Below are positions 1-64,000 of a stretch of DNA of 64,000 nt, piece after piece. Location: NCBI GenBank assembly GCA_045863235.1, contig BTUM01000012.1:1-64000 (forward strand). The letters run 5' to 3'. Numbering within the stretch: the stretch's first letter is position 1; every line of letters starts with the position of its first letter. The stretch comes from Candidatus Xenobia bacterium (lineage in GTDB: Bacteria > Vulcanimicrobiota > Xenobia > Xenobiales > QWHO01). The notes beneath the pieces were generated by a model, which was not told where the DNA came from, searched no databases, and saw only the letters and a program-made list of their open reading frames with translations. Made by a program: the position numbers and the translations under genes.

Positions 1-179
1 CGGCCAGCCAGCCTCGCTTCGAGCGGGTGGGGGAAGTGCTGCGCGGGGAGATGCGCGAGACGACTCGAGGTCCATGAGCTGACGCAGAACGGCTTACACT
101 TGAACAAAGATCTCGTTGCGTTGCTCATCGCGCGGCTCGAGCCAGGCCATCCGGGCCGCCGGCGGGGAGCGCTGGTTCT

Positions 180-1799
180 CTACCGACTGGGCGGCGCAGA
201 CGCGCAGGCCCGCAGCACGACGGCCTGGCGGGCCGGGATCTCCACCGTCACCTGGCCGTCCTTCACCGTGACCACCTGCCCGCTGAGCGCGTCCTCAAAC
301 CGGGTGCCTTCCTTGACCTCGGAAGGCATCCTCAGCTCGCGCCTGCTGACCTCGGTCGCGTTGTTCAAAGCCACCACCACCGAGTCTTTGGGGTGCAACC
401 GGGCGTAGGCGTAGACGTCGTGGTCGGCCAGCACTTCCTTCTGGTAACCGCGCCGCAGGGCCAGGGAATCGTGGCGCAGGTGGGCCAGGGTGCGGAAGTG
501 ATCGGTCACGTCCTTTTTGCCGGCAAACTCCATGTCCTTGCGGTTGCTGTCAAAGCCGCCATCCATCCCGGTCTCGGTCCCATAGTAGAAGGAGGGGATG
601 CCACGCATGGTCATCAAAGCCGTGATCCCGAGCTTCAAGCGCTCCTGACCGTGCGAGCCGGCGGCCGTCGCAAAGCGGGTCATGTCGTGGTTATCCAGCA
701 TGGTGACCAGCAGATCGGGGCGGCGGTAGACGCCATCTTGCGCGAAGATGTCCGACAACCTGCGCATATCCCCGTCGTCCTTGCCCCGGACCATGCGGAA
801 GCTCTCGCCCGGGTGGGTCAGGATGTTGCTCATGAAGAAGCTGAGGTTGTCGAGGTAGGTCGTATCCTCGTTGTAGCCGATGGTATCGCGCAGCGCGAAG
901 TTGAGGGGGAAGTCGAAGACCGTGTCGAGGGCGGCCTCGTTCTGGTAAACCTGGGTGGCCTTCGGCTTGGGATGGTAGATCTCGCCGAGCAGGAGGAAAT
1001 CGTTGCCGGCGTGGGCGTGAATCTCGCTCGAGAGCTGCTTCCAGAAATCCTTCGGCACGTGCTTGACGGCATCGAGCCGCATGCCGTCGATTCCGGTTTC
1101 GTCGATGAGCCACTTGGCCATGTCGATGAGGTAGCGGCTCACCTCGGGGTTCTCCTGAGCAAAGTCGGGCAGCCCGCAGAACTCGCCCTGCTCGAAGCCC
1201 TTCTGGGTGGGGATCTTGGTGTTGCCTCCGTGGTGGAACCACTCGTGCTTATCGGGGTCCTTGGCCATGGGAGCGTCGTAGCCGAGGTGGTTGAAGACCA
1301 TGTCGACGACCACTTTGAGCCCCTTGTCGTGGGCTCTGGCCACCAGCTCCTTCAATTTGGCCATGTCCCCGAAGCTCTGCTCGATCTGGAAGAAGTCAGT
1401 GGGCCAGTAGCCGTGATAGCCATCCATCCCGAAGAAATCCCGCTTCTGCTGGTGCACGGGGCTGATCCAGAGGGTCGTGACGCCCACGTCCTGGAGATAG
1501 TCGAGCTTGTCGATGATGCCCTGAAAGTCGCCGCCGTGGAAACGGTGCTGGTCCTGAGGCTGAGAGCCCTGATCGTTGGTCTTGTCGCCGTTATGGAAGC
1601 GATCGGTCATCACCATGTAGAAAATTTCGTCCTGCCAGGTGCGGGCGGCGGGCTGCGGAGACAGCGCCGGCATCCCCACCTTCGCCACCGGGCCAGTCCC
1701 CAACGCGACGCGCTCGAGTGGCTCCTCCGGCCTGGCCGGCGTGGGAGTCGGGGTCGTGGCCCGGAGAGGGGCAGTCAGGGGCAGACTGGTGACCAACAT
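180..1799 (-). CDS. GH13 alpha-amylase / neopullulanase-like glycoside hydrolase with Pro/Thr-rich N-terminal extension
   Basis: GH13 conserved regions: TDRFHNGD, HGGDFQGIIDKLDYL, GYHGYW, DMVFNH, GMRLDAVKH (nucleophile), GEI (acid/base), LDNHD; no hydrophobic Sec signal. Confidence 0.93.
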   Translation of the reverse strand: MLVTSLPLTAPLRATTPTPTPARPEEPLERVALGTGPVAKVGMPALSPQPAARTWQDEIFYMVMTDRFHNGDKTNDQGSQPQDQHRFHGGDFQGIIDKLDYLQDVGVTTLWISPVHQQKRDFFGMDGYHGYWPTDFFQIEQSFGDMAKLKELVARAHDKGLKVVVDMVFNHLGYDAPMAKDPDKHEWFHHGGNTKIPTQKGFEQGEFCGLPDFAQENPEVSRYLIDMAKWLIDETGIDGMRLDAVKHVPKDFWKQLSSEIHAHAGNDFLLLGEIYHPKPKATQVYQNEAALDTVFDFPLNFALRDTIGYNEDTTYLDNLSFFMSNILTHPGESFRMVRGKDDGDMRRLSDIFAQDGVYRRPDLLVTMLDNHDMTRFATAAGSHGQERLKLGITALMTMRGIPSFYYGTETGMDGGFDSNRKDMEFAGKKDVTDHFRTLAHLRHDSLALRRGYQKEVLADHDVYAYARLHPKDSVVVALNNATEVSRRELRMPSEVKEGTRFEDALSGQVVTVKDGQVTVEIPARQAVVLRACASAPPSR

Positions 1800-1806
1800 C
1801 GTCGGG

Positions 1807-1840
1807 AATCTAACCCGACACCCTTAAAAGATCCGGAAAG
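1807..1840 (-). promoter_or_regulatory. Heptamer direct-repeat promoter CTTTCCG-N4-TTTTAAG-N10-TAGATT, 7 nt before ATG
   Basis: Read directly; same geometry at 12445, 22726, 35175 and 63470. Confidence 0.7.
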
Positions 1841-1954
1841 CGCCGTGAGCACCCGCAAGAGGGGCGGCCGCCGGAAAGCGCGCTTGAGCTTGACCGCGAG
1901 TGGAATTACGAAGAGTACTGCCAGCTGCCCGGGCACGGTCAATGCGACGAAGTT

Positions 1955-4900
1955 TTAGCCCTCCTCGAGCACCCGCACGCACTGCACGATGCCGGCCAGG
2001 TTGCAGGAAACCTCGGGATTGGTCTCGCGCTGGGCGCTGGCGCAGGCCAGGGCCACCAGCATCATGCGATGGGGAGCCAGGGCCTTGCCCTTGAGCGCGC
2101 TGGCGACGCCCAGCAAAGGCTGGGTGGCCGGGGGCCAGTCGAGCCCGCCCGGACGCACCACCAGAGCCTCCCAGAGGGCCACCAGGTGGTCGAGCAGCAC
2201 CGCCAGGACTTTGGCCGAGGGGCCGGCCTGGATGCCCTCCAGGGTGCCCTCCAGCAGCTCCAGGGCCAGATCGGGGTCGCAGTCATACTGGCGGGCCAGT
2301 TTGAGAGCCGTGGTCAGCACCTCCGCGGCCGAGTCCACCTGACGCCGGGTCTCGGCCAGGCGGGCCTGGGCCAGCTGGCAGCGCACCAGCTCGCCCAGCA
2401 TGTCGCGACGGTCCAGGCGCTCGAGCAGAGCCTGGAAGACGGCAGCTGCCTTCTCGTAGAAATCCCAGCTCTCGGCCGGCTTCTCCTGGCCGTCCAGAAT
2501 TCGGGCGCACTGCATGAGCGCCTGGGCCACCTCCGGCAGGTGCTCGGTGGCGTTGTCGTCGGTGGCCTCGCGGGTGAGGATGCGGGCAACCCGCTTGAAG
2601 TCTTCCAGCGCGGTGTCCTGCTCTCCCTCTGCCAGGTGCAGCAGGCCGCGGCTGTAATGGGCCCGGGCCAGATCGCTGACAAGGTCCTGGCGCCCTTCCT
2701 GCTCGACCAGGATGACGTAGGTCTCGATGGCGTGCTCGTAGTTCCAGATCGCCCGGCCGGGATCGCCGGCTGCCTGGTAGGCCAGGGCCCGATCGATGCA
2801 GGTGCCGGCCATGGCCGCCCCCAGGTCGTAGGCCTGACCGGAAAAAACCAGATCCCGGTACAAATCGAGGGCGGCCTCGAAGTCCTCCAGCGCGCCCTGC
2901 ACCTCGTTGAGGCGGTGGCGAAGGCGGCCGCGCTCGCGCAGGGCAGCGGCCAGCTCGGTGCGCAGGTCGGGCGGGTCGGTGGCCCGCAGCATGGCGCCCC
3001 GACAGATCTTGATGATCTCCCCCTGGTCGCGCACGGCTGCCGCCAAAAGGCCGCGCTCTGTCTCTGAGTTCGCCCGGGCGCGCAGGGCGGCCATCAAACT
3101 TTCCAGCAGCTGCATCTCCTCGAAGCCGCAGGGGCCCTGAGCTCGTGAGAAAGCGTCCACGGCATCGCGCGAGGCACTCGAGAGATCGCCTCGGAGAATT
3201 CCGGTGCGGGCGCGCACCAACAGCGTCTTGACCAGCGAAGGCCCAAAACTGCGAGGATCTCGGGCGAACAGCTCCTCCAGGTAGGTCAGCGCCTGGCTGA
3301 AGTCCTGGTGGGCCTGATCGAGGTCATCCAGGCCCAGGTGCACCTGGCCCCGCGAGCGATAGGTGCTGGCCAACTCGTCCTCGTAGTAGCGGTGCTCGAG
3401 GTCTTCCACCAGGATCGTGTAGCGGTCGATGGCCTCTCCGGCATCCGCCAGAGCCGCCTGCAGATTGCCCAGCGAGCGCTGGGCTTCGGCGCGGCACGAG
3501 TAGGCCCAGGCCAGTTGGGCGTGCAGCGCGGTATCTCCCTGGGCCAGCACCTCCAGGATCTCGATGGCGGCTGTGGCCTCCTCCACGGCGGCGGGATAAT
3601 CTCCCAGCTCGGCCGAGACGGCGGCGCGATTGATGCGGGTCAAACCCAGATCGGAGAACAGGTCGATGCGCCCGTGCTCATCGGTCAATTTCTGGTAGAC
3701 GGCCGCCGCCAGCCCGTACTCTTGCTGGGCGCTGGCCAGGGCTCCCAGGCGTCGGTAAGCCTCGCCCCGGTTGTTGTGGGCCACGGCCAGGCTGCCCAGC
3801 TGGTCCGAGCTCAGCTCGCCCTTTTCGGTGAAGAGCTGGATGGCTCGCCCGCAACTGGCCACGGCCTGCTCGCAATCGCCCTGCTCGAGGCAGGTGACGC
3901 CCAGGCTGTTGTAGGCCGCGGCCAGGTCGGCCCGCGAGGAGGCTCCCCCCGAAGCCAGGTAATCCGCGATGGCGCGCTGATATTCGGCGATGGCATTCTC
4001 ATACTGGCGCAGTGCCCGGAAGGTAGAGCCCCGGCAGATGTGGGTGAAGGCCAGGTCGGAGCGCAGATCCTCGCGCCCCTCGCCCTCCACCAGCTGGCTG
4101 CGAAGGGCGATGGCCTTGCGGTAGTCCGCGAGCGCCTCCTTGGGCTGGGCCAGGAGGTCGTAAACGATGCCCCGGTTGGTGCAGGTGACGGCCAGATCGG
4201 CCCGCAGGTCGTTGCGGCCCTCCTCGACCATGGCCGAGCGCAGCTGGATGGCCCGGCTGTAGTCGGCCAGGGCCTGCTCCACCTGCCCGGCGCGGTGAAA
4301 GGCGCCCCCGCGGTTGGAAAGAGCGCTGGCCAGCTCGTTGCGAAGCTCGGGGCGCTCGGCGACCAGCTCGCCGTAGAGCTCGACCGCGCGGCCGAACTGC
4401 TCGCGAGCCTGAGGATAATGCTCGCGAGCCATGGCCAGCACCCCGGCGGTGTGACAGGCACCCGCCAGCGCATCGCGCAGCTGGGGCTGGTCCTGAACCA
4501 GATGTGAATAGAGCTTGATGGCCAGGTCGCACTCCTCGGTGGCTTCCTGGATACGGTGCAGGGCGCGCAGAATGGTGCTGCGATTGTGGTGGGCCATGGC
4601 CAGCAAGAAAGACAGCTCCTGGCGGCCCTGCTGCTCAACCACCGCCCGATAGTGACCCACGGCGGCGGTGGCATCCTCCAAAGCCCGCTCGGGCTGGCCC
4701 AGTTGACGGAACAGCTCGCTACGCCGGTTGTGGGCAGCGGCCAGACCGTTCTGGTAGCGAGGCTGCTCGGCCACCACCCGCTCGAAGATGGCGATGGCCC
4801 GGTCGGCGTCGGAGAGAGCGGCCGGGAACTGACCCAGGCGCATGGTGGCGAGGCCCCGGCTGTTGTAAGCCCAGGCCAGGTCGTCCAGGAAGGCCTCGCC

Positions 4901-7123
4901 GCCCTCGGCGGCGGTGCGCTGCTCGAGGCATTCGGCCCAGGCGGTCAGGAGCTCGACCCGATCGGTGGGGCGACCCTGGCGCTCGTACTCCAGGCTGAGC
5001 CGATCGCGCAACTTGCCGGCCTCGGAGGAGCGCACTACCCGGTCGAGCCACTCCTCGTCCTTCATATCGGAAGCCCAGCGGTAGAGCTCCAGCAGACGCA
5101 ACAACGGATCGGGGGCCTGCTCGAGCTGAGCCAGACCCCAGGCCATCAGGTTGCGGCGAGCTTCCTTCAGGTCGCGCGGATACTCGCTGGCCACCGCTCG
5201 GCGCAACTCCTCGGAGACCAGCGCCAGGGTGCCATCTTGAAAAGTGAGCAGGTCGGGACACTGGGTGAGCCAGACCAGCAGGGCGTCGGGAGCCACGCCC
5301 AGGTCGGCCAGCGCCTCCAGGCCCAGGCGCTGCCGACTGGCTGCCAGCAGCACCAGCACCCTGCGCAGGCGAGCGCTGGAGCGCTTCTGGGCACGCTGGG
5401 CGCCCTGCAGCAAGGTGGGCCAGAAGTTCTCGCTGGTGAGCTGGCTCGGGTCAGCGATCCAACCGGCCTCATAGGCCTGGATGCCGGCTCGCAGCCGGTC
5501 CAACCGCTGGTGGGTGGCCTTGAGCAGGCCATCCAGGGCCTCGGGAGACACTCTGGCAGTCAGGTCGAGGTAGAGCCCGTGGTGGGCCGGGTCGAGCGCA
5601 ACCTGGCGGGCTCCCCGGTTCTTGAGACGGCGAATCTCGCTCTCCAGCTCGCGCCCCGAGCGCAGGCTGACCACCAGATAGACCCCCTCGGGCAGGTCTT
5701 CAGACAACTGGGCCACCAGACCATCCGGGAAGCGGTGCAGCACCAGCACGATGGGACACTGGTTCTGACGCTGCAACTCGGCCAGGTAGGCGGTCAGGCG
5801 CTCGCGCAGGGGCCGGCTGCACAGGCGAGCCTGCATCTCGCGCAGCACGCGCGGATCGAGCGGCTCGAGCTCCGAGCCGGCCAGGGCCTGGTTGAGACGC
5901 TCCAGGAACAGCCCCAGAGGAAGATTGGGCGGCACGCGCCAGGAGGCCACGCGCCGACCCGAGCCCTGGCAGGCGCGTCCCAGAGCGGGGGCGGTGAGGT
6001 TGCCGCGGGCGCCGTGCAGCAGGAGATAGCCACCGTGGGGCTGCTCGAGCAGCGCCTGCAGAGCCTGGGCCAGAAAGTCCGGCACCGGCATCTCGGGCGC
6101 CAGTTGCTCGAGCAAGCGCAGGATCTGCCCCTTCTGCTCGTCGCTCCAATGCTGGGGCCGGAGCTCGTGGGCCAGCTCCTCGGCCGAAAGCTCGATGGTC
6201 TCTTCCAGGGCATGGACCTGCTCGTCCACCCCGCCGGCCTCGATCTGCTCGAGCTCGGGGCCGAGCGGGCGACTCTGGGGCTCGCGGGCCACCGGAGCCG
6301 TGCTCTCCACCTCGGCCTCGATCGTGCGCGGCTTGCGTTTGTAGGTGGGAGGAGCTCCGTTGGACTTCCTCTGGCGGTTCTGGCGCGGCGGCTCAGCCAG
6401 CGGCGCCTCCAGAGGCTTGGAATCTTTAGGTCCGGGAGGAGCGATGGAAGAGACCCACTCGCGGCGGGCCTTGCCGGGCGATGTATCGAGCAAGGGGAAG
6501 CGATAATTGCCCTGCTCGAGCATGGTCTTGCCCTGGTCCTCGACCTCTCGCCAGCGCCGAAAGAAGGCCTGCCCGCTCGAGGTCCAGCGCAAAAGCACGG
6601 GGAGGAACCTGAGCACCTCTTCGAGGTAGTCGTCCAGGTCCTGCGCCTCCTCGAGCTTCATCAGGTTGTCTTGCAGGGTATCCAGGTCGCACAGCCCGGT
6701 CTCCGGCTCGCCGGCCACCCGCAGCCAGCGGGTGTGCAGACGAGGAAAGATGGGCTTGCCCGGAATCGGGCGACCCACGAAAAAGACCTTCTGCAGGCTC
6801 TCCTGGATGGGGTTCTCGGGCTGCTCGGTGAGGGCCAGCAGCGCGTCTCGCAACAGCACCTGGCACTCGGAAAGCCGGGCGCAGGCCAGCAAGCGGTCTT
6901 GCAGCTCGCGAGGCAGGGGGCCGCGCACGGTCAGTGCACCAGCGGCAGCGCCGGCAAAGAAGCGGGTGAGGAACTCCAGCGATTGTCCCAACAGCCGACC
7001 GGCCTGGTAGGGCTCGGCCCGCTTGAGCGCATCCCCGAGCCGCAGCAGCAGGTCTTTGAGCTCTGGGGGAGTGCCCGGACCGACTTCCGGAGCCGAGATG
7101 GTGGTCAGGATTTTCTGCTTCAT
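1955..7123 (-). CDS. Giant TPR-repeat protein (1722 aa) with a possible degenerate P-loop/STAND-like region
   Basis: C-terminal half made of repeated LAxAyxNRG...A..dy..Ai TPR units; GGYLLLHGARGN resembles a decayed Walker A. Confidence 0.8.
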   Translation of the reverse strand: MKQKILTTISAPEVGPGTPPELKDLLLRLGDALKRAEPYQAGRLLGQSLEFLTRFFAGAAAGALTVRGPLPRELQDRLLACARLSECQVLLRDALLALTEQPENPIQESLQKVFFVGRPIPGKPIFPRLHTRWLRVAGEPETGLCDLDTLQDNLMKLEEAQDLDDYLEEVLRFLPVLLRWTSSGQAFFRRWREVEDQGKTMLEQGNYRFPLLDTSPGKARREWVSSIAPPGPKDSKPLEAPLAEPPRQNRQRKSNGAPPTYKRKPRTIEAEVESTAPVAREPQSRPLGPELEQIEAGGVDEQVHALEETIELSAEELAHELRPQHWSDEQKGQILRLLEQLAPEMPVPDFLAQALQALLEQPHGGYLLLHGARGNLTAPALGRACQGSGRRVASWRVPPNLPLGLFLERLNQALAGSELEPLDPRVLREMQARLCSRPLRERLTAYLAELQRQNQCPIVLVLHRFPDGLVAQLSEDLPEGVYLVVSLRSGRELESEIRRLKNRGARQVALDPAHHGLYLDLTARVSPEALDGLLKATHQRLDRLRAGIQAYEAGWIADPSQLTSENFWPTLLQGAQRAQKRSSARLRRVLVLLAASRQRLGLEALADLGVAPDALLVWLTQCPDLLTFQDGTLALVSEELRRAVASEYPRDLKEARRNLMAWGLAQLEQAPDPLLRLLELYRWASDMKDEEWLDRVVRSSEAGKLRDRLSLEYERQGRPTDRVELLTAWAECLEQRTAAEGGEAFLDDLAWAYNSRGLATMRLGQFPAALSDADRAIAIFERVVAEQPRYQNGLAAAHNRRSELFRQLGQPERALEDATAAVGHYRAVVEQQGRQELSFLLAMAHHNRSTILRALHRIQEATEECDLAIKLYSHLVQDQPQLRDALAGACHTAGVLAMAREHYPQAREQFGRAVELYGELVAERPELRNELASALSNRGGAFHRAGQVEQALADYSRAIQLRSAMVEEGRNDLRADLAVTCTNRGIVYDLLAQPKEALADYRKAIALRSQLVEGEGREDLRSDLAFTHICRGSTFRALRQYENAIAEYQRAIADYLASGGASSRADLAAAYNSLGVTCLEQGDCEQAVASCGRAIQLFTEKGELSSDQLGSLAVAHNNRGEAYRRLGALASAQQEYGLAAAVYQKLTDEHGRIDLFSDLGLTRINRAAVSAELGDYPAAVEEATAAIEILEVLAQGDTALHAQLAWAYSCRAEAQRSLGNLQAALADAGEAIDRYTILVEDLEHRYYEDELASTYRSRGQVHLGLDDLDQAHQDFSQALTYLEELFARDPRSFGPSLVKTLLVRARTGILRGDLSSASRDAVDAFSRAQGPCGFEEMQLLESLMAALRARANSETERGLLAAAVRDQGEIIKICRGAMLRATDPPDLRTELAAALRERGRLRHRLNEVQGALEDFEAALDLYRDLVFSGQAYDLGAAMAGTCIDRALAYQAAGDPGRAIWNYEHAIETYVILVEQEGRQDLVSDLARAHYSRGLLHLAEGEQDTALEDFKRVARILTREATDDNATEHLPEVAQALMQCARILDGQEKPAESWDFYEKAAAVFQALLERLDRRDMLGELVRCQLAQARLAETRRQVDSAAEVLTTALKLARQYDCDPDLALELLEGTLEGIQAGPSAKVLAVLLDHLVALWEALVVRPGGLDWPPATQPLLGVASALKGKALAPHRMMLVALACASAQRETNPEVSCNLAGIVQCVRVLEEG

Positions 7124-7185
7124 CAGGCCGGGGAGGTTCTCTGAACGGGAGGCCGCGCCCTTCCCCCGACGAAATCGCGGCCGAA

Positions 7186-8379
7186 ATGATTTATGACTGT
7201 GCCGTCATCGGAGGGGGCATCGTGGGCCTGGCAACCGCCCGGGCTCTGTCGATGCGCCATCCCCGGGCGCGCCTGGTCTTGCTCGAGAAGGAGCTCGAGC
7301 TGGCTTGCCATCAAACGGGTCGGAACTCGGGCGTGATTCACAGCGGCATCTACTATCGCCCGGGCAGCTTCAAGGCCCGCTTCTCGCGCCAGGGAAGCTC
7401 CAGCCTGGTGGACTTCTGCCAGCAACAGGGACTGGCTTACGAGGTCTGCGGCAAGCTGATCGTGGCCACCCGGGAGGAGGAGCTCCCTCGTCTGGAGGCG
7501 CTCTATCAGCGCGGTCTGGAGAACGGCCTGGCGGTGCGGCGTCTGTCCAGCCCGGAGGCCCTGGCCATCGAGCCCCACCTGAGCTGCCTGGCTGCCCTCC
7601 GGGTGGCCTCCACCGGCATCGTGGACTACCGGGCCGTCAGCCGGAAACTGGCCGAGCTCTACCGGGCAGAGGGCCAGCGCGACCTCTTCCTGGGTCGACG
7701 GGTGGTGAAAGTGGAGGCGCGCGGCTCGCTCAAACGGCTGCGGACCGAGCAAGAGACCTTTGAGGCCCGCTCGCTGATCAACTGCGCCGGGCTCTTCTCC
7801 GACCGGATAGCCCGCCTGGCTGGCACCGAGCCGCCGGCCCGCATCCTTCCCTTTCGAGGGGAGTATTACCATCTCAAGCCCGAGCGCTCCCACCTGGTCA
7901 AGACGCTGATCTACCCGGTGCCCGACCCGGCTCTCCCGTTCCTGGGAGTGCACTTCACCCGAACCCTGGACGGCGGAGCTCACTGCGGACCCAACGCGGT
8001 GCTGGCCTTCAAGCGAGAGGGCTATCGCAAGAGAGACTTCGATCTGTCGGACTGCCTGGAAATCGCCGGTTATCCAGGATTCTGGCGCCTGGCTGCCCGA
8101 TTTTTTAGAACCGGTGCGGAAGAAAGTCTACGTTCACTGTTCAAGGCTCTCTTCGTACGCAGCCTGCGGCGATTGATTCCCGAAGTGCGCTCAGAGGACC
8201 TCGAGCCCGCGCCCAGCGGGGTGCGGGCCCAGGCGGTGCGGCCCGATGGGGCTCTGGTGGACGACTTCCTGCTGCTCGAGCGCCCTGGAGCTCTCCACGT
8301 CTGCAACGCGCCCTCGCCTGCGGCGACCTGCGCTCTGGAAATCGGCGCTTATCTGGCCGAGCGCTCGCCATTGGGATAG
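7186..8379 (+). CDS. lhgO: L-2-hydroxyglutarate oxidase (FAD-dependent)
   Basis: GGGIVG FAD motif, HQTGRNSGVIHSGIYY, PFRGEYY, PFLGVHFT, GVRAQA, NAPSPAAT. Confidence 0.92.
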   Translation: MIYDCAVIGGGIVGLATARALSMRHPRARLVLLEKELELACHQTGRNSGVIHSGIYYRPGSFKARFSRQGSSSLVDFCQQQGLAYEVCGKLIVATREEELPRLEALYQRGLENGLAVRRLSSPEALAIEPHLSCLAALRVASTGIVDYRAVSRKLAELYRAEGQRDLFLGRRVVKVEARGSLKRLRTEQETFEARSLINCAGLFSDRIARLAGTEPPARILPFRGEYYHLKPERSHLVKTLIYPVPDPALPFLGVHFTRTLDGGAHCGPNAVLAFKREGYRKRDFDLSDCLEIAGYPGFWRLAARFFRTGAEESLRSLFKALFVRSLRRLIPEVRSEDLEPAPSGVRAQAVRPDGALVDDFLLLERPGALHVCNAPSPAATCALEIGAYLAERSPLG

Positions 8380-8430
8380 GAGAGATCGTCTGGGGAGCGG
8401 GCCGAAACTGGTTCTCAGGGCACGTTTCGC

Positions 8431-8730
8431 TCAGGCCGGCCAGCGGGCCTGTGAGCGGGAGACGGCCAACCGAATGTGGTCCTCCGTGATGGCGTCGTTC
8501 TCGAGCTCTTCGGCGAAGGTTTCCCGCAACTCGGCAATCTGGGCAGCCGTGGTCTCGCTGAGGCGAACCGGATTGAACTCGAGCCCGTAGACCTCGAGGA
8601 GCGGGTCGAAGCAGTCCTGGGGAACCACCTGGACCACCTCGGCCAGGGCCCCACTGAACTCGGCGGTCACGGCGCCGATGAAGTCAGCGTAATCCTCTTC
8701 GTTCATGCCCGCGTGCAGGTGGTAGTCCAC
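8431..8730 (-). CDS. Hypothetical acidic protein
   Basis: 99-aa ORF with typical codon usage, starting 5 nt after the upstream gene. Confidence 0.65.
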   Translation of the reverse strand: MDYHLHAGMNEEDYADFIGAVTAEFSGALAEVVQVVPQDCFDPLLEVYGLEFNPVRLSETTAAQIAELRETFAEELENDAITEDHIRLAVSRSQARWPA

Positions 8731-8735
8731 GTCAG

Positions 8736-9293
8736 TTAGCCTGCTTCCTCGTCGTCCAGGTCGATGTCGGCCAGTTCTTCGTCCAGGCTATCGACGATGT
8801 CGTCGCCCACACTGTCAAACGTTTCGCCCGAGGGCTCGTCGGCATAGCGCCCCCCGGCCCGACCGCCGCCGGCTGGCCTGGCCCGACGAGGGGGCACGAT
8901 CTGACGGGCGTTGCGGGCCCGACGCGCGGGTCGGGAGACCTCCTCGGCCCGCGAGGCAGCATCGATGATGCGATGAATCCGGTTGCGCTCGATCTCGGCC
9001 AGTTCGATGAAACGCCGGACCAGGGTGTCGGGCCTTCCCTCTTCGCGACGGCGCTCACCGTCCTCGCGCAGGTTGCGCAGCGTGTTCTCGACATCCTCCA
9101 GGGCATCCTGAAGGGCCTCCAGGCGTAGCTCGGACAAACGATCCTGGGCGAGGTTGAGCAGTTCTTCCAGGCGCCCTTCCTCATCCAGGCGGGCCTGGTA
9201 CGAGGGGGCCTGGTCCTCGTCGAGAAACATGACCTCCAGGGCTTCCGCCTCTTTGCGGAGGCGAGCTGCCAGTTCGAGGATCGTCTCATTCAT
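8736..9293 (-). CDS. Hypothetical coiled-coil protein with acidic tail
   Basis: 185-aa ORF, SD GGAGG upstream, E/R/L-rich helices. Confidence 0.75.
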   Translation of the reverse strand: MNETILELAARLRKEAEALEVMFLDEDQAPSYQARLDEEGRLEELLNLAQDRLSELRLEALQDALEDVENTLRNLREDGERRREEGRPDTLVRRFIELAEIERNRIHRIIDAASRAEEVSRPARRARNARQIVPPRRARPAGGGRAGGRYADEPSGETFDSVGDDIVDSLDEELADIDLDDEEAG

Positions 9294-9553
9294 CCAGGGC
9301 GTTTCCTCCCAGGTCTTTCAAGCTGCGTTCCATCACACCCGTCCGGTCCGCCACCGGACCATTAAGTATACGATGGGTTCACACCAAGAACCTTTAACGG
9401 GAATCAAGTTGTCCCGGAGGAAAACGATACATTTGCTCAAACCCATACAGGGCAACGAGCAGAGGAGTTTTCAAGATTTGGCTCTTCTGCTGGCAGGGTT
9501 ACGCAAGCAAGCAACCCCGACAAAGCAAGATGATTCGAAAGGTTGCGTGGGAG

Positions 9554-9811
9554 ATGGCCGCCAGAGTCGAAATTTATACTTGGGAAAGCTGCCCATACTG
9601 CATCAAAGCGAAGAAACTTCTTCATTCGAAAGGAGTTTCGTTCGAGGAATACCGGCTCGACGGGGATGAAGAGGGGCGCTGGCAAATGGCGCAGCGTGCC
9701 AACGGTCGCACCAGCGTACCCCAGATCTTCATCGACGACCAGCATGTGGGAGGCTGCGACGACCTGCACGCCCTGGATGCGGTCGGGAAGCTCGACCCTT
9801 TGCTCAGCTAA
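9554..9811 (+). CDS. grxC: Glutaredoxin 3
   Basis: CPYC active site, SVPQIFI, HVGGCDDL; start set at ATG 9554. Confidence 0.93.
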   Translation: MAARVEIYTWESCPYCIKAKKLLHSKGVSFEEYRLDGDEEGRWQMAQRANGRTSVPQIFIDDQHVGGCDDLHALDAVGKLDPLLS

Positions 9812-9813
9812 CT

Positions 9814-9887
9814 TGCTCGCACTTTAGCCTTGCCAGGACGACAGGTTGGGCGCGCGTTGGACTCTGAACGGGTCAAGGCGGGAGTGT
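9814..9887 (+). repeat. Dispersed intergenic element, copy A (diverged)
   Basis: TGCTCGCACTTTAGCCTTGC matches the core of the copies at 24409 and 42821. Confidence 0.55.
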
Positions 9888-9936
9888 CGCTGTTCGCCAG
9901 GAGGTTCGAGTCGACTTGCCAAACGGCCGGGCCGTA

Positions 9937-10809
9937 ATGAGTGAAACCGCGGCGCCGGTCTTGAAGTGGGCCGGGGGAAAACGGGCCTTGCTCGGGCAGT
10001 ATGAGCCCCACCTTCCGGCCACGTTCCGTGCTTACCACGAGCCCTTCGTGGGAGGCGGAGCTGTCTTTTTCCACCTGCGGCCCCGACTCGAGCAGACGGT
10101 TCACCTCAGCGACGTCAACGCCGAGTTGATCAACCTGTACCGGGCTCTGCGCGACGAGTTGCCAGCCGTCATGAAACGCCTCGAGGAGCACCGCCGTCGT
10201 CACAACTCCGACTACTACTACAAGATCCGCTCGGTGCACCCTGACAAGCTCGATCCCACCCGCCGCGCCGCTCGCCTGATCTATCTCAACAAAACCTGTT
10301 ACAACGGGCTCTATCGGGTCAATGCCCGGGGGTATTTCAATGTGCCGCTGGGGCGCTACACCAACCCCACCATCCTCGACCGCGAGCGGCTCCAGGCCGC
10401 CAGCTCCGCTCTACAGGGCGTGGAGCTGCGCCAGGAGACCTTCGAGATGGTGCTCGAGCGCGCCGCGGAAGGCGACCTGGTCTACTTCGACCCGCCCTAC
10501 CAGCCCCTCACCCGCACGGCGAACTTTACCTCCTACACCGCCGACAGCTTCGCTGAGAGCGATCAAGCCCGCCTGGCCGAGGTCTACCGCGAGCTCGACC
10601 GGCGTGGCGTGCAGGTGCTCCTCAGCAACTCGGACACGCCCCTGGTGCGCAAGCTCTACCGAGGTTTTACCCTGCACGAGATCCAGGCCCCACGCTTCAT
10701 CAACTCCAAGGCCAGCCTGCGCAAGGCCATCGGCGAGCTGCTGGTGAGCAACCTCGAGCCGGCCCGCACGCCCACTCGCAAGAAGCGGGCTCTGGCCGCC
10801 TGTACATAA
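9937..10809 (+). CDS. dam: DNA adenine methyltransferase (Dam/D12 class), orphan
   Basis: LKWAGGK, EPFVGGG, LNKTCYNGLYRVN, YFDPPY, LSNSD; no adjacent nuclease gene. Confidence 0.9.
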   Translation: MSETAAPVLKWAGGKRALLGQYEPHLPATFRAYHEPFVGGGAVFFHLRPRLEQTVHLSDVNAELINLYRALRDELPAVMKRLEEHRRRHNSDYYYKIRSVHPDKLDPTRRAARLIYLNKTCYNGLYRVNARGYFNVPLGRYTNPTILDRERLQAASSALQGVELRQETFEMVLERAAEGDLVYFDPPYQPLTRTANFTSYTADSFAESDQARLAEVYRELDRRGVQVLLSNSDTPLVRKLYRGFTLHEIQAPRFINSKASLRKAIGELLVSNLEPARTPTRKKRALAACT

Positions 10810-10953
10810 GAGACCCCCGACGGTCGGGGGGGGTCATCCGTCGAGGGCCGGAAGAATTGCTTCTTCCGCCTCAACTGTAAGCTCTGAGCGCCGGGAAGCT
10901 AAGGCAGAGACGTATCATCTCGCTTTGGTAGGAACATCCTAGGGGATTTTTCC

Positions 10954-12438
10954 TCAGGAGCCCAGGTCACGCTCCACCGCGTAGGTGCTGCAGCGAATGG
11001 CCCCTTCGAGCTTGGAGATGGCGGCCATCTCCAGGGGCACGACCTCGAAACCGTTGTTGCGATAAATCTCGATGGCGATCTTGTCGAGCGGCTCGCAGCC
11101 ATAGGTGGGCAGGTAGACCTTGCGGACCGTCTCGCCGTCCTCTCCCGGGTAGACTTCCATCATGCAGTTGTTGTAGGTCAGGTAGGGCAGCTTCCAGGTC
11201 GTGCGCAGGCCGACCATGCTGGGCATGCGCTCCACCTCATAGCCCTCGGCTGCCAGTTGACGGGCCACATGGTCGTAGTTGGCCTGGCACTGGGGGCTGT
11301 TGTTAGCGGCGATGAGCTCGCCGATCACGTCCGAATCAGGGTCTAACCCGGCCTGACGAGCCATGGCCTGGTTCACGCTGGCCCGTTCCTCGGCTGAGAG
11401 CTTGGAGAACGCCTCGATGGCCAGGGCCGGGCTGCCCACCAGCATCTTGTTCTCGCCGATCGGCGTCACGCACATGTCGATATGGAAGGCGGGCTGCTCC
11501 TCCTTGATGGGAGTTGTCGGGTCATCCGCCCCGACGACCAGGACGTCTTTCTGGAAAGCCTTCTCGAAAACCAGCACCGGGACATCGCGCCACATCCGGG
11601 CCAGGCTGGACTCATCGGCCAGGTTGACCTCCTGCCCGGTCCAGGCCTCGTAGAACTTGCGAATGTCCTGCAGCCGCTCGGGGTCCTGGGCCAGCTCCTG
11701 CAAACGGGCCCGCGTGTGCTCGACCGAATCGCTCCCCACCAGCACCTGGTGGCGGTTGGAAACCAGGTTGCCGCCATCGATGCGCAGGGCCGGATGCGGA
11801 GACGAATCCAGATTGGCGTGAGCCCCATCGATCAGGGCAGGCACCCGGGCATCCTCGGGGCCCGGCCAGTAGGTGCGGTCCTGGATCATCAGCAGGGTGC
11901 GCCCGTCCGGCATGCGCACCGGCAGCATCGAATCGCGAATCCAGATCGAGAAGCCCTTCACCGTCTCAGCGGCCACCACGGTCACCCGGGCCGGGTCGGT
12001 GCCGGTCTCCTCCACCAGCCGGTGGATCGAGTCCACCCCGCGCTGATCGGCGCAGACGATGGTGAAGCGGCTGTCGGGAGCCATATTGCGCATCAGCTGG
12101 CCGTACATCCCCAGCACCGCGCTGCGGGTCTCCTCGGGCAGGGGGCGGTCGAACTCCACGTTGCCGAACTGGAAGGCCATGTGCTTGATCTTGCCGTGCG
12201 AGTCCGGAAAGAGCAGTCCCGCGCTGGCGAAAAGGGGCGGCAGGCCGGCGCAGGTGACCTGACCGGCCAGCTTGCACTGCTCCTGGGCCGCCTGCTCGGG
12301 GTCGAGTCGACACATGGGATGGTCGGCGTTGCTGCGCGAAACATGATCGAGGGGGTCAGGCGGGCTTTCCTCGGCACTGGCAGCGCTGGCCTGGGGCCGC
12401 GCGATGATCGGCATGGAGAGCGTGACGGGCTGCAGCAT
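10954..12438 (-). CDS. Pentein-fold (agmatine/peptidyl-arginine deiminase-like) enzyme with N-terminal extension
   Basis: SIWIRD, DGGN, FHIDM and C-terminal GAIRCST are the catalytic motifs of the amidinotransferase/deiminase superfamily. Confidence 0.75.
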   Translation of the reverse strand: MLQPVTLSMPIIARPQASAASAEESPPDPLDHVSRSNADHPMCRLDPEQAAQEQCKLAGQVTCAGLPPLFASAGLLFPDSHGKIKHMAFQFGNVEFDRPLPEETRSAVLGMYGQLMRNMAPDSRFTIVCADQRGVDSIHRLVEETGTDPARVTVVAAETVKGFSIWIRDSMLPVRMPDGRTLLMIQDRTYWPGPEDARVPALIDGAHANLDSSPHPALRIDGGNLVSNRHQVLVGSDSVEHTRARLQELAQDPERLQDIRKFYEAWTGQEVNLADESSLARMWRDVPVLVFEKAFQKDVLVVGADDPTTPIKEEQPAFHIDMCVTPIGENKMLVGSPALAIEAFSKLSAEERASVNQAMARQAGLDPDSDVIGELIAANNSPQCQANYDHVARQLAAEGYEVERMPSMVGLRTTWKLPYLTYNNCMMEVYPGEDGETVRKVYLPTYGCEPLDKIAIEIYRNNGFEVVPLEMAAISKLEGAIRCSTYAVERDLGS

Positions 12439-12444
12439 GGCTTC

Positions 12445-12478
12445 AGATTAACCCGCCCGACTGAAAAAACGCCAAAAG
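12445..12478 (-). promoter_or_regulatory. Heptamer direct-repeat promoter CTTTTGG-N4-TTTTCAG-N10-TAATCT, 6 nt before ATG
   Basis: Read directly; shared geometry with four other genes. Confidence 0.7.
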
Positions 12479-12500
12479 GCCCGCCGGAGCGGGCCTTTTG
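12473..12500. terminator. Intrinsic terminator (bidirectional shape) after the subtilase gene
   Basis: CAAAAGGCCCGC-CGGA-GCGGGCCTTTTG perfect hairpin. Confidence 0.8.
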
Positions 12501-12549
12501 AAGTGGGGCACTGAAGGCGGACTGCCAAACCTTCAGCTGGGTTTTCCGA

Positions 12550-13983
12550 TCAGGCCCGGCGCACTTCCTCGAGCGCCTTCTCGGCGTTGACGAAGCCAGT
12601 GCCCTGCTCGTTGCCGGACAGGTTGCCCATCGAGTCGGCCGTGCGACGCAGGATGTCCTTGGTCTCGGCCGGGTTGATGTCGCGCACCTGCTCGAGCTGA
12701 GCGGCCACGCCCGCCACCAGCGGGGCGGCGAACGAGGTGCCGGGGGCGGCGATCAGGCCCGGGGCCGGGATGGCCACGGCCGGCAGGTTGGGCTTCACCA
12801 GCTCCTCGACCTCTTCGCTTGAACGGTTCTGGATGTCGGCCGGCAGACCCAGCGCGTCGACCAGCTCAGGGCGCTGCTTGAGCAACTTCTTGAGGTCGTC
12901 GCCGCTCATGTCGCGCAGGCGCTGCACGACTTCGCCCGTCTGCTGCATCTCCGAGCCCTCGACGCTCCAGCTCGAGATCCACTCGCCCGGGGCGATGACG
13001 TCCGGCTTGATCAGCCCGTCGTCGGTGGGTCCGCGGGAGGAGAACTCGCTCAGGGTGCGGGGATTGAGGGCCGCGCCCACGGCGATGGCGGCGTCGGAAT
13101 CGGCCGGCGAGCCCAGCGTGCGCCCATCCGGACCCGAGTTGCCGGCCGCGGCAATGACCGTGATGCCCGAGCGGGCGGCCAGTTGCACGGCCCGGTTGAC
13201 CGGGTCCTGCGTGTCAGGGAAGCCGTCCGGGGCGCCGCCGAGGGACATGTTGATTACGTCCACGTCCAGGCGTCCGGCCTTCTTCTCGTTGACGACCCAC
13301 TGCAGGCCGCGAATGATGTCGGAGGGACGGCCCGTGCCGTTGTCGCCCATCACCTTGACGGCCACGATCTCGGCCTCAGGCGCGGTCTGCAGCACGTCGC
13401 CGGCCACGTGGGTGCCGTGACCCACCGGGTCGACGGGGGTGGTGTTGCCCGGGTTGGTGATGTCTTTCCAGGCCTTCAGCTCGAACTGGGGATGGTCAAA
13501 GCCCGAATCGAGCACGGCCACGATCTGGCCCTTGCCGGTGATGCCCTGCTGCTGCAGGCTGTCGGACTTGAGCCAGGGGACGGGGGTTACCTCGGGCATC
13601 TTCCAGTCGAAGCCGAAGCCGGCGAACTCCCAACCATCGGAGTTGGAGCCGCTGCGCGGGATGCTGGGCATCAGCTGGCGCGGGCTGTTGTCATAGACGG
13701 TGTAGCCCTGCTCTTTGAGCTCGGCCAGCTTCTTGTCGTCCACCCGGGCGGTGACGCCGAAGTTGTCGAGCGACTCGCTGACCTGCACGCCCTTCTTGGC
13801 CAGGTCACTGCTGAGGTCGACCGGGTCGGCTCCCATCATCAGGTCGCCCTCGCCACCCACGATGATGACATCCTTCAGGCCGTCCGAAACCGGCTCGGTG
13901 GACTTGAAGGGCGACTCGCCGTTGACGAGCTCGCGAATGCGGGTCAGCTGCTGGGGGCTGTAGCTCTGGATGGGGGTGTTCAT
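12550..13983 (-). CDS. S8 subtilisin-like serine protease, no Sec signal
   Basis: Triad motifs VLDSG, HGTHVAG, GTSFAAP; oxyanion AAGNSG; SD GGAGG. Confidence 0.93.
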   Translation of the reverse strand: MNTPIQSYSPQQLTRIRELVNGESPFKSTEPVSDGLKDVIIVGGEGDLMMGADPVDLSSDLAKKGVQVSESLDNFGVTARVDDKKLAELKEQGYTVYDNSPRQLMPSIPRSGSNSDGWEFAGFGFDWKMPEVTPVPWLKSDSLQQQGITGKGQIVAVLDSGFDHPQFELKAWKDITNPGNTTPVDPVGHGTHVAGDVLQTAPEAEIVAVKVMGDNGTGRPSDIIRGLQWVVNEKKAGRLDVDVINMSLGGAPDGFPDTQDPVNRAVQLAARSGITVIAAAGNSGPDGRTLGSPADSDAAIAVGAALNPRTLSEFSSRGPTDDGLIKPDVIAPGEWISSWSVEGSEMQQTGEVVQRLRDMSGDDLKKLLKQRPELVDALGLPADIQNRSSEEVEELVKPNLPAVAIPAPGLIAAPGTSFAAPLVAGVAAQLEQVRDINPAETKDILRRTADSMGNLSGNEQGTGFVNAEKALEEVRRA

Positions 13984-14148
13984 CTGGTGGACCTCCGTCT
14001 GTGTTCGTTCTGGCTCCGCGTTGCATTATGCCAAAGGGGGCTTTCAGGGTTTGTTAAGAGCAAATGAACAGATCCCCGGACTTCCGGGAGCCCTTCCGTT
14101 TACAATTTGGCAAAGATTCACAGAGCCTGGGAACGCTATCCTGTCAGC

Positions 14149-15177
14149 ATGCACATCCAGCCGCGCTTCACCGCTCCAGTCTCCTCGAGCTCCGCTCCCC
14201 GCCGCGACGCCCAGACTCCCGTCAACGAGCAACGCCTGGTGGATACCTTCCTGCGCCTGGTGCAGGTGCCCGGCCCGTCGCTGCGCGAGCGCCCCATCGC
14301 CGACCAGCTCAAGAAGGAGCTGGGCGAGCTGGGCCTGACGGCTCGCGAGGATGATGCCGGCAAGGTGCTGGGCGGCAACGCCGGCAACCTGATCGTGAGC
14401 ATCCCGGGCAACGTGGCCGAGGCTCCCTCGCTGCTGTTTGCCTGCCACATGGACACGGTGCCGCTGGCCGTGGGCGTGAAGCCTCAGATCGAGAACGGCA
14501 TCATCAAGTCGGACGGGACAACCGCCCTGGGCGGCGACAACCGGGCCGGCTGCGCCGAGGTGCTGGAGGCCATCCGCGAGATCAAGGAGCAGAACCTGCC
14601 CCACGGACCCATCCAGCTGGTTTTTACGGTGGCCGAGGAGCGCGGGCTCTTAGGCGCCCAGGAGCTCGATCCGACCCAGTTGCAGGCCGACTTCGCTTAC
14701 GCCGTGGACGTGTTCAAGCCTCACCAGATCTTCACCCAGGGCCGCCATCTCCTCAACCAGCCGATCGTGCTCGACGAGCACACCATGGACAGGCTGCACA
14801 CCGAGCGCCAGAACGCGCCCATCCAGCCTCCCGACTGGTTGCGCCTGACTTTTGAAGAGCGCGAGATCCTCAACTTCACAGCCGGGGCGATGCAAGACAT
14901 CGGCTTCACGCCCGAGTTCCGCAAGCTCGAATGGGGCGGCACCGACGCCATCGCCCTGCGCCAGCACGGGTTCAACGCCATCAGCCTGGGGGCGGGCGAG
15001 AACAACCCCCACACCCGGCGCGAGACCGTCGAGATCAAGGACCTGGTGGATGCCACCCGGCTGATCAAGGGCCTGGTGGCCCGGGCGGCGGCGGTGGGCC
15101 AGGAGCGCCAGGCTGCCCGCCAGGCGGCCGCGGCGGTGGGCGGACCGGTGGGAGCAGCGCTGGCTCAGGCCGCCTGA
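14149..15177 (+). CDS. M20/M25/M40 family metallopeptidase with Ser/Pro-rich N-terminal extension
   Basis: CHMDTV, LGGDNRAG, AEERGLLGA, GGTD, NPHTRRE; start set at ATG 14149, 6 nt after TATCCT. Confidence 0.85.
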   Translation: MHIQPRFTAPVSSSSAPRRDAQTPVNEQRLVDTFLRLVQVPGPSLRERPIADQLKKELGELGLTAREDDAGKVLGGNAGNLIVSIPGNVAEAPSLLFACHMDTVPLAVGVKPQIENGIIKSDGTTALGGDNRAGCAEVLEAIREIKEQNLPHGPIQLVFTVAEERGLLGAQELDPTQLQADFAYAVDVFKPHQIFTQGRHLLNQPIVLDEHTMDRLHTERQNAPIQPPDWLRLTFEEREILNFTAGAMQDIGFTPEFRKLEWGGTDAIALRQHGFNAISLGAGENNPHTRRETVEIKDLVDATRLIKGLVARAAAVGQERQAARQAAAAVGGPVGAALAQAA

Positions 15178-15653
15178 TCGACCTCCAGGGCCCCCATGGT
15201 GGCCACCGTAAAGCCCAGAAAGGCGCCGCATGGCAGCGCGATCGGGGCTGAGAGCACCAGGATGACGGGGATGGCGTTGAGCCACGTCCAGAGCAGCGCC
15301 GGCACGGTCACCGCATCGGGCACGATGGTGAGGTGCCACAGCAACGCCAGGAGCGCGGCCACGGGCGCGTTGGCCCAACCCAGCACGCCCCCCAGCAGCG
15401 TGCCCGTGGCCAGTCGGCGCAGCAGAGTTCCCGGGCGAAACGGGCCCAGCGTCCAGTCCAGCAGCCAGGCCGCCAGCGCTGCTCCGGGGGCCACCGGCCA
15501 GAGCAACTCCAGGCTGTTGGGCAGGCTCACGAACATGGGAAACATGTCGTAGCCGAGCCACTTGGCCAGGGTGCGCACCTCCAGGTAGAGCCAGGGGGAA
15601 AGAGCGCCGATGACCAGCGCGATCACCCAGGGCCGAGCAAAGAACCTGGCCAA
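15165..15653 (-). CDS. Hypothetical membrane protein (about 4 TM)
   Basis: Hydrophobic ORF starting 1 nt after the SLT stop. Confidence 0.7.
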   Translation of the reverse strand: MARFFARPWVIALVIGALSPWLYLEVRTLAKWLGYDMFPMFVSLPNSLELLWPVAPGAALAAWLLDWTLGPFRPGTLLRRLATGTLLGGVLGWANAPVAALLALLWHLTIVPDAVTVPALLWTWLNAIPVILVLSAPIALPCGAFLGFTVATMGALEVDQAA

Positions 15654-15654
15654 C

Positions 15655-16404
15655 TTAAGCAGGTCGATCGCGCAGAGCCAGGATGCGGCCTGGATAGTGG
15701 GCCATCTCGCGGTATTTGCGCAGGGCCCGCGCTTCGCCGAAAATCTCCTTGACCGCGTGGTAGAGCGGGGACTGACGCGGATTGTCCACCGGAGCGATCA
15801 GGTTGCTCCACTTGCGCGGGTCGACCCCGTCGTCGCACGCTCTGGCCATGGCGCGCAGCACGGTGCCGCCGCCCCCGTTGTAGGCGGCCAGATCCAGATG
15901 CCACAGGTCGTCCCCGGTGGGCAGGCCCAGCCGCTGGTAGGCGTCGGCCACTTTGGCGCCGTACGGGGTGTTGGGGTTCGGGTTGGTGATCACGCGGTGC
16001 TTCTCGTGCAGCACCGCCACCCCCACCGGCAGGGCTCTGGCCGGAATCTTGCGCTCGTCCACCGGACGCAGCTTGAGCCCGTGGGCGGTGGCCGTGGCGG
16101 GCGTCAACTGCACCAGTCCGGCCGCCCCGGTGGGGCTGACCGCAGTGGGGTCGAAGGCGCTCTCGACGGCCACCAGGGCTTTGAAAAGGCGCGGGTCGAG
16201 CACGGGCTCGCCCGCGGGCCAGCCGGTCACGGCCTGAGCGATCTGATTGTTGAAGAGGTTCTCGCGGGCTCCATAGCCCCAGTTGGTGCGCAGGGGGTCG
16301 GTGGGCTGGTCGCGGCGGCATGCTGGCTCCGGCGTTTCGGGAGCGCAAGCGGGCCGGGCCAGCCAGGCCCTCGGGGACAGCCCGGGGGTCAGCAGCACGT
16401 TCAT
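15655..16404 (-). CDS. Lytic transglycosylase (SLT domain), no Sec signal
   Basis: AVESAF, GAAGLVQL and AAYNGG motifs; paralog of 49601..50500. Confidence 0.88.
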   Translation of the reverse strand: MNVLLTPGLSPRAWLARPACAPETPEPACRRDQPTDPLRTNWGYGARENLFNNQIAQAVTGWPAGEPVLDPRLFKALVAVESAFDPTAVSPTGAAGLVQLTPATATAHGLKLRPVDERKIPARALPVGVAVLHEKHRVITNPNPNTPYGAKVADAYQRLGLPTGDDLWHLDLAAYNGGGGTVLRAMARACDDGVDPRKWSNLIAPVDNPRQSPLYHAVKEIFGEARALRKYREMAHYPGRILALRDRPA

Positions 16405-16405
16405 G

Positions 16406-17101
16406 TCAACGCACCGCCATCAGGTATTCGAGCGGGTCGCCCGGGGCCAGCAGGTACTCCTCGGGCGGCGGCTCGGGGTCTTGCTGCTCGGCGGGTGGAT
16501 CGGGGCGGATCTCGCCCTCCACCGCGAAATAGTCGCGCACTCCCCGGGCGATGGCGCCAGCGGTGTTCTCGCGAAACTGCGGGTCGGCCAGCAGGGCCTC
16601 GTTGCCCGAGTGCGAGAGGTAGGCGGTCTCCACCAGCACGGCTGGCATGTGGGTGTTGCGCACCACGTAGAAGTCCGACTTGCGAACCCCGTTGGATTTG
16701 AGCGGCAGCTCGTCCACCATGTGCTGGTGGATCAAGCGCCCCAGCACCTTGGATCGACTGGAGGCGTTGCGGGCGTGGTAGACCTCGGTTCCGTGCACTT
16801 CAGGATTGGTGTTGGAGTTAGAGTGCACGCTGACGAAGATGTCGGCCGGCCACTGGTTGGCCAGGTCACAACGGGCCTGCAGGTCGTCGCGCAGACTGCC
16901 GCCAGGCAAAACTTCGGTGTCGCTGGTGCGGGTCATGCGCACCTCGGCGCCCATCTCCTCGAGGTCCTCCTGCAACTCCTGGGAAACGTGCAGGTTGACG
17001 TCCTTTTCTCTCAGCCCGGTGCGTCCGATGGCGCCGGCAAAGCGCCCGCCGTGACCCGGGTCGATCATGACCTTCTTGCCCGCCAGTGGCAGCGCGTTCA
17101 T
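16406..17101 (-). CDS. N-acetylmuramoyl-L-alanine amidase (Amidase_3), no signal peptide
   Basis: IDPGHGG, EKDVNL, FVSVHSNS, PAVLVETAYLS; start set at ATG 17101 behind GGAGG. Confidence 0.92.
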   Translation of the reverse strand: MNALPLAGKKVMIDPGHGGRFAGAIGRTGLREKDVNLHVSQELQEDLEEMGAEVRMTRTSDTEVLPGGSLRDDLQARCDLANQWPADIFVSVHSNSNTNPEVHGTEVYHARNASSRSKVLGRLIHQHMVDELPLKSNGVRKSDFYVVRNTHMPAVLVETAYLSHSGNEALLADPQFRENTAGAIARGVRDYFAVEGEIRPDPPAEQQDPEPPPEEYLLAPGDPLEYLMAVR

Positions 17102-17235
17102 GGGTTGGCCTCCGCCCGATATCATTATCGACCGCTCCTGTCGTCGCTGAAATATCGCACCCATCATAGGCAGTTCTCCCCGGTGAGTTGTTACGGCGAG
17201 GTAAACCCCCCAGAGGGCCGAAGCTCATACCAGGC

Positions 17236-18804
17236 ATGTGGGATTTCGTGGTGGTGGGCTCCGGGTTCGGAGGCAGCGTGGCCAGCCTGCGCCTGGTCGA
17301 GAAGGGGTATCGGGTGTTGCTGCTCGAGAAGGGGCGACGCTTTGCTCCAGAGGATTTCCCCTCCACAAACTGGGATCTCCAGCGCTGGATGTGGGCCCCG
17401 GCCCTGGGCCTGCGCGGCCCCTTCAAGATGACCTTCCTGCCCCACCTGACGGCACTCTCCGGGGTGGGGGTGGGCGGCGGCTCGCTCATCTACGCCAACA
17501 CCCTGCCCACTCCCGGCAAGGGGTTCTTCCAGTCGCCCTCCTGGGCCGACCTGGCCGATTGGGAAACCGAGCTCGAGCCCCACTATGCGAGCGCCCGGCG
17601 CATGCTGGGCGCGGTCGAGAACCGCATGCTGACCGACCCCGACCGGGTGCTGCGCAACGTGGCCGAGCGAGTGGGCCAGCCCGGCGACTACGGCCCCACC
17701 CAGGTGGGGGTCTACTTCGGCCAGCCGGGCGTCACCGTCGACGACCCTTACTTTGGCGGGGAGGGCCCCCCGCGCACCGGCTGCATCGGTTGCGGGGGCT
17801 GCATGCTCGGCTGCCGCTTCGGGGCCAAGAACACGCTGGACAAGAACTACCTCTACCTGGCTGAGAAGCGCGGGCTGGTGATCCGGGCCGAGTCCAAGGT
17901 CGACTGGGTGCGTCCGGCCGATCCTGACGGCTACTGGGTGGAGACGCTGGAGGCCGGCGAGCGCCGCCTGCACCGCACTCGCAACGTGGTTTTCAGCGGC
18001 GGCGTGCTGGGCACCGTGCCCCTGCTCTTGAAGCTGCGCGAGTCGGCCCACGGCCTGCCGCTGCTGTCGGCCCGCCTGGGGAGCCGCGTGCGCACCAACT
18101 CCGAGGCTCTGATCGGGGTGACCACCAGCCGTCGCGACCTGGACATGTCGCGCGGGGTGGCCATCGGCTCCATCTTCCAGACCGACGAGCACTCCCACCT
18201 CGAGCCCTGCCGCTACCCGGCCGGCTCGAACTTCTTCCGGGTGCTGACCACCCCCCACGTACCGGGCCACAACTTCATCGAGCGCTGCAAGAACCTGGTC
18301 ACCATCCTGCGCACCCGCCCCCGGCCAGCCATCCGCGCCTGGCTGACCCGCGACCTGGCCCGCACCACCATGATCCTGCTCTATATGCGCAGCCTGGAGG
18401 GCCACCTCAAGCTGCACCTGGGCCGCTCTCCCTGGACGGGTTATCTGCGCGGCATGGTGACCTCGCTGGAGGACGGCCCCACCCCCACCTGCTCGATCCC
18501 CGAGGCCACCGAACTGGCCGAGCAGATCGCCGAGGAGGTGGAGGGCTTCCCCCAGAGCCTGATCACCGAGACCTTGCTGGGCATTCCCACCACCGCCCAC
18601 ATCCTGGGCGGCTGCTGCATGGGGGCCAGCGCCGAGGAGGGCGTGATCGACGCCCAGCACCGGGTCTACGGCTATCCGGGCCTGTACGTGATGGACGGCT
18701 CAGCCATCAGCGCCAATCCAGGTGTGAACCCGTCTTTGACCATCACCGCCCTGGCCGAGCGGGCTATGGAGCGGCTGCAAGGTCCGCTCGCCACTCCCCG
18801 ATGA
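17236..18804 (+). CDS. GMC-family oxidoreductase (cholesterol oxidase-like)
   Basis: GSGFGG, GVGGGSLIYAN, CIGCGGCMLGC, TAHILGG, NPSLTITALAER. Confidence 0.88.
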   Translation: MWDFVVVGSGFGGSVASLRLVEKGYRVLLLEKGRRFAPEDFPSTNWDLQRWMWAPALGLRGPFKMTFLPHLTALSGVGVGGGSLIYANTLPTPGKGFFQSPSWADLADWETELEPHYASARRMLGAVENRMLTDPDRVLRNVAERVGQPGDYGPTQVGVYFGQPGVTVDDPYFGGEGPPRTGCIGCGGCMLGCRFGAKNTLDKNYLYLAEKRGLVIRAESKVDWVRPADPDGYWVETLEAGERRLHRTRNVVFSGGVLGTVPLLLKLRESAHGLPLLSARLGSRVRTNSEALIGVTTSRRDLDMSRGVAIGSIFQTDEHSHLEPCRYPAGSNFFRVLTTPHVPGHNFIERCKNLVTILRTRPRPAIRAWLTRDLARTTMILLYMRSLEGHLKLHLGRSPWTGYLRGMVTSLEDGPTPTCSIPEATELAEQIAEEVEGFPQSLITETLLGIPTTAHILGGCCMGASAEEGVIDAQHRVYGYPGLYVMDGSAISANPGVNPSLTITALAERAMERLQGPLATPR

Positions 18805-19909
18805 GCTCTTGCACCACCGACTGAAGCGAGCCGCTGCGCTGGTGGACCTGACGCTGGCGGTGGTAGCTGGCTCCCTGCTCGAGCGTCCGGCGGATGGGCT
18901 GCAAGTGGCGCAGACATCCGAGTTTCAGGGCGATCGGCTCGAGCTCTTCGAGCAACTCCCACCAGATCTCGCGCACCGGGCGGGTTTCCCCCTGCTCGTT
19001 GACGATGAGCTCGGCCTCCAGCCCGTAGCGGGCTGCCCGCCACTTGTTCTCGCGCAGACGCCAGGTGGAGGCGGGCCGGGGATGCTCGCGCACCGCTTCG
19101 AGCCAGGCCATCAGGCACTGGACCAGGGCGACCAGCGAGAGGGTCTCGGTCAGGGTTGACTGGCTGTCGCACATGCGCAGCTCGATCGTGCCGTAGAGGG
19201 GGCTGGGCCGGATGTCCCACCACAGGTCCTTCAGGCTGGTGATGGCTCCGGCTCGGAACAGCTTGTCGCTCAGCTGCTCAAATTCGCTCCAGCTTCGATA
19301 CGAGGGCGGCGTTCCGCTGGCCGGATGGGCCTCGTAGGCGGTGATGCGCGACGACGCCAGGCCGGTATCGTGGCCCTCGAGAAAGGGAGAGCTGGCCGAA
19401 AGGGCCAGCAGGGCTGCCATGTAGGGGGCCAGGTCATTGATCATGGCCACGGCGTGATCGCCGTTTCTGGCTCCCACGTGGATGTGGAGCCCAAACACGC
19501 TGCAGCGTCGAGTGATCCATTGAGTTCGCTCGAGCACCTCGACGTAGCGCGTCTTGGGGAAGAGAACATGGGCATCCATGGCCGCCAAGGGGTGGGTTCC
19601 CGCGCTCATCACCTCCACTCCCTCCAGGTCGGCTACAGCGGCCAGCCGACGCGCCGCCTGGCGCAGGTCGGTCTCGACCTCGTCGAGGTTGCGGCAGATT
19701 CCGGTGGTGAGCTCGAGCATGGATTGGAAGAGCTCGGCCTTGAGCTGGGGCGACTCTCCCCCGAGACGGGCGAGCAAGCGGCTGGCGGCCGGGGAGGGCT
19801 GCAGAGTGCGCCAATCCACGAGCTGCACCTCGACCTCCACGCCCAGAGTACCGAACTGGGAGCTGACAAAGCTCAATGACTGACCCTGAGCCGATTGCAG
19901 GTGTTGCAT
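18764..19909 (-). CDS. ybdK: YbdK-family carboxylate-amine ligase (glutamate-cysteine ligase 2)
   Basis: TLGVEVEVQLVD, AGTHP, FGLHIHVG, WWDIRPSP, GTIELRMCD, ENKWRAARYG. Confidence 0.9.
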   Translation of the reverse strand: MQHLQSAQGQSLSFVSSQFGTLGVEVEVQLVDWRTLQPSPAASRLLARLGGESPQLKAELFQSMLELTTGICRNLDEVETDLRQAARRLAAVADLEGVEVMSAGTHPLAAMDAHVLFPKTRYVEVLERTQWITRRCSVFGLHIHVGARNGDHAVAMINDLAPYMAALLALSASSPFLEGHDTGLASSRITAYEAHPASGTPPSYRSWSEFEQLSDKLFRAGAITSLKDLWWDIRPSPLYGTIELRMCDSQSTLTETLSLVALVQCLMAWLEAVREHPRPASTWRLRENKWRAARYGLEAELIVNEQGETRPVREIWWELLEELEPIALKLGCLRHLQPIRRTLEQGASYHRQRQVHQRSGSLQSVVQELIGEWRADLAAAP

Positions 19910-19968
19910 GCAACAGCATCCTCTCTACCTGTGGGGAGAGACGGCAAAAGCGCGCAGATCTCTTCCCA

Positions 19969-20092
19969 GGCGCCTACGAGGTTAGCTGACGGGCTCGGGT
20001 CGGAAGAGAGCTAGACCCGGAACGGCCGCGGCCGTTCTTCGCCCCGGGAATTTGGGTCCCCCGTTCCTCGCATCTTGCAAGGATTCGGCGTA
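19969..20092 (-). ncRNA. c-di-AMP riboswitch (ydaO/yuaA)
   Basis: Minus strand reads CGCCGAATCC...GGAACGGGGGACC...GGGGCGAA...CCCGAGCCCGTCAGCTAACCTCGTAGGCG, the ydaO consensus blocks in order. Confidence 0.92.
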
Positions 20093-20102
20093 AGGCTCCA
20101 TG

Positions 20103-20131
20103 ATTATATCGGACTCCAAGCTCAAGGTCCA
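20103..20131 (-). promoter_or_regulatory. Sigma70-type promoter for the riboswitch-ybdK transcript
   Basis: TGGACC-N17-TATAAT immediately upstream of the aptamer. Confidence 0.7.
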
Positions 20132-20167
20132 GTCTGGCCCGAATGTTCAACGGGCGGCGCCTTCTCT

Positions 20168-21568
20168 TCAGCGTGTGCTCTCCGAGTCGACGCACACGAG
20201 CATGTCGCCGGCATTGAGTCTGCGCTCCTCGGGGTTGATGACCACCTCGCCAGAGCCGGCGCTCTTGACAGCCAGAGGCAGGTAGCCCGTGCGTTTCCGG
20301 TAATCGCTGAGCAGTTCGGTGAAGGTCTTGCCGACATCCTCGGTATCGACCGGAAAAGTGGCCAGGGTGGTGCCGGTACCCGGACGCAAAAGGTCGTGCA
20401 GCACCGAAAGGTGGGCTTCGTCCAGGGCGGCCTGGGCCAGCAGATGGCCCGAGACCTCACGCGTGATCACCACCTGGTTCACGTTGCCCATGCGCAGATG
20501 ATGCTCGTTCATCGCGTTCGAGAGCTCGGCACAGGTGTAGATGCTGGGGTTGAGCTTCTCGATCGTGAGGGCGGCCAGCACCGTGCGAGCATCGGCATCC
20601 TGGCGAGTGCGGCTCATCCCGGTGTCGCTCACGATGATGGCGACTTTGGCACGGGTAATGTTCACCCGCTGCAAAACTTCCACCCGAGTGAAGTCGTCGC
20701 GCAACAGGCGCACCCTCTGGCGAGACGGCAGTCCGCGCATCTCGGGCAGCTCGTCGCGCTCAGTGATCACCACCACGTCCCGGTTGCGGAAACCGGGGTG
20801 GCTCTGAAGCTCCATCAGCATGGACTCCACTCCCGAGTTCCAGCCGCAGACCACGCAGTGGTCTTCCATCTCCTCGAACATCATCCGGGCCACAGCCGCC
20901 CCTTCTTTGAGTTTCTCCACCATGACCGCAGCCACGGTTCCGGTCAAGACCGCAAAAAAGCCCAGTCCCGCAAAAATCACGCACAGGATGATGAGCTTGC
21001 CCCCGAGCGTGGCCGGATACTGGTTGACGTACTCGCCCGCAAAGAGCGAGAACACCGTGGTCCAGAAGGCCTGCATCAAGGTGCCCGTGTTGTGGTGCTG
21101 AAGGTTCTCGAACATCTCCATGCCCAGAGTGCCGAACGTGACCGCGAACAGGATCAGGAAGAACAAGAGCATGTGCTCAGCGGCCCGGCGATGCAACAAC
21201 AGGCCGAAGGTGCGCGAGTTGGAGTGCAACAGCGAGGTCATCCGAATCAACCGGAACAGGCGGAAGAGCCGGAACAATCGCAGCACCCGGAAGATGGGGA
21301 TAATGGGCAGCAGAGCCAGAAGATCGAAGAAATACTCCTGGACGAAGCGCCGACGCCTGCGCATGGCCAGGTAGCGCAGGGTGAGCTCGACGACGAAGAG
21401 CCACAAGATGGCGTCGGAAAGGGTGCGCACCGTCCGATTGGCGCTGGAGCCGGGAGGACTGACCAGCTCGGCCGCCAGCAGCGCAACCGAAGCCAGGATG
21501 AGCGCCATCACGGTCAGGTCAAAAGCCGGGTGCTCGGTGATGCGCCGGGCCCGTTCGCGCACGGTCAT
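20168..21568 (-). CDS. 6TM ion channel with voltage-sensor-like S4 and C-terminal RCK (TrkA-N/C) domains
   Basis: S4 FRVLRLFRLFRLFRLIR; pore FWTTVFSLFAGEY..YPATLGGK; HCVVCGWN, DADARTVLAALT; start set at ATG 21568. Confidence 0.85.
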   Translation of the reverse strand: MTVRERARRITEHPAFDLTVMALILASVALLAAELVSPPGSSANRTVRTLSDAILWLFVVELTLRYLAMRRRRRFVQEYFFDLLALLPIIPIFRVLRLFRLFRLFRLIRMTSLLHSNSRTFGLLLHRRAAEHMLLFFLILFAVTFGTLGMEMFENLQHHNTGTLMQAFWTTVFSLFAGEYVNQYPATLGGKLIILCVIFAGLGFFAVLTGTVAAVMVEKLKEGAAVARMMFEEMEDHCVVCGWNSGVESMLMELQSHPGFRNRDVVVITERDELPEMRGLPSRQRVRLLRDDFTRVEVLQRVNITRAKVAIIVSDTGMSRTRQDADARTVLAALTIEKLNPSIYTCAELSNAMNEHHLRMGNVNQVVITREVSGHLLAQAALDEAHLSVLHDLLRPGTGTTLATFPVDTEDVGKTFTELLSDYRKRTGYLPLAVKSAGSGEVVINPEERRLNAGDMLVCVDSESTR

Positions 21569-21785
21569 GGATCGAGGCTTTGCTTCAGGGGTAGCTCTTC
21601 TCCTCGTTCGGACTGGAAAGCTCCCTTCTTGGCGGTGGGCCATGCTGCACCGCACAGCGCCCCGACAGGCTATCAAGGAAGCCCTCTCGCTCTTGGAAAG
21701 GGCCCAATTCTTGACGTGTAAGCTTTGGTCCAGGAGGCGGTTTGTGATGAGTCAAGCGATAACCCGGAGAGTAGAGACTGTGGTC

Positions 21786-22715
21786 TCAGGAGGATGGCTT
21801 TTCCTCGTTCGGGCCGGGAACTTCTTTCTCTTCGCGAGCGTGGAACATGATGTTCCCCTGCTGCACCGCATCCACTGCCCCGCCCAGCAGTCCTTTGAGG
21901 AAGGCCCCGTCACCGTAGACCCCGGCCAGCACCATCTCCTTGCCAAACGACAGGGGGATCACCCCCAGCGTGCGCGCCCAGCGGCGGGCGGTGGAGGGCG
22001 GCGTGTCCGGCGTCTCTCCGCGCAGGGCGCGACCGCGCTCGCCGATGTCCTCGGCCAGGTTGCGGAAGAACTGGCTGGTGCGCGGACCCACCACCGCTCC
22101 CAGGCCCGAGGCGGCCGTGCAGGCCAGGCCGGCCATCAGGGGGTCCATCGGGATGACACCGGCCGCCGCCAGCGAGGTGCCCACCGCGCAGCCGGCCAGG
22201 GCCCCCACCAGCAGACGCTTCTTCTCGCTGGGGAACTGGGCTCCCAGCAGGGCGCCCAGTCCACCCACCACCTTGGCCGGTCCCTCGAAGAAGGGCGAGG
22301 CCAGGATCAGCCCGTTCACCCCGCCGTCACGCACCACCGCGCGCGAGTCGGCCCGCAGGCCGGTGTAGGTGCCCAGCATGGCGCCACAGGTGGCCATGGC
22401 AACCGGCGAACCGCCCGTAATGAGGGTGGTGGCGGCTCCCACCGCGGCACCCGTGGCCGTCCCGGCCAGGGCTCCCACCCAGGGATTGTCGCCCAGGCGC
22501 CGGGCCAGCACCGCGGCCACGCCGGCGCTGCCCTGAATGGCCAGACCGGGCAGGTCCATCAGGTAGAACCCTTCGGTAGCCCCCTCGCAGGCCGACTGGA
22601 ACAGGTTGGGACGCTCGAAGTTCCCCGCCGTGGTGGATCGCGGCGAGGTATAGCGGTCGGCCGCCTGCAGGGCCTGACGAGCCTGACGAAAGACAGGGAG
22701 GCTGGAGAGCTCCAT
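21786..22715 (-). CDS. Hypothetical Gly/Ala-rich membrane-associated protein (glycine-zipper-like)
   Basis: 309-aa ORF with repeated GxxxG hydrophobic segments; preceded by the shared heptamer promoter. Confidence 0.75.
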   Translation of the reverse strand: MELSSLPVFRQARQALQAADRYTSPRSTTAGNFERPNLFQSACEGATEGFYLMDLPGLAIQGSAGVAAVLARRLGDNPWVGALAGTATGAAVGAATTLITGGSPVAMATCGAMLGTYTGLRADSRAVVRDGGVNGLILASPFFEGPAKVVGGLGALLGAQFPSEKKRLLVGALAGCAVGTSLAAAGVIPMDPLMAGLACTAASGLGAVVGPRTSQFFRNLAEDIGERGRALRGETPDTPPSTARRWARTLGVIPLSFGKEMVLAGVYGDGAFLKGLLGGAVDAVQQGNIMFHAREEKEVPGPNEEKPSS

Positions 22716-22725
22716 ACGTAGGGGG

Positions 22726-22759
22726 AGCGTAGCCCCGGGCTCGGAAAACTTCCTGAAAG
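22726..22759 (-). promoter_or_regulatory. Heptamer direct-repeat promoter CTTTCAG-N4-TTTTCCG-N10-TACGCT, 10 nt before ATG
   Basis: Read directly. Confidence 0.7.
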
Positions 22760-22792
22760 GGGATTTGGGGGCCGGCTGTCCAAAACCTGACG

Positions 22793-23317
22793 GTGAACAT
22801 CATCGCGCTCACCGTCGAGCAGCAGAAGTGGCTCAAGGCCCTGGCCGAGGAATGCCGGACGGTTCGAGGCCAGGCGACCGCCCTGTGCGATGGCTCGCGT
22901 CCCCCCACCGAGGCCGAGCTGGCCGCCCTGCGACAGCTCTACCAGAGTCACTCCGAAGGGCTGCTCTTTCGCTACGGCCAGACCGCCAGCTACCTCGAGC
23001 GCTCGGGGTTGAGCGGGCTACGCCAGGCACTGGAGGCCGAGCTCCAGGACGTGGCAGCGGCCCTGGCCATCTTCCAGCAGATCGAGGCCGACCGGCGTCG
23101 CCACCAGGCCGAGCGCTGGGCCGTGCAGCAACAGACCGAGCAGTACGTGGGCCGGATTTATCAGGAGGCCTCCCTGCGCCAGCAGCAGGCCTTCGATGAG
23201 CACAACCGGCGCTGGTCGGCGGTCTTCAATCAGCGCTGGGCCCATCCCGGCCTGTGCGCGTTTTGCCGTTCTCCCCTCAACCTCTGGGGAAGTTGCAGCT
23301 GGTGCTCATGGCGCTAG
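22793..23317 (+). CDS. Hypothetical coiled-coil protein with C-terminal zinc ribbon
   Basis: Q/E/R-rich helices; C-terminal CAFC...CSWC. Confidence 0.7.
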   Translation: MNIIALTVEQQKWLKALAEECRTVRGQATALCDGSRPPTEAELAALRQLYQSHSEGLLFRYGQTASYLERSGLSGLRQALEAELQDVAAALAIFQQIEADRRRHQAERWAVQQQTEQYVGRIYQEASLRQQQAFDEHNRRWSAVFNQRWAHPGLCAFCRSPLNLWGSCSWCSWR

Positions 23318-23592
23318 AGGATGAAGCAGCGCCGAACCTGATCATCCGCTCGGGCAAGTTCGTCTATCACCACTTCGATGACGAAGACTACCCCTTCGTG
23401 GTTTTCTGCTCGGAGAAGAGCTGCGTGCACTGGGTGGGCAACCCCGAGGCCTTCCCCCACTGGAGCGAGGATCTGCCGGTCAAGCTGGGCCTGCTGCGCT
23501 GCACGGTCTGCGGAGCCCCGGTGCTGCGCGCGCGAGATGCCGACTTGGAGGAGCCCGACGTCAGGGCTCCTGAGGAGCCAGATAGGGTTTGA
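23308..23592 (+). CDS. Small hypothetical Cys-rich protein
   Basis: ATG overlapping the upstream gene end; CSEKSC and CTVC pairs. Confidence 0.6.
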   Translation: MALEDEAAPNLIIRSGKFVYHHFDDEDYPFVVFCSEKSCVHWVGNPEAFPHWSEDLPVKLGLLRCTVCGAPVLRARDADLEEPDVRAPEEPDRV

Positions 23593-23989
23593 GGAACTTG
23601 CGGTTGGCGCGCACGAAACAGACCGTGCCGGCCTCTTCGTCCAGGTAGACGCGCAGCCAGGAATCGTTGTTCTCGTCCTTGACGATGATGTTGCCGGCCA
23701 GGTCGGGACAGGCCTTCAAGAGCACCCCCTTGGGGAAGGTGGCCACCTTGGGCCAGCGCCACAGGTCCCAGCGCACCTCGGCCCCGGAGACGAGCCAGTC
23801 CTCCGGCCAGTCGGCGTGCAACCGCCCGGCCAGCTCTTTGGCGACCACGATCCAGTCCGGCCAGGGCTGCTCGTTGCGCGTCCAGTAATCGCCGTTGCGC
23901 GCCGGGCGCGGGGGCTGGGCCAGAGCGCCGGCCAGCATCAAACCCAGCAACAGGCAAAAGATCATCATCCTGCGCATGGACGGTAGCAT
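23561..23989 (-). CDS. Hypothetical secreted protein
   Basis: Sec-like signal MRRMMIFCLLLGLMLAGALA; start may be 23977. Confidence 0.7.
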   Translation of the reverse strand: MLPSMRRMMIFCLLLGLMLAGALAQPPRPARNGDYWTRNEQPWPDWIVVAKELAGRLHADWPEDWLVSGAEVRWDLWRWPKVATFPKGVLLKACPDLAGNIIVKDENNDSWLRVYLDEEAGTVCFVRANRKFLKPYLAPQEP

Positions 23990-24140
23990 TCCGCCCTGTG
24001 AGCCCCTCCCCTACTTTTGGAAACATTTCGGCAAAAATGTTCACACTTTGTTCACATGTCGAGGTCGGCCCTCCAAACTGCTTTCCAAACTCGGGGGAGT
24101 AAATTAAGAAAAACAAACAAACGGGGTACGGAGGGTGTGT

Positions 24141-24356
24141 ATGACGGGACTGATCGGTAAGTATGCCAGCGACAAAGATGCGCGGCCCGACTGGGTTCAT
24201 CCGGTGCACACCGTGAGAATCTGGATTCCCGCCGACCCCGGGGCGTCGAGCCAGGAGGTCGAGAGCTCCTTGCAGGGGCCCGCCTCCGGAAACGGCACGA
24301 TCGAGCCGGGATCACACCCCTTTTCAACATTCACCGACAACGTAAAGCCCGCTTAA
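24141..24356 (+). CDS. Small hypothetical protein
   Basis: ATG behind GGAGGG and an A-rich leader; TGTTCACA direct repeat with 11-bp period upstream (24048..24066). Confidence 0.45.
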   Translation: MTGLIGKYASDKDARPDWVHPVHTVRIWIPADPGASSQEVESSLQGPASGNGTIEPGSHPFSTFTDNVKPA

Positions 24357-24403
24357 CGCACTCGGGCAAGGCCAGAGGCCGAGCCCTTGACCCGTCGAAG
24401 CGA

Positions 24404-24512
24404 GCTAATGTGCTCGCACTTTGGTCTTACACATTAGCACTATCTGACGAACGCGCCGGAACTGCGTTCCAGCGCGTTGCAAAGTGCAAGGCCAAGGGCC
24501 TGGCACTTTAGC
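24404..24512 (+). repeat. Dispersed structured intergenic element, copy B
   Basis: Consecutive hairpins; 24409..24455 matches the reverse complement of 42821..42867 at 41 of 47 positions (hand alignment). Confidence 0.75.
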
Positions 24513-26267
24513 ATGGGCTCGCTGGAGGACCTGCGCAAAGAGTGGCACGCGGCCTGGCCGCGAGCCCTCTCTTGTTGGAGCCCCTTCGTCAAGCTGACCG
24601 AGCCGCGCTTGTGCTTGACCGAGAAGCAGGCCCGCGAGGAAGGCCTCGAGCCGGGCGGACTGGCCCTGATCCGCCTCACCGACCAGGCCATCGTGGTGGC
24701 CCTGCACACCCTGCGCGACAAGAAGCTCGAGAACTTCGCGCTGGAGATCCTGGCTCACGAGGTGGGGCATCACATCTACGCCCCGGCCGACCTGGCCGAC
24801 CAGGCCCGGGCTCTCATCCGAGCCCGGCGCGGACTGCCCGGCCACGAGCACCAGGCTCCCATGATCGTGAATCTGTACCAGGATCTGCTCATCAACGACC
24901 GCCTCCAGCGCAGCGAGAAGCTCGACCTGGCCGGCGTCTTCGCCAGGCTCGAAGAGGGCCGGCCGCCTCAAGAGAAGGTGGGCTCGCTGTGGACGCTGTA
25001 CATGCGGATCTACGAAATCCTGTGGGCCCTGCGGCGAGGTACGCTGGCCCGCGGGACGGTCGACTCCGTCACCGAGGGGGACGCCCAGCTCGGGGCGCGG
25101 CTGGTGCGCTCCTATGCCCACGACTGGCTGCGCGGCTCGGGACGCTTCGCTGCTCTGTGCCTGCGCTACCTGATCGCCGATACCCAGGAGCAGCTCTCCA
25201 TCTTGCGCCCCCTGCTGGACGCCCTGAAGGCGGGCAAAGGGGGCGACTTCCCTCTGGGGCTGGGCGAGCTCGATCCGGGCGAGCTCGAGGAGTGCCGCCA
25301 TCCCAGCGAGGATCCCTCCCTGACCGGCCTGGGCGAGGGCGAGGACGAGTCGAGCGGCTCCGGGCACGGCCAGGGCCAGAGCCGCGAGCCCTTCGAGCTG
25401 GGGCAGGTGCTGCGCGAGCTCGGCCTGGACCTGAGCGACCACGACCTGGCCGTGCGTTACTATCGCGAGAAGGCGCTCCCCCACCTCATCACCTTCCCCC
25501 GGCGCGAGGTGCCCCTTTCCAAGGAGCCTCTGATGGAGGGGCTGGAGCCCTGGGACTTTGGCTCGCCCCTGGAAGACGTGGACTGGCTCGAAAGCGTGCT
25601 GGTCAGCCCGCGGGTCGTTCCCGGGGTGACCACCCGACAGCGCTTCTGGGGCGTGGAGGAGGGCACGCCTCCCCAGGTGGAGCCGATCGACCTCGACCTC
25701 TACATCGACTCCTCCGGCTCCATGCCCGACCCGCGCCGCAACATGAGCTACCTGGCCCTGGCCGGAGCCATCGTGACCCTCTCAGCCCTGCGGGCCGGCT
25801 CGGCGGTGCAGGCCACGCTCTGGAGCGGGCCCGGGCAGTTCCGCGCCACCCCCGGCTTCATCCGCGACGAGGAGGCGCTGATGCGCCTGATCACCGACGC
25901 CATCTGCGGCAGCACCGCCTTCCCCCTGCACATGCTCCGTACCACCTACAGCCAGCGTTCCGAGCGCGACCGGCCGGTGCACATCCTGGTGATCTCCGAC
26001 GACGGGGTGGACACCATGGGGGCCACCGACGAGCGCGGAACCCCCGGACTTGAGCTGGCCGCGATGGCGCTGCAGAAGGCCCGGGCCGGGGGCACGCTGG
26101 TGCTCAACCTGTGGAGCCAGGACGCCTTCAAGCAACCTTTCTTCGTGCAGGCCCGCCAGCTCGGGTTCGCCCTGCACCGGGTCACCGACTGGGCCGAGCT
26201 GGTTACTTTCGCGCGCGAGTTCAGCCGGCGCCAGTTCGGCCTCAAGGCCGGTTCGCGGTCAGGTTGA
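24513..26267 (+). CDS. HExxH metallopeptidase-like domain fused to a vWA domain
   Basis: LAHEVGHH at the N-terminus, acidic/Gly linker, MIDAS DSSGS, ILVISDDG. Confidence 0.8.
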   Translation: MGSLEDLRKEWHAAWPRALSCWSPFVKLTEPRLCLTEKQAREEGLEPGGLALIRLTDQAIVVALHTLRDKKLENFALEILAHEVGHHIYAPADLADQARALIRARRGLPGHEHQAPMIVNLYQDLLINDRLQRSEKLDLAGVFARLEEGRPPQEKVGSLWTLYMRIYEILWALRRGTLARGTVDSVTEGDAQLGARLVRSYAHDWLRGSGRFAALCLRYLIADTQEQLSILRPLLDALKAGKGGDFPLGLGELDPGELEECRHPSEDPSLTGLGEGEDESSGSGHGQGQSREPFELGQVLRELGLDLSDHDLAVRYYREKALPHLITFPRREVPLSKEPLMEGLEPWDFGSPLEDVDWLESVLVSPRVVPGVTTRQRFWGVEEGTPPQVEPIDLDLYIDSSGSMPDPRRNMSYLALAGAIVTLSALRAGSAVQATLWSGPGQFRATPGFIRDEEALMRLITDAICGSTAFPLHMLRTTYSQRSERDRPVHILVISDDGVDTMGATDERGTPGLELAAMALQKARAGGTLVLNLWSQDAFKQPFFVQARQLGFALHRVTDWAELVTFAREFSRRQFGLKAGSRSG

Positions 26268-26886
26268 GCTCCTCGGCCAGGCGGCGGGCCTGCTCCTCGC
26301 CCAGGGTCTCGCCGATGCGCAGCGAGGTTTGCTCCTCCCACAGCGCCAGTGATTCAGCGTAAGAAAGCCCCCGCTGGCGAGCCACCTTCAGCGCCTGGCG
26401 CAGAAACAGCCACTCCACCCGGTAGGCCTCCCGCTCCCCCGCGTTGCGCGAGTAGTGCTGGTCTTCGTGGACCAGGGTGGAAAGCGTCACCACCAGGTCG
26501 TAGTCGTGCACGCGCTTCTTGTCGCGCCAGACCATCGAGCCGAAGCAGAGGCGGGGGTTGAGCAGGATTCGGTCGCGCTCATCGGTGTAGCCGAAGGTCG
26601 AGCGCTCGCGGGGACGGGCGAAACTCAGGCCGTGCATCGAGCGCAGTCGGTTTTCTTGGAGCATGACGCGCAGCTTGCGGGTGGTGGAGGCGGACTGGCC
26701 ATCGGTCAGCTCGTCCCAGGCCTGCAGAGCGGTCAGCACCACCCGCCGCTCGGTCGGCTGCAGCTTGCGGCTGACGAAGCGCAGCCCCTCGCGGGTGGTC
26801 ACGTAGGCGGTGGCTGACAAGGCCATGGAAAAGCAGAACAGCACCCACACCCAGAGCGGAGGAAGGACCCAGAAGCGACGCTTCAC
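26242..26886 (-). CDS. Membrane-anchored HExxH protein (possible zincin)
   Basis: N-terminal TM, TLVHEDQH...GEREAY; GTG overlaps the upstream TGA. Confidence 0.65.
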   Translation of the reverse strand: MKRRFWVLPPLWVWVLFCFSMALSATAYVTTREGLRFVSRKLQPTERRVVLTALQAWDELTDGQSASTTRKLRVMLQENRLRSMHGLSFARPRERSTFGYTDERDRILLNPRLCFGSMVWRDKKRVHDYDLVVTLSTLVHEDQHYSRNAGEREAYRVEWLFLRQALKVARQRGLSYAESLALWEEQTSLRIGETLGEEQARRLAEELNLTANRP

Positions 26887-27485
26887 GGCCCATGCTCCGA
26901 CTGACACGAAAGCGTGTAGCGATCGGCCTTCGGAGAAACCTGGTAGGTGGCCGAGTAGCTGTCGATGGCGCTCTCGGGGCAGATGGGCGTGGCCTGCAGG
27001 TACTTTCCGTGCAGCTCGTCCAGGCTGGCCGGGTAACGGCCCTGGTGATCGCGGGCGTAGTCAGCCAGGGCCGAGCGCAGGATGTTCTGGTTGTTGCGGC
27101 AGCCCGCCGCGGTTCCGCCCGAGTAATAACGCTGGGTGGTGGGATAGAGCACCAGGCCGAACAGGCAGATTCCCAGCAGCAGCCCGACCAGGCCGGCTCG
27201 GGGAGAGGGCTGGTAGCAGGCCAGCCGATCCAGAGCCAGCCGGAAGGAGTGCCACCAGCCGGTCGGCCTCTGAGCCGCCAGCTGGATGCGAGCCCGCAGG
27301 TCGGCGGGCGGATCGGGCACCTGCCAGGCGTCGGCCGCCTGGAAGGTGACCCGCAGCTCGGCCAGGCTCTCCTGACAGCCCGCGCACCCGGTCAGGTGAG
27401 CCTGGAGACGCTCCACCTCGTCCGCCTCCAGGGCCTGGAGAACCAGGCCCGGCAGCTGCTCGCGGCACTCCTCGCAGGCGTTCAT
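26883..27485 (-). CDS. zf-HC2 zinc anti-sigma factor with TM and pseudopilin-like C-terminal domain
   Basis: CEEC...HLTGCAGC (HxxxCxxC); TM; CRNNQNILRSALADYARDHQGRYPASLDEL..KYL...PICP resembles pilin/GspG globular heads; ATGA overlap with the upstream gene. Confidence 0.8.
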   Translation of the reverse strand: MNACEECREQLPGLVLQALEADEVERLQAHLTGCAGCQESLAELRVTFQAADAWQVPDPPADLRARIQLAAQRPTGWWHSFRLALDRLACYQPSPRAGLVGLLLGICLFGLVLYPTTQRYYSGGTAAGCRNNQNILRSALADYARDHQGRYPASLDELHGKYLQATPICPESAIDSYSATYQVSPKADRYTLSCQSEHGP

Positions 27486-29890
27486 GCCGAGGGATTCGCC
27501 ACCAGCTCGGGAGATTCCGTCAGGCGTGAGCGGTTGAGCTGGTAGACGAAGGAGACGCACATCAGCAGGGCTCCCAGGATCATCAGGGTGGTGACCCGGC
27601 TGTAGGCGCTCAGCACCCCCACGTCCACGCACAGGATCTTGAGCGTGGCCGCGGCCAGGATGGTCAGGCCGAAGAGGCGGAACACCTTCAGCTCGCGGTG
27701 CACTCCGATCAGGATGAAGAGGAAAGCCGAGGCGCACCAGAAGGCCGACAAGATGACCTGGAACTCGATCAGCACACCCAGGGCCGAGTGCAGGAAGCCG
27801 GCCGAGCCGAAGCTGAAGGCCGTCAGACCCATCACCAGCAGCTCGTTACGCGGCTCACCTGGCTGCAGCCGGCGGGCCAGCAGGAAGTAGCTCGAGGTCA
27901 CGCCCACAAAGCCGGCCAGATCGAGCCAGCCCAGGCTGTGCGTGGGCAAGAGATAAGGCCCGTAGGGACCGAAGCCCAGGGTTCCGTCCACCAGGATGGA
28001 CTTGAGGCAGGCCAGGAAGAGCAGCGTGCGCGCGGCCCGGGGCTCTCGGCTCAGGAGCAGCCCGCCGGCCAGGCACCACAGCAGCGTCACTCCGGCCCCC
28101 GAGCCGAGCGCGAAGGACGCTTTCAGGCCGATCGCCAGGGGGACGATCCAGCGCGCTCCCTCGGGCATGGCCGCCCAGAGCAGGGCCAGGGCCCACAACA
28201 CGGGAGACTCAGACAGGGGCACCGCCAGCAGGGCGAACCAGGCCGTCACGCCGGCCAGAAGGTCGATGGCCTTCTTGCGGAAGGGCTCGAACGAGGCCCG
28301 AGGCCAGAGGGTCAGGCTCAGCGCCACAGCCGCGGAGAGCACCAGGGCCGGGCCGATGCCCCAGACCAGGCTCAGGGGAGCCAGCACCACCAGGGCCAGA
28401 GGCTCGAGACAGGACTCGCGCTCGCGCCGCAGCACGGCGGCCGAAGTCGTCAGGACGGCGGCAATCCCCAGTCGGGCCCACCAGGCCACCGGCAGAAGGC
28501 AAGCCGCGGCGGCCACGACCAGGGCCAGCAAGATGACCAGCGAGCGCATCTCCTCGCGCACGCGCTCGAGTCGCAGGCCCAGCACGGCCAGCAACAGGGC
28601 CAGCGAGGCTGCCGCCAGCAGGGCCAGCGACGGGGTGCCATCGTGCAGCACCATGGCCCCGGTGCGCAGCACCGCCGTGGCCAGTGCCGCGCGAGCCATC
28701 AGGTCGGCCCCGGGCAGGTCCTGCGGGCGATTGAGGATGGACACGCCGTAGGCGGTCAGAGCTCCCACGCAGACAAGTGAAAGCAGCATCTGGTGCAGCA
28801 CCTCGGCGGCACTGGTCTGGGGCATCTCGGGCAGCACGTAGCACAGCTGCACCGCTACCAAAAACAGAGCCAGGTAGGAGAACCGGCTCAGGATGGCGGC
28901 CTGGAAGCGGCGGGCCAGGGCCAGCAGCAGGAAGGCCTCGGCCAGCCAGAGCACCGAGGTCAGGGCGAAGAAGCTGGTGTCGCTGGCGAAGTAGGGCACG
29001 AAGCTGATGGCCGCGTTGGCGAAGAGCAGGGTGAGGATGAGGTTGATGCGCTGGAGCAGCGCATAGCCCCGGGCTCGTGCCGCCAGCGTCAGGGCCAGGT
29101 GCACCGCGAAAAGGGTCGCGTAGAGCGAGACGGCCACGGCGTTGGGCAGCAAGAATAGCACCAGGTAGGAGAGCAGGGCGAAAGCGGTCGGCTGGACCAG
29201 CCCTAAGAGCATGCCCAGCTCGTCCTGCTCGTCGCGGACAAACTGGAACAGGTAGTTGCTCAGGAGGAAGAGAGCGTAGGTGCTGGCCAGGAAGGCCAGG
29301 GTCAGGACCGGTTGGCTGAGCTGGAACTGGGCGAAGAAGAGGGCGTAGCTACCCAGAAAGCCGATGACCAGGTAGGTGGGGTAGCGCCGGTACCAGGCCA
29401 GCAGCGTGGTGCCCAGGTGGATGGAGACCAGGTAGGCCACCAGCGCCCCGCCCGGGAGCCGCAGAAAGAAAGGGGCCAGGAAGAGGGCGGCCAGCATGCC
29501 GTGCCCGAGGAAGGTGCACTGGTAACGAAACACGGCCAGCCCGCCCCAGGCCACCAGCAGCATCACGCTGGCCACCAGGCCGGCAGTGGGCAACAGGTGG
29601 AACAGGTAGTGGGCGGCGCAGGCGGTGAACAAGAGCACGATCGAGCCCGTGGCCAGCAGGGGCTGGGCGTAGGCGGGCAGGCTGCCCTTGAAGCAACGGT
29701 CGCCCAGGAAGAGCAGCGTCAGACCCAGCGCCAGGCCGCCCAGGCAGGGCAACCAGCCGCTCTGGACCACGCCGCGCAGATTGAACCAGTTGACCAGCCC
29801 GATCAGGAGCAACAGACCGCCAGCCAGGTTGAGACCCAGTCCGGCGAAGCGCATTTCGGCCCTGGAGGCCTTGTCGGTATATTGCAGCAT
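27482..29890 (-). CDS. Large polytopic membrane protein (DUF2339-like)
   Basis: 802 aa, nearly all hydrophobic helices; C-terminal LSAFW...FRLFGL...LKILCVD...SRVTTLMILG pattern. Confidence 0.75.
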   Translation of the reverse strand: MLQYTDKASRAEMRFAGLGLNLAGGLLLLIGLVNWFNLRGVVQSGWLPCLGGLALGLTLLFLGDRCFKGSLPAYAQPLLATGSIVLLFTACAAHYLFHLLPTAGLVASVMLLVAWGGLAVFRYQCTFLGHGMLAALFLAPFFLRLPGGALVAYLVSIHLGTTLLAWYRRYPTYLVIGFLGSYALFFAQFQLSQPVLTLAFLASTYALFLLSNYLFQFVRDEQDELGMLLGLVQPTAFALLSYLVLFLLPNAVAVSLYATLFAVHLALTLAARARGYALLQRINLILTLLFANAAISFVPYFASDTSFFALTSVLWLAEAFLLLALARRFQAAILSRFSYLALFLVAVQLCYVLPEMPQTSAAEVLHQMLLSLVCVGALTAYGVSILNRPQDLPGADLMARAALATAVLRTGAMVLHDGTPSLALLAAASLALLLAVLGLRLERVREEMRSLVILLALVVAAAACLLPVAWWARLGIAAVLTTSAAVLRRERESCLEPLALVVLAPLSLVWGIGPALVLSAAVALSLTLWPRASFEPFRKKAIDLLAGVTAWFALLAVPLSESPVLWALALLWAAMPEGARWIVPLAIGLKASFALGSGAGVTLLWCLAGGLLLSREPRAARTLLFLACLKSILVDGTLGFGPYGPYLLPTHSLGWLDLAGFVGVTSSYFLLARRLQPGEPRNELLVMGLTAFSFGSAGFLHSALGVLIEFQVILSAFWCASAFLFILIGVHRELKVFRLFGLTILAAATLKILCVDVGVLSAYSRVTTLMILGALLMCVSFVYQLNRSRLTESPELVANPSA

Positions 29891-29897
29891 GCCGACA

Positions 29898-29935
29898 TGA
29901 CGTCGGTGGCAGGACGAAGGTTCAATTCGGTTCGA
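29898..29935 (-). promoter_or_regulatory. ECF-type promoter TGAACC-N16-CGTCA preceded by TCGAAC repeat
   Basis: Lies between the divergent ECF sigma gene and its anti-sigma operon; near-identical element at 40071..40087. Confidence 0.6.
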
Positions 29936-29945
29936 AGCAGCTCAG

Positions 29946-30494
29946 GTGGACTCGGACGAGGAGCTTTTCCGGCAGGTTGCAGCCGGCCAGACCGAACGGC
30001 TGGGGGAGCTGGTCGAGCGCTATCAAAGACAGCTCCACTCCCTGGCGCTGCGCCTAATGCACCGCCGGCCCGAAGCCGAGGACGCGGTTCAGGAGACCTT
30101 CCTGCGTGCCCTGCGCTTTCGTCACCAGTTCCGGGAGGGCTCGAAGGTGCGCCCCTGGCTCTACCAGATCTGCCTGAATTTGTGCCGTGACCAGCTGCGC
30201 AAACGCTCGCGCCACCCCGAGTCAGACCTGGAGGACCTGGTGGTGGCCGACCCCGCCCGGGGCCCCGAGGAGCAGTCTCTGCAGAAGCTGACCGCCGAGC
30301 GCGTGCGCCAGGCGGTCTCGGCCCTGCCCGATAAGCACCGCGAAGTGTTCATCCTGGTGCAGTATCAGAACATGAGCTACCTGGAGGCGGCCGAGGTCAT
30401 GGGCGTGCCCGTGGGCACGATCAAGTCGCGCATGTTTCACGCCAGCGCCAAGCTGGCCGAGGCTCTGAAGGACCTGCGCCAGGTCCAATCGTGA
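29946..30494 (+). CDS. ECF RNA polymerase sigma factor (SigW/RpoE-like)
   Basis: AEDAVQETFLRA, PWLYQICLNLCRD, MSYLEAAEVMGVPVGTIKSRMF. Confidence 0.93.
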   Translation: MDSDEELFRQVAAGQTERLGELVERYQRQLHSLALRLMHRRPEAEDAVQETFLRALRFRHQFREGSKVRPWLYQICLNLCRDQLRKRSRHPESDLEDLVVADPARGPEEQSLQKLTAERVRQAVSALPDKHREVFILVQYQNMSYLEAAEVMGVPVGTIKSRMFHASAKLAEALKDLRQVQS

Positions 30495-30506
30495 TCGACC
30501 TGGTCT

Positions 30507-31751
30507 TCACCTCGCTTCACCCGCCCCCGCCCACAGCTGCGCGAGCTCGGAGCAAACCCTGACCGCCTGGGCCATGTCCTGCACGCTGACCCATTCCAGG
30601 GGGCCGTGGAAGTTCTGCATGCCGGTGAACAGGTTGGGCGTGGGCAGCCCCCGCGCGGTCAGAATCGAGCCATCGGTTCCCCCGCGCAGCACCGTGAAGG
30701 CCGGCTCGATACCGCAGCGCCGATAAGCCTCGGCAGCCAGGTCCACGGGCCGCATGTCCTGCTCGAGACGATAGCGCATGTTGCGGTACTGCTCGATCAC
30801 CTTGACATTGATCTGGCAGCGTGGCTCGGTGGCGGCCACGGCCTCGCACACCTGCCGGAGCAGTCGGCAGTGAGCATCCAGCCCTTCGAGCTCGAAGTCG
30901 CGCACGATGAAGGTGAGGGTGGCCTGGTGGGCTGTGCCCTTCAACTCGTTGGCGTGGAGAAATCCCTGGCGCCCATCGGTGGTCTCGGGAGTGCGCTGGG
31001 CCTGCGGCAATGTCTGCAGAATCCTGGCCGCCAGGTGCAGGGCGTTCACCAGTTTGTCTTTGGCGTAGCCCGGATGAATGGAGACTCCCGTGATCTCGAC
31101 CACGGCCCGGTTGGCCGAGAAGGTCTCGTAGCAGAGCTCGCCCACCTGGCCCCCGTCCAGTGTATAGGCCACCTCCGCGCCCAGGGTCTCCAGGGGCAGC
31201 TTACCGGCCCCTCGCCCGATCTCCTCGTCGGGGGTGAAGCACAGTCGCACCTCACCGTGGGGGATCTCGGGGTGGGTCAGGAGATGCCGCGCCAGAGTCA
31301 TCAAGATGGCCACTCCGGCCTTGTCGTCGGCTCCCAGCAAGGTATCCCCGCTGGCGGTGACCAGGTCGTGGCCCTTGCGGCTGGCCAGATAAGGAGAATC
31401 CTCGGCCTTCAAGACCATGGACGGGTCGGCGGGCAGAACGATGGGGGCTCCGTCCCACTTGCGGTGGACCAGAGGCTTGACTCCGGTGGCTTTGAACTGG
31501 GTGGTCGTGTCCACGTGGGCCAGCAGGGCCACCACCGGGGCGGGAAGAGTGCCCGGAAGACTGGCCATCAGGTAGCCCTGCTCGGTCAGCTCGATCCGCT
31601 GCGCGCCCATTTCCTGCAGCTCGCTTTGCAGCAGCCGCAGGAGATCCCACTGGCAGGCGCTGCTCGGGATCTGCGTGTCGGGGGCGGTGGAGTCGCTGGG
31701 GGTGTCGATGGCGCAGTAACGGACCAGACGTTGCTCGAGCTCTTCAATCAT
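30507..31751 (-). CDS. pepT: Peptidase T (tripeptide aminopeptidase)
   Basis: AHVDT, LLGADDKAG, FTPDEEIGRG, ETFSA, RGGTDGS, PNLFTGMQNFHGPLEW; start set at ATG 31751. Confidence 0.93.
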   Translation of the reverse strand: MIEELEQRLVRYCAIDTPSDSTAPDTQIPSSACQWDLLRLLQSELQEMGAQRIELTEQGYLMASLPGTLPAPVVALLAHVDTTTQFKATGVKPLVHRKWDGAPIVLPADPSMVLKAEDSPYLASRKGHDLVTASGDTLLGADDKAGVAILMTLARHLLTHPEIPHGEVRLCFTPDEEIGRGAGKLPLETLGAEVAYTLDGGQVGELCYETFSANRAVVEITGVSIHPGYAKDKLVNALHLAARILQTLPQAQRTPETTDGRQGFLHANELKGTAHQATLTFIVRDFELEGLDAHCRLLRQVCEAVAATEPRCQINVKVIEQYRNMRYRLEQDMRPVDLAAEAYRRCGIEPAFTVLRGGTDGSILTARGLPTPNLFTGMQNFHGPLEWVSVQDMAQAVRVCSELAQLWAGAGEAR

Positions 31752-31974
31752 GCGCGCCAGCTTTGCCGGGCCAGACAGAAAGCCCTTTCCTCCCGGCTCA
31801 GAGAAACCAGCTCCCTCGGAGTTGCACTCGGGCGCAACGACACTACCTGTCACCCGCACCGGCTACAATGAAGCGCGACTGCAGAATGGACGCATGAGCG
31901 TTCGAAAGGAAGGCCCCGTGGCGCAACGAAATTCAAGTCTACTTGAAGGGATTTCCCGCGAGGAGGTGGGCTCC

Positions 31975-32913
31975 ATGGCCCGCATTTATGCCGGCGAGTG
32001 GGCGCCGGAGTATGGCTCCCCCATGCAGATCGAAGACGACGTTCAGGGCGAAGCCGTGCTCTTCGAGCACGAGACGCTGCAGGCCGTCCCCTGCCCCGAG
32101 CCGTCGGTGCGTCCCCGACTGGCCTTCGTGGATGGCGTGCGGCACGTGGAGGCCAGCCTCTGGTATGCCGACGACCCGAGCTCCGAGCCTATCCCCGGCC
32201 TGGCCGGTGTGGTGGCGGCCGGAGCCGTCACGCCCGATGGCGCCGGCAGGCTGAGCGTCTCCGAGGTGGTGGTCAAACGCCTGGCCATCTTCGGGGGCGG
32301 GCGCAGCGCCAGCCTGCCCGAGCAGCCCGGCGGCTGGAGTTGGGTAGCCCTGGCCACCGAAAACACCACTCTGGATGCGCCTCAGCTCGAGCTGCAGCGG
32401 CGCATGCGCGAGCAAGAGATGCTGCTGGCCGAGCGGCTGGCCGGGGCAGGCCACATCGTGGTGCTGGACGGTCCGCTCAGCCAGGTGCGCGGGCTGGCCT
32501 ATCCCGTGGTGGGCTACGTCAAGACCCACCACCGACGGCTGCTCCCCTCCGAGGCCCACGACCTGGTCTCCACCCTGCGCGGGGGCGAGCGCTCCAGCCT
32601 GTTCACCGTGAGCCAGCGGCACTCTTGCTACTTCCGACTGCTCGACCCCGGGCCCGATCGCCATCCCTGGTATGGCATCGTGCGCCTGGAGGTGCCCGGC
32701 GACCTGGGCCGCGAAGAGTCTCGCTCGCTGGTGCAGGCCACCTGCGGCGTGTTGCCGCGCTATGCAGGGGTGGCCCACGTCGATCCGCGGGCGCCCCAGA
32801 ACCTGCAGCCGGTGGCTGCCCTCGAGCGCGAGCTTCGCCGTCGCTGCGGCGATCGAGCGCTGGGTCTGCGAGCGGCCCGGGCCGCCGTACGTCAACTGGT
32901 GGAGGTGCGCTGA
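31975..32913 (+). CDS. nurA: NurA-family 5'-3' nuclease
   Basis: LAFVDGV, VVLDGPL, VGYVKTH, DPRAPQNL.P...LE; SD AGGAGG; directly upstream of herA. Confidence 0.85.
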   Translation: MARIYAGEWAPEYGSPMQIEDDVQGEAVLFEHETLQAVPCPEPSVRPRLAFVDGVRHVEASLWYADDPSSEPIPGLAGVVAAGAVTPDGAGRLSVSEVVVKRLAIFGGGRSASLPEQPGGWSWVALATENTTLDAPQLELQRRMREQEMLLAERLAGAGHIVVLDGPLSQVRGLAYPVVGYVKTHHRRLLPSEAHDLVSTLRGGERSSLFTVSQRHSCYFRLLDPGPDRHPWYGIVRLEVPGDLGREESRSLVQATCGVLPRYAGVAHVDPRAPQNLQPVAALERELRRRCGDRALGLRAARAAVRQLVEVR

Positions 32914-32914
32914 G

Positions 32915-34708
32915 ATGAGCCGAGTCGGCCTGGTCGACGGGGTAACCGAGGGAACCACCAGCACTTTTCGGGTGGTGCTCGACGACGATCAATACCTGCA
33001 GCTCGACGAGATCGTGGCCACCCGCCAGCAGTTGCCCGACGGGCAAGAGCATTTCACCTACGGCATCGTGATCGAGGTCTATAGCAAGATCGAGGGGGCC
33101 TCGTTCGCCACCGACACGGCCCGTATCGCAAGCGAGCACACCATGCCAGGCCACGCGGTGCGCACCGCCGAGGTGCGCGTGCTCCGCACCATGCCCGAGA
33201 TCTGGGTACCGCCCGCCCCCGGGGCGGCCGTGGAGCGGGCCACCGGAAGGCATCGCGAGCAGGCTCTCTATCTCGACCAGATGGCCCGGGCTCTGCCGCT
33301 GGCCCTGGACAACACCGGCCAGATGGTGCACCTCGACTACGATTTCTTAGACGGAACCAAGGGCGGCCACGTTTCCATCTCGGGCGTGTCCGGCGTGGCG
33401 ACCAAGACTTCCTTTGCCCTGCACCTGCTCTACATGCTGCTCGAAACCAGCCAGGGCAAGTCGATGCTGGGGGTGCACGCGGCCAACACGCGGGCCCTGA
33501 TCTTCAACGTCAAGGGCGAGGACCTGCTCCACTTCGACCGTTCCTCCTCAGCCTACGAGAAGCGCTGCCAGGCCGACCCGGCCCTGAGCGAGCATTGGCA
33601 CAAGCTGGGGGTGAGCCAGCCCGGACCGTTCAGCTCGGTGCGCTTTTTTGCCCCGCTCTCGCGCTTTGCCGAAGAAGGGGGATCGGTGGCCACCGACGTG
33701 CAGTCGCGCCCTTCCACCGAGATCACGCCCTACGGCTGGACGCCGCTCGAGTTCATTCGCCAGGGGCTGATGCGGTTCTGCTTCTCGGACGTGGACGACG
33801 CGCGCAACCAGCTCAGCTTCGTCGAGCAGCGGGTGCGCGTGCAACTCGCCCGCTGGGCCCACCCGGTGGAGAGCCTGCCCGGGGCGGCCGTGCTCATCCC
33901 TCCCGCCGAGGGCATGAGCTACAACCTGGAAAAGCTGAGCCAGGAGAAACGGGCGGCCCGGTTTGCGGGGGACGGTTTCGTGGTCGAGAACTTCCGCGAC
34001 CTGGTCGACTTTCTCAGCGAGCGACTCGAAGACCCTGACCGGGCCCGGGAGTGGACCGGCGGCACCCAGGCCGGCACGGTCAACGCCTTCCTGCGCCGCC
34101 TGCAGGCCATGGCCCCGCGCTTTGGCCACCTCATCACCCACCGGGTGCAGTCGCTGACCCTCGAGGGGGCGGGGGCGCCGCGCGAGAACGTGGTGGTGGT
34201 CGACATCAACAGCCTGCACGAAGACGGTCAGCGTTTCGTGGTGGGCTCGCTCCTGAGCCGCGTCTTCGAGGCCAAAGAGCGCGGCCAGCGCTTCCCCCTC
34301 CACTTCGTGGTGCTGGACGAGCTGAACAAGTACGCTCCCCGCCAGGGAAGCAGCCCGCTCAAGGAGGTTCTGGTCGACATCGCCGCCCGGGGCCGCTCGC
34401 TGGGCGTGATCTTGATCGGGGCCCAGCAGTCGGCCTCCCAGGTCGAGCCGGCGGTGACCCGCAACGCCGCCATCCGGGTGGTGGGGCGACTCGATGGGGC
34501 CGAGGCGACTTCGGACGACTACCGCTTCCTGAGCGCCGAGGTGCGCGAGCGGGCCACCCGGTTGCTGCCTGGAGCGATGGTGCTGGCCCAGCCGATGATC
34601 CCGGCACCCATCCCGTTCCGGTTCCCTTTCCCCAACTACGCTACCCGGGCCGACGAAAAGCCCGCGGTGAAACCGGAGGAGGTGGAAGAGCTCTTCGTGT
34701 TCCGCTGA
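32915..34708 (+). CDS. herA: HerA helicase/translocase (bacterial type)
   Basis: N-terminal HAS-barrel-like region, Walker A variant SGVSGVATKTS, FNVKGEDL, Walker B VVLDELNKYAP, RGRSLG, AQQ. Confidence 0.88.
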   Translation: MSRVGLVDGVTEGTTSTFRVVLDDDQYLQLDEIVATRQQLPDGQEHFTYGIVIEVYSKIEGASFATDTARIASEHTMPGHAVRTAEVRVLRTMPEIWVPPAPGAAVERATGRHREQALYLDQMARALPLALDNTGQMVHLDYDFLDGTKGGHVSISGVSGVATKTSFALHLLYMLLETSQGKSMLGVHAANTRALIFNVKGEDLLHFDRSSSAYEKRCQADPALSEHWHKLGVSQPGPFSSVRFFAPLSRFAEEGGSVATDVQSRPSTEITPYGWTPLEFIRQGLMRFCFSDVDDARNQLSFVEQRVRVQLARWAHPVESLPGAAVLIPPAEGMSYNLEKLSQEKRAARFAGDGFVVENFRDLVDFLSERLEDPDRAREWTGGTQAGTVNAFLRRLQAMAPRFGHLITHRVQSLTLEGAGAPRENVVVVDINSLHEDGQRFVVGSLLSRVFEAKERGQRFPLHFVVLDELNKYAPRQGSSPLKEVLVDIAARGRSLGVILIGAQQSASQVEPAVTRNAAIRVVGRLDGAEATSDDYRFLSAEVRERATRLLPGAMVLAQPMIPAPIPFRFPFPNYATRADEKPAVKPEEVEELFVFR

Positions 34709-34715
34709 TGCTGAA

Positions 34716-35165
34716 TCAGCGGAGAATGATCCACTGCTCGCCGGGCTGGCCGGGAGTGGTGTCGATGAAGACCTGGCAGCGCTCGGCGCCCTTCACGTAA
34801 TCGAGCTCGATCAGGCCGTTCTCGGCCGGGGCGTGCAAGACTTCGTGGGTGGTCTGGCCGCAGTTGGTCTGACCCTCGATGTGGTGGATGAGCTGGTTGC
34901 CTTCGGCGCGCACCTGATCGGGATGGTTGCGGTAAAACCGCTGCAGCGCTTCCTCGCGACGAGGGTTGCGGCCGAGCAGGCAGCCGACCGGGTCGGCAGC
35001 TTCCAGGCGGCACAGCTCGCTGCGGTCGACCATCAGCCCGCTGAAGCTCGACTCGCTGACCCCCTGGCTCAAGAAGTCGGTCTCGTTCACCAGTGCCTTC
35101 AACTGCTCGGGCGGGCGGTTGGTGCGGCTGGCGGCAAACTCAATCAGGCGCGTGCTCACGTTCAT
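34716..35165 (-). CDS. Hypothetical protein inserted antisense between herA and sbcD
   Basis: 149-aa ORF filling the gap, with its own heptamer promoter. Confidence 0.7.
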   Translation of the reverse strand: MNVSTRLIEFAASRTNRPPEQLKALVNETDFLSQGVSESSFSGLMVDRSELCRLEAADPVGCLLGRNPRREEALQRFYRNHPDQVRAEGNQLIHHIEGQTNCGQTTHEVLHAPAENGLIELDYVKGAERCQVFIDTTPGQPGEQWIILR

Positions 35166-35174
35166 CTTGAGGTG

Positions 35175-35197
35175 ACTATAGAACCCCTGCCTGAAAA
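35175..35197 (-). promoter_or_regulatory. Heptamer promoter TTTTCAG-N10-TATAGT, 9 nt before ATG (upstream repeat absent)
   Basis: Read directly. Confidence 0.65.
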
Positions 35198-35222
35198 AAA
35201 ACTACTCGAAAGGCTCCAACCC

Positions 35223-36434
35223 ATGCGCATCTTCCACACCTCCGACTGGCACCTGGGCCGGCTCACCTACGGACAGTCCCGCCGGCCCGACCAGATTGCC
35301 GCTTTCGAGCAGGCCCTGGAGGTTGCGCGCGACTTCAAGCCTCAACTGGTGCTGCACTCCGGAGACCTGTTCGATGCCTCGCGTCCCAGCGTGGAGGAGA
35401 TGAGCCTGGCCCATTCCATGCTGCGCCGGTTGGGCGAGCTGGCCCCGGTGGTGGTGGTGGCCGGCAACCACGACTCGGGAGCCCTGTTCGAGCTGTTCGA
35501 GACCCTGCTCGGCGGCGGACGCCTGCACTTCGTACCCACCATCCGGGCCCCGAAAACCGGGGGGATCCTGGAGTTCCCGGGCGCCGGCTCAGAGCTGGCC
35601 AGGGTGGTCACCATGCCCTTCCTGCACGCCAACAGGGTCGTGGACGCGCTGGAGGTGAAGGGCGAGTGCCGCACCATGAGCTATGCCGACCGCGTGGCCG
35701 CCATCCAGGCCGCTTATGCCAGCGAGTTGGAGCGGAGCTATGATCCCGCGAGCCACATCCACCTGCTGGTAGCCCATCTGCACGTGGATGGGGCCACCTG
35801 GTCGAGGAGCGAGCGCCCCCTGCACGTTTCGGCCCACTATGCCTCTCGGGCCGGGTCGCTGCCGCCCGTCAGCTACGCCGCCTTCGGCCACATCCACAAG
35901 CCCCAGGCCCTGCCCGGCAACCTGCCCGGACGCTACGCCGGCTCGCTCATCCAGCTCGACTTCGGAGAGGAGGGCGAGACCAAGGAGGTCGTTTTGATCG
36001 AGGCCGAGCCGGCCCGCGCCGCCCGCATCCAAACCGTACCCATTACCGCCGGCCGGGCCCTGTGCACCCTGGAGGGCACTGTGGACGAGCTCGAGCGCAG
36101 GTCCGAGAGCATCGACCGGGAGCTGCTGCGCCTGGTCGTCCACACCCCCCAACCCACTCCGGGCCTGCCCGAGTGGGCCGCCCGCGTCTTTCCCCGGGCC
36201 ACCCTGCTGGAGGTAGGCGAGCGCAGCCTGGCCACCCGCCTCGAGCTGGTGGGCGAGGACCATCACGGCGAGACTTTCGAGGACCTGCAGCAAGCCTTTC
36301 GCGCCTACCTGGCCGACCACGCCCCCGAGGACCTGGATGGGGACCAGCTGCTGAGCCTGTTCGCCGAGCTGGCGGACCCGGAAGAGGTGGCCCCCCGAGC
36401 CGAGCTGGTGGCTCTGCAGGAGGTGACCGCGTGA
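35223..36434 (+). CDS. sbcD: SbcD/Mre11 nuclease
   Basis: HTSDWHLG, SGDLFD, AGNHD, AHLH, FGHIHKPQ, YAGS. Confidence 0.92.
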   Translation: MRIFHTSDWHLGRLTYGQSRRPDQIAAFEQALEVARDFKPQLVLHSGDLFDASRPSVEEMSLAHSMLRRLGELAPVVVVAGNHDSGALFELFETLLGGGRLHFVPTIRAPKTGGILEFPGAGSELARVVTMPFLHANRVVDALEVKGECRTMSYADRVAAIQAAYASELERSYDPASHIHLLVAHLHVDGATWSRSERPLHVSAHYASRAGSLPPVSYAAFGHIHKPQALPGNLPGRYAGSLIQLDFGEEGETKEVVLIEAEPARAARIQTVPITAGRALCTLEGTVDELERRSESIDRELLRLVVHTPQPTPGLPEWAARVFPRATLLEVGERSLATRLELVGEDHHGETFEDLQQAFRAYLADHAPEDLDGDQLLSLFAELADPEEVAPRAELVALQEVTA

Positions 36435-39391
36435 GACCGCTCAAGCTCACCCTCGAGAACCTGCGCTCCTATCGTGCCCGCCAGGAGATCTCGTTTGAGG
36501 ACCTGGGCCTGTTCGCCATCACCGGCTCGACGGGAGCGGGCAAGTCCTCGCTGCTGGAGGCCCTGGTGTATGCTCTCTACGGCTCGTGCACCTTCGACGG
36601 CCGCAGCGTCAAGGCGCTGATCTCGGACGGGCCGGGCGACCCGGTCATGACCGTGAGCCTGGAGTTCGAAGCCCGTGGCCAGCGCTGGCGGGTGGACCGC
36701 TCGTGCTCGGAAAAGGGCAAGAACCCGATCCACTGCCTCCGTCGCCTGGACGGCGAGGGGGCCTTTGACGGCCAGGCCGACGTCGACCGCCAGATCCGCC
36801 AGCTGGTCGGCCTGGACATGAGCCAGTTCCTCAAGACCGTGGTACTGCCCCAGGGCCGCTTCCAGCAGCTCTTGACGGCCGGAGACAAGGACCGCTCGGA
36901 CGTGCTCAAGAGCCTGCTGGGGCTGGACGACCTGAGCCGGGTGGCCGACACCGTGCAGGCTCGCTCGCGCAAGCTGTCCGACCTGCTGATCCGGGCCCGC
37001 ACCCAGCGCGAAGCGCTGGGCTCCGATCCGGCCGCCATCGTGGCAGGGGCCCGGGAAGCCCTGGAAGCGGCCCGTCAGCAGGAAGCCGCGCTGAACGAGC
37101 AACTGGAGAGTTGTCGAGGGGTGGCCGCAGCCCTGGCCTTGCGCCAGACCGAGTTGGAGGGCGTACACGGGCGCATCCAGCGAGCCGAGCAGCTGGCTCA
37201 AAGCTTTGAGGACGACCTGAGGGCCCTGGATCAACTGGAGCACCAGCTGACCCGCGAGCGCCAGGAGGCCGAGCAAGCTGTGCAGGAGAGCGAGACCGAG
37301 CGAGCCCGCCTGGAAGAGGTGAAAGCCGCACGGGAGAGCTCGGGGCGCACCCGCGCCCGGATCAACCAGTGGCTGGCCAGCGCCAGGCTGCTGTCCGAGC
37401 TCAAACCCCAGCTCGAGCGCGGCCAGCAAGAGTTGGAGCAGCGTCGCCAGGAGCAGCTCCGAAGCCAGGCTGACCTGGACGAGCTGCAGCGTCAGTCGGC
37501 CTTGCAGCCGGAGCGTCGCGAGCAACTGGTGGAGGCAGGTCAGAAAGCGCGCCAGACCCTGGATCAGGCCCGGGATCAGGCCGAGCAGGCTTCCCGCTGG
37601 CTGGAGCGTTGGCGCGAGGCCGGCGGGAGGCTGGACGAGCTGGGCCGCAAGCTCGAGAGCGAGCGCCGGACCCTGAACGACGAGAGCGGCCTGCTTTCTT
37701 CGCTGGAGGCCTCCCATCGCAAGGCCCAGGACGAGCTGGCCGCCAGCCGGGCCACCCGGGCCCGGCTCGAGCAAGAGCAAGCTGTGGCCGCGCTGGCCGG
37801 GCACTGCAAACCCGAGGACCCCTGTCCGGTGTGCGCCCGCCCCCTGCCCGAGGGCTTCCAGGCGCCGCGCGGGGAGGGGTTGGAAGAGGCCGTCGCCGTC
37901 GTGGCTGCCTGCGAATCTCGCCAGCAGCTGGCCTTCCAGACCTGGCAGGGAGCGGTGGCGCGAAGCCAGGCCCTGTCCACCCAGGTGGTCCGGCGCGAAG
38001 CCGAGGAGCTACAGGCGCGTCAGCAGGTGGAGGAGCTGACCGCAAAGGGTCGCGAGCTCCTGGGCGGCGAGACCGACTTCGAGCAGTTCGACGAATGTCT
38101 GCTGGCCGGGCCGCGCCAACGGCGCGAGCTGGCCGAGACCGCCTACGAGGCCTGCCGAACCGAGTATGCGGCCTTCGACGGCGAGTGCAAGAAGCTCGAG
38201 GCCACCATCGCCGAGCGCCAGAAGGCCTTGAACGCTCTGAGCGCCGAGCTGACCCGACGAGCAGAAGAGCTGGCTGAGCTGACCCGACGCTGCGCCGGGG
38301 CCGAGTCAGAGCTGGGAGAGCAGCAGGCGGCCGAGCTCGAGCGCGAGCTGGTCGAGCTCGAGAAGCTCGAGGGGCAACTGAACGCCGTGCTGGCTGAGGC
38401 CCACCGCCTGGCCCAGAGCCAGAATCAGTTGCATCTTCGAATTCAGACCGAGCTCGAGCAGCCCAGACGGGCTCTGGAGAACTCCCTGAACGAGCAGCGC
38501 GTTCAGCTGGCCAGGCTGGGGGTGTCGGTGGAAGTGGCTCCAGAGCCGCTCGAGACGGCTCGACGCCAGGAAGCCGCCCGACTGGCAGCGCTGGAGCGCT
38601 GGCGCGATGAGGAGCAGCTCGGCGCGGCCCGACTGGAGGCCGAGCGGGGCGTGCTGCAGCAGCGCCTGACCGAGCTGGGGGCGGCCAGCATGGACGAGCT
38701 CGAGAAACGCGGCCGGGAAGGCGAAACCGGCCGGGTGCTGGCCGAGCGAGCGCTCGCCGAGGCGCTGGCCAGGGAAGAGCGGGCCGCCACCCTTGACAAA
38801 GCCCTGCTGCCGGCCGAGCGGCTCGCTCGCAATCTCGACTTCATCCAGCAAACGCTGGGCAACCGCAAGCTGAAGAAGCACCCGCCCTTCTCGCAGTGGC
38901 TGCAGGAGCGTCGCCAGCAAGAGCTGCTCGAGCTGGCCAGCACGCGCCTCTTGGAGATGACCGGCCAGCAATTCGGCTTCAGCCCCAAGTTCGAGATCGT
39001 CGATAGAGGCACGGGGCAGGCCCGCAAGCCCGAGACGCTCTCGGGCGGGGAAACCTTCCTGGCCAGCCTGTCGCTGGCGCTGGCCCTGTCCGAGCTGGTG
39101 GGCCGCAAGGGCGGGCGACTGGAGGCCTTCTTCCTGGACGAGGGATTCGGCAGCCTCAGCCCTGAGTGCCTCGACCGGGCCCTGGATGCGCTCGAGAACC
39201 TGGCTGGCAGCGGTCGGCTGATCGGGGTGATCAGTCACGTGGGGGCGGTGGCCGAGCGGCTGGAGCGCATCCTGCGAGTCAGTCGCACCCCGCAAGGCAG
39301 CGTGGTGGAGGAAGTCAGCGGCTCGGGTCGGGACGAAGCCGCCCACAGCGACCTCGACCCGGCCCGGCTGGCCGCCCTGTCAGCCGGGTAG
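36431..39391 (+). CDS. sbcC: SbcC/Rad50 SMC-like ATPase
   Basis: [10 protein letters not shown]-loop LPQGRF, coiled coils with zinc hook CPVC, LSGGE, LDEGFG, ISH; GTG overlaps the sbcD stop. Confidence 0.93.
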
Positions 39392-39856
39392 CCCGGGTAT
39401 CACCGCCACGCCGTCGGGGTCGGCCACGAGATGCTGCCCCGGCTCGAAGCGCACCCCGGCAAAGCGCACCATGAGATCGCACTCGCCCCGGTCGCGCTTC
39501 AGGCTCTTCCTGGGGTTGGTGGCCAGGGCCTTGACCCCAAGCTCCAGACGGGAGAGGGCGGTGGCGTCGCGCACGCAGCCATAGATCACCAGGCCCGCCC
39601 AGCCGTTCTTGACGGCCAGCTCGCCCAGCTGGTCGCCGAGCAAGGCGCAGCGAAGCGAGCCCCCGCCGTCCACCACCAGCACCGCTCCCTGTCCGGGTTG
39701 CTCCAGCGCCCGGCGCACGAACGAGTTATCCTCGTGGACCTTGACGGTGCGCACCGGGCCTTCGAAGGTCAGCCGACCTCCGTAGTCGCGAAAGACGGGC
39801 TCGGCCACCTGCAGGCCGGGCGGATCCTGATCGCAAAGATCGGCGCAAGAAAGCAT
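39380..39856 (-). CDS. rraA: RraA / HMG aldolase family protein
   Basis: [39 protein letters not shown]. Confidence 0.9.
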
Positions 39857-39891
39857 CAGAGCCGGCTTCGGGCCTGGAGCAGGTCTCCCTC

Positions 39892-40041
39892 TCAGCGCTT
39901 CAGGGCCAGGTCGAGCCAGAGCAGCAAGGCCGAGATCAAGCCCATGAGCAGGCCAAGCTCGAGGTTGCGGTGACGCATGGGCACTTCGAAAAGCATCAAC
40001 AAGCTCAAGAGCGCCAACCCGACCACCAGCACGACACGCAT
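39892..40041 (-). CDS. Small two-TM membrane protein (49 aa)
   Basis: Two hydrophobic helices; ATG 8 nt after an ECF-like promoter. Confidence 0.55.
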
Positions 40042-40049
40042 CCTTGACA

Positions 40050-40087
40050 GTATGCCAGAGCCAGGCGCAGGGTTCAATTGCGTTCGA
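40050..40087 (-). promoter_or_regulatory. ECF-type promoter TGAACC-N16-CATAC preceded by TCGAAC repeat
   Basis: 40071..40087 matches 29919..29935 at 15 of 17 positions. Confidence 0.55.
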
Positions 40088-40094
40088 CCTGAAC

Positions 40095-40700
40095 ATGCCC
40101 TCGATGACCGAGCTCACCTGGCACGACTGCCTGGCCCTGGCTGCCCGATCTCTGGTTCCTCTGGGTCTGGTACTGGCCCTGGGAGCTCCCGTACTTCGTC
40201 GGCTGGGGGGAAGTCGCGAGTCTCTGGCCTGGGGAGCCCTGACCCTCCTCCTGGTAACGGTTCTTCTGACTCAAGTCATCGCCTCGGCGGCCCGCCAGCT
40301 GAGCCAGCGCTACCAACCTCCCGGCTACAGAGCCCGCTATGTGAACCACGGCGGTCAGGTGGCCATGTGGGGAAACTACCACGTCGAGATCGCCCGCGAC
40401 GTGGCGGGAGAATACCGGCTCTGGGTGGCCGACGCCTACCGCAGGCCCATCTCGTCAGCTTTCTATTCGGGGCGGATCATCCCCGTTCCCGAGGGCGAGC
40501 CGGTTCAGCTGGAAACGAGCCTGGACCTGAGCTACGCCTTCGCCAAGCTCCCCAAGAAACTGGATCTGGTGCGGCTGGAGCTCGAGTTGCCCGGACAGAC
40601 CTTGCATTTTCGTTTTCGCTTCGGGGGCTCCGGACGGCCCACCGAGCTGCCCGAGTGGTGCGGCCCGACCGCCTCGCCCAGCCCCCCGGACAGGTCTTAA
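40095..40700 (+). CDS. Hypothetical membrane-anchored protein
   Basis: Two N-terminal TMs then HGGQV...YHVE segment (possibly metal-binding); convergent with the multicopper oxidase. Confidence 0.65.
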
Positions 40701-40704
40701 CGGC

Positions 40705-42231
40705 TCAACCAACCACCTGGACGATCTGCATCATTCCCGTGTCCTCGTGGGTGAGGATGTGGCAGTGCAGGACGTAGACACCGGTAAAGTCGAGGAAGCG
40801 GCTGCGGATGATGACCTGACCGTTGGGGGGAATGTCCACCGTGTCACGCCATTCCGGCACCGGCGGGGCCACGCCGTTGATGGACATGACCTGAAAGTCG
40901 TTGATGTGGATGTGGAAGGGGTGAGTGACGTTGCTCGTGTTGGTCAAGACCCACTGCTCCACCGCTCCAAGCTGCACCGTCTGGTTGACCACGTCCGGGT
41001 CGAAGCGCACTCCGTCGATGGTAAAGTTCGGGAAACCGGGGGCCGGGCCGCCCGGACCGACCGCGAAGACCAGCTCGCGCTGGCCGGTCAGCTCATCGTC
41101 GGCGATGGGCAAGAAGGGGGCGGGCAGGTCGAACGGTAGATTCATGGTGACCGGGCTTCCAGCCACCTCGACGGTAGCCAGAACGACCTCGGGGTCGGGA
41201 TTGATCCCGGCGTTGCCCACCCCTTTGCGCAGGGAGTAGATGCCGGGGGCTCCCGCCCGGAACATCACGTCGGCCCGTCCCGCGGGTGGAAGAGAGATCT
41301 GATCGGGACGAGTGGCCGGTAAAGCGATGCCGTCGTAGGCGATCACGTTCAGCTCGTGGCCGTCGAGGAAGAGCGGCATCTCGGTGCGCACGGTGGCATT
41401 GATGACCCGCAGGCGGACCACCTCGCCCGGATTGACGACCAGGCGGGGCAAGATCTCGCCATTGACGGTGAGAAAGCGCTGGGTCAGCGGGAACGAGCCC
41501 GGGCCCATGAAAGCGGGCACCTGGCCGTCGGGGCCGATGTTCAGCTCGTGGATGATGGCCACGATGTCTCTGGCGAGGGCCACGGCCGGCACCTCATCGA
41601 TATCGCCCTGGATGATCAGGGCGCCGGCCATGCCGCTGAAGAGCTGCACCGAGGTGGAGCCGTGATGGTGGGTGTGGTACCAGTAGGTCCCGGCCGGATG
41701 GTCGGCCGGAATCTGATACTCGTAGTCAAAGGCCTGTCCCGGCCCGATCGACACGAAGATGTTGTCCGAATTTCCCTGAGGGGAGACGTGCAGGCCGTGG
41801 GTGTGGATGTTGGTGGTGTTATTGCCATGAGGAATGTTCTCGTCAGCCGGCATGACCATGTCATCCGCTTCGGCGGGTAGATTGTTGTTGACGCGCAGTC
41901 GCAGGGTGTCGCCGGGCCGAACGCGCAGCGTGGGGCCTCCGAGCAGCCCGTTGAAGCTTCGATGCGTGAAGGTCTGTCCAGAGATGGTGTGCTGGGCGAA
42001 ATCCACGTTCAAAGTGGCCTCGAGCAATCCCTCGGAGGACGTCAGCACCGGGGGCTGGGGGAACTCGGGCGGCGGTGGGACAGGGACCGGGAGCGGTGCC
42101 ACCGTGCCGGCGGTGTCGGTGCCGCAACTCGCGCTGAAGGGCATGCTGCTGGCCAGAGCCAGACCCAGTCCGGTTTTCAAGAGCTTGCGTCGTGTCCAGG
42201 CCACGGGGGTCCTCCTCAGAATGGCTTTCAA
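40705..42231 (-). CDS. Multicopper oxidase with twin-arginine (possibly lipoprotein) signal
   Basis: HTHGLH, YWYHTHHH, HPFHIH, HCHILTHEDTGMM; TRRKLLK...SASC; start uncertain. Confidence 0.92.
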   Translation of the reverse strand: MKAILRRTPVAWTRRKLLKTGLGLALASSMPFSASCGTDTAGTVAPLPVPVPPPPEFPQPPVLTSSEGLLEATLNVDFAQHTISGQTFTHRSFNGLLGGPTLRVRPGDTLRLRVNNNLPAEADDMVMPADENIPHGNNTTNIHTHGLHVSPQGNSDNIFVSIGPGQAFDYEYQIPADHPAGTYWYHTHHHGSTSVQLFSGMAGALIIQGDIDEVPAVALARDIVAIIHELNIGPDGQVPAFMGPGSFPLTQRFLTVNGEILPRLVVNPGEVVRLRVINATVRTEMPLFLDGHELNVIAYDGIALPATRPDQISLPPAGRADVMFRAGAPGIYSLRKGVGNAGINPDPEVVLATVEVAGSPVTMNLPFDLPAPFLPIADDELTGQRELVFAVGPGGPAPGFPNFTIDGVRFDPDVVNQTVQLGAVEQWVLTNTSNVTHPFHIHINDFQVMSINGVAPPVPEWRDTVDIPPNGQVIIRSRFLDFTGVYVLHCHILTHEDTGMMQIVQVVG

Positions 42232-42300
42232 GGGGCCTTCGCGGCCGTCGGGACAGGATTCCTCCCAGGGAGGAGGCCTCCGGGCGCAAAGTCCTCCAAA

Positions 42301-42684
42301 TCAGCCCAGCAAGCCCTCCAGGCTCTGCAACACATCTTTTTCATCCGGCCGGATCAGGGCCAGAATGGCGTGGTGATGGACGACCAGGTAGGACTTTCCC
42401 TGGTAGGTGAACTCGAAGGCTTCCTTGCGCAAAAAGTAGGCCAGGTCGCCCGGCTCGGCCTGCATGGGAAGAAACCGGATCGACTCTTTGGGCTGGGTCC
42501 AGGGCTCCTCGGAATACCGGGGATTGGCCATCAGATAGCCGGGGCCGACCTGAATCACGCGGCCCGTCTGGACCCGTTCCCGGTCGGTTGCGGTGGCGGG
42601 CAAGATCAGGCCCGACTGGGTGGTCTGCTCGCCCTCGAGAGGCTCGATCAAGACCCTGTCGCCAACCAGGATGAGCTCGCCCAC
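42301..42684 (-). CDS. GroES-like (Cpn10 family) protein, stand-alone
   Basis: GDRVLIEP, TQSGLILP, GRVIQVGPG, ILALI; no groEL adjacent. Confidence 0.8.
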   Translation of the reverse strand: MGELILVGDRVLIEPLEGEQTTQSGLILPATATDRERVQTGRVIQVGPGYLMANPRYSEEPWTQPKESIRFLPMQAEPGDLAYFLRKEAFEFTYQGKSYLVVHHHAILALIRPDEKDVLQSLEGLLG

Positions 42685-42763
42685 TACTCCTCGGCCGCTT
42701 TCTCGATGGCGGTGCCGTAGGCTCGATTCCAGCCGAAAGCGTGGACAGCAATGCTCATGGCCG

Positions 42764-42867
42764 GCACTTTGCCCGCCGCGCCGCGAAGTCCTCCGCCCGG
42801 CTCGGCAGGTTGTTGGTACACGCGTTCGTCAGGTTGGGCTCATGTGCAAGACCAGAGTGCGAGCACA
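42764..42867 (-). repeat. Dispersed structured intergenic element, copy C
   Basis: 47-nt core shared with 24409..24455 plus downstream GCAAAGTGC. Confidence 0.75.
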
Positions 42868-42876
42868 CTCTTCGGC

Positions 42877-43503
42877 TCAGTAACTCTGCTGTCGCTGCCA
42901 CCAGGGAGTGCAGTTGGGGGTGTCGGCCTCGACCGGCGCTTGAGCGTGAGCGGCCAGGTCCACTCGATTCTGCAGCTCGTTGCCAGGATGGAAGACCAGC
43001 TGGCCATTGTTGCTCATCACCGTGCCATAGACGCTGTGGCCGTTGGCCTGAAAGTCATTGAAGCTCTCTTTGGCTGTCAGGGCGCCGAGCAGGGCGCCGC
43101 CGGCGGCGCAGACGGCCACCGGGGCGGCCAGGGCCACACCCTCGAACATGCCGTAGAAGCCAGCCGTCAGAATCGAGGCGACCGTGCCCAGCACGTTGAT
43201 CCCGACCACGCCCACGACCCCCAGAATGGCGCCCCCGATGGCTCCCGAGATGGCCTGCTCCCGGACGAAGTCCTTGAGCGTGCGCTGGGAATCGGCGGTT
43301 GTCTTGTAGTGATAGACTGCCTCGGCACCCTGATCGCCCACTTGAAGCTGGCTGAGCATGGATGAGGTGGAATCAAACTTTTGCTCGCCCACCTGCCACC
43401 ATTCGGTGGCCGGACGGGTCGGGGAGCAGGGCTGCTCGGCACTGGCCCGAGCCGGCCGGGAATAGACCTGAGGCAAAGCGGTAGCGGTGGTGGTGACGTT
43501 CAC
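42877..43503 (-). CDS. Hypothetical protein with Thr/Pro-rich N-terminus and central glycine-zipper hydrophobic hairpin
   Basis: SD AGGAGG, GTG start, GAIGGAILG...AGGALLG. Confidence 0.75.
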   Translation of the reverse strand: MNVTTTATALPQVYSRPARASAEQPCSPTRPATEWWQVGEQKFDSTSSMLSQLQVGDQGAEAVYHYKTTADSQRTLKDFVREQAISGAIGGAILGVVGVVGINVLGTVASILTAGFYGMFEGVALAAPVAVCAAGGALLGALTAKESFNDFQANGHSVYGTVMSNNGQLVFHPGNELQNRVDLAAHAQAPVEADTPNCTPWWQRQQSY

Positions 43504-43600
43504 GGAAAAACCCCTCCTGTATTCGTTCTCTCTCTGTCACAGAAAACAGTACCTGGGTCGAGAGGAATTGTGCTTACCGACTTGTAAATGCTTCGCCCGC

Positions 43601-43921
43601 ATGACGACCTTGACCGCCCTGGATGCCTTCCTGGCCAGCGCCGAGCCACGTCGCTCGGGCTTTGCCCGCGAGCTGCTGCAGAGGCTGCGCTCGGAGCTGC
43701 CCGCCGACTTGCCGCTTGAGCAGCTCGAGCCGTCCCTGGATCGCTTTGTTCTGCGCCATCCCCAGCCGAGCGCGCGTCTGGTATGCCAGCGCCTGCTGAA
43801 CTGGGTGCGGCGGCAAAGGCAGCCCCGGTTTCTTCCCCGACTGCGCTCTAGACCCGAGTGGTCGAGCCTGCGTCAGAGTCCTCCGGTCATCCGCCGCGGC
43901 CCCGACCCGCTGTCGAGGTAA
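43601..43921 (+). CDS. Hypothetical protein
   Basis: ORF fills the gap, typical codon usage. Confidence 0.5.
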   Translation: MTTLTALDAFLASAEPRRSGFARELLQRLRSELPADLPLEQLEPSLDRFVLRHPQPSARLVCQRLLNWVRRQRQPRFLPRLRSRPEWSSLRQSPPVIRRGPDPLSR

Positions 43922-44955
43922 CCCAGGATGTTGCTGGTGTAGAGCGAGTTGACCGCGGCCACCCGACCACGCACAGCGGCATAACGCTGGCTGGACCGGA
44001 TCTCACCTCCGTGGAACTCGAAGAACATCTGCACCGGAAAGGTTTCCCACAGGTTCTCGCTCCGCTCATAGAGGCTCAAGACGCGCTCGATGGTCGAGTC
44101 CAGCGGACCGTGCATCAAAGCCAGGGCCAGCACCGCCTGACGACGCAGCACCACATCCTTCTCGCCGGTCATCTTGTCGGCAACGAAGCTCTGCAGGCGC
44201 TGACGTGTGGCCAGATCCAGACCCGGATGCGAGCCCACCGCCCCCAGGAAGGCCAGGGCCTCCTTGCGGGGCAAACTCGAGTAGCTCCGCATCACGCTGT
44301 CGGAGGTCCGCCCCAGGGCGGCCGAGGGCACTCCCAGCGCGGTGAACATCGACGCTCGCTGGGACGGGTCGATCCAGGCCATGTTGCGGTCGTCGATGCC
44401 GCGATAGACCATCTCGCGCTGATTGGAAGGGTCCATGACCTTCAGGATGCCACCCTGGTTGCCGACCCGCAGTCGCTTGAGATCGCGGCTGGCTTCGAAG
44501 GTGTAGGCCCCGGTCCACTCCTCCCCGATCGGCCCGCCGCCTGGCTCAGGAACAGGTGCCATCGCGGTCTCCACCCTTACCCTGGAGGCCAGGCCGTCAT
44601 AGCGCACGCGCGCCCCCAGCGCCTCGGCCACGAAGCGGAGCGGAACCAGGGTGCGGCCGTCCACCACCCGGGCGGGCTCGTCCAGCCGGACCTCGCGGTC
44701 GTTCACCCGGGCCCGGTCGCTCCCCAGCTCGACCTCGACCCGGTCCGGGCCGCGCTTGGCCACGATCCGTCGCCCCTGTAAGTCCAGGGTGGCACCCAGC
44801 GCCTCGAACAGGGAGCGCATCGGCACCAGCACTCGCTGTCCGCTGCGGATCGGTCGGGCCTCGGCCAGGGTCCGGCCGTCCACCTCCACCGTGATCGGCT
44901 GGGCCAGAGCCCGGCCCGCCAGCACCATCAACAAGACCAGCCACCAACGCGTCAA
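43873..44955 (-). CDS. Copper-amine-oxidase N-terminal (stalk) domain secreted protein
   Basis: Signal peptide ending ALA; RVLVPMRSLFEALGA and GRTLVPLRFVAEALGA repeats; TTG start behind GGAGGA. Confidence 0.82.
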   Translation of the reverse strand: MTRWWLVLLMVLAGRALAQPITVEVDGRTLAEARPIRSGQRVLVPMRSLFEALGATLDLQGRRIVAKRGPDRVEVELGSDRARVNDREVRLDEPARVVDGRTLVPLRFVAEALGARVRYDGLASRVRVETAMAPVPEPGGGPIGEEWTGAYTFEASRDLKRLRVGNQGGILKVMDPSNQREMVYRGIDDRNMAWIDPSQRASMFTALGVPSAALGRTSDSVMRSYSSLPRKEALAFLGAVGSHPGLDLATRQRLQSFVADKMTGEKDVVLRRQAVLALALMHGPLDSTIERVLSLYERSENLWETFPVQMFFEFHGGEIRSSQRYAAVRGRVAAVNSLYTSNILGYLDSGSGPRRMTGGL

Positions 44956-45019
44956 GTCGAAATGTCCTCCATCCACCAGGGTTCGACAGGTAGAACCGCC
45001 AAGTCTCGTTCGGGTTGCT

Positions 45020-47074
<2,055 letters not shown>

Positions 47075-48118
47075 AACGCAGTGGCGCGAGCACCAAGTCG
47101 AGCAGCGAGCGCAGCCTCTCCAAGCTGACGCGCGAGGTGCAGCAACAGGCCACCAGCTCCCCTCCGGGGGCCAGCAGCTCATGGCAGCGACGATAAAGCT
47201 TGCGATAAGCGGCCAGCACGCGCTCGAGCTGGTCGCTGCGCCCCGTCATCGGGGGCGGATCGACCACGATCAGGTCGTAGGGGCCGGGGGGCACCTCGCT
47301 CCAGGGGCCCGCCAGCAGGTCCTGACGCACCCAGCTCTGGACCTCACCGCCGTGATGCTGGCGGCCGAACTCGAGTGCGGCGGCGGAGCTGTCCACGTTG
47401 ACCACCCGGGCAGCCCCCGCCTGCTGGCAGGCCAGCCCCAGCGAGCCGGTATAGCAGAACAGGTTGAGCACCCGCTTGCCGGCGAGGTCGCGAGAGAGCA
47501 TCTCCCGGCGTAAACCGCGCAAATCGAGGAAGGTGCCGCTCTTCTGGCCCGCCCCGAGGTCGGCCCAGAGCCGCAACGGGCCCTCCCGAAAGCTGACCTG
47601 GCCGACGGGGGGACCGAACAGTACCCGGTCAGGCAGCTCCTGACCGGCCCGTCGCCGGGGCAGCTTCCAGAGCAAGGTCTCCAGCCCGAGCCAGCGGCGA
47701 GCCAGGCAGCCGAGGTAGCGCCCCAGGCCGTCCACGGCGCTGGAATAGGTCTGCAGAACCCCAACCGGGCCGTAGCGGTCCAGCACCACACCCGGAAGGC
47801 CGTCGCTCTCGCCGTTCACCAGGCGCACGGCCTCGGTCTCGACGGCCAGCTTCTCGCGCCGGCCAAGAGCCTTGCGCAGGCGGCGTTGCAGGGTGCTGGT
47901 ATCGGGCAGGCTCTCCCCCAGCCAGCGGATGGCCACCACGCCCTCGGCCTGGTAGACCCCATAGCCTACGGTCTGGTTGGACCCGTCCACCAGGTGCAGC
48001 CACTGGCCGTCTCGGAAGATCTCGGCCGCGCTGGACATGGCTCCCCGGAACACCCAGGGATGCCCCTGGCGCAGGGCTCGGGCGGCGGGACCCTTGAGCT
48101 GGTAGCGGCGGGGCGCTC

Positions 48119-48286
48119 TCAGCGCTCCTCGCTCCAGTAGTACTCCTCCGAGCCCTCGGTGCGCAACTGGGCCCGCAAGCGTGCCAGCTCGAGCTGGAGC
48201 TTCTGAACCCGGGCGCGGTCTTTCTCGGGATCGAGCCCCTGGAGCTCTTGCTCGACAGCCCGAATCTGGCGGCGTATCTCGTCCAT
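48119..48286 (-). CDS. Small coiled-coil protein (55 aa), not in ORF track
   Basis: MDEIRRQIRAVEQELQGLDPEKDRARVQKLQLELARLRAQLRTEGSEEYYWSEER with purine-rich SD; fills the gap. Confidence 0.65.
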   Translation of the reverse strand: MDEIRRQIRAVEQELQGLDPEKDRARVQKLQLELARLRAQLRTEGSEEYYWSEER

Positions 48287-48372
48287 TCTCCGTCCTCTTT
48301 GCAGTCCTTCGACGTCCCGCGAGGTTGAGCTTTTGAGGCAGGAGTTCCCCCTCCCTCCTCGCAGGTGGGGCC

Positions 48373-49494
48373 ATGGGCAGCGCCTACATCCCCGGCCTCA
48401 AGGTCAATCCTGCCACCGAGCTGGTGCTCGAGCGGCGCCTGCCGCTCAAGGGAGCGGTCATCGTCGAGGTGGGCCAGCAAGTGGCTCACAGTGACGTGGT
48501 GGCCCGCACCGAGCTGCCGGGCTCGGTCGAGATGGTCAACGTGGCCAACAAGCTGGGCCTGGAGCCCTCCGAGGTGCCCCAGGCCATGTTCGGCAAGGTG
48601 GGCGAAAGCGTGACCAAAGGCCAACCGATGGCCCAGAACCGGGGATTCTTCGGCTTTTTCAAGGGCAAGCTGGAAGCCCCCATCAGCGGCAAGATCGAGG
48701 ACATCTCCGAGATCACCGGCCAGGTGGTGCTGCGCCGACCGCCCGTGCCGGTGGAGAAGGTGGCCTACGTGGATGGTGTGGTGGACGAGATCCTGCCCGA
48801 GGAAGGGGTGCTGATCCGCACCTTCGGGGCTCACCTGCAGGGCATCTTCGGCATCGGGGGCGAGACCACCGGCGAGCTCGTCCTGCTGAGCCCGGCCCCC
48901 GACCAGCAGCTCCACGAGCGTGATCTGACCGAGGCCCACCGAGGCAAGGTGCTGGTGGGCGGCTCGCTGGTCAGCAACACCTTCCTGCAGGCCTGTCGGC
49001 GGCTGGGGGTGGCCGGGGTGATCGTGGCCGGCATTCACGACCGCGACCTGCGCGATTTTCTCGGCTACGACCTGGGAGTGGCCATCACCGGCTCAGAGCA
49101 GCTGGGCCTGACCCTGGTCATCACGGAAGGCTTCGGGCCCATCCGCATGGCCGACCGCACCTGGCGCCTGTTGAGCGAGAACCAGGGTCGCCGGGCCTCG
49201 CTGTCGGGAGCCACTCAGATCCGGGCGGGCGTGATCCGCCCCGAGGTCATCATTCCAGCCCCCCGGCCCGAGACCAGCCAGAGCGCCGAGGAGAGCAATC
49301 TGGGCCTGGATGTGGGCGCGGCCGTGCGGCTGATCCGCCAACCCCACTTTGGAGCTCTGGGCAAGGTGGTGGAGCTGCCGGTGGCCCTGACGGTCATCCC
49401 CACCGAGGCCCACGTGCGGGTGGCCGTGGTGCAGCTCGAGGACGGGGAGAAACTGACTGTGCCGCGCGCCAACCTGGAGCTGATCGAGAGCTGA
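48373..49494 (+). CDS. Conserved-looking hypothetical protein with barrel-sandwich/lipoyl-like repeats and a KOW-like tail
   Basis: 373-aa ORF; VEVGQQV and KVGESVTKGQP repeats; VGAAVRLIRQPHFGALGKV. Confidence 0.7.
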   Translation: MGSAYIPGLKVNPATELVLERRLPLKGAVIVEVGQQVAHSDVVARTELPGSVEMVNVANKLGLEPSEVPQAMFGKVGESVTKGQPMAQNRGFFGFFKGKLEAPISGKIEDISEITGQVVLRRPPVPVEKVAYVDGVVDEILPEEGVLIRTFGAHLQGIFGIGGETTGELVLLSPAPDQQLHERDLTEAHRGKVLVGGSLVSNTFLQACRRLGVAGVIVAGIHDRDLRDFLGYDLGVAITGSEQLGLTLVITEGFGPIRMADRTWRLLSENQGRRASLSGATQIRAGVIRPEVIIPAPRPETSQSAEESNLGLDVGAAVRLIRQPHFGALGKVVELPVALTVIPTEAHVRVAVVQLEDGEKLTVPRANLELIES

Positions 49495-49600
49495 CCAGAC
49501 GCCAAAAGAGGATCTCCGGGGGATGTTCGAAGAATAGTTCGATTGAAGTCCCTTAAAGCTCCGTGGCCCAACGCCGCGAAACACGAAGGTTGGAGAGCGC

Positions 49601-50500
49601 ATGAAGAAATTGGGCGTGGCCCTGGCGGCCTTTCTTGTTTTCTCGGGCTCGGTGGCAAGAGCCGAAGAGGGCAGTTTTTCCGACACCGTGGCCCAGGTCG
49701 TGCCCGGCCCCATCCTTCCCGGCATCAGCCATCCCCCGCTGGTTCCCCCGCCCATCGACCTGGAAGTGCCCCCCATCGTGGACCCGGAGGTGCCGGCCAT
49801 CGAGCTGGTCCCGGCCGAGATCGAGCCCGTGCCCCCCGTCTTCGTGCCCATGGCGAGCGACTGGGGCTATGTCAACGAGAATGCCTACAACGCTTTGATC
49901 GAGCGCTCGGTTCAGACGGAGTGGACAGATACCGCAAATCCCCTCCCCCCTCGCCTCTTCAAGGCCCTGATCGCGGTCGAAAGCGCCTTCAAGCCCCGGG
50001 CCCGCAGCTGGGCGGGAGCGGTAGGTCTCACCCAGTTGATGCCGGAAGCCGCCCAGCGCCTGGGACTGAGCCTTTCCGATCGCCTGGTTCCCGAACTGGC
50101 CGTTCCGGCTGGCGTGAAAGTCCTGCAAGAAAAGCACCAGGTCGTGATGGACCCGCTCAATTACTGGTCCTACCTCGGCCAACCCGACCGCTGCGAAGCC
50201 TGGAACCTCAAGGTGGATGAGGCTTACAAGCTCCATGGGATGCCCCAGGGCGACGACCGCCTCTTCTTGATGCTGGCCGCTTACAACGGGGGCGGGTCCA
50301 CCGTGCTGCGGGCCATGGCCAAAGCCCACGACCGCCAGCTCGACCCGCGCAAGTGGTCGAGCCTGGTGGGTCCCACCAACCGACCCCGCAACTCGCCTCT
50401 CTACGGGGCCTGCGTGGAGGTCTACGGCCGGGGTGCCTGGGGCAAGTACCAGGAGATCTCCCGCTACCCGGTCAAGATCTTCGCCCTCTACCAGCGCTGA
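49601..50500 (+). CDS. Lytic transglycosylase (SLT domain) with Sec signal and Pro-rich linker
   Basis: MKKLGVALAAFLVFSGSVARA; AVESAF, GAVGLTQLMP, AAYNGG. Confidence 0.9.
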   Translation: MKKLGVALAAFLVFSGSVARAEEGSFSDTVAQVVPGPILPGISHPPLVPPPIDLEVPPIVDPEVPAIELVPAEIEPVPPVFVPMASDWGYVNENAYNALIERSVQTEWTDTANPLPPRLFKALIAVESAFKPRARSWAGAVGLTQLMPEAAQRLGLSLSDRLVPELAVPAGVKVLQEKHQVVMDPLNYWSYLGQPDRCEAWNLKVDEAYKLHGMPQGDDRLFLMLAAYNGGGSTVLRAMAKAHDRQLDPRKWSSLVGPTNRPRNSPLYGACVEVYGRGAWGKYQEISRYPVKIFALYQR

Positions 50501-51003
50501 GTCTCGAACCCTACTATCGGGGGGAAGCTGCGCCTCTGCACCCGCGCCATCCGGTGCACGTGGTGCTCGACAACGTGCGCAGCGCCTTCAACGTCGGCTC
50601 GATCTTCCGCACGGCTGACGCGGGGGCGGTGGAGCACATCTACCTGTGCGGCCAGCTGACCTGTTGGCCGCCCCACAAGAAGCTGGAGAAGACCTCTCTG
50701 GGAGCCCACGCCTACGTGCCCTGGTCGCGCCACGCCAACACCCTCGAGGCCCTGAAGCAGCTCAGAGCGCGGGGGATCCCCATCGTTGCCCTGGAGACCA
50801 CCGAGCAGGCCGCCAGCATGCACGAGTTCGTCTGGCCTCGGCCGGTGGCGCTGGTCTTTGGCCACGAGGTGGTGGGTCTGGAACGGGAGGTCTTGCTGGC
50901 CTGCGACCACCAGGTGCGCATTCCCACCTTCGGCAGCAAGAACTCACTCAACGTGGCCACCGCCTTCGGGATCGTGCTCTACGACGTTCTGTCCAGAAGG
51001 TAA
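50497..51003 (+). CDS. TrmH/SpoU family RNA methyltransferase
   Basis: VLDNVRSAFNVGSIFRTAD, VFGHEVVG, SLNVATAFGI; start uncertain (CTG 50497 or GTG 50554). Confidence 0.88.
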   Translation: MSLEPYYRGEAAPLHPRHPVHVVLDNVRSAFNVGSIFRTADAGAVEHIYLCGQLTCWPPHKKLEKTSLGAHAYVPWSRHANTLEALKQLRARGIPIVALETTEQAASMHEFVWPRPVALVFGHEVVGLEREVLLACDHQVRIPTFGSKNSLNVATAFGIVLYDVLSRR

Positions 51004-51054
51004 CAATTCGTTTACAGCTCGTGCTTGAATCCGGTTCGGCCTGAGCTTAGCTTG

Positions 51055-51329
51055 GGAGCGTATCGTCATGGTACCGCCCACTTCGAGGGCGAGCAATATC
51101 GATGGTCCTCCCGGAAGGGTCCATACTCCGGGTCGACGCTGTCGGGTCGACCTCCGACAGGGGTAGCGCGCAGACCTCAGCACGTCGCATGGCCCCGGTT
51201 GCGAGATACCGAGGTGAGGCCCGGCGCAGGGTGGAAGCCTTTTGGGGCAACCAGCCAAGGCGGAACCGGGAGACCCGGTTGTGGGGTGGAGGCCGGGCAT
51301 AAAGCCGTCCTTGCAAAAGGACGGCTTTT
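51055..51329 (+). ncRNA. Candidate structured RNA / leader of unknown class
   Basis: Promoter-like TTGAAT-N17-TAGCTT at 51025..51053, several perfect hairpins, strong terminator; no family recognised. Confidence 0.5.
51301..51329 (+). terminator. Intrinsic terminator / attenuator before the ECF S-component
   Basis: AAAGCCGTCCTT-GCAA-AAGGACGGCTTTT. Confidence 0.8.
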
Positions 51330-51374
51330 GTGTCCGGCAGGACTCCAGGATGCCCCACAGAAGCTGAGGGCGCT

Positions 51375-51998
51375 TTGTCGGAACAAACAGGATTGGCGAA
51401 ATTGCTGAAGATCGGGCTCTTGTCGAGCCTGGCCACGGCCTTGATGATGACCGTGGAGATCCCTTATCCCGGCGCGCCCTACCTCAAGTACGACCCTTCC
51501 GAAGTACCCGTGCTCATCGGAGGCTTCGCCTTCGGGCCGCTGGCGGGGCTGGCCATCCTGGTGGTCAAGAACCTCTTGTTCATGCTGTTTCGTTTCGAGC
51601 CCACCCAGCTGGTGGGCATCCCCTTGAACACCCTGGCCGGAGCCGCCCTGGTGCTGACCAGCTCGAGCTTCTACCAGCTCAAGAAGACTCGCTCTCGGGC
51701 GCTGGTGGCCCTGGTGCTGGGAGGGGTGAGCATGACCTGCGTCATGATACCGGCCAACCTGTACGTGCTGCCCTGGTTCACGCGCTGGATGACCGGCGAG
51801 GCCATGAGCACGGCGGGGATGCTGCCCTTCATCCTCACGGTGATCACCCCGTTCAACCTGCTCAAAGCCGGATTGACCTCGACCCTGACCTTCCTGGTCT
51901 ACAAGCGCGTCTCGATCTTCCTCAAAGAAGAAAGGCGCCAGGTTCAAGAAGAAAGACGCCCGGGGCTGGGAACCTCCCGGGCGCGGATACCTGGCTAA
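51375..51998 (+). CDS. ECF transporter S component (RibU-like)
   Basis: YLKYDPSEVPVLIGGFAFGPLAG, NLYVLPWF, PFNLLK, YKRVS; TTG start behind GAGGG. Confidence 0.85.
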   Translation: MSEQTGLAKLLKIGLLSSLATALMMTVEIPYPGAPYLKYDPSEVPVLIGGFAFGPLAGLAILVVKNLLFMLFRFEPTQLVGIPLNTLAGAALVLTSSSFYQLKKTRSRALVALVLGGVSMTCVMIPANLYVLPWFTRWMTGEAMSTAGMLPFILTVITPFNLLKAGLTSTLTFLVYKRVSIFLKEERRQVQEERRPGLGTSRARIPG

Positions 51999-52010
51999 TT
52001 TCGTCTCGCT

Positions 52011-52295
52011 TCAGCGCAGACTCGGAAGCTCGTTGGGCCCCCACTCGCGCACACCCGCCATCCCGCGTCCCCGCGACCGGGGGCGCCTGAGGTGCACCTC
52101 GAGCTCGTGCACCTTGGTGGCGAAGAACAAGACCACAACCGAGCAGGCCAGGCCGAGACACGATGAGGTTAGCAACCGGATCTGCCAGTTCGGGTCAGCG
52201 TCATTGGTGTAGAGAAAGTAACCCACAGCCACGCCTGATACGGCGGCGGCGATAGTCAACAAGCGGCGAAACATTCCAAGCAGAAGGAGCAACAC
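52011..52295 (-). CDS. Small two-TM membrane protein
   Basis: Two hydrophobic segments and basic tail; start uncertain. Confidence 0.5.
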   Translation of the reverse strand: MLLLLLGMFRRLLTIAAAVSGVAVGYFLYTNDADPNWQIRLLTSSCLGLACSVVVLFFATKVHELEVHLRRPRSRGRGMAGVREWGPNELPSLR

Positions 52296-52391
52296 GCAGG
52301 TCCATCCCCCAGCCTCGTCAAGGTTTTTGGCAACGAGGACTGTTATGGTTCTAGTTTAGCGCCAGGACCCGCCGGATGTCTGTGAACCGGC

Positions 52392-53123
52392 TCACACCGG
52401 GGCCGGCTCACGCCCCTTCTTGATGTCGTCTTGCTGCATCTGGGCCCGAGCGGCCGACTCCTTGCCGGCCGCCTCCGCCTCCACGGCCCGGTCCTGCTGG
52501 GAGGGCGTGGCCGGAGCCAGGGCTGCCTTGCGAATCTTGGCCATCTTGTCGGCCGTCTTCTTGGGATCGCCCGCCTCTCCCATGTCCACCTCGACCTTGC
52601 CGCCGGTCACAAAAGTCTTGCCGTTCGAGGCGGTGTAAGTCTCGAAGACCGGACCACCCCGGGCATGCTCGCCCGCCTCGTTGAGGTGCTCCTGCTCGTG
52701 GGCGCGCACTTCCTGGTCGCGCTCCTCGAGCACTTTGAGGGGATTGGTGCCGGAGCCGCCATTGGTGGAGATGCACCCGCAACCCTTGGCGCAGACGTGC
52801 CGGGCCATCTCCTCGTCCTGGGCGCTGGCTTTGGGCATTCCGCTGGGATCCAGACCATTGGCATTGCCGTTGGCCTCATTCGGGTTGGCGGGGTTGCCGG
52901 TCTTGTCATTGGCACCGTTCGCGTTGCCGTTCTTGTCGGCCGGGGCGCCAAAGTTGGGAATGCTGCCGGTCGGCTTCTCGGTCTCGGCCTGACTCACCGT
53001 GACCCGATCTTCGATGGGCGAGGGCGGCCGGGGGGCCGGGCCATCGTCGACCTCGACGCCCGCTTGACGCCTGAGACCGAGGGGCGCTCCAGGATTGAAG
53101 CCGATAGGGTCCATGCCAGCCAT
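52392..53123 (-). CDS. SprA-related putative metalloprotease
   Basis: RDQEVRAHEQEH, GGKVEVD, AALAPATPSQQDRAV; low-complexity N-terminal half with NGNANG repeats. Confidence 0.8.
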   Translation of the reverse strand: MAGMDPIGFNPGAPLGLRRQAGVEVDDGPAPRPPSPIEDRVTVSQAETEKPTGSIPNFGAPADKNGNANGANDKTGNPANPNEANGNANGLDPSGMPKASAQDEEMARHVCAKGCGCISTNGGSGTNPLKVLEERDQEVRAHEQEHLNEAGEHARGGPVFETYTASNGKTFVTGGKVEVDMGEAGDPKKTADKMAKIRKAALAPATPSQQDRAVEAEAAGKESAARAQMQQDDIKKGREPAPV

Positions 53124-53245
53124 GAGAAGAACCTTCCGTCCCTTTTTTCTTATCTGCATTTTACGTCAAGCATGTTGCCGACGTATGAACCTTTCCGACC
53201 AGTTTTGCGCAGGTTCGCGGAGCCCCCGGGCAGAACCCGAAGCAC

Positions 53246-53617
53246 ATGGTGCCCCGCATCCTGGTCTTGCTGGCTCTCCTGGTGGGTATCGTGCAGGCCG
53301 GCGACTTCGATCCGCCCACCCCTCGCATCACTTTGCTCAAGCCGGCTCGTGAGCTCGAGCTCGCCCCCGGCGGCCAGGCTCGCGTGCAGATGATGGGCTC
53401 GAACCTGGAGCTGTTTCGCTACGGGCAGGTCATGCGCGAGAAGCAGAACCAGCGCGCCTTCAAGGTTCACCTGGAGGAGCCGTCCTCGGCCGGCGCCATG
53501 CGCTCGCTCACGGTGGAGGCGGGCCCGGATGCCGCTCCCGGGGCCTACGAGCTGCGCCTGTTCACCCCCCTGACCTCGGTCGCTCTCCCCCTGGAGCTGA
53601 CCGTGGTGGGGCCCTGA
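53246..53617 (+). CDS. Hypothetical secreted beta-rich protein
   Basis: Signal peptide MVPRILVLLALLVGIVQA. Confidence 0.65.
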   Translation: MVPRILVLLALLVGIVQAGDFDPPTPRITLLKPARELELAPGGQARVQMMGSNLELFRYGQVMREKQNQRAFKVHLEEPSSAGAMRSLTVEAGPDAAPGAYELRLFTPLTSVALPLELTVVGP

Positions 53618-53967
53618 TGGAGCTCTGGCTGCTGGGCGTTCTGGCCACGGCCTGGGCGGTCGAGGCTCTGATGCTGTGGTGGCGAGCCTGGCCCCGCCCG
53701 GCCCTGATCTCCCTGATCCTGACCGGCTTCAAGGCCCTGCTGCTGCTGATCGTGCTGCCCGGGGTTACGGGCGCGGGCGACAGCGTGCTGAGCACCGCCC
53801 TGTGGATCCTCATGCTCAGTGTGCTGGTGGACGGGCTGGGCCTGAGCTTGAGCCGTCCTCGCCGCTCGGCCAGCGAGGTGCTGCGAGCCTGCCTGGCCAT
53901 CGATCTGGCCTATGCCCTGGTGCTGGTACTGATGGCCGGCGGCCTGATGCTGGGGGTGGGGGCCTGA
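53617..53967 (+). CDS. Hypothetical membrane protein (about 4 TM)
   Basis: TGATG coupling to the upstream gene; hydrophobic. Confidence 0.65.
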   Translation: MELWLLGVLATAWAVEALMLWWRAWPRPALISLILTGFKALLLLIVLPGVTGAGDSVLSTALWILMLSVLVDGLGLSLSRPRRSASEVLRACLAIDLAYALVLVLMAGGLMLGVGA

Positions 53968-53969
53968 CC

Positions 53970-54464
53970 ATGCTGGGCCGACTGAACCCCTTTGCCGGCG
54001 GGCAGGACCCGCCCGACCGCCAGAACGAGGCGCAGGCCCTGCGCCTGGAGCTGGAAGAGGCCCAGCGCCAGTTGGAGGCCGCACGCCGCGAGCTGGAAAC
54101 GTTGCGCTTCACGGCCAGCCGCAGCCAGCAAGAGCTGGCCGAGGAGCGGCTCGAGCAGCTCTTCGGCGAGCTGGCCACCCCGGTGGCCCAGTTCAGCGTG
54201 CAACGCGCCCTCAGCCGGCAGGAGGTGGAGCTCAAGCCGCGCGATCTCCTGGCCGTGACCGCCCGGCTGGTGCAGGCCCTGGAGACGGCCGGACTCAAGC
54301 TGGAAGGCGAGCCGGGCGACGAGCTCGAGTACAGCCCCGATCATCACCAGCCGCTCAGCCTGGAGGAGACCCTCAAGCCGGGCCAGCCGGTGCGCCTTCG
54401 CTTCCCGGGCGTCTCGTATCGAGGCCGCTGGCTCAAGAAGGCCATGGTGGAGAAGCGCTCGTGA
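53970..54464 (+). CDS. GrpE-like protein
   Basis: Coiled coil then GEPGDELEYSPDHHQ...PGVSYRGRWLKKAMV; coupled to the Hsp70 gene. Confidence 0.7.
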   Translation: MLGRLNPFAGGQDPPDRQNEAQALRLELEEAQRQLEAARRELETLRFTASRSQQELAEERLEQLFGELATPVAQFSVQRALSRQEVELKPRDLLAVTARLVQALETAGLKLEGEPGDELEYSPDHHQPLSLEETLKPGQPVRLRFPGVSYRGRWLKKAMVEKRS

Positions 54465-56047
54465 GCGGTCGGCTGGCGCTCGACTTCGGCACCTCCAACA
54501 CGGTGCTGGCCCGCTGGGACGACGTTTCGCGCAGCGCGTCCACGGTGCTGGTGCCCGACTATGGAGGCCCGCTCGGCCCCGACCTGCCCCCCGTGGTGCC
54601 CTCTCTGATCCACTACGAGCCCGAGCAGCGGCGCTGGCTGGGCCGCCAGGTGCTGCAGCAAAACCTCTACAGCTCGCCCCGCACCTTCCGCTGGATGAAG
54701 CGTTACATCGCCAACCGCTCTCCCCTCAAGCTCAAGCTGGAGGACCGCGAGGTGTCGCCGGCCGAGGCCGGACGCGACTTCCTCAGCACCCTGCTGGCCA
54801 TGGCCGTGGCCGAGCTGGGCTCGCCCGAGGAGGAAGTCGCCTTCACCCTGCCGGTGGAGTGTTTCGAGCACTACGAGGAGTGGCTGGGGAGCGTGGCCGA
54901 AACTGCCGGCATCCATCGCTTTCGCTTCATCGACGAGCCCTCGGCCGCGGCCCTGGGCTACGGCTCTCACATTCAGGCCGGAGACGTCTACCTCATCTTC
55001 GACCTGGGCGGAGGCACCCTGGACGTGTCCGCCGTCAAGGTGGAGGACCAGGATCAGGGCGGTTGGCGCCGCTGCCGCGTGCTGGGGAAGGCCGGCGCAG
55101 ACCTGGGCGGAGCCACCTTCGACCAGTGGCTGTTCGAAGAGGTACTGCGCCAGAACCAGCTCAAGGACTACGACGAAGAAGTGCGCCGGCTCAGCCGGGC
55201 CCTCCTGGTGGAATGCGAGCGGGCCAAGGAGCGGCTCTCCTTCCACCCCGAGGCCGAGATCTCGCTGATGAATCCCGACACCGGGGGAATGGTCTCGGCC
55301 CGCTTCACTCAGGCCGACTTCGAGCGCCTGCTCGATGAGAAGGAGGCTTTCCGCATCATCGACCAGACCCTGCGCCGGGCTCTTCGCGGAGCCCACGAGC
55401 GCGGCTTTGACGAGGAGAGCATCAAGAGCGTGCTGCTGGTGGGGGGCAGCACCCTGATTCCAGCCGTGCAGCGCACCCTGCACCGCATCTTCGGGCGCGA
55501 GAAGGTTTTGCTCGACCGACCTATCGACGCCGTGGCCCGGGGCGCAGCCGCCTTCGTCTCGGGCACCGACTTTTATGACCACATCCAGCACGACTATGGC
55601 ATCCGCCACGTCAACGCCTCGGGCACCTACGACTATCGCGTCATCGTGCCCCGGGGCACGGCCTACCCGACCTCCGAGCCCGTGGCCCGCCTGGTCATCA
55701 AGGGCTTCTACGACGGCCAGACCCACCTGGGGCTGGCCCTTTTCGAGCTGGGCGAGTCGCGCAAGCGCACGACCGCCGCGGGAGGGCCCATCGAGCTGGT
55801 CTTCGACGGCACCGGCGCGGCCCGGTTGCGGCCGGTCTCGGCCGACGACGAGGAGCGCCGATCGATGTTCTGGATGAACGAGAACCAGCCCACCTTCCTG
55901 GAGGCCAACCCCCCCGCCAAGAAAGGGGAGCCACGCTTCGAGGCGCTCTTTTCGGTGGATGGTAACAAGCGCTTGCTCCTGACCGCCCGGGACCTGGTGA
56001 CCGGGAAGCTGGTCTATCGCGATTATCCGGTCGTCAAGTTGAGCTGA
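54461..56047 (+). CDS. Atypical Hsp70-family protein
   Basis: LDFGTSNT, DEPSAAALGYG, FDLGGGTLD, ERAKERLS, LVGGSTLIP; short divergent C-terminus without a DnaK lid. Confidence 0.88.
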   Translation: MSGRLALDFGTSNTVLARWDDVSRSASTVLVPDYGGPLGPDLPPVVPSLIHYEPEQRRWLGRQVLQQNLYSSPRTFRWMKRYIANRSPLKLKLEDREVSPAEAGRDFLSTLLAMAVAELGSPEEEVAFTLPVECFEHYEEWLGSVAETAGIHRFRFIDEPSAAALGYGSHIQAGDVYLIFDLGGGTLDVSAVKVEDQDQGGWRRCRVLGKAGADLGGATFDQWLFEEVLRQNQLKDYDEEVRRLSRALLVECERAKERLSFHPEAEISLMNPDTGGMVSARFTQADFERLLDEKEAFRIIDQTLRRALRGAHERGFDEESIKSVLLVGGSTLIPAVQRTLHRIFGREKVLLDRPIDAVARGAAAFVSGTDFYDHIQHDYGIRHVNASGTYDYRVIVPRGTAYPTSEPVARLVIKGFYDGQTHLGLALFELGESRKRTTAAGGPIELVFDGTGAARLRPVSADDEERRSMFWMNENQPTFLEANPPAKKGEPRFEALFSVDGNKRLLLTARDLVTGKLVYRDYPVVKLS

Positions 56048-56189
56048 GCGCGGTGCGGCTCGAACAAGTTTCTTCGCCATAAGGATCAGAAAGTTAACAG
56101 GATTTGCAAAACGGCAACATCGTGGCGACCAAATCGAGCCCCTCCGGCTGGTATTCTTTGACCAGAAGAGAGCGAAAGGACGCCCATGC

Positions 56190-56297
56190 ATGAACGAGAA
56201 GCTTCTGGCACGCGGTCTTGAGAGCGGACACCTGCAGAGTTTTCCCAACCTGGTGTTGGAGCGCCTGGCCTACCTGATCGGCCAACTGGAGAGCTAG
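56190..56297 (+). CDS. Small protein (35 aa), not in ORF track
   Basis: MNEKLLARGLESGHLQSFPNLVLERLAYLIGQLES; SD GAAAGGA, upstream TGGTATTCT extended -10, terminator follows. Confidence 0.5.
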   Translation: MNEKLLARGLESGHLQSFPNLVLERLAYLIGQLES

Positions 56298-56312
56298 AAT
56301 TCCTCGCTGCTG

Positions 56313-56342
56313 AAAGAGCCCGGCCTGAGGCCGGGCCTTTTT
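56313..56342. terminator. Intrinsic terminator between convergent genes
   Basis: GCCCGGCC-TGA-GGCCGGGC flanked by AAAG and CTTTTT. Confidence 0.75.
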
Positions 56343-57091
56343 CATTTCTGCGAGGAGCGGATCATGGCCATCAGGTACTTGCCCAGCAGCCGTATCTGCT
56401 CGGCCGACGGATCGGTGAAGCGCAGGCTGCTGACCCAGACGTCGCCGCTCTGGTGCTCGCAGCGCAGGCAGGAAGCGGCCAGCATGAGCGAGTTGAGATT
56501 GAAGGCCGGGCCCAGGCTGACGCGATAGGTCTGGCCCTGCTTGAGGCGAGAGTCGGTCTGCAAGAGCACTCCGCCGACCCCCACGTTGAGGGCACGCGCG
56601 CCCCCCACGAACTCTTCGCCCGGGATGGCGATCGAGGCGGGCAGGTCGCCCGGCACCCGAATGGCGCTTCGTTTCTGAGCCAGCATGCGCTCTTCGAATC
56701 CGAGCTCGCGCAGCACCGCCTTCACCCAGGAGCCACGCAGGTTGGCGGGGGTATCCTCGTAGCGCACTCCCACCGTGGTGTGAGGAGAGTTGCTCCCTTT
56801 GCGGGTCCAGATCACCCGACAACGCACGCGGTGATTCTTGACCCCGGCCACCTTGTGGGGATACTCGACGTGCACCTCGGCCTTCTTGTCGATCGGGTGG
56901 CGAGTGCGAAACCGCAAACCGTCCACGCCCATCTCGACCACCACCGCGTCGTGGGGTTTACGACCTGGTTGCAGCAGCTGCACTGGAATATAGCAGCGCA
57001 GGCGGACGAGCCGCCGGCGCTCTTCGTCCGGCAGGCCCGCGCGGCCCGGCAAGAGGCCCTGGATGGTTTCCAGCAATTGGCGAAGATTCAT
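56342..57091 (-). CDS. Tandem PilZ-domain protein
   Basis: RRLVR...EMGVDG and RSAIR...NVGVGG, each followed by beta strands ending in VGVRY / SLRF. Confidence 0.8.
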   Translation of the reverse strand: MNLRQLLETIQGLLPGRAGLPDEERRRLVRLRCYIPVQLLQPGRKPHDAVVVEMGVDGLRFRTRHPIDKKAEVHVEYPHKVAGVKNHRVRCRVIWTRKGSNSPHTTVGVRYEDTPANLRGSWVKAVLRELGFEERMLAQKRSAIRVPGDLPASIAIPGEEFVGGARALNVGVGGVLLQTDSRLKQGQTYRVSLGPAFNLNSLMLAASCLRCEHQSGDVWVSSLRFTDPSAEQIRLLGKYLMAMIRSSQK

Positions 57092-57161
57092 TGGCAGGGC
57101 AGTTCGGGTCGCTCCGTCGGGGCACCTCTCCAGCAGCGGGGTCCAGTCTCAGTGAGCCCGT

Positions 57162-58163
57162 TCAGGAGCGAGGGGAGGGCCGGGGACGCTGAGGACTGGC
57201 TGTCTGGGACTGGGTGGGGGAAGGGGTGGGCGTGGGCACCCGCACCGGGGTTACCTCCACTTCGACGATGTCGTCGGAGACCAGCACCACCCCCTCGGGC
57301 ACGGTCAGCGCCACGCTGCGCCGGGTGACTTCCGAGACCTCTCCGAAGTCAATGACGGCAGTGGGGACATGATCAGGCTTGCGTACCCCCGGCCCGGTGC
57401 GCACCGAGACAAACTGAGGGATGACGTGAATCGAGTAGCGGACACCCGGCTTCTGGTCCACCCGCACGTTGGCCACCGAGACCGGCACTCCCACGCTGGC
57501 CGAGATCGACTGCAGCTCGACCGAGGCCAGCACCTTGTGGGTCCCGGTCACCGAGACCCTGGGCACCAGGCGACCATTCTCATCCACCGGAATGAGGTCG
57601 CGCACGTTCATGGTGAAGCTCTGCTGCTCGGCTGCGAGCACGATCTCGCCGCGCACCCGGTGCACGTCCTTGACGGCCGACTCGGGGCCGGTCACCTTGA
57701 CGGTAGCCGGATCCACGGCCACGTTGCCCACCACCATTCCGCTGGCAGGCTTCCCGTTCAAGACGATCTCGACGGGCACCATGCGGCTGTCCTTGCGGCT
57801 GAGCGAAAGGGTGATCTGGGCCGGCTCGGTGGCGATCAGCTCCACCCCGCCGGGAGGGATGACGCGCACCTGGCGAGGGTAGAGCCCGGGGCTCAACCCG
57901 GTGACATCCACTCGGGCCCGCACGAAGTTCTCGGGCATCTGATCGAGATCGCGGGCCTCGCCCCGAATGGTGACCCGCACGTTGCTGGGCTTGTTGTCCA
58001 CCTCGATGTCCGGGCCCAGGCCATCCACCTCGAGAGGCACCGCCAGGGTCAACTGCATGCGCACCGAGCCGGGGCCCTGCGAGATCTTGACGAACGACCA
58101 CAAGACGACGGAAACCACGATGGCCAGAATCTTCAAGGTCGTGTTCTCGCGAAAGAAGCGCAT
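57162..58163 (-). CDS. cdaR: CdaR / YbbR-repeat regulator of diadenylate cyclase
   Basis: N-terminal LKILAIVVSVVLWSFV TM, repeats with P..V.V.G; follows cdaA. Confidence 0.88.
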   Translation of the reverse strand: MRFFRENTTLKILAIVVSVVLWSFVKISQGPGSVRMQLTLAVPLEVDGLGPDIEVDNKPSNVRVTIRGEARDLDQMPENFVRARVDVTGLSPGLYPRQVRVIPPGGVELIATEPAQITLSLSRKDSRMVPVEIVLNGKPASGMVVGNVAVDPATVKVTGPESAVKDVHRVRGEIVLAAEQQSFTMNVRDLIPVDENGRLVPRVSVTGTHKVLASVELQSISASVGVPVSVANVRVDQKPGVRYSIHVIPQFVSVRTGPGVRKPDHVPTAVIDFGEVSEVTRRSVALTVPEGVVLVSDDIVEVEVTPVRVPTPTPSPTQSQTASPQRPRPSPRS

Positions 58164-58176
58164 GGCCGAACCTGGC

Positions 58177-59010
58177 TCAACCATTGGGTTGCTTCCCCAG
58201 CAATTGACGGATATTCACCTTGGTGGTCTCGGGAATATTCAGAAGGTGGCGGGCCAGGGCTTTCCGGACGTCGGCCTCTTCAGTCATGGCGCGGCCCAAC
58301 TCGCGATCATGGGCGATGCGCGCCTCGCCGGTCTCTTCCGACACCACCAGGACCACGGCATCGGTTTGCTCGGCGATGCCCAGGGCGGCCCGATGCCGGG
58401 TGCCGAACTTGGGGTTGACGGCGGCGTCCGAGAGGGGAAGGTAGCACTGGGCAGCCACGATGTCGGAGCCGCGCAGGATGACCGCCCCGTCGTGCAGCGG
58501 AGAGGCGGGATTGAAAATGCTCTGCAACAGCTTGGAGGAGACCCGTCCGTTGATGGCCTGACCATTCTCGATGAACTCTTGCAGGCCGGTCTCGCGCTCG
58601 AGCACGATCAGGGCGCCGTGACGCAACTGGCCCAGAGCCGAGGCGGCGTAGGCCAGCTCATCGATCAGCTTGCCCAGCTCTTCCTTGCCCATCTTGTTGA
58701 GGGCCGAGCTGGGCAGGATGCCCTGCTGACCAAGCCGCATGAGCGCACGGCGCAACTCGGGCTGGAAGATGACCGGAAGGGCCACCGCCACCGAGACCAG
58801 GAAGCCCTGCAGCAGCCAGATGGTGGTGGGAAGCCGGGCCGTGTGAGCGATCAAGAGCAGAGCCAGCAGGAACAGCACGCCCTGCATGATCTGCACCCCC
58901 CGAGTGCCTTTGAGGGCCAGCAGCAGATAGTAGAGCCCCACGGAAACAAAGGCGATGTCGAGGAAGTCGCGCCATCCGAACTGACTGACGAATTGTACCA
59001 GGATACCCAA
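58177..59010 (-). CDS. cdaA: Diadenylate cyclase CdaA/DacA
   Basis: 3 TMs, FQPELRRAL, PLHDGAVI, GTRHRAALG, VSEETG; start approximate (TTG 59010). Confidence 0.95.
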   Translation of the reverse strand: MGILVQFVSQFGWRDFLDIAFVSVGLYYLLLALKGTRGVQIMQGVLFLLALLLIAHTARLPTTIWLLQGFLVSVAVALPVIFQPELRRALMRLGQQGILPSSALNKMGKEELGKLIDELAYAASALGQLRHGALIVLERETGLQEFIENGQAINGRVSSKLLQSIFNPASPLHDGAVILRGSDIVAAQCYLPLSDAAVNPKFGTRHRAALGIAEQTDAVVLVVSEETGEARIAHDRELGRAMTEEADVRKALARHLLNIPETTKVNIRQLLGKQPNG

Positions 59011-59271
59011 GAGGTCCAGCTCCCGCCTGAGAACACAAGGCCCCGCGTTTGCTTGCAAAATTCAACCGACCGGCAGAGATAACCTTTCTGATTCAAAGAA
59101 AGAACCCCGGCCCATTGGACCGAGGCTCTTCGAAAAGGACAGGATTCCCAAACTTTTCCGCCAGACTGCTGTAGCACGTGCCCTGGGCAGCTTTAGGTTG
59201 CTTTGGTACTCCTCCACACCGGCTTCGCCGCCGCTCCTGGCGACGGCTTAGTTAACCATCGAACGCTTCTT

Positions 59272-59694
59272 TTAGCTCGCGTTCGACACCAGTCGCAGAG
59301 AGTCGTTGTGCGACTCGGCCACGACGTGGTTGAAGGAACCGAAGGGCGTTGGCACGCCCCGCTCCACCACCGTGGTGCTCATCGTTTTCGAGCCGAAGGC
59401 TTCGGCCAGATACTGACATGCGCGCCGCGGATCGGTGTGGTCTCCACAAGTGTACACATCGATCGCCGCGTAGCCATGTTCAGGCCACGTGTGAATCGCG
59501 ATGTGCGACTCGGAGAGCACCACAACCCCACTTACCCCGTGGGGGTAGAACTTGTGGAAGGCCACCTCGCGCACCGTTGCGCGGGCCTCCTTGGCTGCCC
59601 GGATCATGGCTTCCTGGACTTTTTCAAGGTCCGAGAGCACGCCCGGGTGGCAATGGGAGAGCTCTGCAATAACGTGATTACCGAGAGCTTTCAC
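59272..59694 (-). CDS. speD: S-adenosylmethionine decarboxylase proenzyme
   Basis: LGNHVIAEL, FHKFYPHGVSG, LSESHIAIHTWPE, DVYTCG; an in-frame upstream ATG exists at 59955. Confidence 0.92.
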   Translation of the reverse strand: MKALGNHVIAELSHCHPGVLSDLEKVQEAMIRAAKEARATVREVAFHKFYPHGVSGVVVLSESHIAIHTWPEHGYAAIDVYTCGDHTDPRRACQYLAEAFGSKTMSTTVVERGVPTPFGSFNHVVAESHNDSLRLVSNAS

Positions 59695-60124
59695 TCCTAC
59701 CACCTCACTTTTCTGCTCGGGAGATCCCACCTCCAAGATGTCTCGATTTGAGAATCGGCCGGGAGCCGATAGCGCTATATTAGGGCTTGGGACCCCAAAT
59801 GTAAAGAGGGGCACAAAGCTACCAACAAGCGTTTCGACGAGAATCCATGCGGGTTTGAGCAAAGGGGGGCATAACGGTCCGAACAGGGGTTCCATGGGGG
59901 GGCCAATGGGGCTTCTCAAGCCCCATGCGGGTTCCATCGTTGAACTTAATTCCATACCGCTGCGCCTCCTGTTGCCAGGCCGCATGCTCGCAGATCCTCC
60001 TGAAATTTCTCTGACAGAATTGGAGGCCAAAGTGAAGACGAGTCTGCCAGCCTGCACTGGCGCAACAGAGTGTGGGCTCGTCGCCAGGAACCTGGCCCGT
60101 CCGATGCGAAAGCGCCTCCACGCC

Positions 60125-61117
60125 ATGGAACGATTCGGGTCATATCGTCCGAGCCAGCTTCGCATCGGAGTGATCTCCGGCAAAGAGGCCTTCTCTCGGA
60201 CCCTCATCGCCGAGATCAATCGGCGCGGTCCCGAGGTCCACGCCGAGTACTGCCGCCTGTTCGAGACCCGCCTGGGTCAACCCAGCGGCTACCACGTCAT
60301 CATCGATCGACTCTCGCACGTGCTCGAGTACTACCGCCCCTACCTCAAGCACGCGGCCGTGACCGGAAGCTACATCATGAACAACCCGTTCCGGTTCCTG
60401 TCGGATGACAAGTTCTTCAACTACGCCGTGGCCACCTCACTGGGCGTGGCCATCCCCCGCACGGTGGTCTTGCCCAGCAAGGAGTATGACGAGCGGGTGC
60501 TCGAAACCGATGACCTGCACAACCTGGGCTTCCCCCTCGACTGGAAGGCCATCACCGGCTACATCGGGTTCCCGGCCGTGCTCAAACCTTACGACGGCTA
60601 CGGCTGGCGCGAGGTCTACACGGTCGAGACCCTGGAAGAGCTGATGAAGATCTATGACGACTCCATGCAAGACGTCATGATGCTCCAGGAGTTCATCGAC
60701 TGGGACCACTACGTGCGTGCCTTCGTGGTGGGCAAGCGGCACGTGATGCCCAGTCGCTACGATCCCCACGAGCGGCGCTACATCGTCGACCACGCCCACC
60801 TGAGCCCCGAGTTGGGCAGGCGCATCATCGACGACTGCATCAAGCTCAACGAGGCCCTCGGCTACGACATCAACACGGTCGAGTTCGCCATCAAGGACGG
60901 CGTGCCGTATGCCATCGACTTCATGAACCCGGTGCCCGACGCCAAGCCCGAGACGGTCACCCCGCTCTACTTCACCTGGCTGGTCAAGACGGTGGCCGAC
61001 GTGGCCATCGAGTATGCCCGTCAGGGAGCTCGCACCCCCTACCAGTTCCAGAGTGGGCCAGTCGCTCCCACCTTCATGCCGCCCCGGCTGCGTCTGCCTT
61101 CTTACCTGCCGGAGTAG
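60125..61117 (+). CDS. ATP-grasp (RimK-like) ligase
   Basis: DDKFFNY, IPRTVVLP, FPAVLKPYDG, MLQEFI, NTVEFA, AIDFMNP. Confidence 0.82.
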   Translation: MERFGSYRPSQLRIGVISGKEAFSRTLIAEINRRGPEVHAEYCRLFETRLGQPSGYHVIIDRLSHVLEYYRPYLKHAAVTGSYIMNNPFRFLSDDKFFNYAVATSLGVAIPRTVVLPSKEYDERVLETDDLHNLGFPLDWKAITGYIGFPAVLKPYDGYGWREVYTVETLEELMKIYDDSMQDVMMLQEFIDWDHYVRAFVVGKRHVMPSRYDPHERRYIVDHAHLSPELGRRIIDDCIKLNEALGYDINTVEFAIKDGVPYAIDFMNPVPDAKPETVTPLYFTWLVKTVADVAIEYARQGARTPYQFQSGPVAPTFMPPRLRLPSYLPE

Positions 61118-63461
61118 GGCTGGGCTTTTTCCAGCGCAAGAAGGCGTAACTGCGGGGCGGAAGGGTCAGCTCGATGCGGCCCTCCTGTATGGTGGCTTTC
61201 TGGTCGCCCACCATGTCCTGCAGCTGCGTGCCCTCGGGAATCTGGCTCTGATCGTGCAGCTTGAAGCTCAGCTCGCGCGACTCGCTCTGGTGGTTGTTGA
61301 AGACGCACACCACCTCTTCGTCGGCACGCATCCGGCTCAGAGCATAGGTGTGCCGGCTGGCCAGAAGCTCGACCTGGTGTCCGAATTGGAGCGCCTCCGA
61401 GGAGCGCCGAGCCCCGGTCAACTCGGCAAAGCGCTTGGTCCACTGCGGGTTCTGGCCCCAGGCCATGTCGTTGCGATTCTCCGGCCCTACCCCGGTCATG
61501 CCGACCTCGGTGCCATAGTACACGTGGGGCGTGCCTCGAGCGGCCATCAGGAAGGCGGTGGCCATCTCGAGCTTGCCCAGATCGCCCTGGCAGTCGGACA
61601 TGAAGCGGATCATGTCGTGGTTGTCGAGCATGGTGCCAAGCTTGTTGGGATTGTCGTAATAAAGGTCGGCGTCGAAGGCCTTGGAGAGGTGCTCCATACT
61701 CTCCAAGCCCGGGTGGGTCAACAGCCGCAGAGCTTCCTGATTGGCGTGGCTCTTGACTGTCTTGAAGTCCTCCAGGCGCTCCTTGAGAGTGCGCTCCTCG
61801 TCCCCCGAGAAAACGTAGCGGATGCGATAGGCCAGCGGGAAGTCGAACATCGAGTCCATGGTTCGGTTCTGGTAGCCGGCCACGAAGTTGGGGTCTTGCC
61901 AGTAGGCCTCCCCGACCGCGAAGAAATCGGGATTGACGGAACGCATCTCCTGGTCGAAGCGGCGCAGGTACTCCTCGGGAACGTGGCGTACGGCGTCCAT
62001 GCGGAAGGCGGAAAGACCCGTCTCCTGGAGCCATTCCTTGTGAGCGGACAAAAGCTCTTCGGCCACTTCGGGATGAGCCTGGTGCAGGTCAGGCAGCCCG
62101 GCCAGCGACCCGTTCTCGGCCTTCCATTGCCCGGGGCCGCCAATCTTGCCGTTTTGATGGAACCAGTCGCGCTTGGAGGGGTCGTTGACCCACTCGTGGT
62201 CGTAGGCGGTGTGGTTGACCACCACGTCCAGCATCACCTTGATGTTCTTCTCGCGAGCTTTGTCGCACAGCTCCTTGAGCTTGGCCTTGTCTCCGAAGTT
62301 GGGCTCGGCCGCGCGAAAGTCGCGGGGCCAGTAGCCGTGGAAGCCATCCTTGCCGAAGAAGTCTCGCTGGTTCTCATACGGACATGAAACCCAGAGGCAG
62401 TCCACGTTGAGGCTCTGCAGATAGTCGAGCTTGTCGATCAGCCCCTGCCAGTCGCCCCCGTGAAAGCGCTCCGGGTCGCCCGCAACCACGCCCTGGTCGT
62501 TCGTCTTGTCGCCGTTCTGAAAGCGATCGGTGACGGCGTAGTAGACCAGCTTGCCCTCCCAGCGAAAGACCTGGTCGCGCCCTCCCTCCGAGGAAAGACG
62601 GCTGTGGACGCGCGTCTCGCCATCCCTGGCGGTGAGCGCCTCCAGGCGCAGCGGCTGGCCGTCCTGCCAGCCCAGCTCGCGCAGCACCTTCTTGTCCAGG
62701 TCCAGGTTGACGCGGCTGAACACGCTGGAGTGCTCGGCCTTGCCGGCGGTTGGGAGCGCGCCCTCTTGTCCATCGCAAAAGTGGAGGGTGCGATTGGTGT
62801 CAATCTTGACGGCCAGCTTGTAGCTGCCTTCCCCCTGCCAGCCGAAGGGCAGGGCGCGCTGCCCGGCCGGGGCGCCCCAATCCACCAGCACGGTGGTGTC
62901 CAGGTTGCCGTGCTCGGCTCCGGCCCGCAGGTAGGCCACCTCGGCCTGCACCTGGTAGGGCTGGTCGGCGGCTCCCTCGCGGGCATACAGCCCGGCCAGC
63001 GAGCGGGAGCTGTCGTAGCCGTCGTAAAGGCGTTCCTGCCGACCGGGGCTGCGGGCCGCCAGCAGGTGCTCGCCGCCCAGCGGGGTGGGGCGCTCCTCGA
63101 GCACGGCCTGATCGATCTTGTGCAGCATGGAGTTCCAGCGGCTGGTGAACCTGTTGCTGGCCTCGCGAGAGAGGGCCTTCAGATCGTGGATGGGCCCGGG
63201 CCAGTTGTAGCCGCCATAGCCCCCCACCAGGGCGCCCAGGGCCGCCCCGGCCGTTCCCCCGATGGCGGGGGGAATTCCCAGCGCGGCGGTGGACAGCCCC
63301 AACGCCGCCCCCACCCCGGCGCCCAGGGCCACTCCGACAGCGCCGCGAGTCCGACGCAGGCTCACCTGATCGGGGCTGGGCTCGGTGTTGGGGATCGGGG
63401 CTCGAGGCGGGCTCGAGCTCGCCGCCAGAGGCCGGAACGCCATGGTGCTCTGAACCTGCAT
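61074..63461 (-). CDS. GH13 alpha-amylase-like hydrolase with N-terminal extension, glycine zipper and accessory domain
   Basis: TDRFQNGD, HGGDWQG, GFHGYW, DVVVNH, AFRMDAVRH, GEAY, LDNHD; GAVGVALGAGVGAALG segment near the N-terminus. Confidence 0.92.
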   Translation of the reverse strand: MQVQSTMAFRPLAASSSPPRAPIPNTEPSPDQVSLRRTRGAVGVALGAGVGAALGLSTAALGIPPAIGGTAGAALGALVGGYGGYNWPGPIHDLKALSREASNRFTSRWNSMLHKIDQAVLEERPTPLGGEHLLAARSPGRQERLYDGYDSSRSLAGLYAREGAADQPYQVQAEVAYLRAGAEHGNLDTTVLVDWGAPAGQRALPFGWQGEGSYKLAVKIDTNRTLHFCDGQEGALPTAGKAEHSSVFSRVNLDLDKKVLRELGWQDGQPLRLEALTARDGETRVHSRLSSEGGRDQVFRWEGKLVYYAVTDRFQNGDKTNDQGVVAGDPERFHGGDWQGLIDKLDYLQSLNVDCLWVSCPYENQRDFFGKDGFHGYWPRDFRAAEPNFGDKAKLKELCDKAREKNIKVMLDVVVNHTAYDHEWVNDPSKRDWFHQNGKIGGPGQWKAENGSLAGLPDLHQAHPEVAEELLSAHKEWLQETGLSAFRMDAVRHVPEEYLRRFDQEMRSVNPDFFAVGEAYWQDPNFVAGYQNRTMDSMFDFPLAYRIRYVFSGDEERTLKERLEDFKTVKSHANQEALRLLTHPGLESMEHLSKAFDADLYYDNPNKLGTMLDNHDMIRFMSDCQGDLGKLEMATAFLMAARGTPHVYYGTEVGMTGVGPENRNDMAWGQNPQWTKRFAELTGARRSSEALQFGHQVELLASRHTYALSRMRADEEVVCVFNNHQSESRELSFKLHDQSQIPEGTQLQDMVGDQKATIQEGRIELTLPPRSYAFLRWKKPSPTPAGKKADAAGAA

Positions 63462-63469
63462 CGTCCGGA

Positions 63470-63503
63470 ACTTTATGCTGTCCCCCTGAAAAGGCTCTGA
63501 AAG
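63470..63503 (-). promoter_or_regulatory. Heptamer direct-repeat promoter CTTTCAG-N4-TTTTCAG-N10-TAAAGT, 8 nt before ATG
   Basis: Read directly; best match to the consensus. Confidence 0.72.
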
Positions 63504-63525
63504 CCGGTCAGTCGAACAGGCCGGC

Positions 63526-64000
63526 GTGGACTACCGCAAGCGCAGCCGCAGCCTGCACCTGGCCCTGGTGCTACGCCAGAACAGCACCATCATCTCGCTC
63601 CTGGTGGCCTGGTTCGCGGTCAACTTCGTGATCTTGCTGCTGCTCGGGCACACCTTTGCCGACACCGTGATGATCCTGACCTTCTTCAAGGACGACAGCA
63701 CGGCCTGGGGTACGTGGTACCAGAACATGTCCGATTTCGTGGTGTTCGGCCTGGTGGTGGGGGTGGTCATGGTGGACGTGCAGCGCCGCTACCGCCCCGA
63801 GGTGACCTGCCGCATCCTGGCCGGCGAGCTCACCAACCACGCGGTGATCATCAGCTTCTCGCACCTGGGCCAGCGGGTGCTCGAGTTTCTCGACCAGCAT
63901 CATGTGCCGGCCGTGGTGATCGAGCCCGACCGGGCCCTGGTCGAGGACCTGATCCGCCAGGAGCGGCCGCTGGTGCTGGGCAACGGCCGCCAGCGCACCG
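63526..64000 (+). CDS. Membrane protein with TrkA-N/RCK-like domain (truncated by window end)
   Basis: Open frame from GTG 63526: TM segments then NHAVIISFSHLGQRV...VVIEPD...LVLGNG. Confidence 0.7.
   Translation, partial: MDYRKRSRSLHLALVLRQNSTIISLLVAWFAVNFVILLLLGHTFADTVMILTFFKDDSTAWGTWYQNMSDFVVFGLVVGVVMVDVQRRYRPEVTCRILAGELTNHAVIISFSHLGQRVLEFLDQHHVPAVVIEPDRALVEDLIRQERPLVLGNGRQRT

What the first reader, a model, noticed from the sequence alone, without database searches (positions are those of the whole stretch)
180..63461. Repertoire of hydrolases and glycine-zipper proteins with export-signal-like non-Sec N-termini
Seen: both GH13s, the pentein enzyme, the S8 protease, the M20 peptidase, the SLT at 16404, the SprA-related protein and the ORFs at 22715, 35165 and 43503 begin with S/T/P/Q-rich segments lacking a hydrophobic core (MLVTSLPLTAP, MQVQSTMAFRP, MLQPVTLSMP, MHIQPRFTAP, MNVTTTATALP, MNTPIQSYSP). 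Four carry a D/E-x-V-x-(L/V/R) motif about 30-45 residues in (ERVAL, DHVSR, DQVSL, DRVTV). Established: disordered N-termini of this kind are typical of flagellar/type III export substrates. Inference: these are substrates of a dedicated secretion system, together able to attack glucans, proteins, peptidoglycan and membranes, as expected for a predatory or host-associated lifestyle. No secretion apparatus is in this window.
Basis: partly seen in the sequence, partly recalled or inferred. Interest (0 to 1): 0.8.

Follow-up and report, generated by a model that had tools for sequence, protein, structure and literature searches.

The report
Hundreds-strong cargo for motorless flagellar exporter
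Most of the flagged proteins start with a short tag that is strongly enriched among about 350 genes sharing one promoter motif, and this uncultured bacterium has a flagellar export machine in which no motor or flagellin was found, so the tagged proteins are likely shipped out through that machine, probably to digest or manipulate other cells.

Summary
The ten proteins lack a Sec-type core; four carry the acidic-x-Val motif at residues 29-36. Five (a sixth weakly) lie behind a promoter motif, TTCAG repeated at 11 bp, then 10 bp, then TANNNT, that marks 352 genes of this Vulcanimicrobiota (Xenobia) genome, 247 of them leaderless. These genes are enriched for a two-part N-terminal tag: Ile/Val at residue 3 (124/224 vs 382/2772) and D-x-[VFY]-x-[LIP] near residues 24-34 (51/224 vs 107/2772). 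Relatives keep the tag; Bacillota peptidase homologs lack it. The genome has one type III export gate, flagellar by profile and tree, with rod and C-ring, but no flagellin, stator, hook junction, cap or L/P rings were found, nor contractile sheaths. The cluster ends in tandem 81-residue pilin-like genes; flagellated relatives encode their flagellum separately. Best reading: a duplicated flagellar exporter turned protein-delivery machine with about 400 predicted substrates (0.7). Export, filament and target are untested; the machine's own parts score poorly for the tag. The scan earlier noted the 81-residue family beside this cluster in another genome (e1-1915890). I found no paper describing the system.

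The parts
180..1799 (-). GH13 alpha-amylase family enzyme, 539 aa, tag MLVTSL...ERVALG(29), domain from residue 63
   Evidence: N-terminal score 1.1; homologs keep tag
1807..1842 (-). Promoter box (11-bp repeat, 10-bp spacer, -10 TAGATT), 7 nt before ATG; predicted leaderless
   Evidence: PWM score 26.0
10954..12438 (-). Pentein (deiminase-fold) enzyme, 494 aa, tag with DHVSR(31)
   Evidence: weak PAD_porph hit; score 3.1; homologs keep tag
12445..12480 (-). Promoter box, 6 nt before ATG; predicted leaderless
   Evidence: score 27.3
12550..13983 (-). S8 protease, 477 aa, no Sec signal; weak member (no box, score 0.4); many homologs start M-S/T-x-P-I/V-G and some carry D-x-V-x-L
   Evidence: 60 of 120 homologs viewed; covered by an RNA-library contig 12506-14007
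14039..14074 (+). Weak box 74 nt upstream of the M20 ATG; assignment uncertain
   Evidence: score 12.9
14149..15177 (+). M20/PepT-like peptidase, 342 aa, 24-residue lineage-specific extension, no M20 dimerisation domain
   Evidence: score 3.4
15655..16404 (-). Lytic transglycosylase (SLT), 249 aa, tagged N-terminus, second gene behind an amidase
   Evidence: score 2.1
16406..17167 (-). Amidase_3 without Sec signal, operon partner of the SLT; start uncertain, tag not scored
21786..22715 (-). Glycine-zipper protein, 309 aa, no family
   Evidence: score 1.1
22726..22761 (-). Promoter box, 10 nt before ATG
   Evidence: score 27.4
22793..23317 (+). 174-aa ORF whose C-terminus weakly resembles the 81-aa pilin-like family; possible minor filament subunit
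   Evidence: tblastn E 0.001, 31% over 62 aa
34716..35165 (-). 149-aa orphan (2 close homologs only), boxed and leaderless
   Evidence: score 2.1
35175..35210 (-). Promoter box, 9 nt before ATG
   Evidence: score 16.0
42877..43503 (-). 208-aa protein with hydrophobic glycine-zipper hairpin, GTG start with Shine-Dalgarno, no box
   Evidence: score 3.9; only sub-threshold Gly-zipper rows in the Atlas
52392..53114 (-). SprA-related protein, DRVTVS at 36 from the ATG at 53114; start uncertain, no box
61074..63461 (-). GH13 enzyme, 795 aa: tag with DQVSL(31), glycine zipper at about 43-80, catalytic domain from 311
   Evidence: score 4.6
63470..63505 (-). Promoter box, 8 nt before ATG; predicted leaderless
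   Evidence: score 26.7

Best explanation
The flagged proteins belong to a genome-wide set of about 400 proteins whose two-part N-terminal tag likely routes them through a duplicated flagellar type III export apparatus, in which no flagellin or stator was found and which is predicted to build a thin filament from an 81-residue subunit and to deliver enzymes to other cells. Shown: tag, promoter motif, gene inventory, conserved gene order, separate FlhA clade. Inferred steps: (1) an activator, likely of the OmpR/PhoB or SARP kind (11-bp repeat geometry recalled; 26 Trans_reg_C and 25 BTAD matches, none singled out), switches on mostly leaderless single genes; (2) the hydrophobic residue 3 and the D-x-V/F-x-L/P strand about 25 residues on are read at the FlhB/FlhA gate or by an unidentified chaperone, and FliI/FliH/FliJ drive export; (3) cargo passes rod (FlgBC, FliE, FlgFG, short FlgE-like) and the 81-aa filament; (4) glycine-zipper cargo would enter the target membrane and hydrolases would act on glucan, protein, lipid and peptidoglycan, which fits predation on bacteria best.
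For: Box: TTTCAG-N10-TANNNT 138 sites vs 3-12 at the 15 other spacers; 425 of 458 PWM sites intergenic; 352 genes at score >=16, 247 leaderless, 249 families, 107 contigs. A DNA-defined set predicts protein N-termini: cross-validated AUC 0.90 by family, 0.62 on residues 100-142; same-start-rule control of leaderless genes with and without box: Sec-like core 4/122 vs 99/333, STPQ-rich 68/122 vs 89/333; boxed genes with a leader, not trained on, score >1 in 52/100 vs 161/2772. Spacing matches the 19-30 residues between N-terminal hydrophobic signal and gate motif in Salmonella early subunits (PMC8983047 passages); two Pfam-confirmed FlgM proteins of relatives score 1.9 and 2.5. Extensions sit in front of normally cytoplasmic enzymes (thioredoxin reductase-like from residue 55, His phosphatase 70, aldolase 80) and on M20, GH13 and pentein relatives. 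Apparatus; no flagellin, MotA_N, or tblastn hit for relatives' FliC, FliD, FlgK, FlgL, FlgM, FlgD, FlgH, FlgI, MotA (one or two representatives of each label confirmed in 130) in a 97.6% complete genome. FliP in 36 of 37 class genomes, with a second FliP on the flagellin contig in G050 and G054; family f2 has the 81-aa family in 17/17 and flagellin in 0/17 (34, 35). FlhA clade 100/100, apart from the phylum's flagellar FlhA. No sheath or VipB.
Against: No export, filament or target is shown. The apparatus's own expected substrates mostly do not score as tagged: FlgB, FlgC, FlgF, FlgG, FliK, the 81-aa subunit and the 473-aa paralog score below 0 at their likely starts. The canonical gate motif F-x-x-x-hydrophobic is depleted (18/224 vs 533/2772) and only 51 of 224 carry the D motif. 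The box precedes only the third 81-aa copy, not the gate operon, and also precedes genes that are unlikely cargo (MFS transporter, HrpB helicase). A cross-genome sample was inconclusive: score >2 in 17/339 own, 9/117 G056, 10/365 in three f14 genomes (p 0.12 and 0.026). The 81-aa family has only lead-level likeness to Hrp pilins (Atlas 0.91/0.90, clusters 23-24% PF09589; Pfam 3 of 43 members, best E 0.49), folds as one helix, is not found in genus g5 (0/6) although g5 has the FlhA clade, box and tags, and occurs fused to TIR, VgrG and Rhs elsewhere. No L/P rings or linked secretin: how the outer membrane is crossed is open. The box is not clearly enriched in most f2 and g4 genomes, which have the apparatus.
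Confidence: 0.7

Rival explanations
1. The same gate exports the tagged proteins, but only to the periplasm, surface or medium, as a bulk digestive secretome; nothing is injected and the 81-aa protein is a short plug or rod extension.
For: No translocon, tip, secretin link or CesT-type chaperone identified; many identified cargo are nutrient-releasing hydrolases; Lysobacter precedent of a flagellin-less flagellar T3SS affecting secretion of a protease and a glucanase (PMC7688988 abstract).
Against: Cargo includes acyltransferases, MGDG synthases, lipid desaturases, an acyl-CoA synthetase and beta-propellers that need cytoplasmic substrates or partners; glycine zippers are enriched (22/224 vs 50/2772); 93 of 141 scanned have no Pfam family.
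Confidence: 0.3
2. The extensions are not export signals: they are degradation tags or by-products of leaderless gene birth in a large cytoplasmic regulon, and the flagellar cluster does something else.
For: Lon protease is encoded near the cluster in several relatives; some boxed genes are plainly cytoplasmic or membrane proteins; known apparatus substrates score low; cross-genome sample inconclusive.
Against: The tag persists in boxed genes with leaders (52/100), in genes without box, and across families with diverged sequence but fixed pattern; positional peak at 24-34; peptidoglycan hydrolases and a subtilisin without Sec signal have no evident cytoplasmic role; the gate is kept in 36/37 genomes including 2-3 Mb ones without flagellin.
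Confidence: 0.15
3. The tags address another route (type IV pilus/T2SS-like machines, vesicles, contractile systems, microcompartments).
For: Three secretin-family genes with T2SS and pilus operons exist; earlier scan notes report dozens of minor-pilin sets in this genome (e1-9993007, e1-9868962; not tested here).
Against: T2SS cargo needs Sec or Tat signals (established knowledge), which the set lacks (9/224 and 1/224); no phage-type sheath in 5 of 5 genus genomes and no VipB in this genome. T4SS, T7SS and microcompartments were not searched.
Confidence: 0.12

Closest known systems
Flagellar type III export apparatus and early-subunit export signals (Salmonella; PMC8983047, passages read)
   Same: FlhA/B, FliP/Q/R/O, FliH/I/J, FliF/G/M/N, rod, FliK all score as flagellar types; two-part N-terminal signal with similar spacing
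   Different: No flagellin, stator, FlgK/L/D, FliD, FlgM or L/P rings found; second motif is D-x-V/F-x-L/P, not F-x-x-x-hydrophobic; hundreds of non-structural candidates
Non-flagellar T3SS (injectisome; Hrp pili of plant-associated bacteria) (PMC3459982, passages read)
   Same: Works like it in the best reading: motorless gate, small filament subunit gene, chaperone-like neighbour, large co-regulated effector set with a direct-repeat promoter box (PIP/hrp box recalled)
   Different: Keeps FlgBC, FliE, FliG, FliM, FliO, FlgFG; no SctC link, SctD or translocon found; FlhA falls outside the five SctV sampled, though their union was not rejected (AU p 0.173)
Myxococcus xanthus needleless T3SS* (PMC12075869, passages read; PMC3459982)
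   Same: Atypical T3SS in a large-genome predator, needed for prey lysis there
   Different: Myxo systems lack FlgBC and FliE/G and a needle; this one keeps them and has a candidate filament; no Myxo SctV was in my tree
Lysobacter enzymogenes OH11 flagellin-less FT3SS (PMC7688988, abstract read)
   Same: Flagellar T3SS without functional flagellin, linked to secretion of hydrolases against other microbes
   Different: A strain-level remnant with three named proteins; here a deep duplicate that coexists with true flagella in relatives, with its own filament family, tag and regulon
Ca. Eudoremicrobiaceae, predicted predators of the same phylum (PMC9259500, main-text and supplement passages read)
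   Same: Large genomes, degradative enzymes, 'diverse secretion systems', predicted predation
   Different: In the passages seen, flagellar genes are read as motility and the one TXSScan T3SS row shown is 'no_decision'; no tag, regulon or motorless duplicate is described there

Membership tests
Bacterial flagellum | Export gate, ATPase complex, MS- and C-ring of flagellar type | tested here: met
   FlhA 814.6 vs SctV 616.5 bits; FlhB, FliP, FliQ, FliR, FliI, FliF over flagellar cut-offs
Bacterial flagellum | Rod proteins FlgB, FlgC, FliE, FlgF, FlgG | tested here: met
Bacterial flagellum | Flagellin, FlgK, FlgL, FliD, FlgD | tested here: not met
   Flagellin_N 0 matches with controls ringing; no tblastn hit with relatives' proteins (48, labels 130); genome 97.6% complete
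Bacterial flagellum | Stator MotA/MotB | tested here: not met
   MotA_N 0 matches; three MotA queries no hit, one of two MotB queries hits one protein over 126 of 314 residues
Non-flagellar T3SS | SctV/SctN/SctR-type core | tested here: not met
   TIGR injectisome equivalogs score lower than flagellar ones and stay under their cut-offs; FlhA outside SctV clade (133)
Non-flagellar T3SS | Linked secretin SctC | tested here: not met
   Three secretin-family genes, none on C27 or C74; two lie in T2SS/pilus operons
Non-flagellar T3SS | Needle or pilus subunit (SctF/HrpA/HrpE) | tested here: inconclusive
   81-aa family follows flhA in most relatives' clusters seen; Atlas lead to HrpA pilin; no significant Pfam, PDB sequence or Foldseek match (56, 53, 140)
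Non-flagellar T3SS | Effector chaperones, tip and translocon | tested here: inconclusive
Type III substrates | Uncleaved N-terminal signal without Sec/Tat core | tested here: met
Type III substrates | Canonical gate recognition motif F-x-x-x-hydrophobic | tested here: not met
   18/224 vs 533/2772 in residues 20-45
Type III substrates | Export depends on the gate and on the N-terminus | not testable with these tools
   needs experiment
Contractile injection system / T6SS cargo | Sheath genes in the genome | tested here: not met
   PF04984 0/5 genus genomes, PF05943 0/1, controls ringing
OmpR/PhoB- or SARP-type regulon | Direct repeat at 11-bp period ending 10 bp before the -10 element (geometry recalled) | tested here: met
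OmpR/PhoB- or SARP-type regulon | Cognate regulator identified | tested here: inconclusive
   26 Trans_reg_C and 25 BTAD matches, none boxed or in the cluster

The most novel reading that the evidence does not exclude
Vulcanimicrobiota evolved an injectisome of their own: an early duplicate of the flagellum that lost motor and flagellin, kept rod and C-ring, adopted an 81-residue pilin, and in Xenobia injects some 400 effectors, marked by a readable tag and one promoter box, into bacterial prey or hosts. It would be a second, independent passage from flagellum to injectisome (or a living early stage of the known one), kept even by small gut-associated members.
Probability: 0.4. Interest if true: 0.93.

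Novelty: new variant of a known kind. Interest (0 to 1): 0.85.

Why it matters
The flagellum-to-injectisome transition is known mainly from Myxococcales-type intermediates that lack rod and needle (PMC3459982). A phylum-wide motorless duplicate that keeps the rod and adds its own filament family would give a second case to compare. Type III signals are usually hard to define; here a DNA motif picks out hundreds of natural examples, so signal rules become testable. It would also change the reading of Xenobia biology: genes counted as motility would be a secretion machine, and about 5% of the genes, two-thirds without a Pfam family in the sample scanned, would be candidate effectors in a wastewater and gut lineage.

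Tried and rejected
Sigma-28 promoter idea: a FliA-like gene exists, but the shared motif is a direct repeat plus a sigma-70-type -10. Regulator hunt: no candidate singled out. Second motif (GTTCAC 18/84 vs 35/1087; GTAACA 13/84 vs 29/1087) found post hoc upstream of box-less tagged genes, and TTAACA by eye upstream of cluster operons; not modelled further. CesT search uninformative. 81-aa subunit: no PDB sequence hit, single-helix model, no Foldseek match; none of 150 distant relatives has a needle or pilin Pfam family. 104-aa neighbour: model pLDDT 86, Foldseek best E 0.78, VIA-align best Z 7.6 at rmsd 3.7 over 71 residues, generic helices. Cross-genome tag frequency inconclusive; the gut family and genus g5 could not be sampled for it; G000's sample includes training genes and several f14 high scorers look like mis-called starts. 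Mis-called upstream starts in the window also score high (4.7 at 45020, 2.6 at 20168), so scores depend on start choice. S8 homolog search gave no outgroup. ORF 35165: two close homologs only; ORF 43503: Atlas hits under 0.9. RNA-library contigs cannot show starts, strand or level; run X1 covers all 30 bins and may hold DNA; no silent stretch was laid. In the first FlhA tree (103) G032_c was a very long branch; it and 22 other rows were left out of the 29-row trees; no Chlamydia, Myxococcota or Hrp1 SctV was sampled. No tRNA in the window; composition is even.


Full report
Setting. The window is G000:C12:1-64000 of an 8.36-Mb, 65.8% GC genome, 97.6% complete. Record titles of the closest relatives of one of its proteins read Eremiobacteraeota, Vulcanimicrobiota, Xenobia, Bruticola and UBP9, so I treat it as Vulcanimicrobiota, class Xenobia. 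Genes were called with my own simple hexamer model (6862 genes); all genome-wide counts rest on it.

The observation. The ten ORFs, their families and their N-termini are as described; catalytic motifs are present. None has a Sec-like core; seven of ten are above the 90th percentile for S/T/P/Q; the four motifs lie at residues 29-36. The SprA-related start is uncertain, the SLT is second in an operon, and S8 is the weakest member.

A promoter motif defines the set without using protein sequence. Upstream of several flagged genes I saw TTTCAG, 10 bp, TANNNT, then 6-10 nt to ATG. Genome-wide this spacing has 138 sites against 3-12 for the 15 other spacers, and a second TTCAG lies 11 bp upstream. 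Of 458 PWM sites 425 are intergenic; 389 site-gene links were made; at score >=16 there are 352 genes, 247 leaderless, in 249 families on 107 of 165 gene-bearing contigs. In the window the box precedes GH13a, pentein, 22715, 35165 and GH13b, weakly the M20, and not S8, SLT, 43503 or SprA. The pattern exceeds its reversed control in the genus (138/7, 128/4, 158/17) and in g5, g6, f4 and some other classes, is at background in f14, and is unclear in f2 and g4. The likeness to OmpR/PhoB or SARP boxes is recalled; no regulator was identified.

The tag. Among 224 boxed leaderless genes (window excluded) against 2772 unboxed genes with one possible start: Ile/Val at residue 3 in 124 vs 382; D-x-[VFY]-x-[LIP] in residues 20-45 in 51 vs 107, peaking at 24-34; Sec-like core in 9 vs 799; glycine zipper in 22 vs 50; the canonical gate motif depleted, 18 vs 533. 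With the same start rule on both sides (122 boxed vs 333 unboxed leaderless genes) the contrasts hold. A classifier on residues 2-50 gives AUC 0.90 across families, 0.62 on residues 100-142; 47% of positives and 81/2772 background score >2, and many of those 81 look tagged, so the set exceeds the box. Boxed genes with leaders, untrained, score >1 in 52/100. Window scores: GH13b 4.6, 43503 3.9, M20 3.4, pentein 3.1, SLT 2.1, 35165 2.1, SprA 1.5, GH13a 1.1, 22715 1.1, S8 0.4. The spacing resembles the two-part signal of Salmonella rod and hook subunits (PMC8983047, passages). Relatives' FlgM scores 1.9 and 2.5, but most of this apparatus's own structural substrates score below 0.

Homologs. For the M20, 73 of the 82 best hits start 18-63 residues (alignment offset) before the domain with the same style; the other nine are fragments or short starts; most are unnamed. 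Of 37 more distant hits with the dimerisation domain, 34 start within 7 residues. GH13 homologs across the class keep the pattern by eye; the box (>10) precedes 12 of 16 non-self loci outside f2 and 0 of 13 in f2; it precedes 7 of 29 non-self pentein loci (two rows are one gene, three had no start). The 60 of 120 S8 homologs viewed share a conserved start without Sec signal; no outgroup was reached. A small cross-genome sample was inconclusive.

The exporter. One full FlhA and one FliP exist, in a cluster flgB flgC fliE fliF fliG-like fliG fliH fliI fliJ SLT fliK flgE/G-like fliM fliN fliN fliO fliP fliQ fliQ fliR flhB flhA on C27; flgF, flgG, a rod-binding protein and fliA lie on C74/C13. All score as flagellar types. 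Flagellin and MotA_N are not found, and of 28 flagellar proteins from relatives only rod/hook proteins, FlhA (41%) and part of one MotB hit the genome. Downstream are a 104-aa gene, three identical 81-aa genes and a 473-aa paralog with D-E-V-T-L-S near its start; flhA, the 104-aa gene and the 81-aa gene are neighbours in many relatives. The 81-aa family is in 47 of 151 phylum genomes sampled, 17/17 of f2, 0/81 of f14, 0/10 of f18 and 0/6 of g5; flagellin is in 0/17 of f2. The f18 tallies include G116, flagged as unpublished. FliP is in 36 of 37 class genomes, and G050 and G054 carry a second FliP on their flagellin contig. FlhA at 66-85% identity is in 16 of 23 genomes I chose across the phylum. 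It forms a clade (100/100) apart from the phylum's flagellar FlhA (100/99) and from five SctV; union with SctV was not rejected (p 0.173). No sheath or VipB was found. The filament role is a lead only; in g5 two longer, tag-like proteins with helical C-termini occupy the position.

Cargo. Of 141 of the 352 boxed genes, chosen from box-dense regions, 48 have a Pfam family at 1e-5 and 93 none: nine PQQ-type propellers, five acyltransferases, eight peptidases (M48, C1, C11, C26, C92, S51), three InhA-MAM proteins, two MGDG synthases, two lipid desaturases, GDPD, endonuclease I, and some unlikely cargo. With the window's glucanases and wall hydrolases this fits digestion of bacterial cells best; eukaryotic targets are not excluded. 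RNA-library contigs from wastewater or sludge runs of two or more studies cover the S8 gene, the 81-aa genes and the 473-aa gene; this shows presence in RNA libraries only.

Literature. Searches (open-access full text) returned no description of this system, tag or regulon; subscription papers are not covered. I saw passages of PMC9259500 (main text and supplements; one scanned supplement unreadable), PMC11484240 (no 'secretion' or 'flagell'), PMC3459982, PMC8983047 and PMC12075869, and the abstract of PMC7688988; other papers only as listings. Earlier scan notes: e1-1915890 links the small-protein family to this cluster in another genome; e1-8484055 covers an FlhA-FliG fusion paralog here.

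Verdict. It is not a flagellum and not a canonical injectisome by membership, but most likely works like an injectisome. Export through this gate: about 0.7; delivery into target cells by an independently evolved machine: about 0.4. Interest 0.85.

Noticed in passing
G000 C80, C3, C1, C106, C107 (L002-L004): Five genes with only the C-terminal part of the FlhA/FHIPEP domain, one with a FliG-like start; possible extra substrate docks
   Followed up: no
P0140, P0156, P0171, P0181, P0200, P0217, P0229, P0235, P0256: The 81-aa domain also ends TIR (6 of 150), CHAT, VgrG/gp5 and Rhs proteins; may be a reusable polymerising module
   Followed up: partly
L214, L223, L224: Families f14/f18/f19 carry a reduced, fast-evolving flhA locus (in two of three loci viewed flgE-like, fliN, fliP, fliQ, flhA) related to this clade
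   Followed up: partly
G000:C27 upstream of flgB, first 81-aa gene, 473-aa gene, flgE-like; window 14052, 14117: Second motif family (TTAACA/GTTCAC/GTAACA) upstream of apparatus operons and box-less tagged genes
   Followed up: partly
window 14149-15177: The tagged M20 clade lacks the M20 dimerisation domain that cytoplasmic PepT-like homologs have
   Followed up: partly
window 15655-17167: Amidase_3 and SLT in one operon, both without Sec signal
   Followed up: partly
window 22793-23317: Possible distant paralog of the 81-aa family, divergent from boxed ORF 22715
   Followed up: partly
window 31975-39391: NurA, HerA-like (by position; no Pfam hit), SbcD, SbcC DNA-repair cluster, interrupted by ORF 35165 on the other strand
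   Followed up: no
window 26242-30494: ECF sigma factor with zf-HC2 anti-sigma and DUF2339 membrane protein
   Followed up: no
window 59272-60019: AdoMet decarboxylase gene with a box-like site (18.4) upstream that lacks a good -10
   Followed up: no
window 46992-48374: SAM methyltransferase ORF overlapping the end of the histidine kinase call 45020-47074 on the other strand; missed by my gene caller
   Followed up: no
window 1955-7123: 1722-aa TPR-repeat protein of unknown role
   Followed up: no
L011:1354-2238: Short 295-aa secretin-like protein outside any pilus operon; candidate outer-membrane channel
   Followed up: no
L229 (G046:C21), L230 (G032:C44): Stand-alone extra flhA copies without neighbouring export genes
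   Followed up: no
genome-wide: Leaderless genes are common: a TANNNT peak at -12 among 1709 unambiguous starts
   Followed up: partly
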